Below, one piece after another: positions 1 to 64,000 of a stretch of DNA of 64,000 nucleotides (the stretch's first letter is position 1; each line of letters opens with the position of its first letter). Position numbers and translations under genes: made by a program. Origin of the DNA: an uncultured virus (IMG/VR IMGVR_UViG_3300027977_001066). Taxonomy: Duplodnaviria > Heunggongvirae > Uroviricota > Caudoviricetes. The notes beneath the pieces are model-generated. The model saw only the letters and a program-made list of their open reading frames with translations, ran no database searches and was not told where the DNA came from. The stretch lies in IMG/VR virus record IMGVR_UViG_3300027977_001066; one strand, given 5' to 3'.

Positions 1-2
1 CT

Positions 3-3000
3 AGTTTAGTTGTTAGTGGTAATATCACCCCTACCGCTAATATTACATATGATTTAGGTAATAATACTAATCGTTTTAAAGACATTTACCTTGCAAATAG
101 TACAATCTATTTAGGTAATGCTACAGTTCAAGCAAATGCAAATGCATTGATATTAACCAATCCAATAGGTGGTCAATTAATTGTGTCGGGTAATGGTGCA
201 TCATACAGCAACTCTATTGTTAACGGAAATAGTAACGTTGATGTATATTTAGATAGTAACGTTGCTATTTCAGTAGCAGGTAATTCAAACGTTGTTATTG
301 TAACCGGTAATAGTGTAAATGTTAATGGAACAATAAATTCTTCAAATGCTAATTTGGGAAATAGTGTTACAGCAAACTATTTTATTGGTAGTGGTGCAAA
401 CTTAACGAATATACCAGGTGCTAATATTACAGGTGCAATAGGTAATGCCAATGTTGCGGTAACAGTATCAGATAACGCACAACCTAATATTACAAGCACT
501 GGCACATTAGCAAGTCTAAGTGTTTCAGGTAATGCTAATATTGGTAATATTGGTACTGGATTAATAACAGCAACTGGTAATTTAACTGGCGCTAATTTAA
601 TAACTGGTGGAACAATAAGTGCTACTGGAAACGCAAACGTTGGTAATATAGGAGCAGCCGCAGGTGTATTTACAACTATTGACGGATCTCTAACAACAGC
701 CGCACAACCTAATATTACAAGCACTGGCACATTAGCAAGTCTAAGTGTTTCAGGTAATGCTAATATTGGTAATATTGGTACTGGATTAATAACAGCAACT
801 GGTAATTTAACTGGCGCTAATTTAATAACTGGTGGATTAGTTACCGCAACTGGTAATATCACCGGTGGTAATATTGATACTTCCGGAAATGTTTCTGGTG
901 TAGGTAATGTCATTGGTGGTAATCTAACAACAGGTGGATTGGTTACTGCTATTGGTAATATCACCGGTGGTAATTTATTAACCGGCGGGATATTATCAGT
1001 TGGTGGTAATGCTAATGTAGGAAACATAGGTGGTAATAATGCAATGTTTACCACACTAACCGGAACACTATCTACAGCCGCACAACCTAATGTCACAAGC
1101 ACTGGCACATTAGCAAGTCTAAGTGTTTCAGGTAATGCAACAATAACTAATTTATCAGTTACTGGAAATTTAAACGCAGGAGATATTATAGTCGGTTCTA
1201 TTGCTAATGGAAATAGTAATGTTGATATTACTAACACAAACGGCAATGTAACTATAAGTGTGGATGGGGTTGCAAATGTTGCGACCTTCACATCTACCGG
1301 TGCAAATGTTACAGGTAATATTACTGCAGGTAATGTATCTGCAACAACATTCACTGGTGCATTGACTGGGACGGCAACAAGTGCTAATACAGCAGGTACA
1401 GTAACATCTAATTCACAACCTAATGTCACAAGTTTAGGCACATTAACAAGTTTAGCAGTTACAGGTAATATTAGTGCAGGTAATGTATCTGCAACAACAT
1501 TCACTGGTGCACTAAGTGGCGCGGCAACAACAGCAGGTACCGTAACAACTGCGGCACAACCAAATATTACCAGTACAGGTACGCTAACTTCATTAGCAGT
1601 TACAGGTAATATTAGTGCAGGTAATGTATCTGCAACAACATTCACTGGTGCACTAAGTGGCGCGGCAACAACAGCAGGCACAGTAACAACTAATTCACAA
1701 CCCAATATTACAAGTTTAGGCACACTGACTGGTTTAACTGTTAACGGTACTGCTAATTTAGGTTCAGTCAGTAACATTAAAATTGCAGGTACTACAGGAT
1801 TCTTGCAAAGTGATGGTAACGGTAATTTATCGTTTGCTTCTGCTATTATTCAATCTATCCCGGGTGCGGCAAATACAGTATTATTATCAAATGGTGCAAA
1901 CAACATTATTGCCTCTGGAAACATTAAATTCAATGATCCACAATTAGATATTACAGGTAATTTATCTGTTACTGGCAACGCAAACGTAGGTAACATTGGT
2001 GCTACTAATATTGTAGGAACATTGACAACAAATGCACAAAATAACATCACAAGTTTAGGTACTTTAACAAGTCTTGCGATTGGTGGTAATTTAAATTCAA
2101 ACTCTAATATTGTATTAAACAACGTTAATGCTAATATTAGCACATTGGGTAATATGACTGCTAACGTGTATTTTGGTAATGGTAGTCAATTAACTGGCAT
2201 TACAGTGGGTGCCGGCTCAAGTATTGTTAATGGTAATAGTAATGTTACTGTTAATGCTAATAGTAGTGTAACTATTAGTGCTATAGGAACACCTAACGTA
2301 GTTATCATAACGAACACAAGTGCTAATATTACAGGAAATTTAAGTGTCTCTGGTAATATTACTGCTGGTAATGTTACTGGAAACGTTAGTGGTAGCGCAA
2401 CTACTGCAGGTACAGTAACAACTAATGCACAACCAAATATTACAAGTACAGGTACATTAGCAAGTTTAAGTGTATCCGGTAACATAACCGGTGGTAACTT
2501 AGTAACCGGTGGTGCAGTAAGTGCTACTGGTAATGGCACATTTGGTAATGTGTCTGCTACTACGTTTACAGGTTCATTAAGTGGTGTGGCTACAAGTGCC
2601 ACTACAGCAGGCACGGTAACAACTGCGGCTCAACCAAACATAACATCAGTTGGTACACTAACAAGTTTATCAGTATCAGGCAATATTGCGGCAGGTAATG
2701 TAAGTGCTACAACATTCACTGGTGCATTAACTGGTCTTGCATCAAGTGCAACAGTAGCGGCGTCGGCTAACTCAGTAGCCGGCGCTAATGTATCCGGTGC
2801 AGTTGGGTTAGCTACGTTTGCAACAACAGCCAACGCAGTAGCCGGTGCTAATGTATCCGGTACTGTCGCTTTAGCTACAAGTGCAACAACTGCAGGTACT
2901 GTAACAACTGCGGCTCAACCTAATATTACATCAGTTGGTACATTAACAAGTTTAGCAGTTACTGGTAACATCAGTGCTGGTAACGTAAGTGCCACAACAT

Positions 3001-4772
3001 TTACTGGGGCATTAAGTGGTGCGGCAACTAGTGCTACTACAGCCGGTACCGTAACGACTGCGGCACAGCCAAATATTACAAGTACAGGTACATTAACAAG
3101 TGTTAGTGTAACAGGTAACGTAACTGCAGGTAATTTAGTAACAGCTGGTATATTAAGTGTTACTGGCACTGGCGTAAGCTCCATTGCTGGTAACTTAGAT
3201 ATGACCAGTAACAATATTGTTAATCTTGCTACACCAGTTAATGATGCAGATGCGGCAACCAAAGCATATGTAGATACAGTAGCACAAGGTCTTGATACTA
3301 AAGCAAGTGTTGTAGCCGCAACTACAGTTAATATTACATTGACCGGCGCACAAACTATTGATGGTGTATCTATTGTAGCCGGTGATAGAGTATTAGTTAA
3401 AAATCAAACAGCACCTGCAGAAAATGGTTTGTATCTATGTGCCGCAGGTTCATGGACACGAACAACAGATATGGCAACTTGGGCACAAGTTCCAGGAGCA
3501 TATGTATTCGTTGAAACAGGAACTACTCAAGCAGACACTGGTTGGGTATGCACATCAAATGCAGGTGGAACAATTGGTGTAACCGCAATGACTTGGGCAC
3601 AGTTTAGTGGTGCAGGAAGTTACACAGCAGGAACAGGTTTAACGTTAACTGGTAGTGTATTCAGTGTGAATGTTGCTCAAACACAAATCACTTCAGTTGG
3701 TACATTAACAAGTTTATCAGTATCGGGTAACATCAATGCCGGTAATGTAAGTGCTACAACATTCACTGGTGCGCTAACAGGTCTTGCATCTAGTGCAACA
3801 GTAGCGGCAAGTGCTAACTCAGTAGCAGGTGGTAATGTATCTGGGCAAGTATCTAATGCATTAGTTGCAGGTACTGTTTATACTGCGGCTCAACCAAACA
3901 TTACTTCATTAGGAACTCTAAGTTCATTGAGTGTATCAGGTAATGCTAACGTAGGTAATATAGGTGCTACTAATGGTGTGTTCACAAATGTTTCTGGTAA
4001 TGGTTCATCATTAACTTCTATCAATGGGGCTAACGTAACAGGCAATGTAGGGAACGCATTAAATGCATATGCAGTAGCTGGCGCCAATGTATCTGGTGCA
4101 GTTGCTTTTGCAACCACAGCTAATAGTGTAGCCGGCGGTAATGTAAGCGGTACTGTTGCTAATGCAACATTTGCAACAAGTGCAGGTAGTGCAACAACCG
4201 CCGGTACAGTAACAACAGCGGCTCAACCAAATATAACAAGTACAGGTACATTAACAAGTTTAACTGTATCCGGTGCAACATCTGTAACGGGTAACTCTGC
4301 ATTAACAACTACTAACTTGACTAGTGGTGCCAATACTACGGCAGGTTATATTACAGGAACTTGGACATTAACTACTGGTTCTAAACTAAATGCTACATAT
4401 GCTGACTTAGCAGAAAAATATGTTGCTGATGCAGATTATCTTCCAGGCACAGTTTTGGTCTTTGGCGGTGAACACGAAGTTACATTATCAACAACTTCAG
4501 ATTCATTTAGAGTTGCAGGAGTTGTAACGACTAATCCAGCATATACTATGAACAATGATTGTCTGGGAGAACTTATTGCTACTATTGCACTGCAAGGTCG
4601 TGTACCAGTTAAAGTAATTGGCCCAGTCTTCAAAGGCGATTTACTAGTATCAAGTGACAATGGTCACGCTATTGCTAATAATATAGCACGTGCGGGAACC
4701 ATCATTGGTAAATCACTAGAAAATTTTACAGATACCTCAGGTGTTATTGAAGTAGCAGTGGGTCGTTTCTAA
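3..4772 (+). CDS. Long repeat-rich tail fibre/adhesin, 5'-truncated by the window edge, with C-terminal intramolecular-chaperone (peptidase G2-like) domain
   Basis: Frame is open from position 3, upstream of the listed 147 start. G/N/T/A/V-rich with recurring TAGTVTTAAQPNITSxGTL repeats. Contains a DAATKAYVD...GDRVLVKNQT..ENGLY fibre domain and a C-terminal YADLAEKY...NPAY...IALQGRVPVKV...GDLLVS domain. Confidence 0.85.
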   Translation, partial: SLVVSGNITPTANITYDLGNNTNRFKDIYLANSTIYLGNATVQANANALILTNPIGGQLIVSGNGASYSNSIVNGNSNVDVYLDSNVAISVAGNSNVVIVTGNSVNVNGTINSSNANLGNSVTANYFIGSGANLTNIPGANITGAIGNANVAVTVSDNAQPNITSTGTLASLSVSGNANIGNIGTGLITATGNLTGANLITGGTISATGNANVGNIGAAAGVFTTIDGSLTTAAQPNITSTGTLASLSVSGNANIGNIGTGLITATGNLTGANLITGGLVTATGNITGGNIDTSGNVSGVGNVIGGNLTTGGLVTAIGNITGGNLLTGGILSVGGNANVGNIGGNNAMFTTLTGTLSTAAQPNVTSTGTLASLSVSGNATITNLSVTGNLNAGDIIVGSIANGNSNVDITNTNGNVTISVDGVANVATFTSTGANVTGNITAGNVSATTFTGALTGTATSANTAGTVTSNSQPNVTSLGTLTSLAVTGNISAGNVSATTFTGALSGAATTAGTVTTAAQPNITSTGTLTSLAVTGNISAGNVSATTFTGALSGAATTAGTVTTNSQPNITSLGTLTGLTVNGTANLGSVSNIKIAGTTGFLQSDGNGNLSFASAIIQSIPGAANTVLLSNGANNIIASGNIKFNDPQLDITGNLSVTGNANVGNIGATNIVGTLTTNAQNNITSLGTLTSLAIGGNLNSNSNIVLNNVNANISTLGNMTANVYFGNGSQLTGITVGAGSSIVNGNSNVTVNANSSVTISAIGTPNVVIITNTSANITGNLSVSGNITAGNVTGNVSGSATTAGTVTTNAQPNITSTGTLASLSVSGNITGGNLVTGGAVSATGNGTFGNVSATTFTGSLSGVATSATTAGTVTTAAQPNITSVGTLTSLSVSGNIAAGNVSATTFTGALTGLASSATVAASANSVAGANVSGAVGLATFATTANAVAGANVSGTVALATSATTAGTVTTAAQPNITSVGTLTSLAVTGNISAGNVSATTFTGALSGAATSATTAGTVTTAAQPNITSTGTLTSVSVTGNVTAGNLVTAGILSVTGTGVSSIAGNLDMTSNNIVNLATPVNDADAATKAYVDTVAQGLDTKASVVAATTVNITLTGAQTIDGVSIVAGDRVLVKNQTAPAENGLYLCAAGSWTRTTDMATWAQVPGAYVFVETGTTQADTGWVCTSNAGGTIGVTAMTWAQFSGAGSYTAGTGLTLTGSVFSVNVAQTQITSVGTLTSLSVSGNINAGNVSATTFTGALTGLASSATVAASANSVAGGNVSGQVSNALVAGTVYTAAQPNITSLGTLSSLSVSGNANVGNIGATNGVFTNVSGNGSSLTSINGANVTGNVGNALNAYAVAGANVSGAVAFATTANSVAGGNVSGTVANATFATSAGSATTAGTVTTAAQPNITSTGTLTSLTVSGATSVTGNSALTTTNLTSGANTTAGYITGTWTLTTGSKLNATYADLAEKYVADADYLPGTVLVFGGEHEVTLSTTSDSFRVAGVVTTNPAYTMNNDCLGELIATIALQGRVPVKVIGPVFKGDLLVSSDNGHAIANNIARAGTIIGKSLENFTDTSGVIEVAVGRF
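476..836 (+). repeat. Exact ~136-bp direct repeat inside the fibre gene (476-611 and 701-836)
   Basis: Identical sequence cgcacaacctaatattacaagc...taactggtgga at an offset of 225 nt. Further near-identical copies occur, e.g. 1452 vs 1593 (offset 141 nt). Confidence 0.9.
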
Positions 4773-4786
4773 TAAAGGGAAATTAA

Positions 4787-5410
4787 ATGGTAACGATAGA
4801 ATTATTAACAGCAATGTGTCCAAAAACAAGACGCTCTACGTTAGAGGGTTTTGTTGAGCCACTAAACACAGTAGCAGAATACTACGAGATGTTTGAGAAC
4901 CCACGCAGAGTTGCAGGCTTCTTAGCACAAATTGCACACGAAAGTGGTGGATTTAATGCTGTAGTTGAAAACTTAAATTATAGTGCTAAAGGATTGATGG
5001 GTACATTTAAAAAGTATTTTCCTAACGAAGAACTAGCAAAGCAATATGAACGCAAGCCAGAAATGATTGCCAATCGTGTTTATGCTAATCGTATGAAGAA
5101 CGGTGACGAATATAGTGGTGACGGCTTTAGGTTCAGAGGTCGTGGATTGATTCAGTTGACCGGTCGTGATAATTATACACGTTTTGCAGAAGCATTAGAT
5201 ATGAGTTTAGAAGATACAGTTAGATATTTAGAAACTCCAAATGGTGCTGTTGCAAGTGCTGGTTGGTTTTGGGATAACAATAAACTAAATCAGTTCTGTG
5301 ACCGTGATGACTTTATCACATTAACAAAACGTATCAACGGTGGAATAATTGGATTAGAAGATAGAAAACATCACTATCATTTAGCACTAGAACATTTGGG
5401 CGCACATTAA
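4787..5410 (+). CDS. Glycoside hydrolase family 19 lysin (endolysin/chitinase-like)
   Basis: FLAQIAHESGGF, ENLNYSA, FRGRGLIQLTGRDNY, SAGWFW and TKRINGG motifs. Confidence 0.9.
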   Translation: MVTIELLTAMCPKTRRSTLEGFVEPLNTVAEYYEMFENPRRVAGFLAQIAHESGGFNAVVENLNYSAKGLMGTFKKYFPNEELAKQYERKPEMIANRVYANRMKNGDEYSGDGFRFRGRGLIQLTGRDNYTRFAEALDMSLEDTVRYLETPNGAVASAGWFWDNNKLNQFCDRDDFITLTKRINGGIIGLEDRKHHYHLALEHLGAH

Positions 5411-5411
5411 T

Positions 5412-7886
5412 ATGGCACAACCAGTATGGAATACCCCTGCAGGATCGATAGGAAGTTTTCCTGCATTATTGCCAATGGCATTTCAATTATCAGCAAGTGC
5501 AGTATTACCGGCTTCAAATGTAAATTACACTTTACTAAGTGGATCATTACCTAGTGGACTAAGCATTAATGAAGATGGATTGATATCAGGTACACCTACG
5601 CTTGTAACCGGGAATACATTGTCTACTTTTGCTGTTAGAGTTACTGATAATTTACAAAATATTAGGGATAGAACTTTCTCAATTAACATTTCAGGTTCTG
5701 CGATACCGCAATTTACTACGCCCAATGGAAGTTTAATAAGCACCTTAGATAGTTTATGGATAAGTATTCCAGTTACATATACTAATCCTAGCACAAGTAA
5801 TCCCGTAATAGTACAGGTTAAAGAAGGCGCATTGCCACCTGGATTAGAAATTGATTTGTTGGGTAATATACGTGGATATGCAACACCACCTATAATAACA
5901 TTAACTTCACCGTCAGTTATAACTACTGCATCAGATACCACAAGCTCTACTAACTTAATTACAGTTACATCAACTGTGGGATTTACTATAGGTAGAGCAG
6001 TCGTATTCAGTGGAACTACGTTTGGTGATATTAACACTGGTCAGCAATATTTTGTCAAGTCAATACCCTCATCAACTACATTTACAATTACCTCAACACA
6101 AAATGGACCTGAATTAATATTAACGACTGGTTCAGGGTCAATGACTGTTACACTACCTACATCATCTACTGGTACCCCTACAATAAGAACATATACTTTT
6201 GCATTAGAACTTACCAGTCCCTTAGGCGGAGACATTGGTAATTATTCTATAACTGTTATTAATCAAAATACCCCCACAAGTCAGGGTGGACCAGGCAGAT
6301 TGCCTAATACTAGAGAACCGGTCATATTAAACACAAGACCACTAACGTTTAATTTAACTAATGATGATCCATACTATGGATATTATATATTGCCACCAGT
6401 TGCCCCTAGTCAATCTGCATTTATGGGTAACTTTCAAAGTGGCGAATATTTTGCATTTAAAATCATAGGCAATGACTTTGATGGAAACCCCATATCATAT
6501 AATTACTCCGGATTGCCTATAGGATTAACCGGTGATGTTCAAACTGGTTGGATAACCGGAACCCCCGCATTAGCAACCACAGGCATAAGTAGTTATAATT
6601 TTAGTGTAGGTGTTTATAAATCTGATAACCCTATATATGCAAGTCCTTTCTTTAACTTCACATATAACTTACAGAAAGAAATTACAGGTACTGTATCTTG
6701 GATAAGTGATAGTGACTTGGGACAAATATTTAATGGTACTATCAGTACATTGTTTGTTAGAGCAGTAAGTGATGTTGAATTAAGTTATAGATTAACAAGT
6801 GGTAGTTTGCCACCAAATCTAAGTATTTCAAGTAACGGAGAAATTATAGGAAGAGTTGCTGACCAGCCAACTAGTACATATTTAGAACAAAATTCAACAA
6901 CAGATTTTACATTTACAGTTCAAGCATACAGTGCAGAATTTCCTGTAATAGGCTCATCTAAATCGTTCACATTAACCGTGTTACAAGAATTCGATCAACC
7001 AACAGATACGTTGTACATTCAAGCTACACCTTCACTTAATGATAGGCAAATACTTTCTACATTGTTAAACAATACTGAATTGATACCAACTGATTCATTG
7101 TATAGAAGTAACGACCAATATTTTGGTAAGGCATCAAGTGTTATATATGAACACGCTTATGGCATATATGCAAGTGATATTGAAGAATATCTATCTGCTG
7201 TCACACAAAATCATTACTGGAGAAATATTACTCTAGGTGAATTAAAAACTGCTGTTGCAAAAAATAGTGCTGGTGAAATAATTTATGAAGTTGTTTACAG
7301 TGAAGTAATTGATAACTTAGTTAATCCATCAGGTATAAGCATACAGCAAGAAATAGTTTGGCCAAGACCCATTGATTTGGGATTAGGGCCATGGTATACA
7401 AGTATTACTGATATCTATACTAGTTACAGCGACATATTAGGACAAGAATACTATACCAGTTTAACACCGGGCTTTGCAAGAGTATTGTATCCAAACAGTT
7501 TATACAATATGCGTAATCGTGTGGCACAGGTTGTGGGTCAAGTAACGCAAAGTACATTATTACCATTATGGATGACAAGTCAACAGGCTAACGGTAGCAC
7601 GTTGGGATATACACAAGCTTGGGTTATATGTTATACTAAGCCAGGACTAGCGAATATTATTAAAACTAACATTGAAACTAATTGGCCGTACACACTAAAT
7701 CAAATTAATTTCCAAATCGACAGGTTCAGTGTAGATAAGAGTGTAACTTATAACTATAACAATAGAACGGTACCTGCTAGTTGGTCTGAATTGCCAAGTG
7801 CAACACCTACTCCCGATCCATTGAACAGCAAAGATTTCTATGTTTTATTCCCTAGACAAACAATTTTACCGAATGAAACTCAATAA
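5412..7886 (+). CDS. Virion structural protein with putative Ig (He_PIG-like) repeats
   Basis: Repeated GSLPxGLSI...G.ISGTP...F.V units; located in the structural region. Confidence 0.7.
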   Translation: MAQPVWNTPAGSIGSFPALLPMAFQLSASAVLPASNVNYTLLSGSLPSGLSINEDGLISGTPTLVTGNTLSTFAVRVTDNLQNIRDRTFSINISGSAIPQFTTPNGSLISTLDSLWISIPVTYTNPSTSNPVIVQVKEGALPPGLEIDLLGNIRGYATPPIITLTSPSVITTASDTTSSTNLITVTSTVGFTIGRAVVFSGTTFGDINTGQQYFVKSIPSSTTFTITSTQNGPELILTTGSGSMTVTLPTSSTGTPTIRTYTFALELTSPLGGDIGNYSITVINQNTPTSQGGPGRLPNTREPVILNTRPLTFNLTNDDPYYGYYILPPVAPSQSAFMGNFQSGEYFAFKIIGNDFDGNPISYNYSGLPIGLTGDVQTGWITGTPALATTGISSYNFSVGVYKSDNPIYASPFFNFTYNLQKEITGTVSWISDSDLGQIFNGTISTLFVRAVSDVELSYRLTSGSLPPNLSISSNGEIIGRVADQPTSTYLEQNSTTDFTFTVQAYSAEFPVIGSSKSFTLTVLQEFDQPTDTLYIQATPSLNDRQILSTLLNNTELIPTDSLYRSNDQYFGKASSVIYEHAYGIYASDIEEYLSAVTQNHYWRNITLGELKTAVAKNSAGEIIYEVVYSEVIDNLVNPSGISIQQEIVWPRPIDLGLGPWYTSITDIYTSYSDILGQEYYTSLTPGFARVLYPNSLYNMRNRVAQVVGQVTQSTLLPLWMTSQQANGSTLGYTQAWVICYTKPGLANIIKTNIETNWPYTLNQINFQIDRFSVDKSVTYNYNNRTVPASWSELPSATPTPDPLNSKDFYVLFPRQTILPNETQ

Positions 7887-7910
7887 CTAAATACTAGACG
7901 GAAAACGAAT

Positions 7911-8942
7911 ATGAGTCAAATAAACACAAATGGAATAAATGTAAATTATCCTGTACCCGGCGTTAACAATAACAGCCAAGGGTTTAGAGATAACTTTGCC
8001 GCAATTAGAACTAATCTGAATACTGCTAGTACAGAAATTACAGATTTACAAAACAATGTAGTGGTTAAATCTGCACTAGCCAATACGGTTGTAGATAACA
8101 ATATGGCTAACACATTGATTAGCAATGCATTGACACGTAGCTTCAGAGCTAGTAGTTATAATTTGGGTAACAATATTTCTAATTCAATTGTTATCAATGC
8201 TAGTTTGGGTGATGTACAATATGGAACTATCTCTGGTAATACCACTATTCAGTTTGCAGGTTGGGCACCAGCTGGAACACAAAGTAATCTTCAATTACAA
8301 TTGAATATCGCATCAAACTCTAATCCAGTTATATCATTACCCACACAAGTATCAATTGCAGGTACGTATGGAGTAAAAACTGTTGAAAACTTTAGTAACG
8401 CAAATGGTATACCAACTCTAACAGTGCCATATGGTGTTGACCAATTAGCATTTAGATTAAGCACATTAGATTGCGGTAACAATATCACAATCGAACCGTT
8501 TAATTTGCCTAGACAAACTATGCAGATTCAACAACGCACTCCTGCCCCAACAGGCTTTCAAGGTGATGTAGCTGGAACAGTATCAGTAGATGCAAATTAT
8601 GTATATGTATGTACTGACTCATATAATTCTATAGCCAATACTGTATATGTAACAGCTACTACCACAACTAGTAACAAAGTTACGATTGACAATACTGCCA
8701 AAGTTACTGCTAATGATCCTATTATTTTATCATCGAATATAGGTGGGTTGATTGCTAATACAGTTTATTATGTAGTAGGAATAGCAGATTCAGGAGCACC
8801 GGGAAATATATCTGTCAGTGCGACTAGAACAAGTGGTACAGCAGGGGCCAATGTGGCATTAAGCAATGCATCCGGAAACATATCATCAGTATCTTACAAT
8901 GGTACTGATATCTGGAAAAGAATTCAACTAACTTCTTGGTAA
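7911..8942 (+). CDS. Putative structural (baseplate/tail) protein
   Basis: N-terminal YPVPGVNNNSQGFRDNF and C-terminal YVYVCT...WKRIQL.SW motifs typical of large-phage tail proteins; TAAATA upstream. Confidence 0.6.
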   Translation: MSQINTNGINVNYPVPGVNNNSQGFRDNFAAIRTNLNTASTEITDLQNNVVVKSALANTVVDNNMANTLISNALTRSFRASSYNLGNNISNSIVINASLGDVQYGTISGNTTIQFAGWAPAGTQSNLQLQLNIASNSNPVISLPTQVSIAGTYGVKTVENFSNANGIPTLTVPYGVDQLAFRLSTLDCGNNITIEPFNLPRQTMQIQQRTPAPTGFQGDVAGTVSVDANYVYVCTDSYNSIANTVYVTATTTTSNKVTIDNTAKVTANDPIILSSNIGGLIANTVYYVVGIADSGAPGNISVSATRTSGTAGANVALSNASGNISSVSYNGTDIWKRIQLTSW

Positions 8943-8954
8943 TAAATACTAGGG

Positions 8955-9194
8955 ATGCAACATCCTTTTATAAACAATCTGTCTGACAAGTCTCTTGAGG
9001 ACTTGCAGACCAGTATTACCGATCTAATGAAAAAACTTAACTTTGCATACAGTATGCAGAACGGCCCTATGATCCATCAAATTTCTATGGTACTTGAAAG
9101 CTATAAAGCTGAACATAATAAAAAAATGGATGAGATTATGAAAAAACAAAATATTCAAACAACAGTTAGTGTTGAAAAAGAGAGCAAAAAATGA
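8955..9194 (+). CDS. Hypothetical protein
   Basis: ORF after a TAAATA late promoter; ATGA overlap with the next gene. Confidence 0.7.
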   Translation: MQHPFINNLSDKSLEDLQTSITDLMKKLNFAYSMQNGPMIHQISMVLESYKAEHNKKMDEIMKKQNIQTTVSVEKESKK

Positions 9195-9787
9195 CTACCA
9201 GAGTTAAACGAGAATTTAATTTTGTAGCCGGAATCTGGCTAGAGGGAGAATATCAGATTGGAATGTACTCGTTCATATTGTTCCTTGAAATAGTAACAGA
9301 TGACCCGTATGAACAATCCGTGGCACTGGAAAGAATGAAATACTTTATTGATGAGGTTGCTACTAACAGCATCTTTATAGAAGCCAGTGATAAGAAAACT
9401 ATAGATACATTTACCGGATTAGGTATGAAAGTAGGTGTGCTACCATTAGAACCATATGACCAAACACTGGCAATAGCACTATTATTAAAAATGAATGCTA
9501 TAACTGAAAATAAATTGAATATCACACACATAACGTTTAAATCACAATTGAGTGATGATGTTGAATATTTGATTGACATTGAAGATGAATTTGAACCTTT
9601 TGTTAGTAAAGATAATTGGTGGAATGATAGTGGTTCAAATATGAGTAATAATAAAAAATCAAATAAAAAAGATAAAATTGTTAAACTTCATAAAGACAAT
9701 GAATGGACAGAGTTAGATTTGGGTTGGAAACACGTATGTAAGCCCGAAGCAAGTGAAATTATATTCACATTGGATACGGACAAATAA
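9191..9787 (+). CDS. Hypothetical protein
   Basis: 198-aa ORF, translationally coupled. Confidence 0.7.
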   Translation: MTTRVKREFNFVAGIWLEGEYQIGMYSFILFLEIVTDDPYEQSVALERMKYFIDEVATNSIFIEASDKKTIDTFTGLGMKVGVLPLEPYDQTLAIALLLKMNAITENKLNITHITFKSQLSDDVEYLIDIEDEFEPFVSKDNWWNDSGSNMSNNKKSNKKDKIVKLHKDNEWTELDLGWKHVCKPEASEIIFTLDTDK

Positions 9788-9800
9788 CTATCCAAAGTTG

Positions 9801-9829
9801 TTGTGTCCTAGTATAATTTGTGTTATAAT
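9801..9829 (+). promoter_or_regulatory. Sigma70-type promoter (TTGTGT-N17-TATAAT, extended TG)
   Basis: -35 at 9801-9806, -10 at 9824-9829; ATG at 9836. Confidence 0.6.
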
Positions 9830-9835
9830 ACACAA

Positions 9836-10342
9836 ATGAAGTCAGATATTTACGGTCAACAAATTTTTACTGAAGCAGATTTATGTTTATTATATTTGCA
9901 AGACCCATTACGCACAATAAAATATGCCTTTGTAGAAAAAGATATCAATTTTGACGATATTCTACAATTAGAAACTACACCTAAACTTGTAAAATATGTT
10001 GATCCAAAAACTTCATTAGAAGATTTTGACAATAACAATCAATCAAACTGGCATTTACCCATCGAATATTTAAATATGGATATTGCCAAATATGTATTAG
10101 ACAAGTGCAATACTGAAGCAGAATTGCAACGTGCAGGGGAAGAACTAATTAAGTTCCAAGAACGTGAGATGTTTATACTGTTAAAATATCTAAAGTATTT
10201 GGTCGACACTATGCGTAGTAATAATATTGTATGGGGTGTAGGTCGAGGTTCTAGTGTAGCAAGTTTTGTATTGTTTTTACTAGAAATACACCGTATAAAT
10301 AGTTTGTACTATGACTTGTCTATAGATGAGTTTTTAAAATAA
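9836..10342 (+). CDS. Stand-alone fragment of DNA polymerase III alpha (DnaE) palm region
   Basis: WGVGRGSSVASFVLFLLEIHRINSLYYDL matches the DnaE GRGS motif. The ORF stops before the PDxDxD catalytic motif. Start moved to the ATG at 9836. Confidence 0.75.
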   Translation: MKSDIYGQQIFTEADLCLLYLQDPLRTIKYAFVEKDINFDDILQLETTPKLVKYVDPKTSLEDFDNNNQSNWHLPIEYLNMDIAKYVLDKCNTEAELQRAGEELIKFQEREMFILLKYLKYLVDTMRSNNIVWGVGRGSSVASFVLFLLEIHRINSLYYDLSIDEFLK

Positions 10343-10351
10343 GGAAACAAA

Positions 10352-10693
10352 ATGAAAAATTACAGATCCGCAATGGGAAAAACAATTGATATGGCTGCAT
10401 TAGCCTCACGCAATGAGCATACAAGAGCAGTTGGTAATATGCGTGTTAATGCTAGGGGTGACACAATTGATGCTACTGGTAGAATTATTAAACCAGTAAC
10501 TGACAAAGTAAATGAAGCCTATAGTAAAACTGTAGGAAATAAATCGGCACAGGTTACAAAAAGACCTGTTACACCTAAACCACAATTCAAAGAAGAACTT
10601 ACTCCGGCAGAAATTGAATTAGAAGAAAGTTTTGAAGATGATATTGAAGTGGAAAAAATTAAAGCAGAAGAAATTAAAAAAGGAAAAAAATGA
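10352..10693 (+). CDS. Hypothetical protein
   Basis: AAGGA RBS; AVGNMRVNARGD motif. Confidence 0.7.
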   Translation: MKNYRSAMGKTIDMAALASRNEHTRAVGNMRVNARGDTIDATGRIIKPVTDKVNEAYSKTVGNKSAQVTKRPVTPKPQFKEELTPAEIELEESFEDDIEVEKIKAEEIKKGKK

Positions 10694-11067
10694 ACAAATA
10701 TAGTAAACCAGCGTTTAGTCCTACAAAAGTTGACAAATTAACCTTCTTTAAGGACCACATTATTGTATCCGATATGAAGTTTGATGAGCGTATCACAGCT
10801 GGTGGAATTATTTTAATGGATGACGACAAGAAAAGTTCTGGCATTCGACCACGTTGGGCAAAGATTTATGGATTGGGTCCTGATGTGAAGGATCCGGAAC
10901 TACAAATCGGTAAGTACATCCTCATTAGTCACGGACGTTGGACACGGGGTATTACAGTTGAAACACCAGAGGGCAAACAGACGTTGCGTAAAGTCGATCC
11001 TAATGATATACTATTGATATCGGATGAGCCGATGTATGATGAAACAATTAGCGACAAGGTATACTAA
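10690..11067 (+). CDS. groES: GroES-like co-chaperonin
   Basis: D.IIV...ERITAGGIIL mobile loop, GLGP and DILLI at the C-terminus. Confidence 0.75.
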   Translation: MNKYSKPAFSPTKVDKLTFFKDHIIVSDMKFDERITAGGIILMDDDKKSSGIRPRWAKIYGLGPDVKDPELQIGKYILISHGRWTRGITVETPEGKQTLRKVDPNDILLISDEPMYDETISDKVY

Positions 11068-11360
11068 TGATAAACTGGTTTAGACAAAAATTACATAACT
11101 TTATATTCCCCCAGGATACCAATGAGTTAGTAGAAACTAAAACTCATAGAGGGCGTGCCCTTATTAGTAGAGGGTCACAACTTGATAATAGAGGAATGAA
11201 TTTTACAATCCATATGGCTAATGGCGGCTATGTGTTAGAGTATTCAACTTACAACGATAAGACAGACAGACACGATAATGCATTACACATTATTAACTCT
11301 GATACAGATTTAGGTCAAGGTATCGCACACATCATCACACTTGAAATGTTAAGAAAATGA
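11067..11360 (+). CDS. Hypothetical protein
   Basis: TAATG-coupled ORF. Confidence 0.7.
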   Translation: MINWFRQKLHNFIFPQDTNELVETKTHRGRALISRGSQLDNRGMNFTIHMANGGYVLEYSTYNDKTDRHDNALHIINSDTDLGQGIAHIITLEMLRK

Positions 11361-12280
11361 AGAATAAACTTTGGGTAGAGAAATATCGTCCACACACTGT
11401 GCAAGACTATGTGTTCGTTGATGAAAGACAAAAGAAACAAGTAGAAGGCTGGGTACGTGATGGTAGTATTCCACACTTGTTATTATCAGGTGACCCGGGT
11501 ACAGGCAAGACCACTCTTGCTAAAGTATTGATACACGAACTTGGTGTAGAAGAATATGACGTATTAGAAATTAACGCTAGTAGAGAAAACGGTGTTGACA
11601 ATATGCGTGATAAGATTAATGGCTTTGTTCAAACAATGCCGTTCGGTAAATTTAAAGTAGTATTGTTAGATGAGGCTGATTATTTAACACAAGCTTCCCA
11701 AGCCGCATTGCGTAATGATATGGAAGCATATGCTGATACAGTAAGATATATTCTAACTTGTAACTATCAACATAAGATTATCCCTGCATTGAAGTCACGA
11801 TGCCATGAATTTCATATTGCAAAGACAGACCAAACAGAGTTCACTGCACGTGCGGCTACAGTATTGGTTACTGAGAATGTTGAATTTGATTTAGATGATT
11901 TAGATAGTTATGTTCGTGCAACATATCCAGACTTGCGTAAATGTTTAAATCAATTGCAGGTTAATAGTAATAATGGCAAATTGATGAAGCCACAAGCACA
12001 GGGTAGTAGTGAACATGAGTTATTGTTAGAAGCAACACAATTATTTAAAGCAGGTAAGATATTAGAGGCACGGCAACAGTTGATGCAATATATCGCTATG
12101 TATCCTACACGTATTGAAGATTGTTATCGTTGGATGTATGAGAATTTAGATTTGTGGGGTAACTCACAGGAACGTAAAGATGCAAGCATCATTACTATTC
12201 GAAATGGTTTAGCAAATCTGCCACTAGTAGGTATTCCTGAAATCAGTTTGGCAGCAACACTGGTGGAGTTAACAGCGTGA
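11357..12280 (+). CDS. Clamp loader AAA+ subunit (RFC small subunit / T4 gp44-like)
   Basis: LWVEKYRP, GDPGTGKTT, LEINAS, LLDEAD, ALKSRC and PDLRKCLN motifs. Confidence 0.92.
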   Translation: MKNKLWVEKYRPHTVQDYVFVDERQKKQVEGWVRDGSIPHLLLSGDPGTGKTTLAKVLIHELGVEEYDVLEINASRENGVDNMRDKINGFVQTMPFGKFKVVLLDEADYLTQASQAALRNDMEAYADTVRYILTCNYQHKIIPALKSRCHEFHIAKTDQTEFTARAATVLVTENVEFDLDDLDSYVRATYPDLRKCLNQLQVNSNNGKLMKPQAQGSSEHELLLEATQLFKAGKILEARQQLMQYIAMYPTRIEDCYRWMYENLDLWGNSQERKDASIITIRNGLANLPLVGIPEISLAATLVELTA

Positions 12281-12546
12281 GATATTTATTGATTACATTT
12301 ATGAGAAGACCGGGAGGTCAGATTGATGAGTCAGTTGCAGTAAGTAAGAAAGTTAAACCAGCAGATTTACAAACCTGTAATGTTATCATTGACTATGCAA
12401 AGAAAAAAGTAGACAAGTGTGTAATTGAAGGTAAGGTAGTTGATACTGATTTTGATAAGATGAACACATACTATAAGAAAGTATATACTAATCTGATTGA
12501 ACAATTGGAAAAAGAAGCGGCTATTACCGCAAATTCACAAAACTGA
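12277..12546 (+). CDS. Hypothetical protein
   Basis: GGAG RBS, GTG start overlapping the previous stop. Confidence 0.65.
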   Translation: MRYLLITFMRRPGGQIDESVAVSKKVKPADLQTCNVIIDYAKKKVDKCVIEGKVVDTDFDKMNTYYKKVYTNLIEQLEKEAAITANSQN

Positions 12547-12569
12547 AAAAGGGGCTTAAGCCCCTTTTT
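12546..12569. terminator. Bidirectional intrinsic terminator
   Basis: AAAAA-GGGGCTTAAGCCCC-TTTTT between convergent genes. Confidence 0.85.
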
Positions 12570-12570
12570 C

Positions 12571-13359
12571 TTATGCGTACATCTTTAGGATGTGTTCAAT
12601 AATTTTGTGACGTTGTATGTCACGCATATCAAACTTGCAAGACGCTAAACCTGGAATCACCCCCTTTCCACTCTCTAGCTTTGTTAAAAGGTCTAGGAGG
12701 CCATTCTCAGGCGTGCGTCTATCTGTCTGTTCTACATCACCAGTGATGACAATCTTACTACCGATCCCGATACGTGTCATAATCATTTTTAACTGGCTTG
12801 GGGTTGCATTTTGAGCTTCATCAAGTACAATCCAACTGTTTTTAAAGTTGCGACCTCTACAGAACGCTAGTGGAGCTATCTCTACTATTTGTTCTTCTAA
12901 CATATCGGCAATTTCTTTAGTTGAATAATACTCACGTAATACATCTAATAAAGGTCTTGTCCAAGGTTCCATCTTTTGATTGATATCCCCTGGTAAAAAA
13001 CCATGTTTTTCATCATCAACACCTACTGCGGGTCTGGATAGAATAATCCTATCACAGTCTCCGTTTCGCATTGCTTTGATAGCGGCTTGCATTGCAAGAT
13101 ATGTTTTTCCTGTCCCTGCAGGTCCCGAAACCACGACTATATCTGTCTTGTCATCAAGTAGTGCTAATATGTATTTTTCTTGATTAATGGATTTTGGGAT
13201 GAGTTCTACGGATTTACGTACCCTTGGTTTTTGCGTTACTTGTGCTTGTGAAAAGTCAATTGTTTTTGATTCTTTCGTATAAAATGTATTTCCTTCTTTT
13301 TTACTGTGTGAGAAGCGTGTGTCCTGTGTTCTTAATGCGCTAGTTTTTCTTTTGCTCAA
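12571..13359 (-). CDS. phoH: PhoH-family ATPase
   Basis: GPAGTGKTYLA, ILSRPAV, GFLPGD, IAPLAFCRGRNF, LDEAQN, ITGDVEQTD. Confidence 0.95.
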   Translation of the reverse strand: MSKRKTSALRTQDTRFSHSKKEGNTFYTKESKTIDFSQAQVTQKPRVRKSVELIPKSINQEKYILALLDDKTDIVVVSGPAGTGKTYLAMQAAIKAMRNGDCDRIILSRPAVGVDDEKHGFLPGDINQKMEPWTRPLLDVLREYYSTKEIADMLEEQIVEIAPLAFCRGRNFKNSWIVLDEAQNATPSQLKMIMTRIGIGSKIVITGDVEQTDRRTPENGLLDLLTKLESGKGVIPGLASCKFDMRDIQRHKIIEHILKMYA

Positions 13360-13527
13360 GTTGTTCTCCTTTGTAGAGCGTGAGTACTCATAATACTCAA
13401 TATTATTTAAGGTTAATATATATCAACATAGTAGCATACTTTTAGCACACATATAAATGATAAATATTAGGCTAATTTGGGCCTTATTCAAATCTATATA
13501 TAAAATCAGATTAAGATAAATATATGC

Positions 13528-14154
13528 ATGAGTACCTTACCTACAGCCGACGATTTTTTTGATGATGTTGATTATGTCAGCATTATCAGCACCATTAAAG
13601 GGATATACACCAGCAACGGTTCTATGTCCGTATTATTAGACTTTGAACGTGTTTTGGATGAAGCCGATTTATATGCTTTTAGAAACTGGCAACTTGGAGA
13701 ATTAGTTCAAGGACCTGTTGTAAAACGATATAGTGTAGCCTGTATGTTTATGTGGCCATACAAACTAATGCCTGACCCAACCGGGGCCAAACGTTTAGTT
13801 AAATTGGGTTGTAAAATACAATGGAAAAAAACTTCAATTCAAGTTCCAGTTGAAGTAGATGATTATGACGATTATGTACCAGGGACACGCTATCCAAAGA
13901 TGAATAAAAAAGCAGTCTGGCTGGTCAACATTGAAATGCCTAAAGAAATTATGGATGACATACGTGAAGGTAGTATTGACTTAGCTGGACAGAATATTGA
14001 CTTGAATGAACTTGACGATTCATATATAGATGATTTAGAGTCAGAAGATAGTGATGGTAGTGAAGATGGTGGTTTAAATCAACAGCAAGAACCGGGTATG
14101 ACGGGTAATATGCCATTAGATGCTAATGCACCTCCCCCAATGGGAGCAATGTAA
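13528..14154 (+). CDS. Hypothetical protein with acidic C-terminus
   Basis: 208-aa ORF; TAAATA at 13517-13522. Confidence 0.75.
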   Translation: MSTLPTADDFFDDVDYVSIISTIKGIYTSNGSMSVLLDFERVLDEADLYAFRNWQLGELVQGPVVKRYSVACMFMWPYKLMPDPTGAKRLVKLGCKIQWKKTSIQVPVEVDDYDDYVPGTRYPKMNKKAVWLVNIEMPKEIMDDIREGSIDLAGQNIDLNELDDSYIDDLESEDSDGSEDGGLNQQQEPGMTGNMPLDANAPPPMGAM

Positions 14155-14155
14155 T

Positions 14156-14707
14156 ATGAGTAAAATTATAATTAACGAAGGTTTAGACTATCACGACTTA
14201 GAGGGTCAATTACTACCACAAGTCACAGTAGATGAATATGCCGCGCATATGGGTAAAGACAGTGAAATTGTTACACTAGCATTTACTATTAAAAACAAAC
14301 AAGCCGGTGACGATCTATGTGATTGGTTTGAGCGTGGGTATGATTTTGTACTAGACGCACAGGTTAGTGATGGTGAAATAAGTCCCGGGCGATATCTGGT
14401 GTTTGTAGAAATGAATCGTAGAAGTAGTGTTCCATCACGTATCATTGAGTTATTAGAAGATTTAAAAACACTAACTGATATGAAATTAAGTGATTGGACT
14501 GTTATGATTGATAGTGAAGAATATGAACCAACAGAAGAAGTACTAAAACAAGTATTAGTTTTATCACCGCATAACTATCGTGTTGAAGAAGAACGTGAAG
14601 AAGATTTAAATGAAATGAGACATCGTGCAGGATTAGATGTTAAACCTATATACACAGATAAACAGGATGCTGAACTTAAAGCATTCAAGTCAATAGCAGG
14701 ATTATAA
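14156..14707 (+). CDS. Hypothetical protein (N-terminus MSKIIINE)
   Basis: Start reassigned to the ATG at 14156, just after the previous stop. Confidence 0.7.
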   Translation: MSKIIINEGLDYHDLEGQLLPQVTVDEYAAHMGKDSEIVTLAFTIKNKQAGDDLCDWFERGYDFVLDAQVSDGEISPGRYLVFVEMNRRSSVPSRIIELLEDLKTLTDMKLSDWTVMIDSEEYEPTEEVLKQVLVLSPHNYRVEEEREEDLNEMRHRAGLDVKPIYTDKQDAELKAFKSIAGL

Positions 14708-14709
14708 AT

Positions 14710-15321
14710 ATGCCAACTATATTACCTAAAAAAGCAGGATATGAAGTACCAACAGCATTAGATGACGACCACTATGATGCACTAGCGTCTGACCCGTCAA
14801 TTCAACAATTTCCACAAGGTAGCAGTTATGGTTCAAACACATCATTTGGCGGGCCTTCAGCATTTGGCTCACCTTCGTCAGGAGGCTTCGGTGGCGGTTC
14901 GTTTGGTTCATCAGGATCGTTCTCAAATCCTGGCTTCAATCAACAATCAACATCAGGCTTCGGAAGCACACAGAACATTAATCAATCAAACAGCAATCAA
15001 CCAGTACTCACAGGAGCCGCACCAACAAATGCCGCCAGTGGAGCAGATGTATTAGTCGCACATGATAAAGATTCAACTGATTGGATCAACAAAAAATGGC
15101 GTCCAGTTATGGGTTGGATCTATATGCTAACTTGTACAATGGACTTTGTTATATTCCCAATATTATGGAGCTTATTGCAAGCAATGAGCAAAGGTAGTGT
15201 TACAATGCAATGGCAACCATTGACATTACAAGGTGCTGGTCTTTACCACATCGCTATGGGTGCTGTTCTTGGTATTGCCGCATATGGCCGTACAAAAGAA
15301 AAGATTGAGGGTAAATCTTAA
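14710..15321 (+). CDS. Holin-like membrane protein (3TM, gene-transfer-release type) with G/S/F-rich N-terminal region
   Basis: KKWRPVMGW...DFVIFPILW...GAVLGIAAYGRTKEK hydrophobic helices. Confidence 0.6.
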   Translation: MPTILPKKAGYEVPTALDDDHYDALASDPSIQQFPQGSSYGSNTSFGGPSAFGSPSSGGFGGGSFGSSGSFSNPGFNQQSTSGFGSTQNINQSNSNQPVLTGAAPTNAASGADVLVAHDKDSTDWINKKWRPVMGWIYMLTCTMDFVIFPILWSLLQAMSKGSVTMQWQPLTLQGAGLYHIAMGAVLGIAAYGRTKEKIEGKS

Positions 15322-15322
15322 T

Positions 15323-15351
15323 TTGACTATTAACACATAAGGTGTTATACT
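15323..15351 (+). promoter_or_regulatory. Sigma70-type promoter TTGACT-N17-TATACT
   Basis: Near-consensus hexamers; dnaJ ATG at 15358. Confidence 0.75.
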
Positions 15352-15357
15352 ATTCAG

Positions 15358-16152
15358 ATGGATCATTATCAAACGTTGGGTGTAGCTAAAAATGCTACCC
15401 CTGACGACATAAAAAAATCATATCGTAAACTAGCAAGTAAACATCATCCTGATAAGGGAGGAGATACTGCTACGTTCCAAAAGATAGAAGAAGCATATCG
15501 TATTCTTAGTGACCCGAATCAACGACAGCAATATGATAATCCAATGCCTCAAGGTAATCCTTTTGGAGGATTTCAGGGTGGAGGATTTAATTTTAACGGT
15601 GATTTAAATGATTTGTTTGGACAAATGTTTCAACAACATAATCGTAGAAATCCAAACATACCCCATACATTTAGAACAACAGTTAGTGTCACACTTGAAC
15701 AAGCATATTACGGAGACACGCAAAATTTAAAACTACAAACACCTAATGGCACTCATGCTATCAACATACAAATACCTAGAGGTGTAACTCACGGAGCACA
15801 AATGCGTTATGAAAACGTTATACCACACTCTATATTACTTGTTGAATTCCACGTTCAAAATCATTTAAAGTATGAAAGAAGAAATAATGATTTATACTGT
15901 AATCATACTATATCAGTTTTAGACTTAATAGTTGGTACTGAATTTGAATTCAATACCCTCGCAGGTAAAACATTATTAGTAAAAATACCACCAAAAACAC
16001 AACCGCATATGCATTTAAAAATAGCAGGAGAAGGCATGCCCATTGTCAATAGTAATCTTTTTGGCGACCAAATCATATTGATTAAACCAATTATACCTGA
16101 TATAATTGACTCTGAAATAACTGATAGCATTATGCGTTTTAAAGCTAAGTAA
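15358..16152 (+). CDS. dnaJ: DnaJ/CbpA-type co-chaperone (no zinc finger)
   Basis: J-domain YQTLGV...HHPDKGG, G/F region and a C-terminal GEGMP domain. Confidence 0.9.
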
Positions 16153-16175
16153 ATAAATATAAAGGAAATAATACT

Positions 16176-18452
16176 TTGACCAACTCACCCGAAATTGAAA
16201 ACATTATTGAACAAGCTATTGCTTTTGCAAAAGAACGTAAACATCAATATTGTACCGTTGAGCATTTGCTACTATCATTAATTAATCACACACCATTTAA
16301 AAAATGCTTAGATAGTTTTGGTGCTGATACTGAATTAATGACTCAGGAAGTAGGTAGCTATCTAGATGGATTACATGCTATTGAATTAAAACATATTGCA
16401 ATGGAAGAAGTTCAACCACGTAAAACAAACAGTTTAGAACGTGTTATGAACCGTAGTGTAACACAAGTATTGTTCACTGGTCGTAGACAAGTTACAACGA
16501 TTGATTTGTATCTAAGTATGGCAAGTGAAGGCAATAGTCACGCACATTACTTCTTATTGAAGTATGGGATTAACAAACAAGAGTTTGTAACTCATTGGCA
16601 AAAAACATACAAGGGAGCTGAATTCACTACTAAACTAAGTGATGGTCAAGCAGATGAAATTTTAGAAGAATATACTATCAATCTAAGTGAATTGGCTAGA
16701 CAAGGTAAACTTGAACCACTAATTGGTCGTGCAAAAGAACTTGATGAGATTGTTAATGTATTGGCTAAACGATTCAAGTCAAATGTATTAATGGTAGGTG
16801 ATCCGGGAGTAGGTAAAACTGCCATCGCAGAAGGTCTTGCACAAACTATTGTTATGGGTGACTGCCCTGAATTTATTCTTAATCACGATGTATATAGTCT
16901 TGAAGTAGGTTCACTACTTGCTGGTAGCAAGTATCGCGGTGACTTTGAAGAAAAAGTTAAGCACGTATTAGACGCATTGAACACAAAAAAGAAAGCCATA
17001 TTATTCATTGACGAAGCACACACAATGAAAGGTAGTGGTGGAGGATCTGGTGGAGGAAGTGTTGACTTTGCTAATATGATTAAGCCTGCAATTACTAAAG
17101 GTACATTGAAAGTTATCGCTAGTACTACTTGGGAAGAGTACTATGAATCATTTGAAAAGGATCGTGCGTTAATGCGTAGATTCTATCGTGTAAGTATTGA
17201 CGAACCAAATAAAGATACAACTATCAGGATTCTCACTGGATTAAGTGAAAGATTGAATGACTTCCATGGTGTTGAAATTACTCCTGAATCAGTTACTGCC
17301 GCAGTAGAAAGTGCTGAACGTTATATTCACGATAGAAAAAATCCAGACAAATCTATCGACTTGCTTGATGCGGCTTGTGCTAGACAGAAAGTTGATGGCA
17401 ATAGGGGAATTCAGATTACTAAAGATATGATTTTTCAGCAAGTTGAACGCTTTACAGGTGTCCCTGCTGATAAACTTAGTGGTGATAACATGGATCGTAT
17501 TCAAACACTTGAAGTTAATGTCAAGGGTAAACTGTATGGACAGGATGAAACAGTTGATAAGGTACTTGAACGAGTATATGTTAGTTTTGCAGGTATTGGT
17601 AGTGAGACTAAACCTACAGCAAGTTTCTTGTTCTTAGGCCCAACTGGTACAGGTAAAACAGAATTAGCTAAGTTGTTAAGTAAAAACTTAGAGATGCCAT
17701 TGCTCAAATATGACATGAGTGAATACGGTGAAAGACATTCAGTATCTAGTTTGATTGGACCTCCTCCTGGTTATGTTGGCTTTGGTGACAGTCAAGTAAG
17801 TGGTGGTAGATTAATCAACGACCTAAGTAAGAACCCACATAGTATCTTGTTGTTTGACGAAGTTGAAAAAGCACACCCGGATATCTTTAACATCTTCTTG
17901 CAGATGCTAGATGAAGGGCGTGTAACTGGTAGTAACGGTAAAGAAGTTAACTGTAAGAATACTATCATTATTATGACTAGTAACTTGGGTAGTAGTGATA
18001 GTGAACGTAATAACATTGGTTTTGGTAATCAAGAAAAATCGGGTGAGGATGACAAAGCACTAAAAGAATTCTTTAAACCAGAATTCAGAAATCGTTTAGA
18101 TTTGGTATGTAAGTTTAACAAATTGGATATGCTTGCGATTAAGAAGATTGTTGTTAAGTTTGCAGAACAATTAAAAGATTCATTGTTAGACAAGCACAAT
18201 ATTACATTGAACTTATCAGAACCTGTAGTTGAGTATTTGGCTGAACAGGGTTATGATAAGAAGATGGGCGCAAGACCGTTAGCACGTAAGATTGATGAGT
18301 TGATTCGTGTACCGTTAAGTAAGAAGATTTTATTTGAACGCATTAAAAATAGTGTTATCACAGCGGTTATGACTGATGACGTTATTGAATATAGCGTGAC
18401 ACAAAAATCAATAGCAAGAGTGGGCGAAGATGGGATTATTGAAATTAGTTAA
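16176..18452 (+). CDS. clpA: ClpA-type AAA+ unfoldase
   Basis: N-domain EHLLLSL; two NBDs (GDPGVGKT, GPTGTGKT); KYRGDFE, PPGYVG and MGARPL motifs; IGF loop present; no long ClpB M-domain (758 aa). Confidence 0.9.
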   Translation: MTNSPEIENIIEQAIAFAKERKHQYCTVEHLLLSLINHTPFKKCLDSFGADTELMTQEVGSYLDGLHAIELKHIAMEEVQPRKTNSLERVMNRSVTQVLFTGRRQVTTIDLYLSMASEGNSHAHYFLLKYGINKQEFVTHWQKTYKGAEFTTKLSDGQADEILEEYTINLSELARQGKLEPLIGRAKELDEIVNVLAKRFKSNVLMVGDPGVGKTAIAEGLAQTIVMGDCPEFILNHDVYSLEVGSLLAGSKYRGDFEEKVKHVLDALNTKKKAILFIDEAHTMKGSGGGSGGGSVDFANMIKPAITKGTLKVIASTTWEEYYESFEKDRALMRRFYRVSIDEPNKDTTIRILTGLSERLNDFHGVEITPESVTAAVESAERYIHDRKNPDKSIDLLDAACARQKVDGNRGIQITKDMIFQQVERFTGVPADKLSGDNMDRIQTLEVNVKGKLYGQDETVDKVLERVYVSFAGIGSETKPTASFLFLGPTGTGKTELAKLLSKNLEMPLLKYDMSEYGERHSVSSLIGPPPGYVGFGDSQVSGGRLINDLSKNPHSILLFDEVEKAHPDIFNIFLQMLDEGRVTGSNGKEVNCKNTIIIMTSNLGSSDSERNNIGFGNQEKSGEDDKALKEFFKPEFRNRLDLVCKFNKLDMLAIKKIVVKFAEQLKDSLLDKHNITLNLSEPVVEYLAEQGYDKKMGARPLARKIDELIRVPLSKKILFERIKNSVITAVMTDDVIEYSVTQKSIARVGEDGIIEIS

Positions 18453-19161
18453 AGACGTACCCGGTGTTGATTTTTATGAATATCGGGATAGTGATTACTA
18501 TAACAAATACGAATACCGAGCAAGATTTCAACTTGTAGGTGTTCGTTATACATGGTATATCAAACACAATATCCAAGAACTAGTTGATAGATTGGATGCT
18601 CCTGCAGTAGGCTTAAGTTATCATCGTATTGCATATGAACGAGATGACGTGAGGGCCAATCTTTCTAAATTAGAAAAGTTCATACATTGGCGAAATCTTA
18701 TTAAAAAGAATAAAACATCTAGTATTAGAATCGAACATAATACTGTAGCGGTGTTTAGTAATGACTTGCAAGAATTAAGAGACATTATAAATCACATTCC
18801 AGATATTGAGATAGATTATACACAGGTTCAAAAATCTGATTTTATAGGAATTAAGCATTTTGTGCGTAAGCCTAATCATAAATTTAGAGTTTATCTAAAA
18901 TCTAGACGAGTTGAGGGAACTTTTGCAGTAGACCTGAACGATATGTTTAAGAAAAACAAGTCAATATACCCTAGTCCTGCACTAAAACATTGGGCTAAAG
19001 GCTCGATTCACAACAATCAGCATAGTTGGAGATATCGATATAGTAATGCTAGTCATTTTATTGATTATGATGACGAGAGCGTATTGAGTTATCTGGCATT
19101 AATTTATGGAGATATGCTTGGAAAACGTTACAAATTAGAAAAACGACCTGATCCTGTTTAA
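18430..19161 (+). CDS. Hypothetical protein
   Basis: 243-aa ORF overlapping the clpA end. Confidence 0.7.
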   Translation: MGLLKLVKDVPGVDFYEYRDSDYYNKYEYRARFQLVGVRYTWYIKHNIQELVDRLDAPAVGLSYHRIAYERDDVRANLSKLEKFIHWRNLIKKNKTSSIRIEHNTVAVFSNDLQELRDIINHIPDIEIDYTQVQKSDFIGIKHFVRKPNHKFRVYLKSRRVEGTFAVDLNDMFKKNKSIYPSPALKHWAKGSIHNNQHSWRYRYSNASHFIDYDDESVLSYLALIYGDMLGKRYKLEKRPDPV

Positions 19162-19196
19162 AATGATAAATACTCTAATAAAATGGAGTATTTACC

Positions 19197-19361
19197 ATGG
19201 CAAAGATTGTAACAGAATCAATTGTAATCACGTTTAGTAAGATAGTAAAAGACAATGATGAAGGAACTAGTATCACTAGTCCTGATATCCAAGCGGCTTT
19301 AGAACAAGTTGCCCAAGAATTAATTGGTGATAGTGTAGTTGTTGAGGTTGTAAAAGCATAA
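19197..19361 (+). CDS. Small hypothetical protein MAKIVTESIVITFSK...VVVEVVKA (54 aa, not in the ORF track)
   Basis: GATAAATA late promoter, GGAG RBS and TAATG coupling to the next gene. Confidence 0.8.
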   Translation: MAKIVTESIVITFSKIVKDNDEGTSITSPDIQAALEQVAQELIGDSVVVEVVKA

Positions 19362-19726
19362 TGAGCCAAACAACCACACTCATATTATTACCACAAACTA
19401 CTTGGAGTTCACAGGTTGCGAATGGTAATTCCTATACGGTTACCGGTAATAGCCAACCGGCTGCATCATATGTTATAACTCCCAGAGCACTACAAACGGT
19501 TAATATTAACTTATCAGACGTAAATGGTAATATAATTATTCAAGCTACGTTAGCAACCAGTCCGCTTGAAAATGATTGGTTTAAAGTGTATGAGTTAGTA
19601 GCTGACAGTAACGCTAATGCAAATTCAAGTATGTACACCAACATTGAAGGTAGCTATGTGTATATGAGAGCAAAGGTTGAGGATTTCTCTCAGGGTGTTG
19701 TTAATTTTGTAAAGTTAAGTTATTAA
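19361..19726 (+). CDS. Hypothetical beta-rich protein, probably structural
   Basis: Coupled ORF in a late operon. Confidence 0.65.
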   Translation: MSQTTTLILLPQTTWSSQVANGNSYTVTGNSQPAASYVITPRALQTVNINLSDVNGNIIIQATLATSPLENDWFKVYELVADSNANANSSMYTNIEGSYVYMRAKVEDFSQGVVNFVKLSY

Positions 19727-21292
19727 ATGAGAACTATTGTCATTATGCCGGGAGGCTTTCATCCGTTTCACGCAGGACACGCCGCATTATATAAGAGTGC
19801 AGTAAAAGCATTTAATAATGCTGATGTGTATGTAGCCGCTACTAATGACACAAAAACAAGACCATTCCCTTTTGCTATTAAAGAGAAGTTAGCAAAATTA
19901 GCCGGTGTAGCTGATAAGCACTTTGTGCAAGTTAAGAGTCCATTCAAGGCAGAAGAAATCACACAACATTATAACCCAGATGAAGATGTATTAATCTTTG
20001 TTCGTAGTGAAAAAGATAAGAACGAACAACCCAAGCCAGGTGGTACAAAGAAAGATGGTAGTCCAGCTTACTTTCAACCTTGGACTGGTAAGAACTTACA
20101 GCCATTTAATAAACACGCATATATTGCTTACTTACCAACAGTAGAGTTTGGTCCTGGCATTACAAGTGCAAGTGAAATTCGTGCGGCATGGCCCACATTG
20201 AATGATAAACGCAAGACCGCAATGGTTATGAGTTTATATCCTGTAACACAAAAGAATCCTAAGCTTGCCGCTAATGTTGTTAAGATGTTAGATATGGGCA
20301 TGGGTAACGAATTAGCAGAAGGATCATTAAACGAATTTGTCCCACCCAGTAGTGACGATGGCGGCGGAGATAGTAGAAGTCGTAGAATAAGAAAATTATT
20401 AGAAATTGCTATACAAGTAGCAAAGCAAAAAAATGTTGATGAATTAGGTATGATTCATGGTATGAATATGATAGCAGGTGATGAATTTTTCAATACAACA
20501 GTTGAAGGTATATTATCGGACATAACAGATAAAGAATATATGTTTGTGCTACAAAGTGCTTATAAAACAGTAAAGCAAGGTTTGGCAGAAGCAAAGAAAA
20601 AAAGAAAAAAGAAAAGTAAAAATCGTAGTCTTGGAAGATACTTCTTTCCGGGATATAGTTACTACGGTGGTGGTAGTGAATCAGGTGAGGGTGGAGGCGA
20701 CGGTGGAGGAGGAGAAAGCATCAATCATAATATGACTGAAGGTCCTTTTGTACAACGTATTATGCATCCTAAGAAAGTTAGTATCTATTTAAGATTAGGT
20801 AAAGGTTCCAAGTTAGTTGCAACTGATATACCTTATGAAATATTAGATAGCTATGTAAAGAAAGTTATTCAGAAATATCCACAGTTTAAACCTACTGATT
20901 TCTCATTCAAATCATCTGACAAAGTAACTGAAAATTTGGGTATACCTTATCCTACTACCTATGAACAAGAGAACAACAAGTTCAAACGTAGAGGTCCAAT
21001 GCGTATAACTGCTATGACTGAGTTTGCTACACCTGGTAGTGATGATAGAGAACCGGACGAGGAAGAAATATTGCGTCAATTAGCCGCACAATGGTGGAAT
21101 GGTTCAATACAACAAATGAAGAAAGCCCAACAAACATTACAAGCAATGGGTTGGGAGATTGGTCAAGATGAATCCGATGATGACGATGCCGGTGTATTTG
21201 TTATACGAATAGGTGATGAGAACGGTGATAGCTATATTGCTTTCCCCCATAGTGAATTAGGTTTAAATGAGGATTACCTAAACGAAGAATAA
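19727..21292 (+). CDS. HxGH nucleotidyltransferase-like N-domain fused to multiple xE-delimited modules
   Basis: PGGFHPFHAGH and SASEIR motifs; C-terminal modules begin after LAE/LNE/MTE/VTE. Confidence 0.75.
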   Translation: MRTIVIMPGGFHPFHAGHAALYKSAVKAFNNADVYVAATNDTKTRPFPFAIKEKLAKLAGVADKHFVQVKSPFKAEEITQHYNPDEDVLIFVRSEKDKNEQPKPGGTKKDGSPAYFQPWTGKNLQPFNKHAYIAYLPTVEFGPGITSASEIRAAWPTLNDKRKTAMVMSLYPVTQKNPKLAANVVKMLDMGMGNELAEGSLNEFVPPSSDDGGGDSRSRRIRKLLEIAIQVAKQKNVDELGMIHGMNMIAGDEFFNTTVEGILSDITDKEYMFVLQSAYKTVKQGLAEAKKKRKKKSKNRSLGRYFFPGYSYYGGGSESGEGGGDGGGGESINHNMTEGPFVQRIMHPKKVSIYLRLGKGSKLVATDIPYEILDSYVKKVIQKYPQFKPTDFSFKSSDKVTENLGIPYPTTYEQENNKFKRRGPMRITAMTEFATPGSDDREPDEEEILRQLAAQWWNGSIQQMKKAQQTLQAMGWEIGQDESDDDDAGVFVIRIGDENGDSYIAFPHSELGLNEDYLNEE

Positions 21293-21348
21293 AAATATTT
21301 CGACCCCTCTTAACTAGTGTAAATATTTACATCATTTAAGAGGACCAA

Positions 21349-22323
21349 ATGGCAACAAAGAAAACAACTCCAAAAGCACCAGCAAAAGCTGTAAAAACTG
21401 TAAAACAATCTACGGAACCAAAAACAGTTCCAGTAGAAAAAGTACAAGAAATTGCTGACCAAGCCGCTCAAGCATCTGCGGCTGCTACCCCAACTGAAGC
21501 CCCGGCTCCAGGACAAGTACAAGTTAACGTAGACTTTCTACGTACAACAAAGGTACACATTGCAATGCCATGTTATGGTGGTATGTTGACAGAATCAACA
21601 TTCATGTCTTTTATCAAGTGGGCAAACACAGCCCGTCAACTTGGTATCGATTGGACATTAGAAACAATGGTTAATGAATCACTTATTAGCCGAGCACGAA
21701 ATACACTAACTGCTAAGTTCTTAGACATGCCAGACGCAACACACCTATTCTTTGTTGACGCTGACATTGGTTGGGAGCCATGGCATCTATTAGTTCTATT
21801 GAACCGTGACGTAGATGTTTGTGCAGGATTATATCCAATGAAGACAATGCCAATCAAGTGGGTAGTTAACGGATTTGAAGGTGCTGAAGAAGGACCAGAT
21901 GGCTTCCAAGAAGTAAGTAAAGCAGGTACTGGTTTCTTATTAATGAAGAAGCACGTATTTGACAAACTGAAAGCTCACCCAGCTGTTAAGCAATATAAGA
22001 ACGACATTGGATTAGATCCAAAGTATGACCAACACTTGAAAACATATTTTGACACAGCAGTTCGTCAGAATCGTTACTACAGTGAAGACTGGACATTCTG
22101 TGAAAACTGGCGTGACCTAGGTGGTAAGATTTGGGTTGACAAGCGTATTCTATTACGTCACTCAGGTAGTTATGTATTCTGTATGGAAAATCAACAACAT
22201 TTGATGAGTACAATTGGACCTATGTTTGTTGCAGAAGAACAAGCAAAGGCTGCGGCAGCACAACAGGTTGCATCGCAAGTTGTCCCAGATAGTAATGGGA
22301 ACGTTACACTAAAAATCTCTTAA
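21349..22323 (+). CDS. GT-A fold glycosyltransferase-like protein
   Basis: IAMPCYGG, ESLISRARN, FFVDADIGW (DxD), GTGFLL, YSEDWTFC. Confidence 0.75.
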   Translation: MATKKTTPKAPAKAVKTVKQSTEPKTVPVEKVQEIADQAAQASAAATPTEAPAPGQVQVNVDFLRTTKVHIAMPCYGGMLTESTFMSFIKWANTARQLGIDWTLETMVNESLISRARNTLTAKFLDMPDATHLFFVDADIGWEPWHLLVLLNRDVDVCAGLYPMKTMPIKWVVNGFEGAEEGPDGFQEVSKAGTGFLLMKKHVFDKLKAHPAVKQYKNDIGLDPKYDQHLKTYFDTAVRQNRYYSEDWTFCENWRDLGGKIWVDKRILLRHSGSYVFCMENQQHLMSTIGPMFVAEEQAKAAAAQQVASQVVPDSNGNVTLKIS

Positions 22324-22329
22324 ATGAGT

Positions 22330-22349
22330 AGCCCCGAAAGGGGCTTTTT
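22330..22349 (+). terminator. Intrinsic terminator
   Basis: AGCCCC-GAAA-GGGGCT followed by TTTT. Confidence 0.9.
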
Positions 22350-22359
22350 AGTGGGCATA

Positions 22360-22391
22360 TTGTCATAGCTTTGTCATCGTACTGTCACAAT
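22360..22391 (+). promoter_or_regulatory. Pho box (three TGTCA half-sites at 11-bp spacing)
   Basis: TGTCA at 22361, 22372 and 22383, matching the PhoB CTGTCAT 11-bp direct-repeat consensus. Confidence 0.75.
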
Positions 22392-22451
22392 TCCTGAAGT
22401 AAATACTTGTGTGTCATAGTGGCACAAAATTAACCACACAAGGAGAAACCC

Positions 22452-23099
22452 ATGAGATTAGAATATTTAGCCGCAAGATTAGTAGCTGTAGAAGCCAAAT
22501 TAGCAAACCTAACTGGTACAACAGTTAATACAGACAGTGCCACAAGCATTGAAGAACTAGACGCAAGACTTTCTGTAGTTGAAGTTCAGGTTGACCAATT
22601 AATCGCTGAGAAAACAGAAGCTCACATTGACGCTATTGTTGCCGCAGTAGCAAATGACGCACCAGTTGACGTAGCAGAAGTAGTTGCATTGTCATCAAGC
22701 GTATTCCATGAAGAAGCCGCTATCATCGTTACTGATGTTGTTACAGCACAAACTGAAGCTGATCCAATTGTTCATACTGAAGTTGCTGATATTGTTTCAG
22801 CCGCTGTTATGGCAGTTGTTACAGCAGAGCCGAAAGTTGTTATTGATCCAGTCGCAATCACAGAAGCTATCATGCAAGCAGTTGCTGATATGCCAGCCCC
22901 AACTCCAGAAGTAGCTCAACAAGTTGCTGATGCAGTTGAAGAAATTATAATTGCGGCTACAGGTGTTGAAGCAGTTACTCCAGAAGTAACACAACAAATT
23001 ATTGAAGCAGTTGCTACTCCTGCAGATCCAGCATTGGACGCTATTGAAGCTCGTTTAAATGTTGCTGAAGCAAAGGTAGACAGTCTATTGGGAAAATAA
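22452..23099 (+). CDS. Highly acidic A/V/E-rich protein with terminal coiled-coil repeats
   Basis: AGGAG RBS; LAARLVAVEAK / LDARLSVVE / IEARLNVAEAK repeats. May be extended to 23152 by a -1 frameshift. Confidence 0.8.
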   Translation: MRLEYLAARLVAVEAKLANLTGTTVNTDSATSIEELDARLSVVEVQVDQLIAEKTEAHIDAIVAAVANDAPVDVAEVVALSSSVFHEEAAIIVTDVVTAQTEADPIVHTEVADIVSAAVMAVVTAEPKVVIDPVAITEAIMQAVADMPAPTPEVAQQVADAVEEIIIAATGVEAVTPEVTQQIIEAVATPADPALDAIEARLNVAEAKVDSLLGK

Positions 23100-23152
23100 T
23101 AACCAGCGTTAAAGGCTGGCTATCAACCCTTTTTAAATCGGACACAAAATAG
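23090..23152 (+). other. Candidate programmed -1 ribosomal frameshift signal and 18-aa extension
   Basis: G_GGA_AAA heptamer (23090-23096), 6-nt spacer, CCAGC/GCTGG stem (23103-23119). The -1 frame reads IITSVKGWLSTLFKSDTK*. Confidence 0.6.
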
Positions 23153-23181
23153 CGTGTCGCTGGATTTGCGTAACCAGTACT

Positions 23182-23205
23182 AAGGGCCTCAAAAGGGCTC
23201 TTTTT
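23182..23205 (+). terminator. Probable intrinsic terminator
   Basis: AAGGGCCT-CAAAA-GGGCTC followed by TTTTT. Confidence 0.6.
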
Positions 23206-23215
23206 AATGGTTATA

Positions 23216-23235
23216 TTGTCACATATTTGTCACAA
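23216..23235 (+). promoter_or_regulatory. Pho box (two TGTCAC half-sites at 11-bp spacing)
   Basis: TTGTCACATAT-TTGTCACAA; TGTCA at 23217 and 23228. Confidence 0.7.
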
Positions 23236-23254
23236 TATTCCAAATAAATACAAG

Positions 23255-24118
23255 ATGAAAACATATCGTTCTATCTTTATCAGTGATGTGCATCTTGGTA
23301 CTAGAGATAGTAAAGCAGATAAATTAAATAATTTTTTAAAACATAATACATGTGATACATTGTATCTTGTAGGTGATATTATTGATGCTTGGAGAATACA
23401 ACAAAACAAATGGCGGTGGAAACAAAGTCACACCAATGTTGTTCGTAGAGTTTTGGGTCATGCTAAACGAGGAACTAAAGTAATATATGTAGCAGGCAAT
23501 CATGATGAATTTTTAAGACCTATGATTCCATATGGATTCAGTTTTGGCTTAGTAGAAATTCACAATCAAATAGAACATATAGGTGCTGATGGTAAGCACT
23601 ATTTAGTAACACACGGTGACTTGTTTGATGGTATAACAAGATTAGCCCCGTGGATAAGTTTTTTAGGAGACAAAGCATATGATTTCATTTTATCGCTTAA
23701 TAGCAAATTCAATTGGATACGTCATCGTTTTGGTTTTGGGTACTTTAGTCTTAGCAAATACCTTAAACACAAAGTAAAAAAAGCCATAGATTTTATGTTT
23801 CAGTTTGAAAAAAATCTAGCGGCATATTGTAAGAAGCGAGGTTTTGATGGAGTTATTTGTGGACATATACACCACGCAGAAATAAAAATTATAGATGGTG
23901 TCACATACATGAATGACGGTGACTGGGTTGAAAGTTGTACAGCACTTGTAGAACATCACGACGGTCGTTGGGAAATAGTTACTTGGACTAAGGAGAAGGA
24001 CGATGTGGATACTGATAATACTAGCAGTTCATATGCACGACTCAAAAGACGTGCCGGGACGGATAGAACTGACATTCCAAGACCAGCACTCTTGCCAACA
24101 GGCTTTAAGTACAATTAA
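23255..24118 (+). CDS. Calcineurin-like metallophosphoesterase of the PlcP / LpxH-like family (putative phospholipase C)
   Basis: YRSIFISDVHLG, LYLVGDIID.W, GNHDE, HGDLFD, GVICGHIH, YMNDGDWVESCTAL. Start reassigned to 23255. Confidence 0.8.
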   Translation: MKTYRSIFISDVHLGTRDSKADKLNNFLKHNTCDTLYLVGDIIDAWRIQQNKWRWKQSHTNVVRRVLGHAKRGTKVIYVAGNHDEFLRPMIPYGFSFGLVEIHNQIEHIGADGKHYLVTHGDLFDGITRLAPWISFLGDKAYDFILSLNSKFNWIRHRFGFGYFSLSKYLKHKVKKAIDFMFQFEKNLAAYCKKRGFDGVICGHIHHAEIKIIDGVTYMNDGDWVESCTALVEHHDGRWEIVTWTKEKDDVDTDNTSSSYARLKRRAGTDRTDIPRPALLPTGFKYN

Positions 24119-24173
24119 ATACAAACTGAAGTTTGACAATTTTAAGGTTATAGCAGAATGCAAAAAACAATAA
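24003..24173 (+). CDS. Small protein MWILIILAVH...KVIAECKKQ (56 aa, two Cys; not in the ORF track)
   Basis: AAGGAGAAGG RBS, hydrophobic N-terminus; overlaps the 3' end of the phosphoesterase in another frame. Confidence 0.6.
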   Translation: MWILIILAVHMHDSKDVPGRIELTFQDQHSCQQALSTIKYKLKFDNFKVIAECKKQ

Positions 24174-24874
24174 GTGATAAAATAACTATCGTAGTCCCTT
24201 GTAAGAATGAAGAAAATTATATTCATCATTTGTTCAATTCACTACGCTCACAAAACATAGGTAACACTAGAATTATCATTGCTGATTGTAGTACTGACAA
24301 TACTAGACAAGTGATAAAAGATAACAGTTATTTATTGAATGTAGAAATCATTGAAGGCGGCCCTGTATCCGTTGCCAAGAACAATGGAGCACGATTAGTC
24401 ACTACTCCGTATATATTGTTTATTGACGCCGATGTTCGTTTCTTTAAGGATACGGTAATTCATGATGCTGTCAATAAAATGGAATCAATAAACTTGGATC
24501 TTGTAGGATTGAATATTAAATCTTATGATAAAGATCCAAGGGCAAAGATTGGATTCACTGCATTTAACTTAATCAATCACACATTAAAATTCTTTAGTCC
24601 TTTCGCAGTTGGAGCGTTTATGCTAACCCGCAAAGATAAATTTGATGAATACGGTGGCTTCCCTGAAAACTTAGTAACAAGCGAAGATTTCTTTTTGTCC
24701 AGAAAATATAGTCCAAAAAAGTTCAGAATAATAAAACATCACTGTGGTCAAGATAGTCGTAGATTTAAAAAGATGGGATATTTTGGTATGGGTAAATATG
24801 TAGTAAAGAATTTCATTAATCGTAATAATAAACAATATTGGGATAGTTTAGACTCATCTAAATACTGGAATTAA
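24158..24874 (+). CDS. Family 2 glycosyltransferase
   Basis: TIVVPCKNEE, IIADCSTDNT, AKNNGA, ILFIDAD, GGF...SED. Confidence 0.9.
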   Translation: MQKTISDKITIVVPCKNEENYIHHLFNSLRSQNIGNTRIIIADCSTDNTRQVIKDNSYLLNVEIIEGGPVSVAKNNGARLVTTPYILFIDADVRFFKDTVIHDAVNKMESINLDLVGLNIKSYDKDPRAKIGFTAFNLINHTLKFFSPFAVGAFMLTRKDKFDEYGGFPENLVTSEDFFLSRKYSPKKFRIIKHHCGQDSRRFKKMGYFGMGKYVVKNFINRNNKQYWDSLDSSKYWN

Positions 24875-24922
24875 CATAATTCAGCTCTTTTTCATTTGTA
24901 TTTGTTAACAGCTAAATACACT

Positions 24923-27142
24923 ATGGACTTAAAAGAACTCGACTCATTTAAAATGTCGGATGCAATCACATTTCACGACCAACTTAACCCAAAGTTATTT
25001 CGTGGCACTTACCTACAAGCTGACGTATCCGATCAATTAAAAGTTATAGCACAAGATTTTTTGCAAGAGTTAGGCATTAAAGATTTAGATGTTAAAGATA
25101 TAACTATATCCGGATCTAATGCGGCTTACAGCTATACGCCCAACAGCGACTTAGACTTACATATATTAGTTGATTTAAGTCAGTATCCAGACGATGAGAT
25201 ATACCAAGAGCTATTTCACGCTAAAAAAACAATATACAATGATTCACACAACATTAAAGTTCACGGAATTCCAGTAGAATTGTATGTGCAAGATAGCAAC
25301 GAACCTGTAATTAGTTTAGGCGAATACAGCATATTAAAAGACAAGTGGCTTAGAATTCCTACTAAACGTAGAAGTAATTTAGACCAAACTGCTACTAAAC
25401 AGAAATATGAAAAGTTATTAAAACTAGCAGAATATGCATTAAAGTCAAAGAAATTAAGTAAAGTAAAACAAGTATTACAAACTATCAAACGTTATCGTCA
25501 AGCTGGACTAGATAAAGGTGGTGAGTTTGGTCCTGAGAATCTAGCATATAAAGCATTAAGAGTACAGGGTTACATCACTAAGTTATATGATTTGCGTGAC
25601 AAATTACATAGTGAGAAGTTAACTATCGAAACGATGTATCAGCCTATCAATGATGAGGTCAATGAAGCATTTGATAAACCTTATAAAATACTTAGATGGG
25701 AAAAGGGTGACTACGGTGATGTAGACGCAATAGCACGATTAGATGACAACACCTTTCTAAGTATTATGTTCAACAAGGGAGTCAGTAAAGATTCAAAAGA
25801 GGAAGCCTGGAGTGTTGAATTCTATAGAAACAATAGCCAGGAAGTCACAGGCGAAGGTGATGCACAACGTGTATTTGCCACTGTGTTAAGTGCTATTCAA
25901 ACATTTATTAAAAAGTATAAGCCTAATCGTGTAATCTTTTCAGCCAGTAAAGAAGTTGAACAAGGACAGAATGCAGAAAGTAGATCCAGCTTGTATGATA
26001 GATTAGTTCAACGCTATGCCAAGTCTTGGGGATTTAAAGCGTTCCGTGCAGACACCGGCAACAAAGTTATCTACGAATTGAGTAAGATAAAAAAAGACGT
26101 AGAAGAAGCACGTAGAAACCCAGAACAGAATAGAAAAAGTGGCTCTGGAAAATATGACCTTATTAATTACGCCGAAGATAATATTGATGATAAAGATAAC
26201 TGGGCTGTTAGTATGACTATGGAGCCCAAGTTAGGTATTAATCCACGTGCGGCTGTTAGTGAAGACACCCCCAAAGGCATTTACTTTTATCCATTAAGAT
26301 ATTTTATGCAAATGGCTGACCGTGATGAATCATTGCCTTGGGGAGATAACTTCCCCTATCTACAGTTGTTTCAGTATAACCGTTCAGGCGAAATGACTAA
26401 ACAAACTAAAGTTGATCTTGCTAAACTAAAACAAGTATTAAGTCAATATTGCCCTGAAGAAGTAATACAACAAGCAAGTGAAGAAGATGAATACGATGGT
26501 ACACCATACTGGTTTATCTATGACTGCTTAAGTAGACTAGGACAAAATGATGAAACTAATGTTGTTCGTTGGAATAAAGTATTGCGTGATTTAGGCTTTA
26601 CCAGTGTGTATGACGACGGTGGTGGTTGGATTGCTTACAATGAACCAACACAAGGAGTTGTGTTAGATCCACGTATTATTAAACAACATAAGATGTTTGA
26701 TAATCGTAATCCAACACTACAACATAGACGATACGATATACAAGGATTAGCTGATGCTATTGGTTGGTCTAGTTATTTCCAACGTGAAAGCCAATTACAA
26801 CGAATATACAATCATCCCGACGAGAAAAAAGTAATGTTGGATGTTGCTAAGAGTATGCTTAAACCGTTCTTAGGTAAATCTAGCGAAGAAGCAGATGAAA
26901 TGGGATATGACCAAGCAATAAAAGATGCCGCAGATAAAGTCATTGAGATATTAAAACAGCCGATTAATGAAGCGTCTGGCTACATTCCAAGCGAAAAACA
27001 GAAAAACGACCCACGTTTTAAGACAGCATTAACAGTAGATGTTAATCCATATAGTATCAAAAAGAATGCAAAAGCGTTCGGCTGGCTCACAACTAGAGCT
27101 GGTATTCCTCCAACAGCAAAGCCATCAGGCAAAATCTCTTAA
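24923..27142 (+). CDS. Modular protein with N-terminal Pol-beta-like nucleotidyltransferase domain
   Basis: ISGSNA...SDLDLHILVD...VELYVQ. Later modules start after VNE, VEE and INE. Start at 24923, after CTAAATA. Confidence 0.7.
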   Translation: MDLKELDSFKMSDAITFHDQLNPKLFRGTYLQADVSDQLKVIAQDFLQELGIKDLDVKDITISGSNAAYSYTPNSDLDLHILVDLSQYPDDEIYQELFHAKKTIYNDSHNIKVHGIPVELYVQDSNEPVISLGEYSILKDKWLRIPTKRRSNLDQTATKQKYEKLLKLAEYALKSKKLSKVKQVLQTIKRYRQAGLDKGGEFGPENLAYKALRVQGYITKLYDLRDKLHSEKLTIETMYQPINDEVNEAFDKPYKILRWEKGDYGDVDAIARLDDNTFLSIMFNKGVSKDSKEEAWSVEFYRNNSQEVTGEGDAQRVFATVLSAIQTFIKKYKPNRVIFSASKEVEQGQNAESRSSLYDRLVQRYAKSWGFKAFRADTGNKVIYELSKIKKDVEEARRNPEQNRKSGSGKYDLINYAEDNIDDKDNWAVSMTMEPKLGINPRAAVSEDTPKGIYFYPLRYFMQMADRDESLPWGDNFPYLQLFQYNRSGEMTKQTKVDLAKLKQVLSQYCPEEVIQQASEEDEYDGTPYWFIYDCLSRLGQNDETNVVRWNKVLRDLGFTSVYDDGGGWIAYNEPTQGVVLDPRIIKQHKMFDNRNPTLQHRRYDIQGLADAIGWSSYFQRESQLQRIYNHPDEKKVMLDVAKSMLKPFLGKSSEEADEMGYDQAIKDAADKVIEILKQPINEASGYIPSEKQKNDPRFKTALTVDVNPYSIKKNAKAFGWLTTRAGIPPTAKPSGKIS

Positions 27143-27192
27143 GTTTCCATATTATGGTATTTTGATAAATACTACATCAAACGGGATCCCAT

Positions 27193-28254
27193 ATGAAAAT
27201 CAGTCAAATTATCCAAGAAACAAGTACAACAGCAGGTTCAATAGCACCTACAGAACACGGTTTCGTCAAAATGCAAAGTCGTAACCCAAGTGTTTACGGT
27301 GGCAATAAAGTAGGCAACCTACTTAAAGGTAAGAAAACTAGCAAGCCATTTGCTAATAGCTTAAACGAAGCCGCAATGAAAGATTTAGCGTATGACTTAC
27401 AGACTATGAAGCCAGCTGAATTTCAAAAGAAATACGGTAAAACTAGAGAAGAAATGAAAGCTTCTATGAGCAAGCAACCTCAAAAGCCAACTCCACCAGT
27501 CAATGAAGCTGACTTAAGCGAACAAGACTTAATCGTTGTGCCAGGTCAAGGGCGTAGTGTAAAGACAGGTTTTATATCACACGATAAAGATAGAACAGAC
27601 CACGAAGTAGAAATGGCTGTGAGTGATTTATTCAGTGCAGGTAAGAACGCTGAGAAAATCTATAACATCGTAAGAAGTGTTAGTGAAGAAGAAGGCTTAG
27701 AAGGCTGGGTACAAGAAAAGATTATCAAAGCCAATGACTATCTAAACACAGTACGTGAATACCTAGAAGGTAAACAACTACGAAGTGTTACAGAAAACAA
27801 TCAAAGAGGTGACTCACTTGTTACTGACGCATTAAAAATAATGCGTGGTGCAGAAGTAGGTGATGCTGTAAAGGCACTAAAGACTGTACTAGGAGATAGA
27901 GAATACAATAGCCGTCGTGGTTTTTATAATTTCTATATTAGGCAAATGATTGATGCATATAGTAAGCAAGGTGCTACTGAAAGTTTAGGCACTACTGGTG
28001 CTATGACTAATGGTGAGATGGGTGAAAGTCAACTTGACGAGTTAAGCCCGCAAGCATTAGGAAGTTATGTAAAATCAGCAGCCGGTGATATGGCAAACCG
28101 TAAAGGTAATACACAGTTTCAAAAAGGTGCTAGGGTAGCTACATCTGCATTCAATTCAAAATTACCTGCAAGTCGTTTTGAGAAAGATGCTAAGATTGAA
28201 AAACGTCAGGCTGGTATTGACCGTGCAGTAGATAAAATAACTAGTAAAAAGTAA
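27193..28254 (+). CDS. Modular putative internal head protein (MKISQIIQE N-terminus)
   Basis: GATAAATA promoter; LNE/VNE/VTE/LDE-delimited modules; LEGWVQEKI module. Confidence 0.65.
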   Translation: MKISQIIQETSTTAGSIAPTEHGFVKMQSRNPSVYGGNKVGNLLKGKKTSKPFANSLNEAAMKDLAYDLQTMKPAEFQKKYGKTREEMKASMSKQPQKPTPPVNEADLSEQDLIVVPGQGRSVKTGFISHDKDRTDHEVEMAVSDLFSAGKNAEKIYNIVRSVSEEEGLEGWVQEKIIKANDYLNTVREYLEGKQLRSVTENNQRGDSLVTDALKIMRGAEVGDAVKALKTVLGDREYNSRRGFYNFYIRQMIDAYSKQGATESLGTTGAMTNGEMGESQLDELSPQALGSYVKSAAGDMANRKGNTQFQKGARVATSAFNSKLPASRFEKDAKIEKRQAGIDRAVDKITSKK

Positions 28255-28255
28255 T

Positions 28256-31150
28256 ATGAGCAAAATTCTTAAAGGTCTAAACGAAGTCAACCCACATAAC
28301 TACGACAGTGATTGGGATTACCAAAATGCCGTTGCTAGTAGTGGCAGAAGTCGTTCCAGCTATCGTTCACAAGAAGATGATACATTTGATGACGATGTTG
28401 CATACTCTAAAAAGATGTATCAACTAAGCCAAAAACAAAAACGTGATGCAGACCATGATAGATTAGCAACTGGTACTAATGAAGGTATAGATGATCCATG
28501 GGGAGATCAAGGTAACTTTGCAGGTGATAAGCCGGTTAATCTTGGTGGTGTTTCTATTAAAAATATACAGACTGGTGACACCGTTAAGTATTTTGGACAA
28601 CCATCAAAAGTAGTTGCTATGAGTAAGGATCGTAAATATTCTCGCATCACAATTTCAAAAGGTATAGGTGAAGTTACGCAAGATGTATTAACAAGTGACT
28701 TACAACAATTAGGTCAAGGTGTTAGTGAAGAACAACTTGATGAAATCTCTAATGAGAAATTAAGTCAATATAAAACAGCGGCGGCATTAGATGCAGGTAA
28801 AGCTGATTTAGCAGGTGACTATAAGAAAGCTGATAAACGTTTCAGTGGTATTGTTAAAGCAACTAAGAAACAGTTTGCCAATGATACAAAAACTGTCAAA
28901 GAAGATATCAATGTTGTATATAAAAAAGCTAAATCATTAATAACACAATTAGATGAAAATACACAACAAAGAGTTATTAATGCATTAACAAAAAATATAG
29001 ATGATGAAGAACAAAAAACATTCAAATCTACTTACCCTAGAGTAAACAATCCTCAAATATTAGGAACAAAAAATAGAGCTAAGTCAGCTTACTATCCACC
29101 AAGTAAACCTAATGTAAAGAAGTTAGATAAACCACTGCCAGAAAGTTTGGGTGATGAACTAAAATCTAAATCATTAGAAGCATTACAGCAAGTTAAACAA
29201 CAACTTGAACAACAACGTATAGCTGATTTAGAGCAGTGGGAAAAAGATTTTAAACAAAATACTGTTTCTAAGTTCACAGCAAGAGAACCTAATTTTAGAC
29301 AAAGAGCTACATCTACCCCTATGGTAGCAATGCCAGGTGAGAAACATTCTGAACTAAAAGCAAGATTAAGCCAACTTGATAAAGCTATTGAAAAACAAGG
29401 TATATTAGATAACTTAGTTCAAAAGCTTGATAAGAAGGGTCTGTTGACACCAAACATTGAAGCCGGTGTTGATACAAGTATGTTAGCACGTGATGGTGCA
29501 AGAGATAACTATGTTGAGTTGAATAGAAAACTAGACAAAGCATTAGAGTATGTTAAGAACAGATTATTGACTAACAAAGCCGCATATGCTAAACCAAAAG
29601 GTGTTGATGAAGGTTGGAGTCAAAAGTATAAGAGTAGTATCAACTGTAGTCATCCTAAAGGTTTCAGTCAAAAGGCTCATTGTGCTGGTAAGAAAAAGCA
29701 CAATGAAAGTATTGAAATGGAAATGGTATGTGAAGACTGCGGTATGTGTGAAACACACGTAGACCATACTAATTTAGATGAAGCCTGTTGGAAAGGTTAT
29801 CACAAAGAGGGTAACAAGAAAATGTTTGGCAAAACATATCCTAACTGTGTAAAAAATACTAATGAAGAACAGCTAGATGAAAAATGTTGGGATACGCATA
29901 AGCAAGTAGGTATGAAAAGTAAGGGCGGTAAACAAGTTCCCAACTGTGTGCCAAAAGAAAGTGTAGAAGAAGGGGAGGTTATTCCAATGCAACCTCGTAA
30001 TCCTTTGAATAAAAACCTCATCATACAACTTAAAGCATTAAGTGAAACTGCATTAGAAATATTTTGGGAAGGTTCTTATGTACCAACAGCCGCACAAGGG
30101 CAAATGGCACAATTAAGTCAACAAGAACAAACTAAAATATTTAATCAAAATGTAGCACAATTTAAAGCACTTGGTTATGAAACTTCTATATTTGAAGATG
30201 ACATGGATATTTTATTTTTACATTCTATTGCAAGAGAAGCATGGTATGACTCTAAAAAACCAATGAGTAAATATCGCGGATTACCTGACTTAGAGTATAA
30301 TAGTGACACTAACAGCTTAAAAATTATTGATTTAATTGGCGATGACGATGAAGGTATTGTGTATGATAAGAATGTATATGAGCAAGATATAACGGAAGAA
30401 AAATGTCCACATTGTAATGGCCCAATGTTCAGTGAAATGATAATGAACGAAAAGAAAGATGCTTGCTACTATAAAGTAAAGAGCCGTTATAAAGTATGGC
30501 CAAGTGCTTATGCCAGTGGTGCATTAGTAAAGTGTCGTAAAAAAGGTGCAAGCAATTGGGGCAACGGTGGAAAGAAAAATGAAAGTTCTATACTAGAAGG
30601 TATTGAACAAGCGGATGAAAGTTTGCACGATTGGTTCAATAAAGAAAAATGGGTTCGTATGGATACTAAAGGCAATATTAAAGGTCCTTGTGCTAGAGAA
30701 CCCGGAGAAGGTAAACCAAAATGTTTGCCACAAGCAAAAGCTCACAGTCTAGGTAAAAAAGGTCGTGCTAGTGCCGCTCAACGTAAGCGTAGAGAAGATC
30801 CTAATCCAGAACGTAGTGGTAAAGCTATCAATGTTAATACAAAGAAAAACTCTAATGAAAATGTAGACGAGAATTGGAAACAGAAATTAGGTGCGGCTGC
30901 ATTAACCGGGGCAATGGCACTAGGAGCAGCCGGCGCTAATGCTAGAGTTACACCCGGTGATGATCCTAATATTAATCGTTTAACAGGCAAACCCAATATC
31001 ACACAACCTGTACAAACTCAAACTCCTACAAAAGCAGAAGCACCAAAAGGCTTTAGTAAAGAATATCTACAGAGCGTGGTAAATGGCACACATCCAAGAC
31101 CTATGATTAGTGTTGAGAAAGCACAAGAACTATTAAAGCAAGGACAATAA
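28256..31150 (+). CDS. Large mosaic putative internal head protein with Cys-rich basic mini-modules
   Basis: Starts MSKILKGLNE; duplicated LDExCW...PNCV modules, WPSAYASGALVKCRK, KPKCLP...RKRR and a C-terminal hydrophobic segment. Confidence 0.65.
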   Translation: MSKILKGLNEVNPHNYDSDWDYQNAVASSGRSRSSYRSQEDDTFDDDVAYSKKMYQLSQKQKRDADHDRLATGTNEGIDDPWGDQGNFAGDKPVNLGGVSIKNIQTGDTVKYFGQPSKVVAMSKDRKYSRITISKGIGEVTQDVLTSDLQQLGQGVSEEQLDEISNEKLSQYKTAAALDAGKADLAGDYKKADKRFSGIVKATKKQFANDTKTVKEDINVVYKKAKSLITQLDENTQQRVINALTKNIDDEEQKTFKSTYPRVNNPQILGTKNRAKSAYYPPSKPNVKKLDKPLPESLGDELKSKSLEALQQVKQQLEQQRIADLEQWEKDFKQNTVSKFTAREPNFRQRATSTPMVAMPGEKHSELKARLSQLDKAIEKQGILDNLVQKLDKKGLLTPNIEAGVDTSMLARDGARDNYVELNRKLDKALEYVKNRLLTNKAAYAKPKGVDEGWSQKYKSSINCSHPKGFSQKAHCAGKKKHNESIEMEMVCEDCGMCETHVDHTNLDEACWKGYHKEGNKKMFGKTYPNCVKNTNEEQLDEKCWDTHKQVGMKSKGGKQVPNCVPKESVEEGEVIPMQPRNPLNKNLIIQLKALSETALEIFWEGSYVPTAAQGQMAQLSQQEQTKIFNQNVAQFKALGYETSIFEDDMDILFLHSIAREAWYDSKKPMSKYRGLPDLEYNSDTNSLKIIDLIGDDDEGIVYDKNVYEQDITEEKCPHCNGPMFSEMIMNEKKDACYYKVKSRYKVWPSAYASGALVKCRKKGASNWGNGGKKNESSILEGIEQADESLHDWFNKEKWVRMDTKGNIKGPCAREPGEGKPKCLPQAKAHSLGKKGRASAAQRKRREDPNPERSGKAINVNTKKNSNENVDENWKQKLGAAALTGAMALGAAGANARVTPGDDPNINRLTGKPNITQPVQTQTPTKAEAPKGFSKEYLQSVVNGTHPRPMISVEKAQELLKQGQ

Positions 31151-31590
31151 TGTTATCAGATAATCTAAAAGTACTATTAGCTAGTACACAAAGCTTTGCT
31201 ATCAAAAGCCAGAACTTTCATTGGAATGTTGAAGGCAGCAACTTTCCACAATATCACGACTTCTTTAATACATTGTACGAAGATGTAAATGCTACTATTG
31301 ACCCTATTGCTGAATATATCAGAATATTAGGTTCGTATACGCCCGGAAGTTTAACAAGATACGCAGAACTATCAATCATTGAAGACCAAATTAAAATCCC
31401 ACGTGCTGAACTAATGTTTGCTGAATCATTACAAGACTGTGAATTAATGCTTAAGTTAGTAACAGCAATGTTTGATGAGGCAGCTAGTGAGAATCAACAC
31501 GGTATCGAAAACTATATGGCCGAACTACAAGATTTGTACGGCAAGAAAGCTTGGTTCATTCGTTCTATATTAAAACGAGAACGTGAGTAA
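31150..31590 (+). CDS. dps: Dps/ferritin-like protein
   Basis: NFHWNVEGSNF...H..F..LYE...D.IAEYIRILG and a C-terminal K.AWFIRS. Confidence 0.9.
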   Translation: MLSDNLKVLLASTQSFAIKSQNFHWNVEGSNFPQYHDFFNTLYEDVNATIDPIAEYIRILGSYTPGSLTRYAELSIIEDQIKIPRAELMFAESLQDCELMLKLVTAMFDEAASENQHGIENYMAELQDLYGKKAWFIRSILKRERE

Positions 31591-32933
31591 TGCGAGCGAA
31601 TGAGTTTTTAAACGAACTATTCCAGCAAGGTAAAAAGAACTGGGAATGGAAATTTCGCGGCGGTGAAGAAGCTAGAGCAAACTTTACAGTAGGCGATAGA
31701 ACTTATCATTGGCAAGCGTTTTCCCGCAATGCCAATCCTAAGAAATGGGAAGTTCAGTTTATGATGGGTAGAAAAGATACTGATCCACAGGAAATGGATA
31801 TTTGGGGCACAACAGGTACAGGTAATTCAGCCGAAGTATTGTCTACCGCGGTTGATATTACCCGCGAGTTCTTACAAAAATATGGTCTTGATAAAGTAGA
31901 AGAAATAACATTCAATGCCAAAGAAGATAGTCGCATTGGATTATATGCTAAGATGATTAAGCGTTTATTACCTGATTGGGACTTATATAGCAAAAAAGAT
32001 CCACACGATGGAATGATTTTTACACTAACTGACCGTAGAGCATACGACAAGCCTGAAAATAAACTTAGTGAAAATGAACAACTGAATGAACGTGCAACTA
32101 GTGTAGTATTTCATTACACTAGTACCGGTGCCGCATTAAAGATTCTACAATCAGGCAACTTTGAACTTGCAAGTGTAACAGGTAATCCAAGCGAAGAAGA
32201 TTATGCACCAAAAGGTTATCCATACTTTTTAAGTTTAACACGCACACCAACCGGTGACTATCATAGATATGTTGGTACTGGTGGTGTAATGTTTAAAATG
32301 AACGGTGATTGGTTCAACAGTAGATACATTGTTAAGCCAATAGACTATTGGAATAGTGCTTGGTTAAAAAGTGATGGCACAAGAACACGTGAATCAGAAG
32401 ATAGAGTATTCAGCAAAGAGCCAAGTATACCAATGACACCTGTTACAGAGATACATATCTTACTAAAAGAACAAAATGAATATCGTAGCCCACAAACACG
32501 ACAGCTAATGATAACAGCTAAAAAAAGAGATATACCAGTATATCTTTATACAGATGAAAAAGCTTGGAGATTGTTAGATACACGCAAGAGTGTTCAGCCA
32601 AGCCAAGCTAAAGATGTATTGAAGGGTCAACCAACTAGAGGTTCTACTCGCAAGCCAACAGACTTTGTTAAGCCTTGGATTGAGTTGATTGAAAAAGACA
32701 AAGAGGAATACTTAAGCGATAGAGCTAAGAGACAACTAAAGAACCTGTTATGGTATCACGATACAACAGGCGATCATAACATAGGTGTTGATTTAAGTAA
32801 CGCACGTAAGCCAGACGCAGGAGATAGAGCTAGTGCCGTGAAGTTGATTAAATATATGAACGACAATGGTTTTAAGAACACAATAGAGTTGAAAAACTAT
32901 ATATACGATAAATGGAATAAGTTAAAAAAATGA
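31590..32933 (+). CDS. Two-module putative internal head protein (MRANEFLNE)
   Basis: First module is paralogous to a module of 24923..27142. Second module (VFHYT...FLSLTR...ESEDR) begins after LNE. Confidence 0.65.
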   Translation: MRANEFLNELFQQGKKNWEWKFRGGEEARANFTVGDRTYHWQAFSRNANPKKWEVQFMMGRKDTDPQEMDIWGTTGTGNSAEVLSTAVDITREFLQKYGLDKVEEITFNAKEDSRIGLYAKMIKRLLPDWDLYSKKDPHDGMIFTLTDRRAYDKPENKLSENEQLNERATSVVFHYTSTGAALKILQSGNFELASVTGNPSEEDYAPKGYPYFLSLTRTPTGDYHRYVGTGGVMFKMNGDWFNSRYIVKPIDYWNSAWLKSDGTRTRESEDRVFSKEPSIPMTPVTEIHILLKEQNEYRSPQTRQLMITAKKRDIPVYLYTDEKAWRLLDTRKSVQPSQAKDVLKGQPTRGSTRKPTDFVKPWIELIEKDKEEYLSDRAKRQLKNLLWYHDTTGDHNIGVDLSNARKPDAGDRASAVKLIKYMNDNGFKNTIELKNYIYDKWNKLKK

Positions 32934-35272
32934 GAGCACTAGACTTTATAATATTAGAAACAGAAGTACTTGACGAAGTAGCGATGAATCCTACACGACT
33001 AAAGCAAGAAGCTGCCAAGACTGGTGCTCAGGCTGGTATGGAATTTGAGATGATTGTTCCAAACGTTAAACAAGAAGAAGGTGACGGGGATCCAGAAGCT
33101 GATTATGATAGTGATGAGAGTTCCGGTAGTATCCAAAACATACGCAACTTTTTTTATGACCGTAACTACAATGGTCTTAGAGAAGTAGAAAGTTTAGTTG
33201 ATGAACTAACTCAATCTTATCTCGAATGGGCTGATGAAAGACGTAGCGAACAATGGGATAGTGAAGGTAAAGATTATCTACGTGAATATATTGAAAGTGA
33301 AGGCGAGTTTGATGAAGATGCCGCACTAGATGAGGCTTATGACCAGTTAGGCTTAACAGATGAACAAAAAGAAGCGGCAAACAAAGCCGGCGCAAAAACA
33401 ACTAAACTAAAAGACAAAGAAAATAACGAAGATTGGAAACACTGGAAAGAAGCTACTGATATGGTAGAAGAAAAGCGTGACCAATTTGTTGAAGAAGAAT
33501 GGGACAATCAAGAAAGATTGTATGACAATGCACGTGAAAAGTGGATGGATGAAACTGACTGGCCAGACGAAAGCGATTGGTTAGAAAGTGAAGGTCTTTA
33601 TACAATGCAAGACGTTGAAAGTAACTATGATATTAGTTGGCCACATTGGTATTATCCCGATAACGGTGGTGAGTTAAGCGTTGATGATATTGGTGATGAG
33701 TTTAGCAGAATGATTGGTAAGCCAGTCAATACAAGCGAACGTTATCACGGTGCTCGCAGAGAAGCAGGTCACTATGTTGTTGAGCCTGATGGTAGCTTAG
33801 AGCCTGACGATTCCAGTGATGGTGGATTAGAGTTCGTATCTCCACCAATGCCCATAGATGAAATGATAAGTGACTTTAACAAAGTTGTTGCTTGGGCGAA
33901 AGATAAAGGTTGCTACACGAATGATAGCACTGGATTACATATTAATGTAAGTGTACCTGACTTTAGTAGAGAAAAACTTGACTATGTTAAGTTAGCATTA
34001 TTGTTAGGTGACGAATATATATTGAAAGAGTTTGACCGTGAAGGTAACACTTTTTGTAAGAGTGCTTTGAAACAAGTTAAAGATAACATTAGACAAAATC
34101 CAGATAGTGCTAAAAAGTTGTTAGATGGAATGAAAGAAGGACTAAGTGATATCGCTAGCAAACTAGTTCATAGTGGTGCAACACACAAATACACAAGTAT
34201 CAATACCAAAGACGGCTACATTGAGTTTCGTAGTCCCGGTGGTGATTGGTTAGATGCTGATATCCCTAAGATTGAAAACACGTTGTTACGATTTGTAGTA
34301 GCATTAGATGCCGCAGTTGATCCACAGAAATATAGAAAAGAATATCTAACAAAACTTTATAAGTTATTAGCACCAAGTAAAGATAGTACCGACACTATTC
34401 AATACTTTGCTAAGTATGCCGCAGGTGAGTTACCTAAGGCTGCATTGCGTAGCTTTGTTCAGCAAGCACAACTAGAACGCAAGTTGAAGAAAGATACTAC
34501 CGGCGGCAAAAAATATTGGTGGAGTGTTCGTAGTCCTGGTGGTACTGCTAGTATAGAAGTTGTTGCCTTATCTAAAGAAGAAGCAAGAGAAAAAGCCATT
34601 GGTGGTTATCCAAATTGGGCTGACTATCGAAGTTCATTGGTTGCCAAGCCATTGCGTCCGTATGAAAGGGACGACAGTAGTGAACCAAAGTATGAAATAT
34701 TCAATTTGGATACTAACCGAAAGGTAGAAGATGCTGAAGGCATTACCAATGATAGAGAAGCATTGATTCGTCTAAATGATTACCTTGAACACGGACCACA
34801 TAGACTACAACCATTCCAAGCAAGAGATATGTTTGGTATAAGACGTGTTGGTGATAGTGAGCCTATATTAGCACAACCTATTCGTGCTACAGGTGGTGAA
34901 ACACAAGATTACAAACTATACAGAACAGCAGACCAAAGTATAGTTTATACATTCCAAGCTACATCAGTTGAAGAAGCAAGAGAAAAAGCTCAAGCTTGGT
35001 TGTTACAACAAGGTATTGATAGAAGAGGTTATGGTCTATCACGTATGGATCAACCAGCACCCGCACCAGGTAGCACAACTGATATACAACAACAACGTGC
35101 AGCCGGTGGCTTTACTGGTGCTTGGAAAGTGTTAGCTGATGGACAAGAAGTACATCGCTTTAGTGGAGTAGGTAACGTTCAACGTGATGCTAATCGTGTA
35201 GCTATTCAATGGCTAAGAGACAATGGGTACGATCAAGGTACAGACATTGAAGTATTACCTATAATGAGCTAA
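32930..35272 (+). CDS. Putative amidoligase (COOH-NH2 ligase) with acidic insert and C-terminal repeats
   Basis: GMEFE, EPDGSL, GLEFVSP, TNDSTGLHINV, KYTSIN, IEFRSPG; N-terminus MRALDFIILE. Confidence 0.8.
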   Translation: MRALDFIILETEVLDEVAMNPTRLKQEAAKTGAQAGMEFEMIVPNVKQEEGDGDPEADYDSDESSGSIQNIRNFFYDRNYNGLREVESLVDELTQSYLEWADERRSEQWDSEGKDYLREYIESEGEFDEDAALDEAYDQLGLTDEQKEAANKAGAKTTKLKDKENNEDWKHWKEATDMVEEKRDQFVEEEWDNQERLYDNAREKWMDETDWPDESDWLESEGLYTMQDVESNYDISWPHWYYPDNGGELSVDDIGDEFSRMIGKPVNTSERYHGARREAGHYVVEPDGSLEPDDSSDGGLEFVSPPMPIDEMISDFNKVVAWAKDKGCYTNDSTGLHINVSVPDFSREKLDYVKLALLLGDEYILKEFDREGNTFCKSALKQVKDNIRQNPDSAKKLLDGMKEGLSDIASKLVHSGATHKYTSINTKDGYIEFRSPGGDWLDADIPKIENTLLRFVVALDAAVDPQKYRKEYLTKLYKLLAPSKDSTDTIQYFAKYAAGELPKAALRSFVQQAQLERKLKKDTTGGKKYWWSVRSPGGTASIEVVALSKEEAREKAIGGYPNWADYRSSLVAKPLRPYERDDSSEPKYEIFNLDTNRKVEDAEGITNDREALIRLNDYLEHGPHRLQPFQARDMFGIRRVGDSEPILAQPIRATGGETQDYKLYRTADQSIVYTFQATSVEEAREKAQAWLLQQGIDRRGYGLSRMDQPAPAPGSTTDIQQQRAAGGFTGAWKVLADGQEVHRFSGVGNVQRDANRVAIQWLRDNGYDQGTDIEVLPIMS

Positions 35273-35273
35273 T

Positions 35274-35819
35274 ATGAGAGCAACAGAGTTTATTAATAAG
35301 GAAATACCTTTTGCAGACGGGTATTTAGTTGTGAGCAAACACTTTATTAATGATAGAAGTGATGGTTCTGAACGTAACATTCCCATAGAAAAAGTCCTTC
35401 GAGTATTACATAAGTTAGAAACTAGACGTGGACATGAACTAATGAAAATGCCATATATTACTTTTGTAGTTAAAACTACTGATTTAGGAGTAGCTATAGC
35501 CAAGCAAAAAGATAATTATGGTGAAAATGCATATGTTGTATTAACCGCACATCCTACATTGCAAGTATCCTCAGATGAGGATGTATTTTATTTAGAAGAA
35601 CAAGAAAATCCTAAAGTAGATTTAACACCCAACTATCCTAACTATCAAGTGTTAGTAGGTGAGTTCTTGGGTGTAAAGAAGAACAGATATATCTTTCAAA
35701 TAGTTGCCGCAGAACTAAAGCCTGGCCAAGGTGCTACTGAGAAAATAGTTAAATCAATAACAAACAAGACACCGTTTGGTATTGATATTGAAAGAGTAAA
35801 GAATCGTAAGGTAATATGA
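35274..35819 (+). CDS. Hypothetical protein (MRATEFINKE N-terminus)
   Basis: Two modules separated at YLEE. Confidence 0.65.
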   Translation: MRATEFINKEIPFADGYLVVSKHFINDRSDGSERNIPIEKVLRVLHKLETRRGHELMKMPYITFVVKTTDLGVAIAKQKDNYGENAYVVLTAHPTLQVSSDEDVFYLEEQENPKVDLTPNYPNYQVLVGEFLGVKKNRYIFQIVAAELKPGQGATEKIVKSITNKTPFGIDIERVKNRKVI

Positions 35820-36262
35820 TAAAAATGAAAAAAATAATAATATTAGTAATTCTAACATTAACTAGTGTTGCATTTGCACAAAAGCAAAAGCCAATGAACA
35901 TCTATGATTTTCCTATCACTAGGATTATTGATGGGGATACTGTTGCATTTCAAGCAACATTCTTACCTCCACCTTTAAAACAAGAACTAAGTATTCGTGT
36001 ATTTGGTGTTGATACACCTGAAAAAGGTCATAGAGCAATGTGCCCAAGCGAAGACCAACGTGGTCAAGCCGCTACTGCATTTACAAAGAATGCTATCAGT
36101 AAAGCACAAAAACGTCAAGTAGCTATCGCTGATTGGGATAAATACGGTGGTCGTGTATTAGGTGATATATTACTTGATGGACAAAGTTTAAGAATGATGC
36201 TAATACAAAACGGATTTGCAAGAGAATACTACGGAGAAGCCAAACAAAGTTGGTGTAATTAA
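35816..36262 (+). CDS. Staphylococcal-nuclease (SNase/thermonuclease) homologue with signal peptide
   Basis: IIDGDT, IRVFGVDTPE, DKYGGRVLG, GFAREY; Sec-like signal MKKIIIL...AFA (true start may be 35825). Confidence 0.88.
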   Translation: MIKMKKIIILVILTLTSVAFAQKQKPMNIYDFPITRIIDGDTVAFQATFLPPPLKQELSIRVFGVDTPEKGHRAMCPSEDQRGQAATAFTKNAISKAQKRQVAIADWDKYGGRVLGDILLDGQSLRMMLIQNGFAREYYGEAKQSWCN

Positions 36263-36313
36263 ACTACTTTTAGAGATTTTTGATAAATACATGTATAATA
36301 AAGGAACTTTTAT

Positions 36314-36589
36314 ATGACAAAAACATTTACTACTCCAATTCCAGATGATGCAGGAAGAATGCACACATTTGTATACGAAGTTGATAAATTTTTACCACTA
36401 AACGATTGGTTATCAGCTACCAAAACTAAAGAAGAATATGATTATTGGCTTGCTAATGACAGTGTTGGTAACCACACTGATATTGGTTCTGATTATTATG
36501 CAGAATGGTTAGTATCTCAAAAATTAATACATACGATTAAACGTACCGATGGTACTGAAATTGTTAACGACTATCACGAATATCTATAA
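36314..36589 (+). CDS. Hypothetical protein
   Basis: GATAAATA promoter and AAGGA RBS. Confidence 0.7.
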   Translation: MTKTFTTPIPDDAGRMHTFVYEVDKFLPLNDWLSATKTKEEYDYWLANDSVGNHTDIGSDYYAEWLVSQKLIHTIKRTDGTEIVNDYHEYL

Positions 36590-36597
36590 TATATTAA

Positions 36598-37170
36598 ATG
36601 CGGTTTAGTCAGATTGTATTAGAGTCGCCTGCCAATGAGCTAGCAAAGAAACTTCCTAGCTTAGAAAAGCACGACTATAATACAATCGACAGGCTAATGA
36701 GAAGAATCGCTAGTAAACATAAAATTACTGGTAAAGCATTACATGATTTATTTGTCAAAAAATATCATCGTAACCCTGACAGTTGGATTAAAAATAAACT
36801 AGATGAGGCTGGTGAAAATGAACTACAACGAGAAGTTGATATGTTTGTTCAGTGGGCCTCCAAAATATTACATTTAAAATCTACTCCATCTATTGAATTA
36901 AGTATGGATACCGAAGAGGCTCAAACTAATCATCATACCGGTGGTCATCAAATGGGTACTGATAATATTTGGGTCTATGCTAAAAATCGTAACCTTGTAG
37001 ATATACTACGTACAGTATTCCATGAATTAGTACATGTCCGTCAAGGTGAACTAAATATGATTGAACCCGGGGATAGTTATCCCGGTAGCCCAATTGAAGC
37101 AATGGCAGATATGCTTGCAGGAAAATATATCAAAATTTATGGAGAAAAAAATAACCATATCTTTCAATAA
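36598..37170 (+). CDS. Two-module protein with HExxH zincin-like metallopeptidase (MRFSQIVLE)
   Basis: RTVFHELVHVRQ...IEAMA; the module starts after KLDE. Confidence 0.7.
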   Translation: MRFSQIVLESPANELAKKLPSLEKHDYNTIDRLMRRIASKHKITGKALHDLFVKKYHRNPDSWIKNKLDEAGENELQREVDMFVQWASKILHLKSTPSIELSMDTEEAQTNHHTGGHQMGTDNIWVYAKNRNLVDILRTVFHELVHVRQGELNMIEPGDSYPGSPIEAMADMLAGKYIKIYGEKNNHIFQ

Positions 37171-38134
37171 AAATGTTAATATATAAATTTAATAATGACC
37201 AAACAAATGTTTATATAAAAATAAAATTATTGAATAATTCATTCGTATCTAATTGGAAAGATTATGTTACACGTACTTCAAAACGTCTCCCACATTTAGA
37301 TTGGTCTTTTCATCCACATCATGTAACACAACAGCTTGTTACTAATGTAAATTATAGATTTTTTATATTTAATATCCTTAAATCATTTATATTATTAGGT
37401 AAACACTATCAAATTGATTATAGTGCAGAAATAATAGAACTTAAATCTTTATTAATTGATTATAGTAATCTTACTCAACATCATTTAAACAAGTGGCATA
37501 GACACTTTACATCACTGGCAAAATTATTAAATCCCTTTGTATCCTCTACTACATTTACCGACACACCAATAGATAAAATACATCATGCAATACATGAATT
37601 AAACAATAATTCACATCTACTAGAAACATTAACATATCCAAAATTATCTAGGATAAACAAACTAGTTCCTAACCAAATGTATTATGGGTTACATGCCGCA
37701 TCTACTAGTCATTTAGAAGATAACGAGGCAATATGGGGAACAGAGACAGTAGAATATATAACTGAAGAATTTGATTTTAGCGTACAATCATATAATCATA
37801 ATGTTTGGATAACTGATGATATTTTGGGTAAGGATCATTTTAAATGTTGGTTTGAAGAAGATGACCCTAGTAATGATGATATTGGCGGTAACAATTTAAT
37901 GACTCCCAATATTACATTTGACCCTAATAAAATATTTACAAAAACAATAGAAGATCCTGAATTTCAACAATTTGTAATCAATTCAAATAAAAAACTCAAT
38001 CGATATCCAATAGGTGACATAGAAAATATTGATGAAATAGATTGGAATAATATAACCAATCTTAAATTAAAAAGTATAGAGTTAGATGGTTCTATATTAT
38101 GGAAATATGAATGACCGTCATATCTTTCAATAAA
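37156..38134 (+). repeat. 16-bp direct repeat CATATCTTTCAATAAA flanking an inserted gene
   Basis: Copies at 37156-37171 and 38119-38134. Confidence 0.85.
37173..38114 (+). CDS. Hypothetical protein (very AT-rich, apparently inserted)
   Basis: 313 aa with LNKWHRHF, IHELNNNSHLLE and ILGKD motifs; lies between the direct repeats. Confidence 0.7.
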   Translation: MLIYKFNNDQTNVYIKIKLLNNSFVSNWKDYVTRTSKRLPHLDWSFHPHHVTQQLVTNVNYRFFIFNILKSFILLGKHYQIDYSAEIIELKSLLIDYSNLTQHHLNKWHRHFTSLAKLLNPFVSSTTFTDTPIDKIHHAIHELNNNSHLLETLTYPKLSRINKLVPNQMYYGLHAASTSHLEDNEAIWGTETVEYITEEFDFSVQSYNHNVWITDDILGKDHFKCWFEEDDPSNDDIGGNNLMTPNITFDPNKIFTKTIEDPEFQQFVINSNKKLNRYPIGDIENIDEIDWNNITNLKLKSIELDGSILWKYE

Positions 38135-38153
38135 GATTAATCTATGCTATAAT
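38125..38153 (+). promoter_or_regulatory. Sigma70-type promoter TTTCAA-N17-TATAAT (TGn extended)
   Basis: -10 at 38148-38153, flanked by the inverted repeat TCTATGC/GCATAGA; ATG at 38160. Confidence 0.65.
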
Positions 38154-38159
38154 GCATAG

Positions 38160-38756
38160 ATGATTAAGCTAACAGTTCCCTTACCCAAAAGTATTACAAT
38201 CGCATGTAGCGGTGGTGTAGATAGTATGGCAGTAGTTGACTTTCTAAGTCGCAAGCACGAAGTAACGATTGCCCATTTTAATCACAGAACACAAAACGGT
38301 GAAAAAGCCAGTGAGTTTGTTTCTAGGTATTGCGGTGATAACAATATTCCTATGTTGTACGGATCACCTCGTAGTCAAAAAGGTAGCAAAGAATCACAGG
38401 AAGAATACTGGCGTAGAGAACGCTATGAATTTTTAAGTGAGCTTGGTCCAGTCATTACTTGTCATCATTTGGATGATTGTGTTGAAACATATATTTGGTC
38501 AGCATTACACGGCACACCCAAAGTCATTCCATTAACACGCAACAATGTAATCAGACCATTTTTAACTACACGCAAACAAGAGTTTATCTATTGGTGCGAA
38601 AGCCATAATGTGCCTTGGATTGAAGATGAATCAAACAAAAATTCACGCTATACCCGTAATTACATTCGCAATGAATTGATGCCACACGCATTACGAGTCA
38701 ACCCAGGCTTACATACTTTGGTCAAAAAGATTGTCGAAGGTAAGCAAAATACTTGA
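38160..38756 (+). CDS. tilS: TilS-like PP-loop ATPase (tRNA-Ile lysidine synthetase catalytic domain only)
   Basis: ACSGGVDS, HFNH, RRERYEFL, TCHHLDD.VET, IRPFL, WIEDESN, YTRNYIR. Confidence 0.85.
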   Translation: MIKLTVPLPKSITIACSGGVDSMAVVDFLSRKHEVTIAHFNHRTQNGEKASEFVSRYCGDNNIPMLYGSPRSQKGSKESQEEYWRRERYEFLSELGPVITCHHLDDCVETYIWSALHGTPKVIPLTRNNVIRPFLTTRKQEFIYWCESHNVPWIEDESNKNSRYTRNYIRNELMPHALRVNPGLHTLVKKIVEGKQNT

Positions 38757-38781
38757 CTTCTCTACGCAAGCCAAGTATACT
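38753..38781 (+). promoter_or_regulatory. Sigma70-type promoter TTGACT-N17-TATACT
   Basis: Upstream of the DNA-binding protein/polymerase operon. Confidence 0.75.
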
Positions 38782-38804
38782 AACTAATTATTTAAGGAGA
38801 ACCT

Positions 38805-39071
38805 ATGTCAGATTATAACAGAACCTTTAACGGTGAAGCAAAGATTAAGCTAACTCAACTAGTCAATGAGGGTATGACTGTACTACACGAAATTGACACA
38901 TTGAATGGTGGACTAAACGACACTATTAAAGCAGTTGCAGAAGAACTTGAAATCAAGGCTTCTACATTGAAGAAAGCAATTAAGATTGCTCACAAGGCAA
39001 GTCTCGGTCAGACTAACAAAGACCACGATGAACTCAACACTATCTTGGAAACTGTGGGCAAAACACTTTGA
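38805..39071 (+). CDS. Small helical dsDNA-binding protein (T4 DsbA/GapR-like)
   Basis: IKAVAEELEIKASTLKKAIKIAHK pattern; AAGGAG RBS. Confidence 0.55.
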   Translation: MSDYNRTFNGEAKIKLTQLVNEGMTVLHEIDTLNGGLNDTIKAVAEELEIKASTLKKAIKIAHKASLGQTNKDHDELNTILETVGKTL

Positions 39072-41785
39072 GTTACGTTGACGCTATTCACAGCAGGGAT
39101 GAGGATCGTATCTACGTAGTAGAACGGGATAATAACGGCAAGCGTCAATACAAAGAATATCCCACTAACTATGTATTGTATTATCCTGACCCTAAGGGTA
39201 AACATCGTAGTATCTATGGCGATCCAGTCAGTCGTTTCAGTACTCGAAAACGACAAGAGTTTGAAAAAGAAAGACGCATTCATTCAGGTAAGAAATTATT
39301 TGAAAGTGATGTTAACGTAGTCTTTCGCTGTCTAAGTGAAAACTATCTTAAAGTTGATGCTCCTAAACTTCATACTTGCTTCTTTGACATTGAGGTAGAC
39401 TTTGATCCTGAGAAGGGTTTCAGTCCTACTAGCGATCCATTCAATCCTGTAACTGCTATCAGTTGTTACTTAGATTGGCTAGACCAATGCATTACACTAG
39501 TGATTGCTCCTAAACATATGTCTAGTGAAACAGCCCAAGAAATCACTAATGAATTTGAAAACACAATGCTATTCAAATCAGAGAAGGAAATGTTTGATGT
39601 TTTCTTTCAACTCATTGAAGATGCAGATGTATTGACTGGCTGGAACTCAGAGGGCTATGATATTCCCTATATGGTCAATCGTGTTACTAGAGTGATGAGT
39701 AAAGATGACACACGCAAGTTTTGCTTGATGGGTCAACTTCCTAAAGCTAGAGAATACGAACGATTCGGTAAGAGTGAAACAACTTATGACTTAGTAGGTC
39801 GTATTCACTTGGACTATTTACAGTTGTACAAAAAGTATAACTATGAATCTCGTCACAGTTATAAACTTGACTCTATCGGTGAGATGGAAGTCGGTGAAAA
39901 CAAAACACAATATGAAGGTACGCTTGACCAACTGTATAACAAAGACTTTAAAAAGTTCATTGAATACAATAGACAAGATACAATGTTGTTAGTGAAGATT
40001 CACAACAAACTTAAGTTTTTAGAATTAGCTAATCAACTTGCACACGAAAACACAGTACTGCTTCCAACAGTAATGGGTTCAGTAGCAATGATTGAGATGG
40101 CTATTTTTAATGAGGCTCACGAACGTGGGTTAGTTGTTCCAGATAAAAAACGAAAGGTTGAAAATGAAGAAGAAATCCAGCAAGCGGCAGGTGCCTTTGT
40201 TGCTACGCCGAAAAGAGGAATGCACGAATATGTCGGGGCAGTTGACATTAACTCGCTCTATCCCTCGGTTATTCGTGCCCTCAACATGGGTGGAGAGACC
40301 ATCGTTGCTCAAATCAGACAGACAATCACAGACCAGTATATGAAAGACAAGGGCCTTCGACTAGCAAGTGAGAAGAAACGCTATAAAGAAGGTGACGATG
40401 ATGTGACTGGTGCCATACTATGGGAGAATCTGTTCGGTGCATTAGAGTATACTGCGATTATGAACCAAGAACGTGGTACTATGCTTACAGTTGACTTTGA
40501 AGATGGTCGTACTGAAGAAATGTCAGCGGCAGAAGTCTGGAAGATGATATTTGATAGTCATAAGCCCTGGATGCTAAGTGCTAATGGTACAATCTTTACT
40601 TATGAGAAAGAAGGTGTTGTTCCTGGTCTACTAACACGTTGGTACTCAGACCGTAAAGAAATGCAGAAGAATCTAAAAGAAGCAACTACGACTGAAGATA
40701 GAGAATACTGGGATAAGCGACAACTTGTTCGTAAGATTTTATTGAATTCAGCGTATGGTGCATTGTTGAATGAACATTGTAGGTTCTATGATAAACGTAT
40801 AGGTCAAAGTGTTACACTAAGCGGTCGTCAAATTGTTCGTCATATGATGAGTACCATCAACGAATCAGTTGAGGGCACGTATTCACACGAAGGCAATGCA
40901 ATTGTATATGGTGATACTGATAGTTGTTACTTCACTGCTTATCCCACACTGAAGCCACAGATTGATAAAGGTGAGTTAGTATGGGACAAAGAACTCTGTA
41001 TCGGATTGTATGATAGTATTGCAGACCAAGCTAATGAAAGTTTCCCATCATTTATGGAGAAGGCATTTCACGCACCTCGTAAGAATGGTGAAATCATTAA
41101 AGCTGGTCGTGAACTAATTGGTGATCGTGCTATCTTTATTGTTAAGAAACGTTATGCTATTAACATCTTTGACAAAGAAGGTAAGCGTAAAGATAAAGAT
41201 GGTAAGCTTGGTGATATCAAAGCTATGGGTCTTGACTTGAAACGTGCTGATACTCCTAAATACATACAAGAATTTTTAATGAATGTATTGCAAATGATTC
41301 TGCAAGAAGGTAAAGGTCGTGATGAGGTCATTGAAGCTATCAAAGACTTTAAACGAGTATTAACTGCACAAGACAGTTGGACTAAAGGTTCTCCTAAAGG
41401 TGTTAACAAACTTACAATGTACGGTGATTTAGAAGCTAAGAGCAGTACTGGTCGTGCAAATATGCCCGGTCACGTAAGAGCGGCATTAAACTACAACTAC
41501 TTGCGTAGAGTAAACAGCGACAACTATAGTCAGAAGATTATTGATGGTATGAAGGTAGTGGTATGCAAACTTAAACCTAATCCATTAGGCTTTACCAGTA
41601 TCGCATATCCTGTTGACGAATTACGATTACCAAAATGGTTCACAGAGTTACCATTCGATGACCAAGCAATGGAACAAACATTGGTTGATGAAAAGATTGA
41701 TAACTTGTTGGGAGTACTTGGTTGGGATATTCGTAGTAGTACAGATACGAATAGTACATTTGATGATTTATTCAGCTTCGGGTAA
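39068..41785 (+). CDS. Family B DNA polymerase (T4 gp43-like)
   Basis: Exo motifs FDIEV, GWNSEGYDIPY, YNRQD; pol motifs DINSLYPS, KILLNSAYG, YGDTDS, KKRYA. Confidence 0.97.
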   Translation: MSYVDAIHSRDEDRIYVVERDNNGKRQYKEYPTNYVLYYPDPKGKHRSIYGDPVSRFSTRKRQEFEKERRIHSGKKLFESDVNVVFRCLSENYLKVDAPKLHTCFFDIEVDFDPEKGFSPTSDPFNPVTAISCYLDWLDQCITLVIAPKHMSSETAQEITNEFENTMLFKSEKEMFDVFFQLIEDADVLTGWNSEGYDIPYMVNRVTRVMSKDDTRKFCLMGQLPKAREYERFGKSETTYDLVGRIHLDYLQLYKKYNYESRHSYKLDSIGEMEVGENKTQYEGTLDQLYNKDFKKFIEYNRQDTMLLVKIHNKLKFLELANQLAHENTVLLPTVMGSVAMIEMAIFNEAHERGLVVPDKKRKVENEEEIQQAAGAFVATPKRGMHEYVGAVDINSLYPSVIRALNMGGETIVAQIRQTITDQYMKDKGLRLASEKKRYKEGDDDVTGAILWENLFGALEYTAIMNQERGTMLTVDFEDGRTEEMSAAEVWKMIFDSHKPWMLSANGTIFTYEKEGVVPGLLTRWYSDRKEMQKNLKEATTTEDREYWDKRQLVRKILLNSAYGALLNEHCRFYDKRIGQSVTLSGRQIVRHMMSTINESVEGTYSHEGNAIVYGDTDSCYFTAYPTLKPQIDKGELVWDKELCIGLYDSIADQANESFPSFMEKAFHAPRKNGEIIKAGRELIGDRAIFIVKKRYAINIFDKEGKRKDKDGKLGDIKAMGLDLKRADTPKYIQEFLMNVLQMILQEGKGRDEVIEAIKDFKRVLTAQDSWTKGSPKGVNKLTMYGDLEAKSSTGRANMPGHVRAALNYNYLRRVNSDNYSQKIIDGMKVVVCKLKPNPLGFTSIAYPVDELRLPKWFTELPFDDQAMEQTLVDEKIDNLLGVLGWDIRSSTDTNSTFDDLFSFG

Positions 41786-41862
41786 ATTGCTATTGCATTA
41801 CGCAATAAAATATAATATAATATACAACATAAACTGCCTAAATAGGTATACAAAGGAAAAAC

Positions 41863-42594
41863 ATGAAAGATTATTTACAAGATTTAATTACACACACAAA
41901 CGGTCTAGGTGATGTAGACTTAATTAAAGTTTCAGGTACTGATACCGAGACAACTATCAACGCAATTTCAGAAAAGAAAACTGTTATTGTATCAGGAGTA
42001 TTGAATAGCCCAATAGCTGATTTCATCGGTGTGTTCGGTATGCCTAACTTAACTAAACTCAAAACTATTCTAGGTTTTGATGACTACGATGAACACGCTA
42101 AAATTTCTGTATTACGCACTAATCGTGATGGTGTTGATGTACCTAGTACTATTCACTTTGAAACAAAAGACGGTTCATTTGTTAATGACTATCGCTTGAT
42201 GACTAAATCAATCGTTGAAGAAAAAGTTAAAAGTGTTACATTCAAGGGTACTACTTGGAATGTTGAGTTTGAGCCTACTATCGCAGGCATTCAACGACTA
42301 AAGAAACAAGCAAGTGCTAATAGTGAAGAAGAACATTTTACATTCACAACAGTTAATGGTGACTTGAAGGTTAACTTTGGTGATCCATCAACTCACAGTG
42401 GTAACTTTGTATTTCAACCGGGTGTTACTGGTTCATTAAACAAAGCTTGGAATTGGCCAGTTAAAGTGTTCTTAGCTATTATGGACTTGCCGGGTGACAA
42501 GAAAGTTCGTATTGCTGATGCAGGTGCTACTGAGATTACAGTAGATTCAGGTCTGGCTACATATACATATCTATTGCCAGCTAACGCAAAATAA
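41863..42594 (+). CDS. Probable sliding clamp (gp45/PCNA-like)
   Basis: 243 aa directly after PolB; FGMPNLTKL...YTYLLPA pattern; a clamp loader is present in the window. Confidence 0.65.
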   Translation: MKDYLQDLITHTNGLGDVDLIKVSGTDTETTINAISEKKTVIVSGVLNSPIADFIGVFGMPNLTKLKTILGFDDYDEHAKISVLRTNRDGVDVPSTIHFETKDGSFVNDYRLMTKSIVEEKVKSVTFKGTTWNVEFEPTIAGIQRLKKQASANSEEEHFTFTTVNGDLKVNFGDPSTHSGNFVFQPGVTGSLNKAWNWPVKVFLAIMDLPGDKKVRIADAGATEITVDSGLATYTYLLPANAK

Positions 42595-44144
42595 TGGAAC
42601 AAGACAATCTATCACAAAAACAAAACCCTGATTGGGCATTGTTCTTACCTGCAGTCAGTAGTTTTTATATTGCTGGCTTGGGTAAACAACGTAAAGGTGA
42701 ACAGTACTTTGATCCTGCACGTATCCCTGCACAATTTAATGGTGATGTAGAAAAACTAAACTTCTTAAATAGTAGTGAAGGTCTCTATTATTACAAATGG
42801 GGCTTGTACAGTGCTGGTCACGCAAACTTAGATACTACTAAAAACGATCCTAGTGAAAGTATCATTAGAGAACGTGAATCTGGCACGTTTATGTTAGGTG
42901 ACAGTGGTGGATTTCAGATTCTTAAAGGTCAATGGCCTGCTGATTGGAAAGATCCTAACTGCCCTAAAGCTATGATAAAGCGTAAAGCGGTGTTGAACTG
43001 GATGGATACATATATGGACTATGGTATGGTCCTTGATATTCCTTCACAATCATTAACTACCTTTCATATGAAAGATAAGAATGGTGTCAGTCTTCACGGT
43101 ATCAGTACTATTGAAGAAGCTATTAGTGCTACCCATATCAATAACGAATACTTCATTAAGAATCGTAATGGTAAATGTAAGTTTTTAAATGTATTACAAG
43201 GTCGTACACATAAACAAAGTGACGATTGGTATGCTGAAATGAAAAAGTATTGTGATCCAAATCAGTATCCAGACAATCATTTTAATGGTTGGGCATTCGG
43301 TGGTCAGAATAAGATTGATGTTCATTTGATGCTAACACGAATGGTTGATATTATCTATGATGGTTTACTGGTAGAAGGTAAACACGATTTGATTCACTGT
43401 TTGGGTACAAGTATCTTAGAGTATGCTGTATTGTTTACTGATATTCAGAAAGCTATTCGCAAGTATCATAACCCTAAACTACAAATTACATTTGACTGTG
43501 CAAGCCCATTCTTTAGTGCGGCTAAAGGTTTAGCATATTTTAATACAAGTATTGAGCATAATAAAAAATGGTCATACAGTATGGAAAAGACTGCTGAAAA
43601 GAAAAGTTATGCTAATGATAATCGTAAATATCGTGATGCTGTACTAGCTGAAGGCATCCATAAAGTCTTTACAGACAGTCCAGTAACTGATAAACTGTTA
43701 CTTAAGGACTTGTGCTATAGAGGTCAAGGATTCATTGGTCAACATGGTAAAGAAACTAAAACAAGCTGGGATACGTTGAGTTATACATTGATTCAAAGTC
43801 ATAATGTATGGATGCATATGAACGCTGTGCAGGAAGCTAATCGTCAATATGAAAGGGGCGTTGTACCTAAGATGTTGATGAATGAACAATTTGAACGTGT
43901 TTTGTTTAAAGATGTGATTGATGAAATTTTCAGTAAGAAAACAAAACAGGAATCTATTGATTTAATTAATCAAAACAGTAGATTGTGGATGCAATTTCAA
44001 TCAGGTAGTCAAGGTATTAGTGGTAAGAAAACTATGAATGCACTAACAATGTTTGATGAATTGTTTGATGTACAAGACGAACCAGAGTTCGAAGAAGTCA
44101 TTGAAGATAGCGATGATGAAATTTCTAAAATATTAGGAGAATAA
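42594..44144 (+). CDS. dpdA: TGT-fold transglycosylase, DpdA-like (7-deazaguanine insertion into DNA)
   Basis: LGDSGGFQ, VLDIP, LNVLQG, GWAFGG, IHCLG, TFDCASP; neighbours folE/queD/queE and the replisome genes. Confidence 0.75.
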   Translation: MEQDNLSQKQNPDWALFLPAVSSFYIAGLGKQRKGEQYFDPARIPAQFNGDVEKLNFLNSSEGLYYYKWGLYSAGHANLDTTKNDPSESIIRERESGTFMLGDSGGFQILKGQWPADWKDPNCPKAMIKRKAVLNWMDTYMDYGMVLDIPSQSLTTFHMKDKNGVSLHGISTIEEAISATHINNEYFIKNRNGKCKFLNVLQGRTHKQSDDWYAEMKKYCDPNQYPDNHFNGWAFGGQNKIDVHLMLTRMVDIIYDGLLVEGKHDLIHCLGTSILEYAVLFTDIQKAIRKYHNPKLQITFDCASPFFSAAKGLAYFNTSIEHNKKWSYSMEKTAEKKSYANDNRKYRDAVLAEGIHKVFTDSPVTDKLLLKDLCYRGQGFIGQHGKETKTSWDTLSYTLIQSHNVWMHMNAVQEANRQYERGVVPKMLMNEQFERVLFKDVIDEIFSKKTKQESIDLINQNSRLWMQFQSGSQGISGKKTMNALTMFDELFDVQDEPEFEEVIEDSDDEISKILGE

Positions 44145-44145
44145 T

Positions 44146-44358
44146 ATGCCATATAAAAATCGTATTAAAACACTAGAAGAATCAATTAGATTATTAGACA
44201 ATCAAATTTTTCAATTAGAAAAAAACGGATCAACAGATATTAAAAAAATATCCGAGTTAAAAGAAACTAAGGATAAATATTTTACTGATTTGCGATTAAT
44301 GAATAGAGTGCAATGGGATCATGACCATAACACGGTAGACTTAGGAGATGATAGATGA
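44146..44358 (+). CDS. Hypothetical coiled-coil protein
   Basis: AGGAG RBS. Confidence 0.7.
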   Translation: MPYKNRIKTLEESIRLLDNQIFQLEKNGSTDIKKISELKETKDKYFTDLRLMNRVQWDHDHNTVDLGDDR

Positions 44359-44810
44359 ACGAACAACATATACAAGCACTAGCTGAAAAACGTCAGCGAA
44401 TTAAAGACAAAGCAGTACGTACAATTTTTGTGCGTTTTCAAAAAGAAGGTATTCATAAATACCCAGCGGCAGCAACAGACCCTAACTTGGCAACAGGTGA
44501 TGAGTATGATGTTAGCTTTCTAGCAACTCCGCATAGACACATCTTTCACTTTGAAGTGTCTATTGAAGTATTTCACAACGACCGTGATATTGAGTTTATT
44601 CAATTCAAAAGATGGTTAGAGAATCAATATTCTCAAGGCATTCTTCAATTGGATTACAAAAGTTGTGAAATGATTAGTGATGACCTCTATGATGTTATCG
44701 CAACTCGATATCCAGATCGTAATATCGTTATTCAAGTATCGGAAGATAATGAAAACGGTGCTACGATTGTTTACAATACTTATAAACCCTCTCTTTCAAT
44801 CGCTATTTAA
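44355..44810 (+). CDS. QueD-paralogous T-fold protein (DpdL-like)
   Basis: LATPHRHIF (LxxxHRHxF), RDIEF, SCEMI, VSEDNENGA. Confidence 0.65.
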   Translation: MNEQHIQALAEKRQRIKDKAVRTIFVRFQKEGIHKYPAAATDPNLATGDEYDVSFLATPHRHIFHFEVSIEVFHNDRDIEFIQFKRWLENQYSQGILQLDYKSCEMISDDLYDVIATRYPDRNIVIQVSEDNENGATIVYNTYKPSLSIAI

Positions 44811-44823
44811 AGGAATTATTAAA

Positions 44824-45027
44824 ATGGCAAAACAACAACAATCTAATCCACGTGTTCAACAACTGTTTGAGGACCTAGAAGGCTATCTAGCTTTCTGTCA
44901 GGACTATGGATACAAATACGATGAGGCAACACTATATGATATGCGTGTTTTTGCATATCGTCAATATAGCAAAGCCTGTACAGGTAAATGGGCTAAGGAT
45001 CAGTGGGCAGAGGATATGCGCCCATGA
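44824..45027 (+). CDS. Hypothetical protein
   Basis: AAGGA RBS; start reassigned to 44824 (MAKQQQSNPRV). Confidence 0.7.
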   Translation: MAKQQQSNPRVQQLFEDLEGYLAFCQDYGYKYDEATLYDMRVFAYRQYSKACTGKWAKDQWAEDMRP

Positions 45028-45785
45028 AAGTAGTATTAATTACAGGTGGATTTGATCCACTACACAGCGGACATATCGCATACATTAATGCGGCTAAAAA
45101 ATTAGGAGATATGTTAGTCATCGGACTTAATAGCGATGCTTGGTTATCTCGCAAAAAAGGTAGACCATTCTTGCCATTAGGTGAGCGAGTAGCAGTAACT
45201 TCAGCATTAGACACACCTAATGCATTATTGTTATTTGATGATAGTGATGACACTGCCAAAGATGCTATTAGACAAATCAGAGAAAACTATCCGGAAGCAA
45301 CTATTGTGTTTGCTAATGGTGGTGATAGAACCAGTGACAACATTCCAGAAATGGATATCGATGATAATAACATTGAATTCGTTTTTGGTGTAGGCGGAGA
45401 AGACAAGGTAAATTCTAGTAGTTGGATTCTCGACACTTGGAAAGCACCCAAAACAGAACGTGAGTGGGGATACTATCGTGTATTGCATGAGGTAGATGGT
45501 ACTAAAGTAAAAGAACTTACAGTAGAACCAAAACAATCTCTTAGTATGCAAAAACATGCCAAACGTAGTGAACACTGGATCGTTACTGAAGGTAAGTGTA
45601 AGATACGTAGATATGCCGAAACGGGTGAATTGACCGAGACAATTCTAACTAAACATGATACAATTACTATTAAACCTGATGAGTGGCATCAGTTAACTAA
45701 CACATTTAGTAAACCTTGTAAAATCGTTGAGATTCAATATGGTAAGAAATGTGTAGAAGAAGATATCAAACGACAAAATGCATAA
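45024..45785 (+). CDS. Cytidylyltransferase-like domain fused to a mannose-6-P-isomerase-type cupin
   Basis: TGGFDPLHSGH, GLNSD, FANGGDR, NSSS; REWGYY...LSMQKH.KRSEHW...WHQL...IVEIQYG. Confidence 0.85.
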   Translation: MKVVLITGGFDPLHSGHIAYINAAKKLGDMLVIGLNSDAWLSRKKGRPFLPLGERVAVTSALDTPNALLLFDDSDDTAKDAIRQIRENYPEATIVFANGGDRTSDNIPEMDIDDNNIEFVFGVGGEDKVNSSSWILDTWKAPKTEREWGYYRVLHEVDGTKVKELTVEPKQSLSMQKHAKRSEHWIVTEGKCKIRRYAETGELTETILTKHDTITIKPDEWHQLTNTFSKPCKIVEIQYGKKCVEEDIKRQNA

Positions 45786-46977
45786 ACTATTTTACATGGG
45801 CCTAGAGCCTTACAAAGCACGATACACATTACAGTTGCAAGACTGGAATGAAAGTGTATTTAAACGTAGGGGCATTAACTATGTTATTGTCCCGGGCGAA
45901 ACATTAAGTAATGACCAAGCTATCGTTACGGGACAAGTGTTGGATGCACATGGTCGCACATACTTTGGTATGAGTCAACTTATGAATCTTGTTAAGATGA
46001 TGAAGCAAGGCGATGTAGGCGCAGGTGATATAGTTTATTTTGAAGATATGTTTCAGCCCGGAATTGAGTCATTGCCTTACATTATGAAACAGATTCCGAT
46101 CACAAGTCGTCCTAAGATTTTTGTTCGCTGTCTAGCACAAAGTATTGATCCTGATGATTTCGTACACGTATGGGGTATGAGTGAATTCATGGGTCACTAT
46201 GAGAAGATGGTTGATTCATTCGCTGATGGTGTACTTGCTAGTAATGAAGAAATGGTAATGCATATGAAGATTGCGGGTTGGCGTGCTCCGATCTACAATA
46301 TCTCAGGCTTAGCATTTGGTAAAGAAGAAGTACGAGGTCGTATCAATAATAACATCAAGCCTTTTGATGAACGAAAGATGCGTATTGCATTCTCAGCACG
46401 TTGGGATCAAGAAAAACAACCTGATTTCTATATGGATGTGATTGAAGAATTCTTTAACCGTTATGGTATGAAGGATCGTCATGGTGTATATCGTAGTGTA
46501 GAGTTCTGTGTGTTTAGTGGTAGTAAATTGAAAAGCAATAACGATAGTTATATGAAGCGTACACAAGATATGCAAAATCGTGGTTTGTTAAAAGTACACG
46601 AAGACCTAGATAAAAACGCATACTATGAGTTATTAAATGATACTAGAGTATTGTTTAACTGTGCTTTACAAGACTGGGTAAGTAATACAGTTAGTGAAGC
46701 AGATGCATTGGGTTGTAATGTATTGTATCCGGCATATCGCAGTTTCCCAGAAACATTTGCGAATGATTATACAAGACTATATACACCCTGGAGTGTTGAA
46801 GATGCAACAATTAAATTGTATAATATGTTACATCAGCCGCATGTAAATCAAGGTAAAATCAGTGATTGGACTGATGGTACTATTGATAGAATCTGTGATA
46901 TTCTAGAGGGTAATGGACAACAATGGTTGCGTATGGACACAGACTATCGCAAACATACCAGAGAGAGTAAATACTAA
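45778..46977 (+). CDS. GT-B fold glycosyltransferase
   Basis: FSARWDQEKQP, NCALQDWVSNTVSEADALGC.VLYP..RSFPE (E-x7-E-like region). Confidence 0.7.
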   Translation: MHKLFYMGLEPYKARYTLQLQDWNESVFKRRGINYVIVPGETLSNDQAIVTGQVLDAHGRTYFGMSQLMNLVKMMKQGDVGAGDIVYFEDMFQPGIESLPYIMKQIPITSRPKIFVRCLAQSIDPDDFVHVWGMSEFMGHYEKMVDSFADGVLASNEEMVMHMKIAGWRAPIYNISGLAFGKEEVRGRINNNIKPFDERKMRIAFSARWDQEKQPDFYMDVIEEFFNRYGMKDRHGVYRSVEFCVFSGSKLKSNNDSYMKRTQDMQNRGLLKVHEDLDKNAYYELLNDTRVLFNCALQDWVSNTVSEADALGCNVLYPAYRSFPETFANDYTRLYTPWSVEDATIKLYNMLHQPHVNQGKISDWTDGTIDRICDILEGNGQQWLRMDTDYRKHTRESKY

Positions 46978-46989
46978 AAGGAGACTATT

Positions 46990-47679
46990 ATGTTTGAAAC
47001 AACTTATGAAAATGAAATGTCGTATCGTTCGGCAAGCGAGGTAAACTCAGCAATGGGTCGAGTTTACGGACATATGAGTATTGCTGTTATTGTATCAATG
47101 ATTGTTAGTTACTTTGTAGGCACAAGCCCAGAGTTGCTGGCATTCTTTTTTACAGGCGTAATGAAATGGATTGTAATCTTTTCACCATTAGTAGCAATTT
47201 TTGGTATTGCTATGATCCTAGGAAATAATCCTAGTAAAGGTACTGCACAGTTATGCTTGCATGGCTTTGCGGCATTGATGGGATTAAGCTTTGCTACAAT
47301 CTTTGCTGTATTCACTATGGGTAGTATTGTGTCAGCATTTATGGGTGCGGCAATACTGTTTGGTGTTATGAGTGGATATGGTTACTTTACTAAACAAAGT
47401 TTAGATAGTGTTGGAAAGTTTATGTTTGTAGGATTGATTGCTATTATCATTGCTAGTATTGTTAATATCTTTATTGGAAGTACCGTGATGCAAATGGTAA
47501 TATCAGCATTAGCTATTATCATCTTTCTTGGCTTAACTGCCTATGACACACAAAAGATCCGTGAAGAACTAAGTGTACAAGCCAGTGATGTTGCAGAAGT
47601 ACGTGGGGCATTGACGCTGTATATGGACTTTATTAACTTGTTTATTAATCTATTACAAATTTTTGGTGATAGGAAATAA
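46990..47679 (+). CDS. Bax inhibitor-1/YccA-family membrane protein
   Basis: About 7 hydrophobic helices; LTAYDTQKI, GALTLYMDFINLF. Confidence 0.9.
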   Translation: MFETTYENEMSYRSASEVNSAMGRVYGHMSIAVIVSMIVSYFVGTSPELLAFFFTGVMKWIVIFSPLVAIFGIAMILGNNPSKGTAQLCLHGFAALMGLSFATIFAVFTMGSIVSAFMGAAILFGVMSGYGYFTKQSLDSVGKFMFVGLIAIIIASIVNIFIGSTVMQMVISALAIIIFLGLTAYDTQKIREELSVQASDVAEVRGALTLYMDFINLFINLLQIFGDRK

Positions 47680-47681
47680 TC

Positions 47682-47876
47682 ATGGCAACTCGCAAGAAAA
47701 AAGAAATTACAGAACCAACAGTAGTTAAAGGTAATCATTTGACCGTAACTACTTTTCCTGACGGCAAAACTATGTTAGAATGGGATGATGACGCATTATT
47801 AAAAGAAGTGCGAGAAGCACTCAACTCGGTAGAAGTACCAAAAGCAAAACGCAAATTAATAAAGGAAAAACAATGA
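47682..47876 (+). CDS. Hypothetical protein
   Basis: AGGA RBS. Confidence 0.65.
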   Translation: MATRKKKEITEPTVVKGNHLTVTTFPDGKTMLEWDDDALLKEVREALNSVEVPKAKRKLIKEKQ

Positions 47877-48070
47877 GCGCACAAAATGATATCGAAACAA
47901 GTTTAGAAGCATACAATAGTGAGAACGACAAATTTAACAAAGGCAATGCAGCCGCTGGTACACGTGCCCGTAAGGCACTAGCCGAGTTAGCTAAAGCAGT
48001 TAAGGCACGCCGTAATGAAATTACAGCAGAGAAAGCCGCACGTGCTGAAGAAAAAGCTAAAGCTAAGTAA
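47873..48070 (+). CDS. Histone H1-like (Hc1-family) small basic protein
   Basis: KGNAAAGTRARKALAEL.K..KARR.EI. Confidence 0.75.
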   Translation: MSAQNDIETSLEAYNSENDKFNKGNAAAGTRARKALAELAKAVKARRNEITAEKAARAEEKAKAK

Positions 48071-48147
48071 TCGTGATAAATACAATGTAAGCTACACAAC
48101 GGTAGCTTACACTTCAAAACAAAAACCATCACAAAGGAAGGTTATCT

Positions 48148-48834
48148 ATGAGTTATAATAAAACAAAAACTGATCCAGAGTTGGGTCAAAAAGTTCATCT
48201 ACATCTATTAAATATGGGAGTAGAAACACCAATTGACGACACAATTGATTTAGGTGATCGTAAGGATCGCATTGAAAAGATTGAAGGTCATTTCAAGGCT
48301 ATTATGGAAACAATGGGTTTAGACCTAGATGATGATAGTCTCATCGAAACACCCAAACGTGTTGCTAAGATGTATGTGAATGAAATCTTTTGGGGACTTG
48401 ATTATGAAGCATTCCCTAAATGTACAACAGTTGACAACAAGATGCAATATAACGAAATGGTTGTAGAGCGTAATGTTAATGTTCAATCTAACTGCGAACA
48501 TCATTTTGTAGTCATCGATGGATTGGCTACTGTAGCTTATGTCCCTAAACAAAAAGTATTAGGGCTTAGTAAGATAAACCGTATCGTAGAATATTTTAGC
48601 AAAAGACCTCAAATCCAAGAGAGGTTAACAGAGCAAATTTTTCACACCTTACAGTTCATCCTTGATACAGAAGATGTTGCAGTTATGATTGATGCACAGC
48701 ATTATTGTGTTAAGTCACGCGGTGTAGAAGATACAGGTAGTAGTACTGTTACTTGTCGTTTAGGTGGAGGTTTCAAATCAGACCCCGCGGCACGTAGTGA
48801 GTTCTTACAAATTGCTAATAAAGGTTGCAAATAA
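48148..48834 (+). CDS. folE: GTP cyclohydrolase I
   Basis: ETPKRVAKMY, SNCEHHF, GLSKINR, RPQIQERLT, HYCVKSRG. Confidence 0.96.
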   Translation: MSYNKTKTDPELGQKVHLHLLNMGVETPIDDTIDLGDRKDRIEKIEGHFKAIMETMGLDLDDDSLIETPKRVAKMYVNEIFWGLDYEAFPKCTTVDNKMQYNEMVVERNVNVQSNCEHHFVVIDGLATVAYVPKQKVLGLSKINRIVEYFSKRPQIQERLTEQIFHTLQFILDTEDVAVMIDAQHYCVKSRGVEDTGSSTVTCRLGGGFKSDPAARSEFLQIANKGCK

Positions 48835-49031
48835 TGTTAAAAGATAGACGAGTTTTACTAGAGCAAGAAATTACAAAAGCCCACGAAGAGGCTGCTAATT
48901 TGTATTTAGATATTGTTACTAATGACGGTGATATGTCTAGTCCAGAATATCAATCTCTTAAAGATAAAATTACGAATTTACAGTTTGACCTTAACATTGT
49001 AAATAAATTAATCCACAAGGGACACCAATAA
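48834..49031 (+). CDS. Hypothetical coiled-coil protein
   Basis: TAATG-coupled at both ends. Confidence 0.65.
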   Translation: MLKDRRVLLEQEITKAHEEAANLYLDIVTNDGDMSSPEYQSLKDKITNLQFDLNIVNKLIHKGHQ

Positions 49032-49267
49032 TGGGCTTTCGTAAACAAATGGATTACAACAGTGTACATCATCAAATCTATATGAGTGGTGTAGAACTTC
49101 ATAGTAACTATAATGATGGTTTCAATCAATTTGAAATCAAAAAAGATTTACATAAATTAAAATGGTTATTAGATGAAATTATGTCTGATAGTCCTACGTT
49201 TGCAGGTGAAGAAGAATTTTTAAAAGAACATGACCAAACTAAAATGTGGAGAGCACTTTCAAAATGA
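49031..49267 (+). CDS. Hypothetical protein
   Basis: Coupled ORF. Confidence 0.7.
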   Translation: MGFRKQMDYNSVHHQIYMSGVELHSNYNDGFNQFEIKKDLHKLKWLLDEIMSDSPTFAGEEEFLKEHDQTKMWRALSK

Positions 49268-49737
49268 TTTTCAACCACATTAAAAAACTTAAACAAGAAG
49301 GTAAAAAGATTGGTATTACTTTTAGCACATTTGACTTACTACACGCAGGCCACGTTGCTATGTTAAGTGAGGCAAAGAATCATTGTGATTACTTGATTTG
49401 TGGATTACAAACTGATCCAACTATCGATAGACCTGATACTAAGAATAAACCCATTCAAAGTATTGTAGAACGACAAATTCAGTTAGCGGCTTGTCGCTAT
49501 GTTGATGAAGTAGTGGTTTATCAAACTGAACAGGACTTAATTGACTTGTTATTAATACTACCAGTAGATGTTCGCATACTAGGTGTAGAATATGCAGAAA
49601 AAGAATTTACCGGAAGATATGAAGGTGGAGAACGTGGCATTGAACTTGTGTTTAATGGACGTGACCATAGTTTCAGTAGTTCAAGTTTAAGAAAAAGGGT
49701 AGCTGATGCCCAGATTATTAACACTCTTAATAAATAA
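49264..49737 (+). CDS. TagD-like cytidylyltransferase
   Basis: TFSTFDLLHAGH, CRYVDEV, RDHSFSSSSLRKR; start at the ATGA overlap at 49264. Confidence 0.85.
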   Translation: MIFNHIKKLKQEGKKIGITFSTFDLLHAGHVAMLSEAKNHCDYLICGLQTDPTIDRPDTKNKPIQSIVERQIQLAACRYVDEVVVYQTEQDLIDLLLILPVDVRILGVEYAEKEFTGRYEGGERGIELVFNGRDHSFSSSSLRKRVADAQIINTLNK

Positions 49738-49741
49738 CTAT

Positions 49742-49806
49742 AGCGGTCTTTGGACATCATCCCGCTTTACAAATTCTGCTGCCTATGCTATAATACAACA
49801 TAGGAG
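49742..49806 (+). promoter_or_regulatory. Structured queD leader with embedded TTTACA-N17-TATAAT promoter and RBS-occluding hairpin
   Basis: AGCGG/CCGCT stem (49742-49766); CCTATG (49782-87) pairs with CATAGG (49799-804) over the AGGAG RBS. Confidence 0.55.
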
Positions 49807-49812
49807 AAATTC

Positions 49813-50295
49813 ATGGCAAACAAAAAATTCTTTTCAACAAAAACATACAGACAAATAGGTCCTGTTGCATATCGTCAATGGCGTGCTGACAGTCATTGTA
49901 ATTTAATTCATGGCTATGCTATGAGTTTTCACTTTGAGTTTGAAGCTGATACATTAGACGCACGTAACTGGGTAACTGACTTCGGTGGATTACGACCCCT
50001 CAAAGATAAACTAGAGGAATGGTTTGACCATACTCTATTAGTCGCACAAGATGATCCTATGCGTGATGAACTATTGCGTTTAGGTGAATTGAAACTAGCA
50101 AAGATTACAGAAGTAGAACGTACTGGTTGTGAAGGTATATCTGACTTCTTATACGAATACATTAACACAATTTTCTTACCCAACTGTGGTAGTGAAGAAG
50201 CTAAACGTGTTTGGTGTTGCAGAGTAGAGGTACGTGAGACTGATAGCAATATGGCAGGACGTAGTGGTCATAGGGAAGACGGGGAGTTTGCATAA
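49813..50295 (+). CDS. queD: 6-carboxy-5,6,7,8-tetrahydropterin synthase
   Basis: SHCNLIHGY, WVTDFG.L, FDHTLL, VEVRET. Confidence 0.85.
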   Translation: MANKKFFSTKTYRQIGPVAYRQWRADSHCNLIHGYAMSFHFEFEADTLDARNWVTDFGGLRPLKDKLEEWFDHTLLVAQDDPMRDELLRLGELKLAKITEVERTGCEGISDFLYEYINTIFLPNCGSEEAKRVWCCRVEVRETDSNMAGRSGHREDGEFA

Positions 50296-50726
50296 TGTTT
50301 AGTGTACTCAAATTCATTTGGTTGATTAGTCGTTCCTCTTGGAATATTATAAACCCTAATATGAATCCTCTGCGTCATGCGCCCGTATATGTCAAATACT
50401 TTCTCAGTATCCTACTAGGCTGTTTTTGGAGTCTGGCGTTTGGTCTTTACGTTGGTGAACTACTGACTATCGGCTACAACATGATTGGACACATTGCTAT
50501 CATTAGCATGGTGTTTGCTACTTGGGCAGTGTTTCGTTCAGTAGAAAATACTTATGGTCCACGCGGTGGCACAGTAGACTGGCTACGTATGCCAGATTAC
50601 AGTAGCCGTTGTGACGAACTTACTGAACAACAACGACTTGAAAAAGTACAAGAATGGAACAATCGTAATGTTTGGAACGAACCTAAACATTCTGAAAAAG
50701 ATAAAGAAACTTATTACGGAGCATGA
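50295..50726 (+). CDS. Hypothetical membrane protein
   Basis: Two hydrophobic helices; NPLRHAP motif. Confidence 0.7.
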   Translation: MFSVLKFIWLISRSSWNIINPNMNPLRHAPVYVKYFLSILLGCFWSLAFGLYVGELLTIGYNMIGHIAIISMVFATWAVFRSVENTYGPRGGTVDWLRMPDYSSRCDELTEQQRLEKVQEWNNRNVWNEPKHSEKDKETYYGA

Positions 50727-50839
50727 GTATGACTGTTAATGAAATTATTGCCGTAATAATAATGGTAACTGTAGTAGGAATAGTACTATGGGATATACAC
50801 AAAAATGGATTAAGTAAAGAAGATGAACCAAGAGAATAA
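50723..50839 (+). CDS. Small single-TM protein (38 aa; not in the ORF track)
   Basis: MSMTVNEIIAVIIMVTVVGIVLWDIHK...; ATGA coupling. Confidence 0.55.
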   Translation: MSMTVNEIIAVIIMVTVVGIVLWDIHKNGLSKEDEPRE

Positions 50840-50957
50840 AGAACCTGAAACAGAACAATGGTTAGAAGATATAACCAAACACGCACCGGTTGTGATTCCT
50901 ATTGTGGGAGCAGTATTAAGTTTTATGTTGGCTTTTATTGCCATCACAATGGCTTGA
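50823..50957 (+). CDS. Small C-terminally anchored membrane protein (44 aa; not in the ORF track)
   Basis: MNQENKEPETEQWLEDITKHAPVVIPIVGAVLSFMLAFIAITMA fills the gap before 50959. Confidence 0.6.
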   Translation: MNQENKEPETEQWLEDITKHAPVVIPIVGAVLSFMLAFIAITMA

Positions 50958-50958
50958 T

Positions 50959-51177
50959 ATGGCAATAATCAAATGGATTTGCTTTGGCATTATGTTCGCA
51001 GGAGCCATAGTAGTTAGTTTTAATCTAGATCCTATAATAGGCATTGAGCTACTATTTGTAGGCAACGCCGCTTGGTTGGTAACTGCCGTACGTACTAGAG
51101 ATTGGCCTAGTGCCGCAAACTTTGGCATGCTGGCATCAGTATGGTTTCTAGGTATGTTACAATATTATAAAGGATAA
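50959..51177 (+). CDS. Small multi-TM membrane protein
   Basis: Three hydrophobic segments; start reassigned to 50959. Confidence 0.65.
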   Translation: MAIIKWICFGIMFAGAIVVSFNLDPIIGIELLFVGNAAWLVTAVRTRDWPSAANFGMLASVWFLGMLQYYKG

Positions 51178-51179
51178 AA

Positions 51180-51818
51180 ATGTTAGAAACAATTTGCGAT
51201 ACATTAGTTGAAGCATATAGACGCAACTGGATTACCAGTCGTGATGGCAATGTAAGTATTCGTCATCACGACCGTGACCACTTCTACATCACACCCAGTG
51301 GTGTTCGTAAGCAAACGATGCAACCCGACCAGTTTAAGAAGATTGGGATAATCGATCAGATTTGGCAAGAAGATCCGTCGTTGATAGAACTTCCTTATTC
51401 AGATATAAGCCAAGGATTGAGACCTAGTGGAGAATTGCCTTTGCATTTTGGATTGCAAAAGAGACTAGGACAACACAGTGATGATGTAAGAGTTGTAGTT
51501 CATTTACACCCTACTTATTGTATTGCCGCTATGCACGCCGGTATTGATTTAAGCACTATCAGTAGTGCGTTTCCAGAATTGAATCGTTACACTAAGGTAG
51601 CACCCAATGTAAGGGATGTGGCTCCCATTAGCCAAGAGCTTGCGGATCAATGCCATAATCAATTACAATTAGACAATAAAGGCAACATTGCCTATGACAT
51701 TGTAGGTATTAAAGGACACGGAGTAGTAGCAATTGACACAAGCCCCTGGCGTGCGTTTGAACACATTGAACGATTAGAACATATTTGTCAAATCGTATTA
51801 GCATCAGGAAAATATTAA
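51180..51818 (+). CDS. Class II aldolase/adducin-family protein
   Basis: RDGNVS, ITPSG, PSGELPLH, VVHLHPTY, KGHGVVA. Confidence 0.9.
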   Translation: MLETICDTLVEAYRRNWITSRDGNVSIRHHDRDHFYITPSGVRKQTMQPDQFKKIGIIDQIWQEDPSLIELPYSDISQGLRPSGELPLHFGLQKRLGQHSDDVRVVVHLHPTYCIAAMHAGIDLSTISSAFPELNRYTKVAPNVRDVAPISQELADQCHNQLQLDNKGNIAYDIVGIKGHGVVAIDTSPWRAFEHIERLEHICQIVLASGKY

Positions 51819-51819
51819 A

Positions 51820-52455
51820 ATGAGTTACATTGTAGGATCATTGCCACCAATTAAGTGTTGGATAAAACGTGAATTTCTTTATAACTTTGAAAAGGGGCAC
51901 GGAGAATTAGAACCTGCCATCTGGGTTAGTCTTAAAGCATTGCGTGGACAAGTATTTCGTATTGAAAGTTTATTACCCAATTACGGAGCATTGTATGATA
52001 AACTACCTATACACGCTTATGTATGGAAAAAAGACCACACAGCAACGTTACCTATTGATATGTTACAGCTTTGGGACTGTATGGGGTATCGTTTTACTAT
52101 CATTGAAAAAATAGGATTACGCAATTTAGGTGTTAAGTTTCTAGGTAAAGACAAGGAATGGCATTACGGAACTTATTTGTTTACTGTAGACTTTTGTGCT
52201 GACGGCATGGATGTGGACACAGGCTTTACTGAAGTTGCAGAAGAACACAAATCGTTTAATTTTATTAAGTTAGAAAATGGACAGTTTGCTTGTCAGCCTA
52301 ACAACCGTTGCTTGTGGTACGATCAAAGTTTGATTCCCGGTGAAACTAAATTTCCTGATTTTCAGGCGGCTCAAAATCTATGGACAGTAGATGGTACACG
52401 TAAATGGAGTGCAGGAGATGATTGGTTTTATTCTATTGAGGAAAAACATGAATAG
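51820..52455 (+). CDS. Conserved-looking hypothetical protein
   Basis: 211 aa; LQLWDC...EEHKS...GQFACQPNNR. Confidence 0.75.
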   Translation: MSYIVGSLPPIKCWIKREFLYNFEKGHGELEPAIWVSLKALRGQVFRIESLLPNYGALYDKLPIHAYVWKKDHTATLPIDMLQLWDCMGYRFTIIEKIGLRNLGVKFLGKDKEWHYGTYLFTVDFCADGMDVDTGFTEVAEEHKSFNFIKLENGQFACQPNNRCLWYDQSLIPGETKFPDFQAAQNLWTVDGTRKWSAGDDWFYSIEEKHE

Positions 52456-52639
52456 TTTAGAAAAAATTTGGGCAAGAGCAACCGGCCATTTAATGGGTAA
52501 TACAGATGATGACAGGCCTGATGTTCCTATTCTTACATTGGGTGAAGCGAGGATTGCATTGTTCCTAAAGACTTTCTGGGTGGTGCTACATGTGATAACA
52601 TGTTGTGTCATTATAGCAAATACTATACGTCATTGGTAA
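52448..52639 (+). CDS. Small membrane protein
   Basis: GAGG RBS; start reassigned to 52448; C-terminal TM segment ending ANTIRHW. Confidence 0.65.
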   Translation: MNSLEKIWARATGHLMGNTDDDRPDVPILTLGEARIALFLKTFWVVLHVITCCVIIANTIRHW

Positions 52640-52642
52640 TAA

Positions 52643-52861
52643 ATGAACAAAAAAATAGAAGAACTAGCAAAAGAAGCAGGGTTTGACTGGGCATTAAAAC
52701 GAGCATCACTTGCAGGTCAAACTGCTGATAGTGAATCTATTGAAAAATTTGCTGAATTAATTATACGTGATTGTGCTAAACAAGTTAATCACATTTACAA
52801 ACAAGGTGGCGGCACTTGGGGTGAAGTCATCCTTACCAACTACAACATAAAAATCAAATGA
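52643..52861 (+). CDS. Hypothetical protein
   Basis: IEELAKEAG...EKFAELIIRDCA phage-type small protein. Confidence 0.7.
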   Translation: MNKKIEELAKEAGFDWALKRASLAGQTADSESIEKFAELIIRDCAKQVNHIYKQGGGTWGEVILTNYNIKIK

Positions 52862-53706
52862 GTCATTTAAAAGTATCAGAATTATTTTATAGCATTCAAG
52901 GTGAGGGTAGATACATGGGTGTTCCCAGTGTGTTCTTACGAACATATGGATGTAATTTTACATGCGGTGGCTTCGGTATGCCTAAGGGAGAAATGAGTAG
53001 TGAGAGAGATGTTATTGCAATTAAAGCAGAAGATTATACAGATTATAAATCCTTACCGCTTGTCAGTACAGGATGTGATAGTTACGCAAGCTGGGACCCT
53101 CGCTTTAAACATCTTAGTCCTGTTATCGCTACCGATAGTATTGTTGACAGCATTATGGATATACTTCCTCACAAGCGTTGGATGGATGAACACCTTGTTA
53201 TCACAGGTGGTGAACCTCTTCTTGGATGGCAAAGAGCGTATCCAGACTTACTTTCAAATGAAAAAATGAGAAGTCTTAAAGAGATTACATTCGAAACTAA
53301 CGGTACACAAGAACTTAGTCAAGACCTCACAATATATTTACAGAAGTGGAAGATTAACAGAGAAAAGAATGCATTAACATTTAGTGTTAGTCCTAAACTA
53401 AGTATCAGTGGCGAGAAGTGGCAAGAAGCAATTTGTCCTAGTATTATTCGTCAATATGAAAGTGTAGGTTTTGTTTATCTTAAGTTTGTAGTAGCAACAG
53501 AAGATGATGCACTTGAAGCAGATAAAGCAGTAAAAGAATTTCGCAATGGTGGATTTAGAGGCCCTGTATACTTCATGCCATGCGGTGGCGTAGAGTCATT
53601 ATATAAACTAAATGCAAAGAATGTTGCTATTGAAGCAATGAATCGTGGTTATCGTTATAGTGATAGACTGCAAGTACCGTTATTTAAAAATGAGTGGGGA
53701 ACATGA
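52858..53706 (+). CDS. queE: 7-carboxy-7-deazaguanine synthase (radical SAM)
   Basis: ELFYSIQGEG, GCNFTC...GCDS, ITGGEPLL, FETNGT, SVSPKL, RLQV. Confidence 0.9.
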   Translation: MSHLKVSELFYSIQGEGRYMGVPSVFLRTYGCNFTCGGFGMPKGEMSSERDVIAIKAEDYTDYKSLPLVSTGCDSYASWDPRFKHLSPVIATDSIVDSIMDILPHKRWMDEHLVITGGEPLLGWQRAYPDLLSNEKMRSLKEITFETNGTQELSQDLTIYLQKWKINREKNALTFSVSPKLSISGEKWQEAICPSIIRQYESVGFVYLKFVVATEDDALEADKAVKEFRNGGFRGPVYFMPCGGVESLYKLNAKNVAIEAMNRGYRYSDRLQVPLFKNEWGT

Positions 53707-53945
53707 AAAAATATCAGCACATTGTATTATTGCCATGGGATTATTGGAAATACTATATGGGACCAGACGGTTCTATAAGAGATAAAAATAATCCATTAGA
53801 TTGGTGTGTTGATACTTTTGGTCCTGGTAGAACAAAGTCTAGGTGGACGTATGAATATAAAGATACACAAGATGATGGATTTGAAACTACGTTCAAATTC
53901 ACAGATGAGAAAGATTATATTCATTTTATGTTACGATGGAGATAG
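53703..53945 (+). CDS. Hypothetical protein
   Basis: WC.DTFG...W...F..EKD...F.LRW small phage family; ATGA coupling. Confidence 0.65.
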   Translation: MKKYQHIVLLPWDYWKYYMGPDGSIRDKNNPLDWCVDTFGPGRTKSRWTYEYKDTQDDGFETTFKFTDEKDYIHFMLRWR

Positions 53946-54175
53946 TTATGCCACTAGATAGCATGGGTCATACTTCTGAGTTTAATCGTAATAGTTATCT
54001 AGGAGCAGAACTTAAATTTGTTTGGTTACCTGAAAGATGCAATCTAACAGGTAAACGTATCTGGTTAGTAAAAGCTTACAGACTAACTAGTATCTGGCAC
54101 GGCCCCGATGCTGCCGTATTAGAACACAGTTGGCACGATAAGAATACCCATATTATGTGGTTATTAAAAAGGTAA
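53936..54175 (+). CDS. Hypothetical protein
   Basis: F.WLP.RC.LTGKRIWL motif. Confidence 0.65.
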   Translation: MEIVMPLDSMGHTSEFNRNSYLGAELKFVWLPERCNLTGKRIWLVKAYRLTSIWHGPDAAVLEHSWHDKNTHIMWLLKR

Positions 54176-54179
54176 ATAT

Positions 54180-54353
54180 ATGTATGAATTAAGATATCTT
54201 GTCCGAAACGGTTGGGACGGACCAGAAAAAGTGTTACAATATAGAACACAAATTGAAGTAACAGATTATAGTACAACCACTGATAAAGGTAGTTTTACTA
54301 AAAAGCGTGAATGGACTGAATGGCAAGATGTGCCCACAGTGAAAGATAAATGA
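54180..54353 (+). CDS. Small hypothetical protein MYELRYLVRN...EWQDVPTVKDK (57 aa; not in the ORF track)
   Basis: Fills the gap; ATGA-coupled to the next gene; VLQYR...WQDVP motif. Confidence 0.75.
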   Translation: MYELRYLVRNGWDGPEKVLQYRTQIEVTDYSTTTDKGSFTKKREWTEWQDVPTVKDK

Positions 54354-55741
54354 GAACATACGATAAACGAATTGGCTTCTTAGTAAGCTCACAAACATTG
54401 ATACCACATGGTGGTATAGGACAATTTACAAAAAGCTTTTGTGAATTGATGGATAGTCATAATATTAAAGTTGATATCATTACTGATAAACAACCGCAGA
54501 ATACAGATTTCATCAAGTCACTTAATGCAAAAATTATCGCACCGACTAATGTATTAAAATACACAGACCATAGTGCTATCTTTATGTATGGTGATACATT
54601 CTGCTATGAGCGTATGGCCAACTTCCGTAATAGTATTGTTGAAGCACTAGAAGAAAATATGTATGATGCACTCGTATGTAATACATATGAAACTGTGCAA
54701 TTAGCTTCAACTATGGGATTAGAAGATATTATTCAAATTATTGCGTACACTCACTTAGAAAGTCAAATCTTTACTAATACTTCAAATCCATTTCTATTAA
54801 GTACGAATGAAATGATGCGTAAACAATTAGAGATGAATGCATTGTTTATAGGGACACAAAGTAAATACAATCAATTGCAATTTCAAAATGCATATGAATT
54901 ACCTATCCCATTGCCAGAAAAAGATTTATTAAAAGAACACCATAAGCCACGTGAAGGTGTACTGTTTATTGGTAGATGGGAAGAGGGTAAGAATCCCGAA
55001 CTCTATTTAGATTTAATTGAGCAAACACGATTGCCAGCAAGAGTAATGACAAGTGCGACTGGTGCTAAAAAGTTTGAAGCACGATTAAAAGAAATTGGTG
55101 TACCATATGAAATTCGTATAGGTATTATTGGTCAAGAGAAGGTTGATTTCATAACTAGTTGTCGTGTTGCATTTAATCCTAGTTTAGTTGAGAGTTACGG
55201 GATTGCATTTTTAGAACAAATGACACAAATGCCAACTGTTGCGTTAGATAATATACGATGGACTAACAATTTTAATAGTCAATATTTTTTCACTTGTACA
55301 AAACAAACAATGGTAACTGTAGTGGAAGCGTTGTATCATTCATATGACACTGCACAAAGTTGGTATGATGAAGGCTCATTAAAACATACTCAAACTATGG
55401 ATAGTTTAGTATTTCATAAATGGAATGATTGTTTTAATCAATTTGCTTGTAAACAATCAAGGAACAGTACTGCAGGTATTTGCAAGACTCTCACTTCTCC
55501 AAATTTAACTGTTAGATATGCAGATTTTATTGCAACCCTAAACAGAAGAATAATCTGCATTGATGATGCCCGTAGTGTGTTTACAAACAAATACAAATAT
55601 CGTGTAATTTATACTGATGACGATACATATTTGACTCTTGATCCTGCATTTGTACCCGCACCAATTGTAATATTGCAACCAACTATACAATCAAATCTTA
55701 CCGGTAACCCAATGGAAGATTTGTTTGAAATTGAGAAATAA
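54350..55741 (+). CDS. GT-B (GT4-like) glycosyltransferase
   Basis: PHGGIGQF, LFIGRWEEGKNP, FNPSLVESYGIAFLE. Confidence 0.8.
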   Translation: MRTYDKRIGFLVSSQTLIPHGGIGQFTKSFCELMDSHNIKVDIITDKQPQNTDFIKSLNAKIIAPTNVLKYTDHSAIFMYGDTFCYERMANFRNSIVEALEENMYDALVCNTYETVQLASTMGLEDIIQIIAYTHLESQIFTNTSNPFLLSTNEMMRKQLEMNALFIGTQSKYNQLQFQNAYELPIPLPEKDLLKEHHKPREGVLFIGRWEEGKNPELYLDLIEQTRLPARVMTSATGAKKFEARLKEIGVPYEIRIGIIGQEKVDFITSCRVAFNPSLVESYGIAFLEQMTQMPTVALDNIRWTNNFNSQYFFTCTKQTMVTVVEALYHSYDTAQSWYDEGSLKHTQTMDSLVFHKWNDCFNQFACKQSRNSTAGICKTLTSPNLTVRYADFIATLNRRIICIDDARSVFTNKYKYRVIYTDDDTYLTLDPAFVPAPIVILQPTIQSNLTGNPMEDLFEIEK

Positions 55742-56259
55742 TGATGAAACAAAAAGTTATAGATTTTATTAATAGTAACAAGTTTAAAAATAAGTTTGGA
55801 ATACCCTTCGTCATTTTTGACGGAGAGCTAAAAAAATACAAAACCGATAAATTACCAAATACCTGTGGTATATATATTACTCATAGTGACAAGTTAGGAA
55901 TAATATATATAGGAATGACTGAATCAAGTGCTAATAGTAGATTTGAAAGGCACATGGGTAGGGCAGACAAAGGTAAAGATTATGACAAAAATAAACCTCA
56001 TAAAGTTTGGGATTATTTTCATAGCTGGTGTAAAACAGAAAGGTATAGTTTAGAACAAGATAGCGATTATATTTTTGTGTCTTTCCAAAACAAAATTACG
56101 AAAAAACAATTAGAATTCTTGGAAAGCGGATTAATCTTTGAATTTCAAACTTTACTGAATGATGATTGTTTTGAATGGTTTGGTTTTCAACAGTTAGAAA
56201 ATCTTAAAGGAACTTTGTCCACGTCAAGAGATACAACAGATTTATTTGAAGGATTATGA
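55741..56259 (+). CDS. GIY-YIG endonuclease (homing-endonuclease-like)
   Basis: CGIYITH...IIYIGMT...SRFERH...LEFLE...LN. Confidence 0.75.
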   Translation: MMKQKVIDFINSNKFKNKFGIPFVIFDGELKKYKTDKLPNTCGIYITHSDKLGIIYIGMTESSANSRFERHMGRADKGKDYDKNKPHKVWDYFHSWCKTERYSLEQDSDYIFVSFQNKITKKQLEFLESGLIFEFQTLLNDDCFEWFGFQQLENLKGTLSTSRDTTDLFEGL

Positions 56260-57080
56260 AAAAGATTTTAATTACAGGTAACAGTGGTTACATTGGTTCA
56301 CATCTTACTAAGATGTTGAAGGGTGAATATCAAGTGTATGGTTTAGATAAAGTAGAACCACAAGAATCACCTTATACATTTTATCAATGTGATATCAATA
56401 GACCATTTAGTTTAGAAGATGAATTTGATTGTGTTATTCATTTAGCCGCATTGGTTAATGTAGGTGAAAGTGAACAGAAACCTATTCAATACTATATTAC
56501 TAATTTGAATGGTACAATGAATGTACTAAACAAGATTAAGACAAAGAACTTTATCTTTGCAAGTACAGGTGCCGCACAAGATTGTGAGAGTGCATATGGT
56601 ATCAGTAAACGTGCGGCAGAGGATGTAGTGAAAGAATATTGTACAACTCATCGTCAAATACCATATACAATCTTTAGATTTTATAATGTTATTGGAAGCG
56701 AAGGCTTTGCTCCCACTAACCCCGATGGGTTAATGTACAATCTCATTATGGCTATGCAATCAAAAGAGTTTACTGTATTTGGTAATGATTATGAAGTATC
56801 ACCCGATGGCACTTGTGTGCGTGATTATGTACACGTAAACGAGATATGTGACGCATTGAAACAAGCTATTGAGAAGCCTAGCAATAGCGTTGAATCACTT
56901 GGTCACGGAGTAGGATATACTGTTAAAGAGATTGTTGATGAGTTTCAAAAAGTCAATGATGTTAGCTTCAACGTGAAATACGGCCCAAGAAGAAAGGGCG
57001 ATATTGCTAGCAGTGTGCTAGAAGATGTGTCACCTTATATGCGTAACTTGTATACGATGGATCAGTTATTGAAGATTTAA
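56256..57080 (+). CDS. NAD-dependent sugar epimerase (GalE-like)
   Basis: ITGNSGYIGS, HLAA...VGES, YGISK, FRFYNV.G, DGTCVRDYVHV, RRKGD. Confidence 0.92.
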   Translation: MKKILITGNSGYIGSHLTKMLKGEYQVYGLDKVEPQESPYTFYQCDINRPFSLEDEFDCVIHLAALVNVGESEQKPIQYYITNLNGTMNVLNKIKTKNFIFASTGAAQDCESAYGISKRAAEDVVKEYCTTHRQIPYTIFRFYNVIGSEGFAPTNPDGLMYNLIMAMQSKEFTVFGNDYEVSPDGTCVRDYVHVNEICDALKQAIEKPSNSVESLGHGVGYTVKEIVDEFQKVNDVSFNVKYGPRRKGDIASSVLEDVSPYMRNLYTMDQLLKI

Positions 57081-57758
57081 TTATGCTAAGTGTGTCATTA
57101 GCGTATTCATTTGTTTAACTCCACCTTTTGACAACTGAAATCCTTTTTGACCTGCACGATTGATTCGTTGGTCATAACTAGGATGACTGCTATTAGGCAG
57201 TTTAGTTATACTATTGTAAAAGTCGTAATCAGATTGTTTTTGATGCAAGAACTTAAACATCTCAACTTTGTTGTAGCCCAAAGCCCTACATAACCTAATA
57301 GCAAAGTCGTCAGCATCCATTTCTTCCCGACGTGCTTGCCCGAGATCAGGCTGAAAACCGTGTCCTAGGGCAATGTGTCCCAGTTCATGTGCTATAGCAA
57401 ATGCCAGTGTAGCATCAGGAGCATCCCAAAACACAGTTAGGTCAAGACTGACAGTGCGATTGTCAGCATTTCCTTGAACCCATTGGTCATTCGACATAAC
57501 ACGAACCTTTGTCCCTGTCAGTCTTTGTGCCCATTCTGGACCGGCGGCTCGCATTAATTTACCTAACATACCATTACTACGTTGTTGCAGTTGTTCGAAT
57601 CTAGGCATCCAAACGTCAGGTTGTTTTTTTATAGTTTCTAAATCTTGATATTCACCTGCTTTAGCTAAACCAGTAGCGCCCAATGCGGCGGCACCCGCTA
57701 CACCTTTAAGTAAGTCTCTACGGCTAATAGCTTCGCTGATGAATTCGTTTGCTCTCAC
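57081..57758 (-). CDS. M48-family zinc metallopeptidase with twin-arginine signal
   Basis: GTG start at 57758 (VRANEFISE); SRRDLLK followed by an h-region ending AKA; AHELGH, EMDAD, SHPS...R. Confidence 0.8.
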   Translation of the reverse strand: MRANEFISEAISRRDLLKGVAGAAALGATGLAKAGEYQDLETIKKQPDVWMPRFEQLQQRSNGMLGKLMRAAGPEWAQRLTGTKVRVMSNDQWVQGNADNRTVSLDLTVFWDAPDATLAFAIAHELGHIALGHGFQPDLGQARREEMDADDFAIRLCRALGYNKVEMFKFLHQKQSDYDFYNSITKLPNSSHPSYDQRINRAGQKGFQLSKGGVKQMNTLMTHLA

Positions 57759-57759
57759 G

Positions 57760-58314
57760 TTATTTCTTAAGGTTTCTAATTTTCTGTTCAGCAATCATTA
57801 CCAATTTTTCCATCTGTTGTACACTTTCACAGTTCCATCTGCGTAGTGCTTTGTTGATTGGGCTATCCGGATCTCGTTTAGTCTTAGCACTTGCGTGAGC
57901 CTTCTTCATTCCACTCATTCTAGCACAGAATGATTTACGGCGTTTAGCGGCTTTACTACCCTTCTTTAGTTTTGAAGGCTTAGTAGTAACAGCAGTCTTT
58001 AGTTTAGATCCTGGATTCTCTCTGCGATATGCTTTGACAGCCTTACTGCTCATGCCATCAGTTTTGTCTTTTTTGTTGACCTTTTGCCAATCCTCATCTA
58101 AATCTTCTTCTTGTATATCTTTTGGCTTCTTACCAGCCTTTTTCATACTAATAGCAATAGCGGCTTGTTGTGCTGGATTAGCGGCTTCATCAATGTTCTT
58201 TGGATAGCCGGGCTTTGGTTTGCATTTGCAAGTTCCGGGTTTGCAAGTGCAACCTCTCATTCCACATTGTGGACAAATCTTGCTTGATTCTGTTAGTACT
58301 TCAGTAATTTTCAT
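57760..58314 (-). CDS. Basic modular putative internal head protein (MKITEVLTE)
   Basis: Cys-rich module, then ANPAQQAAIAI, then RENPGSKLKTAVT...RRKSFCARMSG...RRWNC; TAAATA on the minus strand at ~58370-58375. Confidence 0.7.
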   Translation of the reverse strand: MKITEVLTESSKICPQCGMRGCTCKPGTCKCKPKPGYPKNIDEAANPAQQAAIAISMKKAGKKPKDIQEEDLDEDWQKVNKKDKTDGMSSKAVKAYRRENPGSKLKTAVTTKPSKLKKGSKAAKRRKSFCARMSGMKKAHASAKTKRDPDSPINKALRRWNCESVQQMEKLVMIAEQKIRNLKK

Positions 58315-58332
58315 AGTGGTATCCGTAAATAG

Positions 58333-58361
58333 TTGACTTTATTGCGTAGGTATGCTACACT
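58333..58361 (+). promoter_or_regulatory. Sigma70-type promoter TTGACT-N17-TACACT (TGn)
   Basis: Upstream of uvsE, facing a minus-strand late promoter. Confidence 0.65.
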
Positions 58362-58391
58362 ACATCTATTATTTATCATTTTGGTCTATCT

Positions 58392-59420
58392 ATGCACACA
58401 AATCAGTCAATCAAACGTATCGGTTTCGCTTGTAAATGGGCAGAAATCAATCACAAAGATGAGATTGTTTCAGTCGAAGGTTTTAACACAGGAGGTACAA
58501 CTCAAGCTTGGGCAAAGCGTAATAATCGAAGTGTAGTAGAAGAAAAGATTATGGATGTTGCTAAACGCAATATTATGAATACTCACGCACTTGTTAAACG
58601 TGTTGCTACACTAGAACCAGAATTGCGTATGTTGCGTTTGACTAGCGACATGCTTAGTTTCTATACTATGGATGAATACAAAGACTTTTGGCATAGTACA
58701 GATGTACAGAATAGCTTGGCTCGATGGTTTGCCCCTATAGGTGAAACAGCACGTGCTAATGATGTGCGTCTTAGCTTTCACCCCGATCAGTTTGTTGTTT
58801 TAGCAAGCGACCGTGATGAGGTAGTAAATAAGAGTATTGAAGAATTTGAATATCATTGTGACATGGTTCGTTTTATGGGCTATGGCAAATCATTTCAAGA
58901 CTTCAAAGTAAACGTACACATTTCAGGACGTAGAGGCCCACAAGGCATTAGGGATGTGTACAACAGATTGTCGCCAGAAGCGAGAAACACACTAACACTA
59001 GAGAATGAGGAATACACACATGGACTTACAGACTGCTTATCATTATCTGACCTCGTACCTACGGTCATGGACATACATCATCACTGGATACGTGAAGGGG
59101 AATACATTGAACCTACTGATGACCGTGTTAAAAGGGTTATTGACAGTTGGCGTGGCGTTCGCCCTACTTTACACTATTCTGTCAGTAGGGAAGATTGTCT
59201 TGTTGAACACTCCCGCAATGAACGTCCCGCCCATGATGCGTTGATTGAGGCAGGATACAGTAAGCAAAAACTTCGGGCACATAGTGATTACTATTGGAAC
59301 GAAGCTGTTAACGATTGGGCATTGACATTCATTGATAATTTTGATATGATGTGTGAATCAAAGGCAAAGAATCTTGCCAGCTTTAAATTACTAGAGAGAT
59401 ATAAATGTTTGAAAAATTAA
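58392..59420 (+). CDS. uvsE: UV-damage endonuclease
   Basis: RIGFAC, RLTSD, RLSFHPDQF.VL, NVHISG, LTLENEE, DIHHHW, LHYS, AHSDY, MCESKAK. Confidence 0.92.
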   Translation: MHTNQSIKRIGFACKWAEINHKDEIVSVEGFNTGGTTQAWAKRNNRSVVEEKIMDVAKRNIMNTHALVKRVATLEPELRMLRLTSDMLSFYTMDEYKDFWHSTDVQNSLARWFAPIGETARANDVRLSFHPDQFVVLASDRDEVVNKSIEEFEYHCDMVRFMGYGKSFQDFKVNVHISGRRGPQGIRDVYNRLSPEARNTLTLENEEYTHGLTDCLSLSDLVPTVMDIHHHWIREGEYIEPTDDRVKRVIDSWRGVRPTLHYSVSREDCLVEHSRNERPAHDALIEAGYSKQKLRAHSDYYWNEAVNDWALTFIDNFDMMCESKAKNLASFKLLERYKCLKN

Positions 59421-59815
59421 AGAATTTATTTAAGAAGCCAGAAGTTAAATCTGAGCCTGCACCTAAGAAGGTTAAAGAAAAGAAAGTTGCACCCGAACTT
59501 ACTGCTAAAGAGAAAGCAACGGCGGCTGGCGAGCCATACGTTAACATTCTAAGTATGGAGCTTGACCCCAATGATGTTAATAACGGTGCATTTGAATTAG
59601 ATTGGAATGATAAGTTCATTTTGAATTTGATTCGTGCAGGGTATAAACAAAAAGATAGTGATACAGATGATGTACTAGTAGACCGCTGGTTCCAAACAGT
59701 TTGCAGAAATATCGCATTAGAAGTATATGAGCAACAACAGGCTGATCCTACAAACCGTGACTTACGTGTGGTCCGTACTAAAAACTTGGGTGATGGCCGT
59801 ACAGAAGTTAGTTGA
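59405..59815 (+). CDS. Hypothetical protein
   Basis: GEPYV...GAFELDWN..F...VDRWF..VCRN. Confidence 0.75.
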   Translation: MFEKLKNLFKKPEVKSEPAPKKVKEKKVAPELTAKEKATAAGEPYVNILSMELDPNDVNNGAFELDWNDKFILNLIRAGYKQKDSDTDDVLVDRWFQTVCRNIALEVYEQQQADPTNRDLRVVRTKNLGDGRTEVS

Positions 59816-59820
59816 AGTAG

Positions 59821-59876
59821 TGTTGTAAAAATACAACAAAATAAAATTTGACAATAATACCATATGGATGTATAAT
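59821..59876 (+). promoter_or_regulatory. Consensus sigma70 promoter (TTGACA 59848 - N17 - TATAAT 59871) with upstream palindrome TGTTGTA-AAAA-TACAACA
   Basis: Perfect hexamers; 7-bp inverted repeat at 59821-59838. Confidence 0.85.
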
Positions 59877-59906
59877 ACATACATTGCAACAAACTATAGG
59901 TAACAC

Positions 59907-61715
59907 ATGAAGCGTAATAAAACATCAGTAGCGTTAGCAGTTGATGAAATTTCAATTCCCGATATCGAACCATTACAACAGGAATATCTAGTAGACAATA
60001 TTCTTGATGCAATCACTAGGTTTTTAAAATCAGCCGTAAAAAAAGCTATTGTAGTGCAGGCTCCTACTGGTAGTGGTAAAAGTTTCACTATCACTAACTA
60101 CACCTCTATTCTTATTGCACAAAACTTTAAGAAAATTAAAAATATTTTCTTTGCGGCGCCTTCACAGGAATGTGTTGACGAGCCACTTGAAAGTATGATG
60201 AAGTATGATGGCACCTACATTGGCAACAAATTAGTTAAAGTCTATGACAGTAAACAATTGAAATATTCATTGGTCAATAATATTGACTTACCGGGTGACA
60301 TTCGTTATTTCTTTATGACTACACAATATATGTATGGTCTGTATGAGAACTATGACCCAGCGAATCCCGATGACTTTGATTTGATGTTACCCGATCTTAT
60401 CTTTAATGATGAGGCACATCGTGGTTTAGGCGTACCTGACAAGTCAACTACTAAAGATGACCAGGGCATTACTAATAATAACTGGGAACCTAAATGGTTT
60501 GACATGCAGACTGCAATGATGGATAGTGGTACTATCGTCATTCATTTGACTGCAACACCTACCCAATCTCAACGTATGAAAACATTGGTTGGTGCTGACA
60601 AGTACATACAGTTGCCTACAATGCCTAAATTCAAAGAAGCAAATGCATTCACTAAATTTGAATATCATGGAAATCGTGAAGATTTGAATGAGACATTAGA
60701 TGCCGCCTACAAGACATTTGCTTGGCAAGTTAATGAGATTCGCAATCAACAAGTTTTGATTCCACAAGACACATGGGATTCTGTTTCTGATAAGATACCA
60801 AAAATGATGCCCGGCATCATTATTAGTTTAGGACGCAATAACGCAGTTAATGGTATCCCAATTGGTGCAGTAATGAAAGATGTTAAAGAGTTCGTTAAAC
60901 GAATCAATGCGGTGTTGTTTGTTTCTACATCTAAAGAAAAGCATTTTGATGGTAAGGCTATCAAGCGCATGAGTGACGGTATTAAATTGGCTAATAGCCC
61001 TGCTTACCTGAACAGACCGCTTGTGATGGTTGTTGTTGATTCAGGTAAGATGGGTATCAACATTCCTCGATTGATTACGGCAGTAGTTTGTAAAGTCCCC
61101 GCACAACAAAAGATTCACAACAGCTATACACAGTTTGTTGCACGTACTTGTCGTTTGCCTTTCTTCCGTGACCATGAATTGGGAATTGAATTCATTCGCA
61201 AGATGAAAGTGTCCGATGAAGTGAAATCACTAGTGTGTTCATACTATTCGTTACTGTCTACATCGTTTGCCATTCTTCCGCAAGATACTGAATTGATGCA
61301 GTTAGTAGAAGAATTCTACACAGAAGATACGTTTGAAATGATCGATGGTATCGATTACATTCTGAAGGGAGTGTTCGGAGGTAAGGATCCAAAAAAGTTG
61401 CTTTCGGGTTTGCGACTTGCGTTTGATAACGGCCAACTTAATCAATTGTTTCGCAAGGACCATTGTGAAGCCTGTAAAGGTGTTTGTTTTGAGCAAGCAA
61501 TTAAGGGTTACATTGAACAATACGGAGACGATACTAGTTCATTAGGAGACTTCATTGAAGATTGGAAAACTACATTGCAAGTAGATCATATTGATGGTAA
61601 TCGTTACAATAACGACACATCAAATCATGCAACAGTTTGTCCAAATGTACATATGTTGAAAACTCAGAGACAAAAAGACTTTTTGAACAAATATACTTTT
61701 GGCAATAAAAAATAA
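59907..61715 (+). CDS. SF2 (DEAH) helicase/ATPase fused to a C-terminal HNH nuclease
   Basis: QAPTGSGKS, FNDEAH, LTATP, GINIP, QFVARTCR; CEAC...LQVDHIDGNRYNN...N...CPNVH..KT. Confidence 0.85.
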   Translation: MKRNKTSVALAVDEISIPDIEPLQQEYLVDNILDAITRFLKSAVKKAIVVQAPTGSGKSFTITNYTSILIAQNFKKIKNIFFAAPSQECVDEPLESMMKYDGTYIGNKLVKVYDSKQLKYSLVNNIDLPGDIRYFFMTTQYMYGLYENYDPANPDDFDLMLPDLIFNDEAHRGLGVPDKSTTKDDQGITNNNWEPKWFDMQTAMMDSGTIVIHLTATPTQSQRMKTLVGADKYIQLPTMPKFKEANAFTKFEYHGNREDLNETLDAAYKTFAWQVNEIRNQQVLIPQDTWDSVSDKIPKMMPGIIISLGRNNAVNGIPIGAVMKDVKEFVKRINAVLFVSTSKEKHFDGKAIKRMSDGIKLANSPAYLNRPLVMVVVDSGKMGINIPRLITAVVCKVPAQQKIHNSYTQFVARTCRLPFFRDHELGIEFIRKMKVSDEVKSLVCSYYSLLSTSFAILPQDTELMQLVEEFYTEDTFEMIDGIDYILKGVFGGKDPKKLLSGLRLAFDNGQLNQLFRKDHCEACKGVCFEQAIKGYIEQYGDDTSSLGDFIEDWKTTLQVDHIDGNRYNNDTSNHATVCPNVHMLKTQRQKDFLNKYTFGNKK

Positions 61716-61726
61716 GAAAGAGTTAA

Positions 61727-62596
61727 ATGTCAACTAATATTCGCACTAGCCACAAAGGTATTTGGAGTGTAGACCTTGAAAGATATATTCCTTTCTCTAT
61801 ATTTGAAAATGAGGCAGCATCTCGAGGATATCGTGCTAAAGATAGAAGACCAGAAGAGCATATTATACATAATGGATTTACTATTAGGTCTAATAATGGC
61901 GTAGATTGTGAACTAAAAGTTGTTACCAAGGGATATCCAGAAGGTAAACCCAAAGTAGTGTATATTGCTGGTTTTAAAAATGCAGAAGCTAAAACTCTAA
62001 TATTGAGACAGGAAATTGAATCTAAAGGAATGGTCATAGTACATGACAATCGTGATTATCTCTTCATCCAATTAGCAGAAAATGTTATGGATGGTTTTTG
62101 GGAACTAGTTGACTGTGTTGAAAATATTAATACAATTCTTAGAAGTCCCGGTGGTCCTAGAAGAAGTATTACCATTAATCCACACAATTATGCGATTGCA
62201 TCAGCCGAAGTGTTATATACTGCACAAAAATACGGAATGCCTGTTTTATTAGGCAGGGGTGCAGATATTTTTGATAACCTTCATGTAAAAAAATTAGTTA
62301 CTAAAGGTTATAGTATTGCAGGACGACAACAACTTACAACCAAAAATGCATATTGTGAGCATATTGTTCCGTGTGCCTGGATAGAAAAAACGGCATTAGA
62401 AATGTATAAAAACAACTATTCTGTACAAGATGTTGCTGATATGATACAGCGAAATTTAGCAGTGGCTTATATTAGCGATGCAGAAGCCGATTTGTTAAAC
62501 AATTATTTTAAATGGAAAACAACTATGCCCCCTAATTGGAAAGACGGCGACAATGTGATTGACCGTTTAACTCAGGCTGGCATCATCATGACTTGA
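61727..62596 (+). CDS. Hypothetical protein with C-terminal His-Me-finger-like motif
   Basis: YCEHIVP...ISDAEA..L...MP..W......RL..AGI. Confidence 0.6.
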   Translation: MSTNIRTSHKGIWSVDLERYIPFSIFENEAASRGYRAKDRRPEEHIIHNGFTIRSNNGVDCELKVVTKGYPEGKPKVVYIAGFKNAEAKTLILRQEIESKGMVIVHDNRDYLFIQLAENVMDGFWELVDCVENINTILRSPGGPRRSITINPHNYAIASAEVLYTAQKYGMPVLLGRGADIFDNLHVKKLVTKGYSIAGRQQLTTKNAYCEHIVPCAWIEKTALEMYKNNYSVQDVADMIQRNLAVAYISDAEADLLNNYFKWKTTMPPNWKDGDNVIDRLTQAGIIMT

Positions 62597-62621
62597 CATT
62601 TATTAAATAATAGTATATAAT
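62593..62621 (+). promoter_or_regulatory. Consensus sigma70 promoter TTGACA-N17-TATAAT
   Basis: Perfect hexamers; ATG at 62628. Confidence 0.85.
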
Positions 62622-62627
62622 ACAAAT

Positions 62628-63626
62628 ATGAAATACGCACTTATCGACACAGCAAATACCTTCTTTCGGGCACGACACATTGCTTCACGCAATAGTGATA
62701 CTTGGGAGAAGATTGGAATGGCACTACATCTTACACTTGCATCAGTCAATCAGGTTGTACGCAAGTTTGGAGCCGATCACGTAGTGTTCTGCTTAGAAGG
62801 CCGTAGCTGGCGTAAGGATCATTATGCTCCGTATAAGAAAAATAGGGTAGTAGATACTCTATCACAGACTGAAGCTGAACGTGAAGAAAATGAAATGTTT
62901 TGGGATACGTATGAAAAGTTCACTACGTTTCTAAAAGAAAAAACAAACGTATCAGTACTCAGGCATGAACGTGCTGAAGCTGATGATATGATTGCCCGTT
63001 TCGTTCACTTACACCCAAATGACACGCATTACATTATTAGTTCTGATACTGATTACATTCAACTTATTAGTGACAACGTGCACCAATACAACGGTATCAC
63101 AAATCAATTCATCACCCTCGAAGGATACCATGATGAAAAGGGTAGATTAGTTGTAGATAAGAAAACTAAAGAACCCAAGTTACTTGGTGACCCACAATGG
63201 CATCTTTTTATGAAGTGTATGCGCGGTGATAGTTCTGACAATGTGTTCAGTGCTTATCCCGGGGTACGTGAGAAAGGTACTAAGAACAAAGTTGGACTAA
63301 CTGAAGCGTATGCTGATAGACATAAAATGGGCTTCAATTGGAACAATATGATGTTGCAACGTTGGGTAGACCATAATGAGGTTGAACACAGGGTTAAAGA
63401 TGATTACGAACGTAACCGTGTACTGATTGACTTGACCGCACAACCACAAGAGATTAAAGATTTAGTTGACCAACGTATTAAAGAGGGTGTTCGTGTAACT
63501 ACTACCCCTCAAGTAGGCATTCACTTTATGCGATTCTGTGGTAAGTATGAGTTGACTAAAATTAGTGACCAAGCTGAGACCTATGCAAAGTGGTTGAACA
63601 GTCCTTATAAAGGTAATTTAGTATGA
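62628..63626 (+). CDS. rnh: T4 RNase H-like 5'-3' exonuclease (FEN family)
   Basis: LIDTAN.FFR, SWRK...YKKNR, EADD, ISSDTDYIQL, MRGDSSDNV, RN..LIDL. Confidence 0.9.
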   Translation: MKYALIDTANTFFRARHIASRNSDTWEKIGMALHLTLASVNQVVRKFGADHVVFCLEGRSWRKDHYAPYKKNRVVDTLSQTEAEREENEMFWDTYEKFTTFLKEKTNVSVLRHERAEADDMIARFVHLHPNDTHYIISSDTDYIQLISDNVHQYNGITNQFITLEGYHDEKGRLVVDKKTKEPKLLGDPQWHLFMKCMRGDSSDNVFSAYPGVREKGTKNKVGLTEAYADRHKMGFNWNNMMLQRWVDHNEVEHRVKDDYERNRVLIDLTAQPQEIKDLVDQRIKEGVRVTTTPQVGIHFMRFCGKYELTKISDQAETYAKWLNSPYKGNLV

Positions 63627-63940
63627 GCAATAAAGAAGAAACACAATGGGTTCTTGTAGAATGTGTTAGTACATTCCGTCAACGGTATATGGTTGAAGTG
63701 CCCCTAGGTACTGATGACTATGGCAATGATAAAACATTGTGGGCGTTAGATACAGTAACAATGCAAGCGGCAAAAGAATTCAGCCAAGAATATCTTGGTG
63801 AACAGATTGTCAGTCATCGTGTAGTTACGTATGATGAGGCATTGTCATTATGTGATAAGGACAACGATTATGTTGTATCTTGGGATACTGAAACAAAAGT
63901 TAAAAACTTTTTTACAACACTGGCTGACCAAGAAAAATGA
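63623..63940 (+). CDS. Hypothetical protein
   Basis: Coupled ORF; EFSQEYLGEQIVS. Confidence 0.7.
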   Translation: MSNKEETQWVLVECVSTFRQRYMVEVPLGTDDYGNDKTLWALDTVTMQAAKEFSQEYLGEQIVSHRVVTYDEALSLCDKDNDYVVSWDTETKVKNFFTTLADQEK

Positions 63941-64000
63941 CATACACAACACCTGACAAAATCATTAAAACAATTCGTAAAGATGATCCTGACTTTATGA
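63937..64000 (+). CDS. Start of an ORF running off the window (MTYTTPDKIIK...)
   Basis: ATGA overlap; open to the window end. Confidence 0.5.
   Translation, partial: MTYTTPDKIIKTIRKDDPDFM

Follow-up and report, generated by a model that had tools for sequence, protein, structure and literature searches.

A putative PlcP phospholipase and glycosyltransferase unit behind Pho-type boxes in an uncultured phage and its relatives

Introduction

To our knowledge, the phosphate genes of phages serve either phosphate import (pstS, phoA) or nucleotide recycling. In bacteria, operons pairing the phospholipase PlcP with the glycosyltransferase Agt are described in Pseudomonas aeruginosa (PA3219-PA3218; PMC8528852), in Phaeobacter MED193 and SAR11 HTCC7211 (PMC4796936) and in B. 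cenocepacia, where BCAL2364-2365 is the PlcP-Agt lipid-remodelling operon (PMC13691135). PhoB-controlled genes are described in cyanophages, namely pstS of P-SSM2 and the PhoB targets of S-PM2d (PMC10976474), together with the pstS/phoA clusters (PMC3037559); for S-PM2d, predicted Pho boxes are presented as unreliable when set against EMSA (PMC10976474). In two virome papers, on oligotrophic sea water and on Lake Baikal, lpxH appears among the viral genes for lipopolysaccharide. We found no published description of the phage module reported here, which lies in a stretch of 64,000 nucleotides (the window) of a giant uncultured phage, record IMGVR_UViG_3300027977_001066.

Results

Pho-type boxes and late promoter elements

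The features of the locus are collected in Table 1.

Table 1. Predicted features of the locus, numbered from the first letter of the window.
Feature	Position	Strand	Basis
Intrinsic terminator-like hairpin closing the upstream unit	22330..22349	+	Terminator scan
Pho-type box, three TGTCA(T/C) half-sites, 11-nt period	22361..22388	+	Pattern search
TAAATA, predicted phage late promoter element	22400..22405	+	Site scan; gp55-type sigma in relatives
Short hairpin at the predicted mRNA 5' end of the 215-aa gene	22410..22426	+	Seen upstream of homologues, by eye
215-aa acidic, Ala/Val/Glu-rich, all-helical protein, no known family	22452..23099	+	Homologues, model
Putative -1 frameshift site (G GGA AAA, directly ahead of the stop)	23090..23152	+	Homologue frames
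Two-hairpin RNA element, core ~23138-23183	23130..23190	+	Covariation
Hairpin and T-run, likely terminator before the second box	23182..23205	+	Folding; unflagged by terminator scan
Pho-type box, two half-sites	23217..23233	+	Pattern search, conserved in homologues
Predicted late promoter hexamer (TAAATA), 4 nt from the ATG	23245..23250	+	Homologue gaps
PlcP-family metallophosphoesterase, predicted phospholipase C	23255..24118	+	Motifs, identity, tree
Conserved 56-aa protein	24003..24173	+	Third-position variation follows its frame
Single-domain GT2 glycosyltransferase, 238 aa	24158..24874	+	Pfam PF00535, E 3e-22

Two separate TGTCA arrays with a period of 11 nt, reported by a first-pass annotation, were found again with half-sites starting at 22361, 22372 and 22383 and at 23217 and 23228, and the terminator which it placed before the first array corresponds to a terminator-like hairpin at 22330-22345. 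The pattern TGTCA-N6-TGTCA matched three times in the window against 0.33 expected, a count reached by one of 100 shuffles; with one mismatch allowed, four matches were obtained against 7.3 expected, thus indicating no general excess. Throughout the whole 74,466-base record, the two arrays hold the sole TGTCA pairs at a spacing of 10-12 or 21-23 nt. The TAAATA elements, also announced just downstream of both boxes, start at 22400 and 23245, in each case 17 nt past the start of the last half-site, and such a combination of box and TAAATA, observed twice, was obtained 0 times in 60 simulated genomes.

The box is conserved before homologues of plcP. Among 37 distinct plcP upstream regions with TAAATA, 29 bear an exact box and 36 a box with at most one mismatch. 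Six of the 12 plcP upstream regions without nearby TAAATA lie behind a box-headed pstS or a farther-upstream box promoter, and by the analysis criteria a box is missing from 7 of 49 distinct plcP upstream regions. At 148 other TAAATA sites 13 exact boxes were detected, all before pstS or two acidic families. Two near-complete relatives carry the box at 2/215 and 2/200 TAAATA sites, these being plcP plus either pstS or the gene of the 215-aa acidic protein; in the family of the latter, 11 of 12 distinct upstream regions have an exact box with TAAATA 17 nt further on.

The base profile of 60 distinct sites, TGT(A/C)A(T/C)-N5-TGT(A/C)A(T/C), closely resembles the Pho consensus given in PMC8528852. 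As in a PhoB regulon, the 11-nt direct repeat fits the Pho consensus and occupies the -35 place, and in sister phages the box, at 17 nt, also precedes pstS, a known phosphate gene whose product scores above the NCBIfam cut-off in the relatives.

The first-pass annotation proposed dual control by PhoB and a late promoter. The two elements are better read as a single composite promoter, since TAAATA keeps a fixed distance from the box (17 nt or one further turn of the helix) and a search at the boxes gave no separate sigma-70 promoter. Of 61 homologue loci having TAAATA, 60 show the first ATG 4-7 nt after this element; the gap is 4-5 nt at phage plcP genes, as at other phage genes, and since it is only 4 nt in the window, the plcP mRNA is likely leaderless. 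Compared with T4-type late promoters (TATAAATA-like element), the TAAATA core alone is present, the start sites being predicted. With respect to the presumed start, the second half-site lies 27-28 nt upstream, no more than about 1 nt away from its place in E. coli phoA and Hyphomonadaceae plcP.

A gp55-type sigma (phrog_12791) is encoded by five of five near-complete relatives, the fragment itself being 21% complete, while the standard sigma-70 region 2 profile was not found in the same five genomes. The phage sigma appears to lack region 4, which is normally contacted by PhoB (PMC10235972). No PhoB-type protein or domain (PF00486) was found in these five relatives, and a phage-encoded regulator of this type was rejected. 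Because the relatives encode the gp55-type sigma with no PhoB-type protein found, host PhoB is likely to act at the phage late promoter. A phoH gene is indeed present elsewhere in the window, as annotated (12571-13092 or longer, minus strand); no box was found upstream of it, and its membership of a box-controlled unit was rejected.

The PlcP-family enzyme

The metallophosphoesterase motifs quoted in the first-pass annotation are all present in the translation, and its preference for PlcP over LpxH agrees with identity, with LpxH model scores and with the phylogeny it had called for. With the P. aeruginosa PA3219-type protein the phage enzyme shares 55% identity and with the S. meliloti protein 44%, whereas its identity to E. 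coli LpxH is 22.5% over 120 aa. The two PlcP references, whose strains differ from the assayed ones, were picked by gene order and by their mutual identity of 46.6%, matching the 46% given in PMC8528852. In the plcP tree, a quick version with one long-branch LpxH outgroup, the phage enzyme groups with PlcPs and LpxH falls far outside. Scores against the LpxH models NF003743 and TIGR01854 were 45.6 and 34.1 bits (cut-offs 134 and 190, respectively), the PA3219-type protein being likewise far below the cut-offs. Motif III reads GNHD in the phage enzyme and GNRD in LpxH, the His/Arg at this site distinguishing PlcP from LpxH; among 60 distinct viral copies, 59 retain all six metal/catalytic motifs and none has GNRD. 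The setting is also that of a PlcP, with an upstream Pho box and an adjoining gene of the kind expected for non-phosphorus lipids, and in 80 loci of the genome collection the next ORF is Agt-like in 29. Judged by its sequence, the product of 23255-24118 is a member of the PlcP family, not LpxH, and by homology would cleave phospholipids to diacylglycerol in a Mn-dependent manner. Its last ~38 residues are unconserved, a read-through over the following gene. An estimated ~1000 stored viral stretches match PlcP peptide patterns.

The 56-aa gene and the glycosyltransferase slot

A GT2 behind the phosphoesterase was confirmed (PF00535), but not directly behind it as first annotated: a previously missed 56-aa ORF intervenes, overlapping both the plcP tail and the GT2 start. 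Its viral homologues are found just behind plcP in 46 of 46 cases. The model of the protein shows a beta-beta-alpha-beta arrangement (pLDDT 87) with two invariant Cys; the fold search returned no match at E<=0.001 (best rows PurS, E 0.4-0.6), and PHROG 3766 gave a weak match (E 1e-3).

The naming of the GT2 as partner glycosyltransferase of PlcP was upheld as far as the slot is concerned, which is interchangeable with the bacterial partner Agt, but the gene lies outside the GT4/Agt family and its identification as Agt itself was rejected (GT2 versus GT4). Indeed, Agt is a GT4 of ~330-350 aa, unlike the window gene. The partner slot of 80 relatives holds a GT2 in 57, an Agt-type GT4 of that kind in 21 and a sequence too short to tell in two; occupancy is strictly GT2 or Agt, never both, in all 78 loci long enough. 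On the plcP tree, loci of both types are intermingled, pointing to repeated exchange, and the phage Agt is 37% identical to the P. aeruginosa Agt1-type protein. Slot exchange thus suggests that the GT2 may glycosylate diacylglycerol, as Agt does, making it a candidate new family of glycolipid synthases.

Synonymous differences exceed non-synonymous ones between the GT2 and four relatives. No transmembrane helix was predicted (maximum 19-residue hydropathy 1.2), and no match at E<=1e-12 was found in 350 other cellular genomes of one order and 300 of one phylum. Distant relatives bear generic names only; for their gene context, one locus search gave none and another one short contig.

The 215-aa gene and the RNA element

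The first array heads a 215-aa ORF, left unnamed in the first-pass annotation, which on the upstream sequences of its family is the third regular member of the box regulon. The protein has 525 homologues, with ESM Atlas clusters that are viral only, and its model reached a pLDDT of 77 and a pTM of 0.44; no match was found in Pfam, NCBIfam or PHROG, nor by Foldseek in PDB or BFVD. One identical contig of 251 nt, at depth 2, was retrieved from one RNA run (share 0.08, contigs only). The hairpin at the predicted mRNA 5' end, whose single-sequence fold is not significant (z -1.4), is followed by a strong Shine-Dalgarno sequence at 22440-22445. Use of the candidate frameshift site would add an 18-residue basic/aromatic tail; among 13 distinct homologues the -1 frame is open for 17-18 codons in nine and the GGGAAA heptamer is present in seven. 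An amphipathic tail was rejected, the hydrophobic moment in the window not being above shuffles (621/2000).

The RNA element shows two-sided changes in 7 of 10 pairs and 97% pairing in an alignment fitted to the model. It occurs once per genome, inside box-controlled units, and 27 of 27 examined matches lie no farther than 2.7 kb behind a box promoter. No Rfam family matched it, and a crude count for a pseudoknot was not convincing. The second hairpin is also found in phages without regulon genes (genes in 46 of 113 distinct contexts, from 120 loci of which 40 have only ~300-nt flanks).

Discussion

We consider it fairly probable that the phage PlcP and glycosyltransferase, under a Pho-type box, strip the host membrane of phosphorus and refill it with sugar lipids. 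The sequence places the TGT(C/A)A(T/C) repeat, with its 11-nt period, 17 nt or one turn farther before TAAATA at plcP, pstS and the genes of two acidic proteins, other TAAATA sites being almost devoid of it. Host PhoB-P would bind this repeat, given that the box agrees with the Pho consensus of proteobacteria and heads pstS and that no PhoB-type domain was found in five near-complete relatives. RNA polymerase with the phage gp55-type sigma would then read the promoter into a leaderless plcP-56aa-GT transcript. By homology, PlcP would cut inner-membrane phospholipids into diacylglycerol and a phosphorylated head group, from which host phosphatases would recycle the phosphorus; the GT2, like Agt, may add sugar to the diacylglycerol and so keep the membrane intact until lysis. 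The gain would be phosphorus for phage DNA, possibly by way of dNTPs. Points against this reading are the plcP upstream regions without a box, the unreliability of predicted boxes in S-PM2d, the finding of pstS in one of four near-complete relatives only, the apparent absence of sigma region 4, and a GT2 that belongs to another family than Agt, with neither a predicted transmembrane helix nor a match in the cellular genomes sampled.

The same enzymes and Pho control could instead have been selected for a changed membrane rather than for released phosphorus, through receptor masking, superinfection exclusion, a starved cell kept intact or lysis timing. Lipid remodelling alters membrane proteins, and a possible effect on phage receptors is discussed in PMC9804370. 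In addition, pstS was found in only one of four near-complete relatives and not in this fragment. Nevertheless, where sister phages carry pstS it is headed by the same box, and plcP of phage Mosig stands next to a phosphate ABC gene. As a rough estimate, a small cell contains several million phospholipids, against 0.7 million P required for a 350-kb genome, so that the host lipids could supply phosphorus for several to tens of genomes. We therefore regard a benefit from the changed membrane as unlikely.

Release of phosphorus by PlcP might also stand with host enzymes handling diacylglycerol, the GT2 acting on LPS, undecaprenyl phosphate or a protein. The best PHROG match of the GT2 is indeed GtrB-like (E 1e-7), its best NCBIfam match, TIGR04283, is below cut-off, its best PDB match, 5tze, is partial (residues 8-183, E 2e-10), and neither a characterised close relative nor a close lipid glycosyltransferase was found in our searches. 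Given that the slot strictly holds either GT2 or Agt, with repeated exchange of the two, an acceptor other than diacylglycerol appears quite unlikely.

As to the regulator, the repeats might be bound by another OmpR-family member or an unrecognised phage factor, or by PhoB acting via host sigma-70 with TAAATA as a poor -10. In many phage boxes TGTAA stands in place of TGTCA, a comparable box with a leaderless arrangement and degenerate -10 elements is found at plcP of Hyphomonadaceae, and prediction of phage Pho boxes is error-prone (PMC10976474). We hold these possibilities to be very unlikely in view of the 60-site profile, close to the Pho consensus of PMC8528852, and of the box before pstS; moreover, the spacing to the hexamer is 17 nt in the phage, one nucleotide more than the 16 nt of E. 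coli phoA and of bacterial plcP promoters (the latter counted by eye), and TAAATA stands at the ATG as in other phage genes.

Finally, an LpxH-type UDP-2,3-diacylglucosamine hydrolase for lipid A, as named by JGI and GenBank and with LpxH as the sole PDB sequence matches (E ~1e-3), is an exceedingly improbable reading that we reject, the PlcP-type proteins of P. aeruginosa and S. meliloti bearing the identical label and the scores, motif III and tree position all opposing it.

Returning to membrane phosphorus stripping under the Pho-type box, a broader scheme is conceivable though doubtful. A jumbo phage family would run its own phosphate-starvation regulon, with host PhoB docked on RNA polymerase carrying the region-4-less gp55-type sigma; PlcP and a new class of GT2 diacylglycerol glycosyltransferases would remodel the membrane, aided by the 56-aa protein, by an acidic scaffold anchored through the frameshift and by a structured RNA not described before. 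We know of no description of PhoB contacting a polymerase with a sigma of this kind, and the fixed geometry of box and late promoter suits in vitro study of a host activator at a phage late promoter. A virus mining the host membrane would represent a new class of auxiliary metabolic gene, and a common one by the estimate of ~1000 stretches given above; databases call these proteins LpxH.

Comparison with known systems

The locus resembles the bacterial PlcP-Agt operon in the within-family identity of PlcP, in the upstream Pho box and in the downstream glycosyltransferase gene, which in 21 of 80 sister phage loci is an Agt-type GT4. It differs in being encoded by a phage, in having here a single-domain GT2 as partner with a 56-aa gene in between, in the box preceding a late-type element, and in the 215-aa gene and RNA element of the regulon.

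Like the PhoB-controlled cyanophage genes, it would borrow the host phosphate-starvation regulator, here by prediction, and pstS is a member. Cyanophage Pho boxes, as given in the literature cited above, are of the cyanobacterial PyTTAA type, whereas those described here are of the proteobacterial TGTCA type, and the targets include membrane-lipid enzymes. According to PMC3037559 there is no single solution for pstS regulation, whereas the spacing of box and promoter is fixed here.

The homologues in two cultured phages, Pelagibacter phage Mosig (Mosig_00120) and Synechococcus phage S-SRM01 (QPX48289.1), are 48% and 37% identical to the phage PlcP, that of Mosig being divergent from, and back to back with, a phosphate ABC gene. 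Both are annotated as UDP-2,3-diacylglucosamine hydrolase; unlike in the window, no neighbouring glycosyltransferase is annotated and no upstream TGTCA array was seen. LpxH itself (E. coli b0524; Klebsiella-type PDB 8qk2) shares the calcineurin-like fold family and the metal motifs, but differs from the phage enzyme in its 22% identity over part of the sequence, in GNRD versus GNHD and in its place far outside on the tree.

PlcP-family enzyme and adjacent genes

The phage enzyme encoded by plcP shares 55% identity with a P. aeruginosa protein of PA3219-PA3218-type locus layout and 44% with its S. meliloti homologue; the 46.6% mutual identity of these references agrees with the 46% given in PMC8528852. 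In a quick IQ-TREE phylogeny (82 rows: the window itself and five references, with 53 rows drawn from the 80 viral loci and 23 from the 80 genome loci), phage proteins formed one group inside the PlcP radiation, with LpxH on a very long branch. LpxH identity was discarded, since identity with the E. coli enzyme was 22.5% across 120 residues and LpxH HMM scores fell well under the cut-off for both the phage enzyme and the PA3219-type protein. All six metal/catalytic motifs were intact in every distinct viral copy but one (59 of 60), synonymous differences predominated, and an Agt-like gene came next in 29 of the 80 best genome-collection loci, a few top ones being phage contigs within MAGs. Sequence and gene context both carry the marks of the PlcP family, to which the phage enzyme very probably belongs as a predicted phospholipase. 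In Pelagibacter phage Mosig, a plcP homologue and a phosphate ABC gene are divergently oriented; the stretch between them has TTAAC repeats instead of TGTCA and a terminal TAAATA 5 nt upstream of the ATG.

The annotated order, phosphoesterase then GT2, was retained, with an overlooked 56-aa ORF between the two. All 46 viral homologues of this gene sit immediately 3' of plcP and, across 25 distinct ungapped copies, variation tracks its reading frame; the overlapping plcP tail is unconserved, with internal stops in 8 copies.

Coordinates of features in the window and in compared loci
Feature	Location	Remark
GroES-, DnaJ-, ClpA-like ORFs	10690-11067; 15358-16152; 16176-18452	resemblance by sequence motifs
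Cytidylyltransferase-like ORF	19727-21292	upstream of island
phrog_1574 ORF	21349-22323	DxD-like motif; upstream of island
First TGTCA array	22361, 22372, 22383	
215-aa acidic ORF	22452-23099	headed by first array
Second TGTCA array	23217, 23228	
plcP	23255-24118 (+)	
56-aa ORF	24003-24173	
GTP cyclohydrolase, QueD-like, QueE-like ORFs	48148-53706	names via G002 homologues
104-aa acidic family	L047:4309-4623; L033:6963-7280; L068	box at 17 nt
185-aa ORF	L214:10743-11300 (G003)	signal-like start, C-terminal Phe
Mosig plcP region	L162:2903-4738	

The window glycosyltransferase is a 238-aa GT2 without close characterised relative, and is not an Agt. At E<=1e-12 no match was found in 650 sampled genomes besides two MAGs, which hold cassette-bearing, likely phage, contigs. 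Among 80 loci (not dereplicated), the slot 3' of plcP held a GT2 in 57 and an Agt-type GT4 directly in 19 or after one inserted gene in 2, the remaining 2 being too short. The two types were intermixed across the plcP tree, and their repeated replacement of one another points to a shared function, the glycosylation of diacylglycerol; by this analogy the GT2 is, with fair probability, a diacylglycerol glycosyltransferase. A phage Agt shares 37% identity with its Agt1-type counterpart in P. aeruginosa. In loci L011 and L072 a further gene, of 216 aa or 296 aa, separates the 56-aa and Agt-type genes.

Conservation of the box

The TGTCA half-sites were located exactly where first annotated. TGTCA-N6-TGTCA occurs three times in the window against 0.33 expected, with no further copy outside these arrays in the whole 74,466-base record, and in both arrays the last half-site starts 17 nt before the TAAATA hexamer. 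The best 80 among 592 confirmed viral stretches yielded 49 distinct plcP upstream regions, 37 with TAAATA close to the start; in these, TGT(A/C)A-N6-TGT(A/C)A was exact in 29 and within one mismatch in 36, and its distance from TAAATA was 17 nt in 22 regions and 27-28 nt in the other 15. As for the remaining 12 regions, four lie downstream of box-headed pstS, two have a box promoter farther upstream, and the last six show no exact box over 3 kb.

Elsewhere in the same loci an exact box was present at 13 of 148 TAAATA sites, always at 17 nt, preceding pstS (4), the 215-aa family (7) or the 104-aa acidic family (2). In two near-complete genomes only 2/215 and 2/200 TAAATA-plus-ORF sites were boxed, namely plcP and the 215-aa gene in one, plcP and pstS (PstS identity confirmed) in the other. 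The module is real, widespread and specific, and the sharing of the box with pstS is the best evidence for phosphate as the signal. Five near-complete relatives showed no PF00486 domain, so the box binder is probably made by the host; control of the box-headed genes by host PhoB is predicted and appears likely. For cyanophage S-PM2d, PhoB binding was not reliably foretold by predicted boxes, according to PMC10976474.

Promoter geometry

TAAATA is the common upstream element in this phage group, with a distance peak 4-5 nt 5' of the ATG, which implies leaderless mRNAs, the predicted plcP transcript included. The second half-site lies 16 nt before the -10 hexamer in E. coli phoA and also in Hyphomonadaceae plcP promoters (counted by eye; 6-7 nt to ATG), versus 17 nt in phage plcP, where the commonest ATG gap is 4-5 nt. 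The box is thus at the usual place relative to the start, and the hexamer is phage-type. We read this geometry as pointing to a single composite promoter, instead of the dual control suggested in the first-pass annotation.

A gp55-type late sigma is encoded in 5/5 relatives, none matching a Pfam sigma region. As cited in PMC10235972, PhoB is known to touch region 4 of sigma and the tip of the beta flap, hence activation with a sigma without region 4 would require another contact. It is possible that host sigma-70 reads TAAATA as a poor -10 element.

Acidic proteins and RNA element

The 215-aa acidic protein, absent from the first-pass annotation, has 525 homologues; of 12 distinct upstream regions, 11 carry the exact box at 17 nt, regardless of gene location. 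Its model, of modest confidence, is helical and matched no known fold; our tentative guess is that the protein is strongly expressed and would form an oligomeric scaffold at the membrane. Of 13 distinct homologues, 9 keep the -1 frame at the gene end open for 17-18 codons, the amphipathicity of the window tail not exceeding that of shuffles. The 185-aa protein of L214, whose gene separates a box-headed pstS from the RNA element described below, is possibly an outer-membrane barrel and a candidate phosphate porin.

A two-hairpin RNA element lies 3' of the 215-aa gene, with one copy in the window and one in each of two whole relatives; two-sided changes occur at 7/10 pairs, in an alignment fitted to the model. 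All 27 matches examined (29 minus two repeats and one weak match, plus one from another search) had a box promoter at most 2.7 kb upstream, a link coming partly from selection of the loci via plcP. They follow pstS, Agt, GT2 or acidic genes, including the 104-aa gene in two loci, and four stand directly behind the box promoter. In a wider pattern search the second hairpin also appeared in unrelated contexts: the GCTGGA-loop-CGTAACCAG hairpin occurs behind a different first hairpin in many other phages (L231-L350), in L340 just 5' of tRNA genes. Neither the element nor this hairpin matched an Rfam family. The element is most likely mRNA-stabilising or processing, possibly a small RNA.

Phage and genomic context

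The window covers bases 1-64000 of the 74,466-base record, which is estimated to be 21% complete. The window encodes T4-related DNA polymerase, clamp loader, endolysin and PhoH, the last as already annotated. By DNA polymerase the closest cultured phages are Sinorhizobium phage Phosso, Agrobacterium phage Atu_ph07 and the RaK2-like group (44-50% identity); near-complete relatives measure 345-367 kb, one 525 kb. In whole relatives the cytidylyltransferase-like and phrog_1574 ORFs are distant from plcP, hence the island is mobile. The GTP cyclohydrolase, QueD-like and QueE-like ORFs suggest a 7-deazaguanine pathway. Two compared records labelled as plasmids, L165 (CP090106.1) and L164 (CP075839.1), have a chromosome-like size or gene content.

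Comparison with known systems

The literature searched, main-text passages of openly available papers, yielded no description of a phage-encoded PlcP, and no paper joining a phage-encoded phospholipase C with glycolipids or PhoB with gp55. The terms plcP, phospholipase and lipid do not occur in the main text of a large phage phosphorus-gene survey (PMC10987575); phage PlcPs may be listed as lpxH in supplementary gene tables of virome papers. The whole predicted chain, phosphorus gain included, seems on balance to hold. The phage module would resemble the bacterial PlcP-Agt pathway in its working, with an enzyme within the PlcP family, and differs from it in that the window GT2 is not an Agt.

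Follow-up and report, generated by a model that had tools for sequence, protein, structure and literature searches.

In phages T4 and RB69 the clients of the sliding clamp gp45 carry LDFLF-type peptides, at the C-terminus of the polymerase gp43, in a loop of DNA ligase and in gp33 (PMC6212786, PMC12746103). The T4 gp43 and ligase peptides are described as binding a pocket of gp45, and gp33 as associated with RNA polymerase (PMC6212786). T4 gp43 ends in ASLDFLFG and T4 gp55 in SLDFLYEAND. An interaction between the T4 alpha-glucosyltransferase and gp45 was reportedly described by Sommer in 2004. According to the available text of PMC13216743, this enzyme co-purifies with gp45, with confirmation by pull-down, and the amount of modification is set mainly by factors other than this binding.

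Published descriptions place deazaguanine insertion after replication but do not explain how the enzymes find phage DNA or match the pace of the fork. The systems of phiST and ACP17 have DpdA, DpdL, FolE, QueD and QueE, and no QueC (PMC10516641). In the main text of that paper the word "clamp" is absent, as is "glycosyl" at the start of a word. The resistance of PA5oct DNA to enzymes suggests modified G, according to the available text of PMC12191111. In the literature covered, which lay largely outside subscription journals, there was no report of DpdA with a sliding clamp, of DNA modification with a clamp-binding motif, of a sugar-bearing deazaguanine in DNA or of a clamp-interacting homing endonuclease.

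The window analyzed here is a stretch of 64,000 nucleotides from an uncultured virus (IMG/VR IMGVR_UViG_3300027977_001066). It has the same gene set as phiST and ACP17 and adds two glycosyltransferases. The preferred reading, of moderate confidence, is that the DpdA-like transglycosylase and the second glycosyltransferase travel with the clamp and modify freshly replicated DNA. In this PA5oct-related jumbo phage, the LF tails of the polymerase and of both enzymes would plug into the hydrophobic pocket of a PCNA-fold clamp, and guanine exchange and sugar addition would occur behind the fork, on newly synthesized strands. With the enzymes hooked on the clamp, the phage DNA would thus acquire its chemical disguise during copying. 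Such a tether, if true, would answer both how the enzymes find phage DNA and how they keep up with the fork.

Replication proteins and the terminal motif

The family B DNA polymerase (905 aa; 39068..41785, on the plus strand like all features given here) matches Pfam DNA_pol_B (E 1e-42) and PHROG 262 (E 3e-201). Its terminal FDDLFSFG (41759..41782), a predicted clamp-docking motif, is shared by 36 of 37 distinct tails. The gene behind it (41863..42594; 243 aa) had been taken for a sliding clamp, and at the level of fold this is borne out. The AF2 monomer model has a pLDDT of 95.5 from 128 sequences and shows the two-domain beta-alpha-beta-beta-beta clamp fold, and its best Foldseek matches are all PCNA (E 9e-11, prob 1.00, TM about 0.69). 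A PDB sequence search with the clamp gave no significant match. The clamp gene is present in all 132 loci that carry both PolB and DpdA. The cognate loader is present in the window too, as an RFC small-subunit-like gene (11357..12280; NCBIfam PRK00440, E 5e-60, below the cut-off).

As in T4 and RB69, a short hydrophobic peptide lies on the flexible tail of a family B polymerase, with a clamp gene nearby. Unlike those systems, the window has a clamp closest to PCNA by fold and hardly alignable with gp45 (hhalign prob 12.6%), its consensus is FxxLF or xxLF rather than SLDFLF, and the proposed clients are base-modifying enzymes. The sequence evidence suggests that the polymerase tail very probably binds the clamp.

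The earlier note proposed that four proteins share a C-terminal (F)D(D/E)LF motif, and all four peptides are present as written. In the ORF translations PolB ends in TNSTFDDLFSFG, the DpdA-like protein has ALTMFDELFDV ahead of an acidic tail of 25 residues, the second glycosyltransferase ends in GNPMEDLFEIEK, and the GIY-YIG endonuclease ends in RDTTDLFEGL. The pattern [DE]LF occurs 11 times over 94 non-overlapping ORFs of the 74.5-kb contig, and the four occurrences in the last 30 residues are exactly those of these proteins. The binomial P is 0.027 for 4/11 in the last 30 residues and 0.008 for 3/11 in the last 12, rising to 0.12 and 0.07 once the GIY-YIG protein is removed as non-independent, and all of these values are to be read in the light of a pattern picked after the fact. 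The window alone is therefore weak evidence, and conservation carries the case. Terminal LF is found in 12 of 147 families, among them QueE and a membrane protein of Bax-inhibitor-like type; by itself it is not diagnostic of clamp docking.

The DpdA-like transglycosylase and its cluster

The DpdA-like protein (516 aa; 42594..44144) is a TGT-fold transglycosylase with an invariant DSGGFQ. DSGG is the catalytic motif of the TGT TIM barrel, and D103-S-G-G is invariant in the alignment. The model is weak (pLDDT 58); it matches PDB TGT structures at E about 3e-3 and phage TGT/DpdA proteins, including that of Vibrio phage nt-1, at E 2e-6 to 4e-6. No match was found in Pfam, PHROG or NCBIfam, and a PDB sequence search gave none that was significant. 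Compared with the phiST and ACP17 enzymes the protein is longer and divergent, with a fold match only and no sequence match to nt-1 DpdA2 (hhalign prob 0.9%). From the gene content we infer that the inserted base would be 7-deazaguanine or a derivative.

The FDELF peptide (residues 487-491; 44052..44066) precedes the acidic tail. FxxLF occurs in all 120 close homologues and in 154 of 160 loci, and in some relatives the peptide stands at the very end (TKFNELFEFV, NNDLFGW, VEGLF). In the model a helix at 481-490 lies inside a segment of pLDDT below 50 (470-516). Directly before the peptide, the block 465-482 is invariant in close homologues, so the DpdA peptide may belong to a folded element. 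This is one point in favor of an alternative in which only the polymerase tail docks, the DpdA helix lies against the barrel of the same protein or against a partner subunit, and the LF of the glycosyltransferase is an intramolecular or oligomer anchor. Such anchoring LF ends would be like those of QueE, whose PLFKNEWGT resembles the motif and is conserved in 98% of 124 members; a membrane protein likewise conserves QLFGDRK. The alternative is unlikely, and the low confidence of the DpdA tail in the model speaks against it. The preferred reading, in which the DpdA tail binds the clamp, is probable as judged from conservation.

The tail is absent from nt-1 DpdA2 and phiST DpdA3 and from DpdA candidates picked by eye in BCSR5, RHph_I1_18 and Ahp1, and a weak form is seen in pf16. 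Since phiST DpdA3 has no such tail, a link between the tail and high levels of modification is unsupported. The DpdA2 of VH7D modifies plasmid DNA in E. coli without a phage clamp (PMC10516641). A tether is probably an aid to efficiency and not a necessity.

The neighboring genes complete the set. DpdL (44355..44810), a proposed CDG decarboxylase, has the LxxxHRHxF signature (PMC10516641) and is homologous to phiST CGPG_00067 (tblastn 35%, E 3e-6); LF is found in none of its 37 tails. The first glycosyltransferase-like gene (45778..46977) is 63% identical to a BUCT-ZZ01 gene that scores Glycos_transf_1. It accompanies DpdA and DpdL, occurs in all 69 loci spanning DpdA to QueE, and has LF in none of 50 distinct tails. 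FolE, a GTP cyclohydrolase I (48148..48834; Pfam E 1e-61), QueD (49813..50295; Pfam PTPS, PHROG 2389) and the radical SAM enzyme QueE (52858..53706; PHROG 2076) follow. Some QueD homologues end in NEDLF. QueC was not found in this fragment, from a contig estimated to be 21% complete.

The second glycosyltransferase and the endonuclease insertion

The second glycosyltransferase (54350..55741) is of the GT4/GT-B type. Pfam Glycos_transf_1 matches it weakly and scores a homologue above the cut-off, and the Atlas matches are GT4 clusters (0.97-0.99). The protein also has an extra domain of about 65 aligned residues, a linker and the terminal peptide MEDLFEIEK (55712..55738). By eye the extra domain could be guessed to be a winged helix; it has no usable match in the Atlas, and neither it nor the whole protein has a significant PDB sequence match. 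A scan of prokaryote genomes with the glycosyltransferase gave one short match.

Like the T4 alpha-glucosyltransferase, this is a GT-B-type phage transferase with a link to a clamp, for which action on DNA during replication is proposed; in the window the link is a predicted one. The two have no sequence relation (hhalign prob 0.3%). The T4 enzyme lacks a polymerase-like terminal peptide and has only an internal candidate, VSLFDD, and it acts on hydroxymethylcytosine, whereas the gene in the window lies in a deazaguanine cluster.

The terminal LF of this family is highly conserved. It is kept in 120 of 120 proteins, in all 113 distinct gene ends, in 80 of 80 loci (the best 80 of 435 in an alignment-based scan) and in both subfamilies, which are about 42% alike (73/73 and 51/51). 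The first position is Leu in 111 of the distinct ends and Phe in 2, and the second is always Phe. All six Leu codons and both Phe codons are used, which argues for constraint on the protein and not on an overlapping ribosome-binding site. A nucleotide-level cause of LF, the ribosome-binding site of the overlapping epimerase, is ruled out by this codon spread; that site may be the cause of the EG codons. The acidic residue does not share this conservation, position -1 being D or E in 19 of 113 ends and S in 52, so the shared core is LF and not the full (F)D(D/E)LF of the earlier note. Position -3, where the polymerase FxxLF has its first aromatic, is F in 4 ends and G in 67, leaving as the core LF and a hydrophobic residue of variable position. 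The missing aromatic suits an LF that anchors the protein to itself or to an oligomer. However, the length of the linker before LF ranges from 10 to 29 residues, and even the insertion of an entire GIY-YIG domain ahead of LF is tolerated, which argues against such an anchor. On these sequences, binding of this tail to the clamp is fairly likely.

The tails could instead bind another shared partner such as the host beta clamp, the loader or SSB. The PIP box of eukaryotes and archaea has the consensus QxxhxxAA, with A aromatic and Gln first, and the bacterial beta-clamp motif is QL[SD]LF; LF pairs serve several clamp types. The commonest tails of the glycosyltransferase, GLSLF and GESLF, favor such a partner, GLSLF resembling the beta-clamp motif. 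However, the seven residues most often seen at position -3 do not include Gln, QLxLF does not occur in the window ORFs, and the last 30 residues of every ORF are free of the PIP pattern with its leading Gln. The phage's own clamp lies directly behind the polymerase, and the tail follows the type of the phage polymerase, making another partner improbable.

A GIY-YIG endonuclease (55741..56259; Pfam GIY-YIG, E 6e-4) lies between the glycosyltransferase and the epimerase, an insertion found in 5 of 99 glycosyltransferase loci. Its LFEGL-stop (56242..56259) overlaps the epimerase start, and these codons with the ATGA overlap match the glycosyltransferase-epimerase junction of endonuclease-free relatives. 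A 63%-identical GIY-YIG protein at the same site lacks the tail. The GIY-YIG tail is thus quite probably the old 3' end of the glycosyltransferase gene, captured when the endonuclease entered the linker, and it is not independent evidence. After the insertion the transferase would either have preserved its own tail or acquired one anew. In the window and in locus L085 the transferase retains a different, longer LF tail, and in P0122 and P0124 a related domain is fused in frame inside the linker, with the LF tail after it.

The tail raises the odds that DNA is the substrate of the second glycosyltransferase, which the earlier note took it to support independently, but it does not establish this. 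The enzyme may use the clamp for localization only and have as its acceptor a different base or a protein of the replisome or virion. This type of glycosyltransferase was not found in PA5oct, Phosso, 2.275.O, ACP17 and BCSR5 (0/5), most of which have the DpdA/DpdL set. It is also unrelated to the T4 alpha-glucosyltransferase, and T4 clamp clients include the RNA-polymerase-associated gp33 (PMC6212786). However, the gene is present in all 14 loci that were fetched by other genes and hold QueE and an epimerase or UvdE. This is the unbiased count; an earlier 64/64 was set aside because many of those loci had been fetched by the glycosyltransferase. In the unrelated BUCT-ZZ01 the gene lies between folE and dpdA2, and an acceptor other than the deazaguanine of DNA appears quite unlikely. 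The tail also sorts the two transferases of the cluster into a likely DNA-acting and a likely precursor-acting enzyme. We lean slightly toward the tail-less enzyme acting on the free base or coming via DpdA, while the tailed one would add sugar to DNA.

Tails in other phages

The tails resemble that of the resident polymerase across unrelated phages. Pairs of polymerase tail and partner tail are HFDSLFGW and SFNSLFD in PA5oct, NTDLFDW and NNDLFGW in Vibrio 2.275.O, SSLESLFG and QSLEELFG in BUDD, and SSLEDLFGW and NSLDDLFG in IME-SM1. In ACP17 the DpdA tail TTLDELFE matches the polymerase tail PSLDDLFE. The ACP17 dpdA and dpdL genes gave no dDG in E. coli, and the clamp is not among the genes reported as expressed in the available text (PMC10516641); a clamp tether would offer one reason for this failure.

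In the T4-like cyanophage BUCT-ZZ01 the polymerase (STLDDFFS), DpdA2 (ASLDSFFD) and the orthologue of the second glycosyltransferase (GSLEDFFND; 38% identical) all have tails of the T4 type [ST]L[DE]xFF. This shift in T4-like phages argues against tails that pack within their own proteins. One T4-like glycosyltransferase orthologue with a switched tail was found, and a scan with the single protein gave no further one; in the alignment-based scan the best 80 of 435 loci resemble the window clade by their neighbors. The T4-type consensus [ST]L[DE]x[LF]F is seen in full in T4-like orthologues. In the clade of the window the fit is partial, the LF pair standing at a terminal position but in the form FxxLF or GxxLF. 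Distant homologues of the glycosyltransferase in Xanthomonas phage BUDD, where the polymerase has the tail, and in Erwinia phage SNUABM_32 lack it. Overall an LF motif is conserved in the polymerase, the DpdA-like protein and the glycosyltransferase, as docking on the clamp had been expected to require.

A broader reading is tentative. DpdA may insert deazaguanine and the tailed transferase add sugar in one clamp-borne line, giving a glycosylated purine in DNA, with LF as a portable clamp tag retuned to the clamp of each lineage and also taken by methyltransferases and mobile endonucleases. Such a tag could be used to tell DNA-acting phage enzymes from those acting on free precursors. In related loci the tail of a DNA methyltransferase is alike in 8 of 8 cases and that of an HNH nuclease in 3 of 5. 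The whole set is found in a cultured phage, BUCT-ZZ01, whose recorded host is Synechococcus elongatus PCC 7942.

Conservation of the terminal peptides

Comparison with homologues indicates that the LF-type tail is a real, conserved feature. The earlier note had proposed that PolB (39068), a DpdA-like protein (42594), a glycosyltransferase (54350..55741, the GT) and a GIY-YIG endonuclease (55741..56259) share a C-terminal (F)D(D/E)LF motif that docks on the sliding clamp. The four terminal peptides are found in the sequence exactly as quoted. There are 11 [DE]LF trimers in 94 ORFs, and the four that lie in the last 30 residues belong to these four proteins. This would happen by chance with a probability of 0.027, which rises to 0.12 when the GIY-YIG protein is dropped. 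The pattern was chosen post hoc, so the window by itself is no more than suggestive.

The polymerase and DpdA-like tails hold up among homologues. An FxxLF-like end is found in 36 of 37 distinct polymerase tails, and the remaining one looks truncated. The pattern F[DNE]x[LF][FWV] is present in all of the best 120 of 6511 homologues of the DpdA-like protein and in 154 of 160 loci, with Y replacing the first F in four of the six misses. In the GT the terminal pair is kept while the full consensus is not. All of the best 120 of 1892 homologues have [LF][FW] no more than five residues from the end, but D or E precedes the L in only 19 of 113 distinct ends and F occupies position -3 in four. These 113 distinct 3' ends come from 175 GT ORFs in the loci, and every one has [LF]F (Leu in 111 and Phe in two, followed by Phe in all 113). 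One of the six search patterns was the window's own GT tail; this may bias the set towards ends like that of the window but does not account for the rest. The Leu codons are TTA (44), TTG (22), CTG (21), CTA (17), CTT (6) and CTC (1). This spread over all six codons places the constraint on the protein, even though the stop codon of the GT gene in many cases overlaps the start of the epimerase gene.

The GT tail is separated from the last domain by a linker of 10-29 residues. A second GT subfamily, 41-44% identical, is found with the same tail in 63 of the best 80 of 435 loci, and by subfamily cluster the tail is present in 73/73 and 51/51. The second subfamily (the matched GT of loci L266-L345) stands at the same place in the gene order and has a near-identical linker and tail, suggesting that the catalytic body has been exchanged within the slot, perhaps with a change in sugar specificity. 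After its GT-B body the GT has an additional conserved domain (55451-55660, about 65 residues), which is also found in the BUCT-ZZ01 and BUDD homologues. By eye it looks like a helix-helix-hairpin (winged helix), and it had no match in the databases searched.

The 516-residue DpdA-like protein has an invariant DSGGFQ. In the PDB a weak model (pLDDT 58) hits TGTs at E about 3e-3 alongside other TIM barrels; its matches to phage TGT/DpdA proteins, that of nt-1 among them, have E 2e-6 to 4e-6. The predicted function is that of a DpdA, with the subfamily left unassigned. The terminal peptide is a helix in the model, inside a segment with pLDDT below 50. An invariant block directly precedes the peptide, so it may have a structural role; its position at the extreme C-terminus in some relatives counts against this.

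Origin of the GIY-YIG tail and specificity of the motif

The GIY-YIG gene is found in five of 99 GT loci. Its last codons and its ATGA overlap with the epimerase gene are those of the GT-epimerase junction in relatives that lack the endonuclease. A 63%-identical GIY-YIG gene at the same site ends in MRGFK, and in two GT homologues (P0122 and P0124) a related GIY-YIG domain (30%) is fused in frame inside the linker, before the ordinary, original LF tail. In our reading, the GIY-YIG tail of the window was once the end of the GT and was displaced from it; the longer tail that the GT now has took its place and likewise ends in LF. The endonuclease was therefore dropped as an independent fourth case, while the case for the GT is strengthened. 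Tails of this kind are also present on other nucleases of relatives, so the endonuclease may make use of its captured tail, though we lean against this.

In a comparison of 147 families, each with at least three distinct members, 12 were found in which half of the members or more carry [LF]F close to the C-terminus. They are PolB, two GT subfamilies, a DNA methyltransferase, an HNH nuclease, GIY-YIG, four unassigned families, QueE and a Bax-inhibitor-like protein; annotation covers these 12. The DpdA-like family is missing from this set, as its peptide tends to lie at a greater distance from the C-terminus.

Polymerase-like LF tails in relatives occur on an N6/N4 DNA methyltransferase (8/8), an HNH nuclease (3/5) and two unassigned families (6/9 and 3/3). 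LF-tailed genes in relatives lie at L272:4033-5082, L089:14173-14562, L154:7786-8373 and L044:7490-7912, and several occupy the variable slot after the 59405 gene. QueD (49813-50295) and its homologues have several C-terminal types, one of which ends in HREWNEDLF, a caution for motif-based inference.

The clamp and the proposed mechanism

The gene behind the polymerase (41863-42594) encodes a predicted clamp. An AlphaFold2 model built from 128 sequences has a mean pLDDT of 95.5, and all of the listed Foldseek matches are PCNA-type clamps (best E 8.7e-11, TM about 0.69). Sequence searches did not detect the likeness to PCNA, and T4 gp45 is a marginal match. Every one of the 132 loci with a PolB gene and a DpdA-like gene also has this clamp gene. 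The conserved C-terminal end of the clamp, YxYxxPA, resembles the C-terminal strand of PCNA, a strand lining the peptide pocket. An RFC-like clamp loader is encoded at 11357-12280.

The tails of PolB, the DpdA-like protein and the GT most likely share the pocket of this clamp, a binding predicted by analogy with T4, where peptides of the polymerase gp43 and of ligase are described as occupying the gp45 pocket (PMC6212786, PMC12746103). As a trimer the clamp could have two or more clients at once. On newly made DNA, the exchange of guanine would fall to DpdA and the addition of a sugar to the tailed GT. Clamp binding, base identity and sugar are all inferred here. Tethering is probably an efficiency device, because VH7D DpdA2 is reported to work in E. 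coli by itself (PMC10516641) and because the contact between T4 alpha-GT and gp45 is described as real, yet not the main determinant of glucosylation (PMC13216743).

A clamp-bound DNA glycosyltransferase, alpha-GT, is already known from T4, but the GT of the window is unrelated to it and has a terminal LF tail, whereas alpha-GT has no polymerase-like terminal peptide. T4 alpha-GT (L351:14625-15827) contains an internal ETVSLFDDIEE, which may be where it binds gp45. In the literature that we searched, neither clamp tails on DpdA nor glycosylated deazaguanine in DNA were described.

Gene cluster and other phage lineages

The viral contig is 74,466 bases long, with an estimated completeness of 21%, and its first 64 kb make up the window. 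The clamp gene has homologues (25-33% identical) in 14 GenBank phage records, namely 11 records of PA5oct/Paride-type Pseudomonas phages and those of Sinorhizobium phage Phosso, Vibrio phage 2.275.O and SCTP-2. Close relatives occur on contigs of about 350 kb, so the phage is a PA5oct-related jumbo phage. The resistance of PA5oct DNA to several restriction enzymes is described as following a pattern that suggests modified G (PMC12191111); a GT of the 54350 type was not found in PA5oct.

The 44355 gene encodes DpdL, with the LxxxHRHxF signature (PMC10516641) and a match to phiST CGPG_00067. It occurs with folE, queD and queE, and no queC was found in this fragment. This gene content predicts 7-deazaguanine or a derivative as the modified base. 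The glycosyltransferase-like gene at 45778 accompanies DpdA/DpdL into unrelated phages. No terminal LF tail is found among the distinct ends of 45778 (0/50), DpdL (0/37) or FolE (0/40). In between the deazaguanine genes lie sugar-activation genes (45003-45785, 49246-49737, 51180-51818 and 56256-57080), which encode two cytidylyltransferase-like proteins, of which one has a cupin, a class II aldolase and an NAD-dependent epimerase. The cluster also contains a Bax-inhibitor-1 family membrane protein (46990-47679).

Judged by their sequences, clamp-like tails on these enzymes are common, not universal. The enzyme tails resemble that of the resident polymerase in PA5oct and 2.275.O and, more loosely, in Phosso. 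In the T4-like cyanophage BUCT-ZZ01 a GT orthologue (38% identical) lies between folE and a DpdA2-type gene; the polymerase ends in STLDDFFS, DpdA2 in ASLDSFFD and the GT in GSLEDFFND, a switch of the GT tail to the T4-type form that is based on this one phage. Among five further T4-like DpdA2 homologues compared with their own polymerase tails, those of BUDD, ACP17 and IME-SM1 match, pf16 matches weakly and nt-1 does not. BUDD and SNUABM_32 have distant GT homologues without the tail, and it is likewise absent from phiST DpdA3 and from three DpdA candidates chosen by eye. The tail-less homologue of the Erwinia phage SNUABM_32 (L167:7196-12074) possibly belongs to a different modification cluster, and the start of the adjoining gene resembles, by eye, the carboxy-SAM synthase CmoA. 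In nt-1, where DpdA2 has no such tail, an unannotated gene between queD and folE (ORF388, L260:2498-3178) ends in ENSLANFF, like a T4-type clamp peptide.
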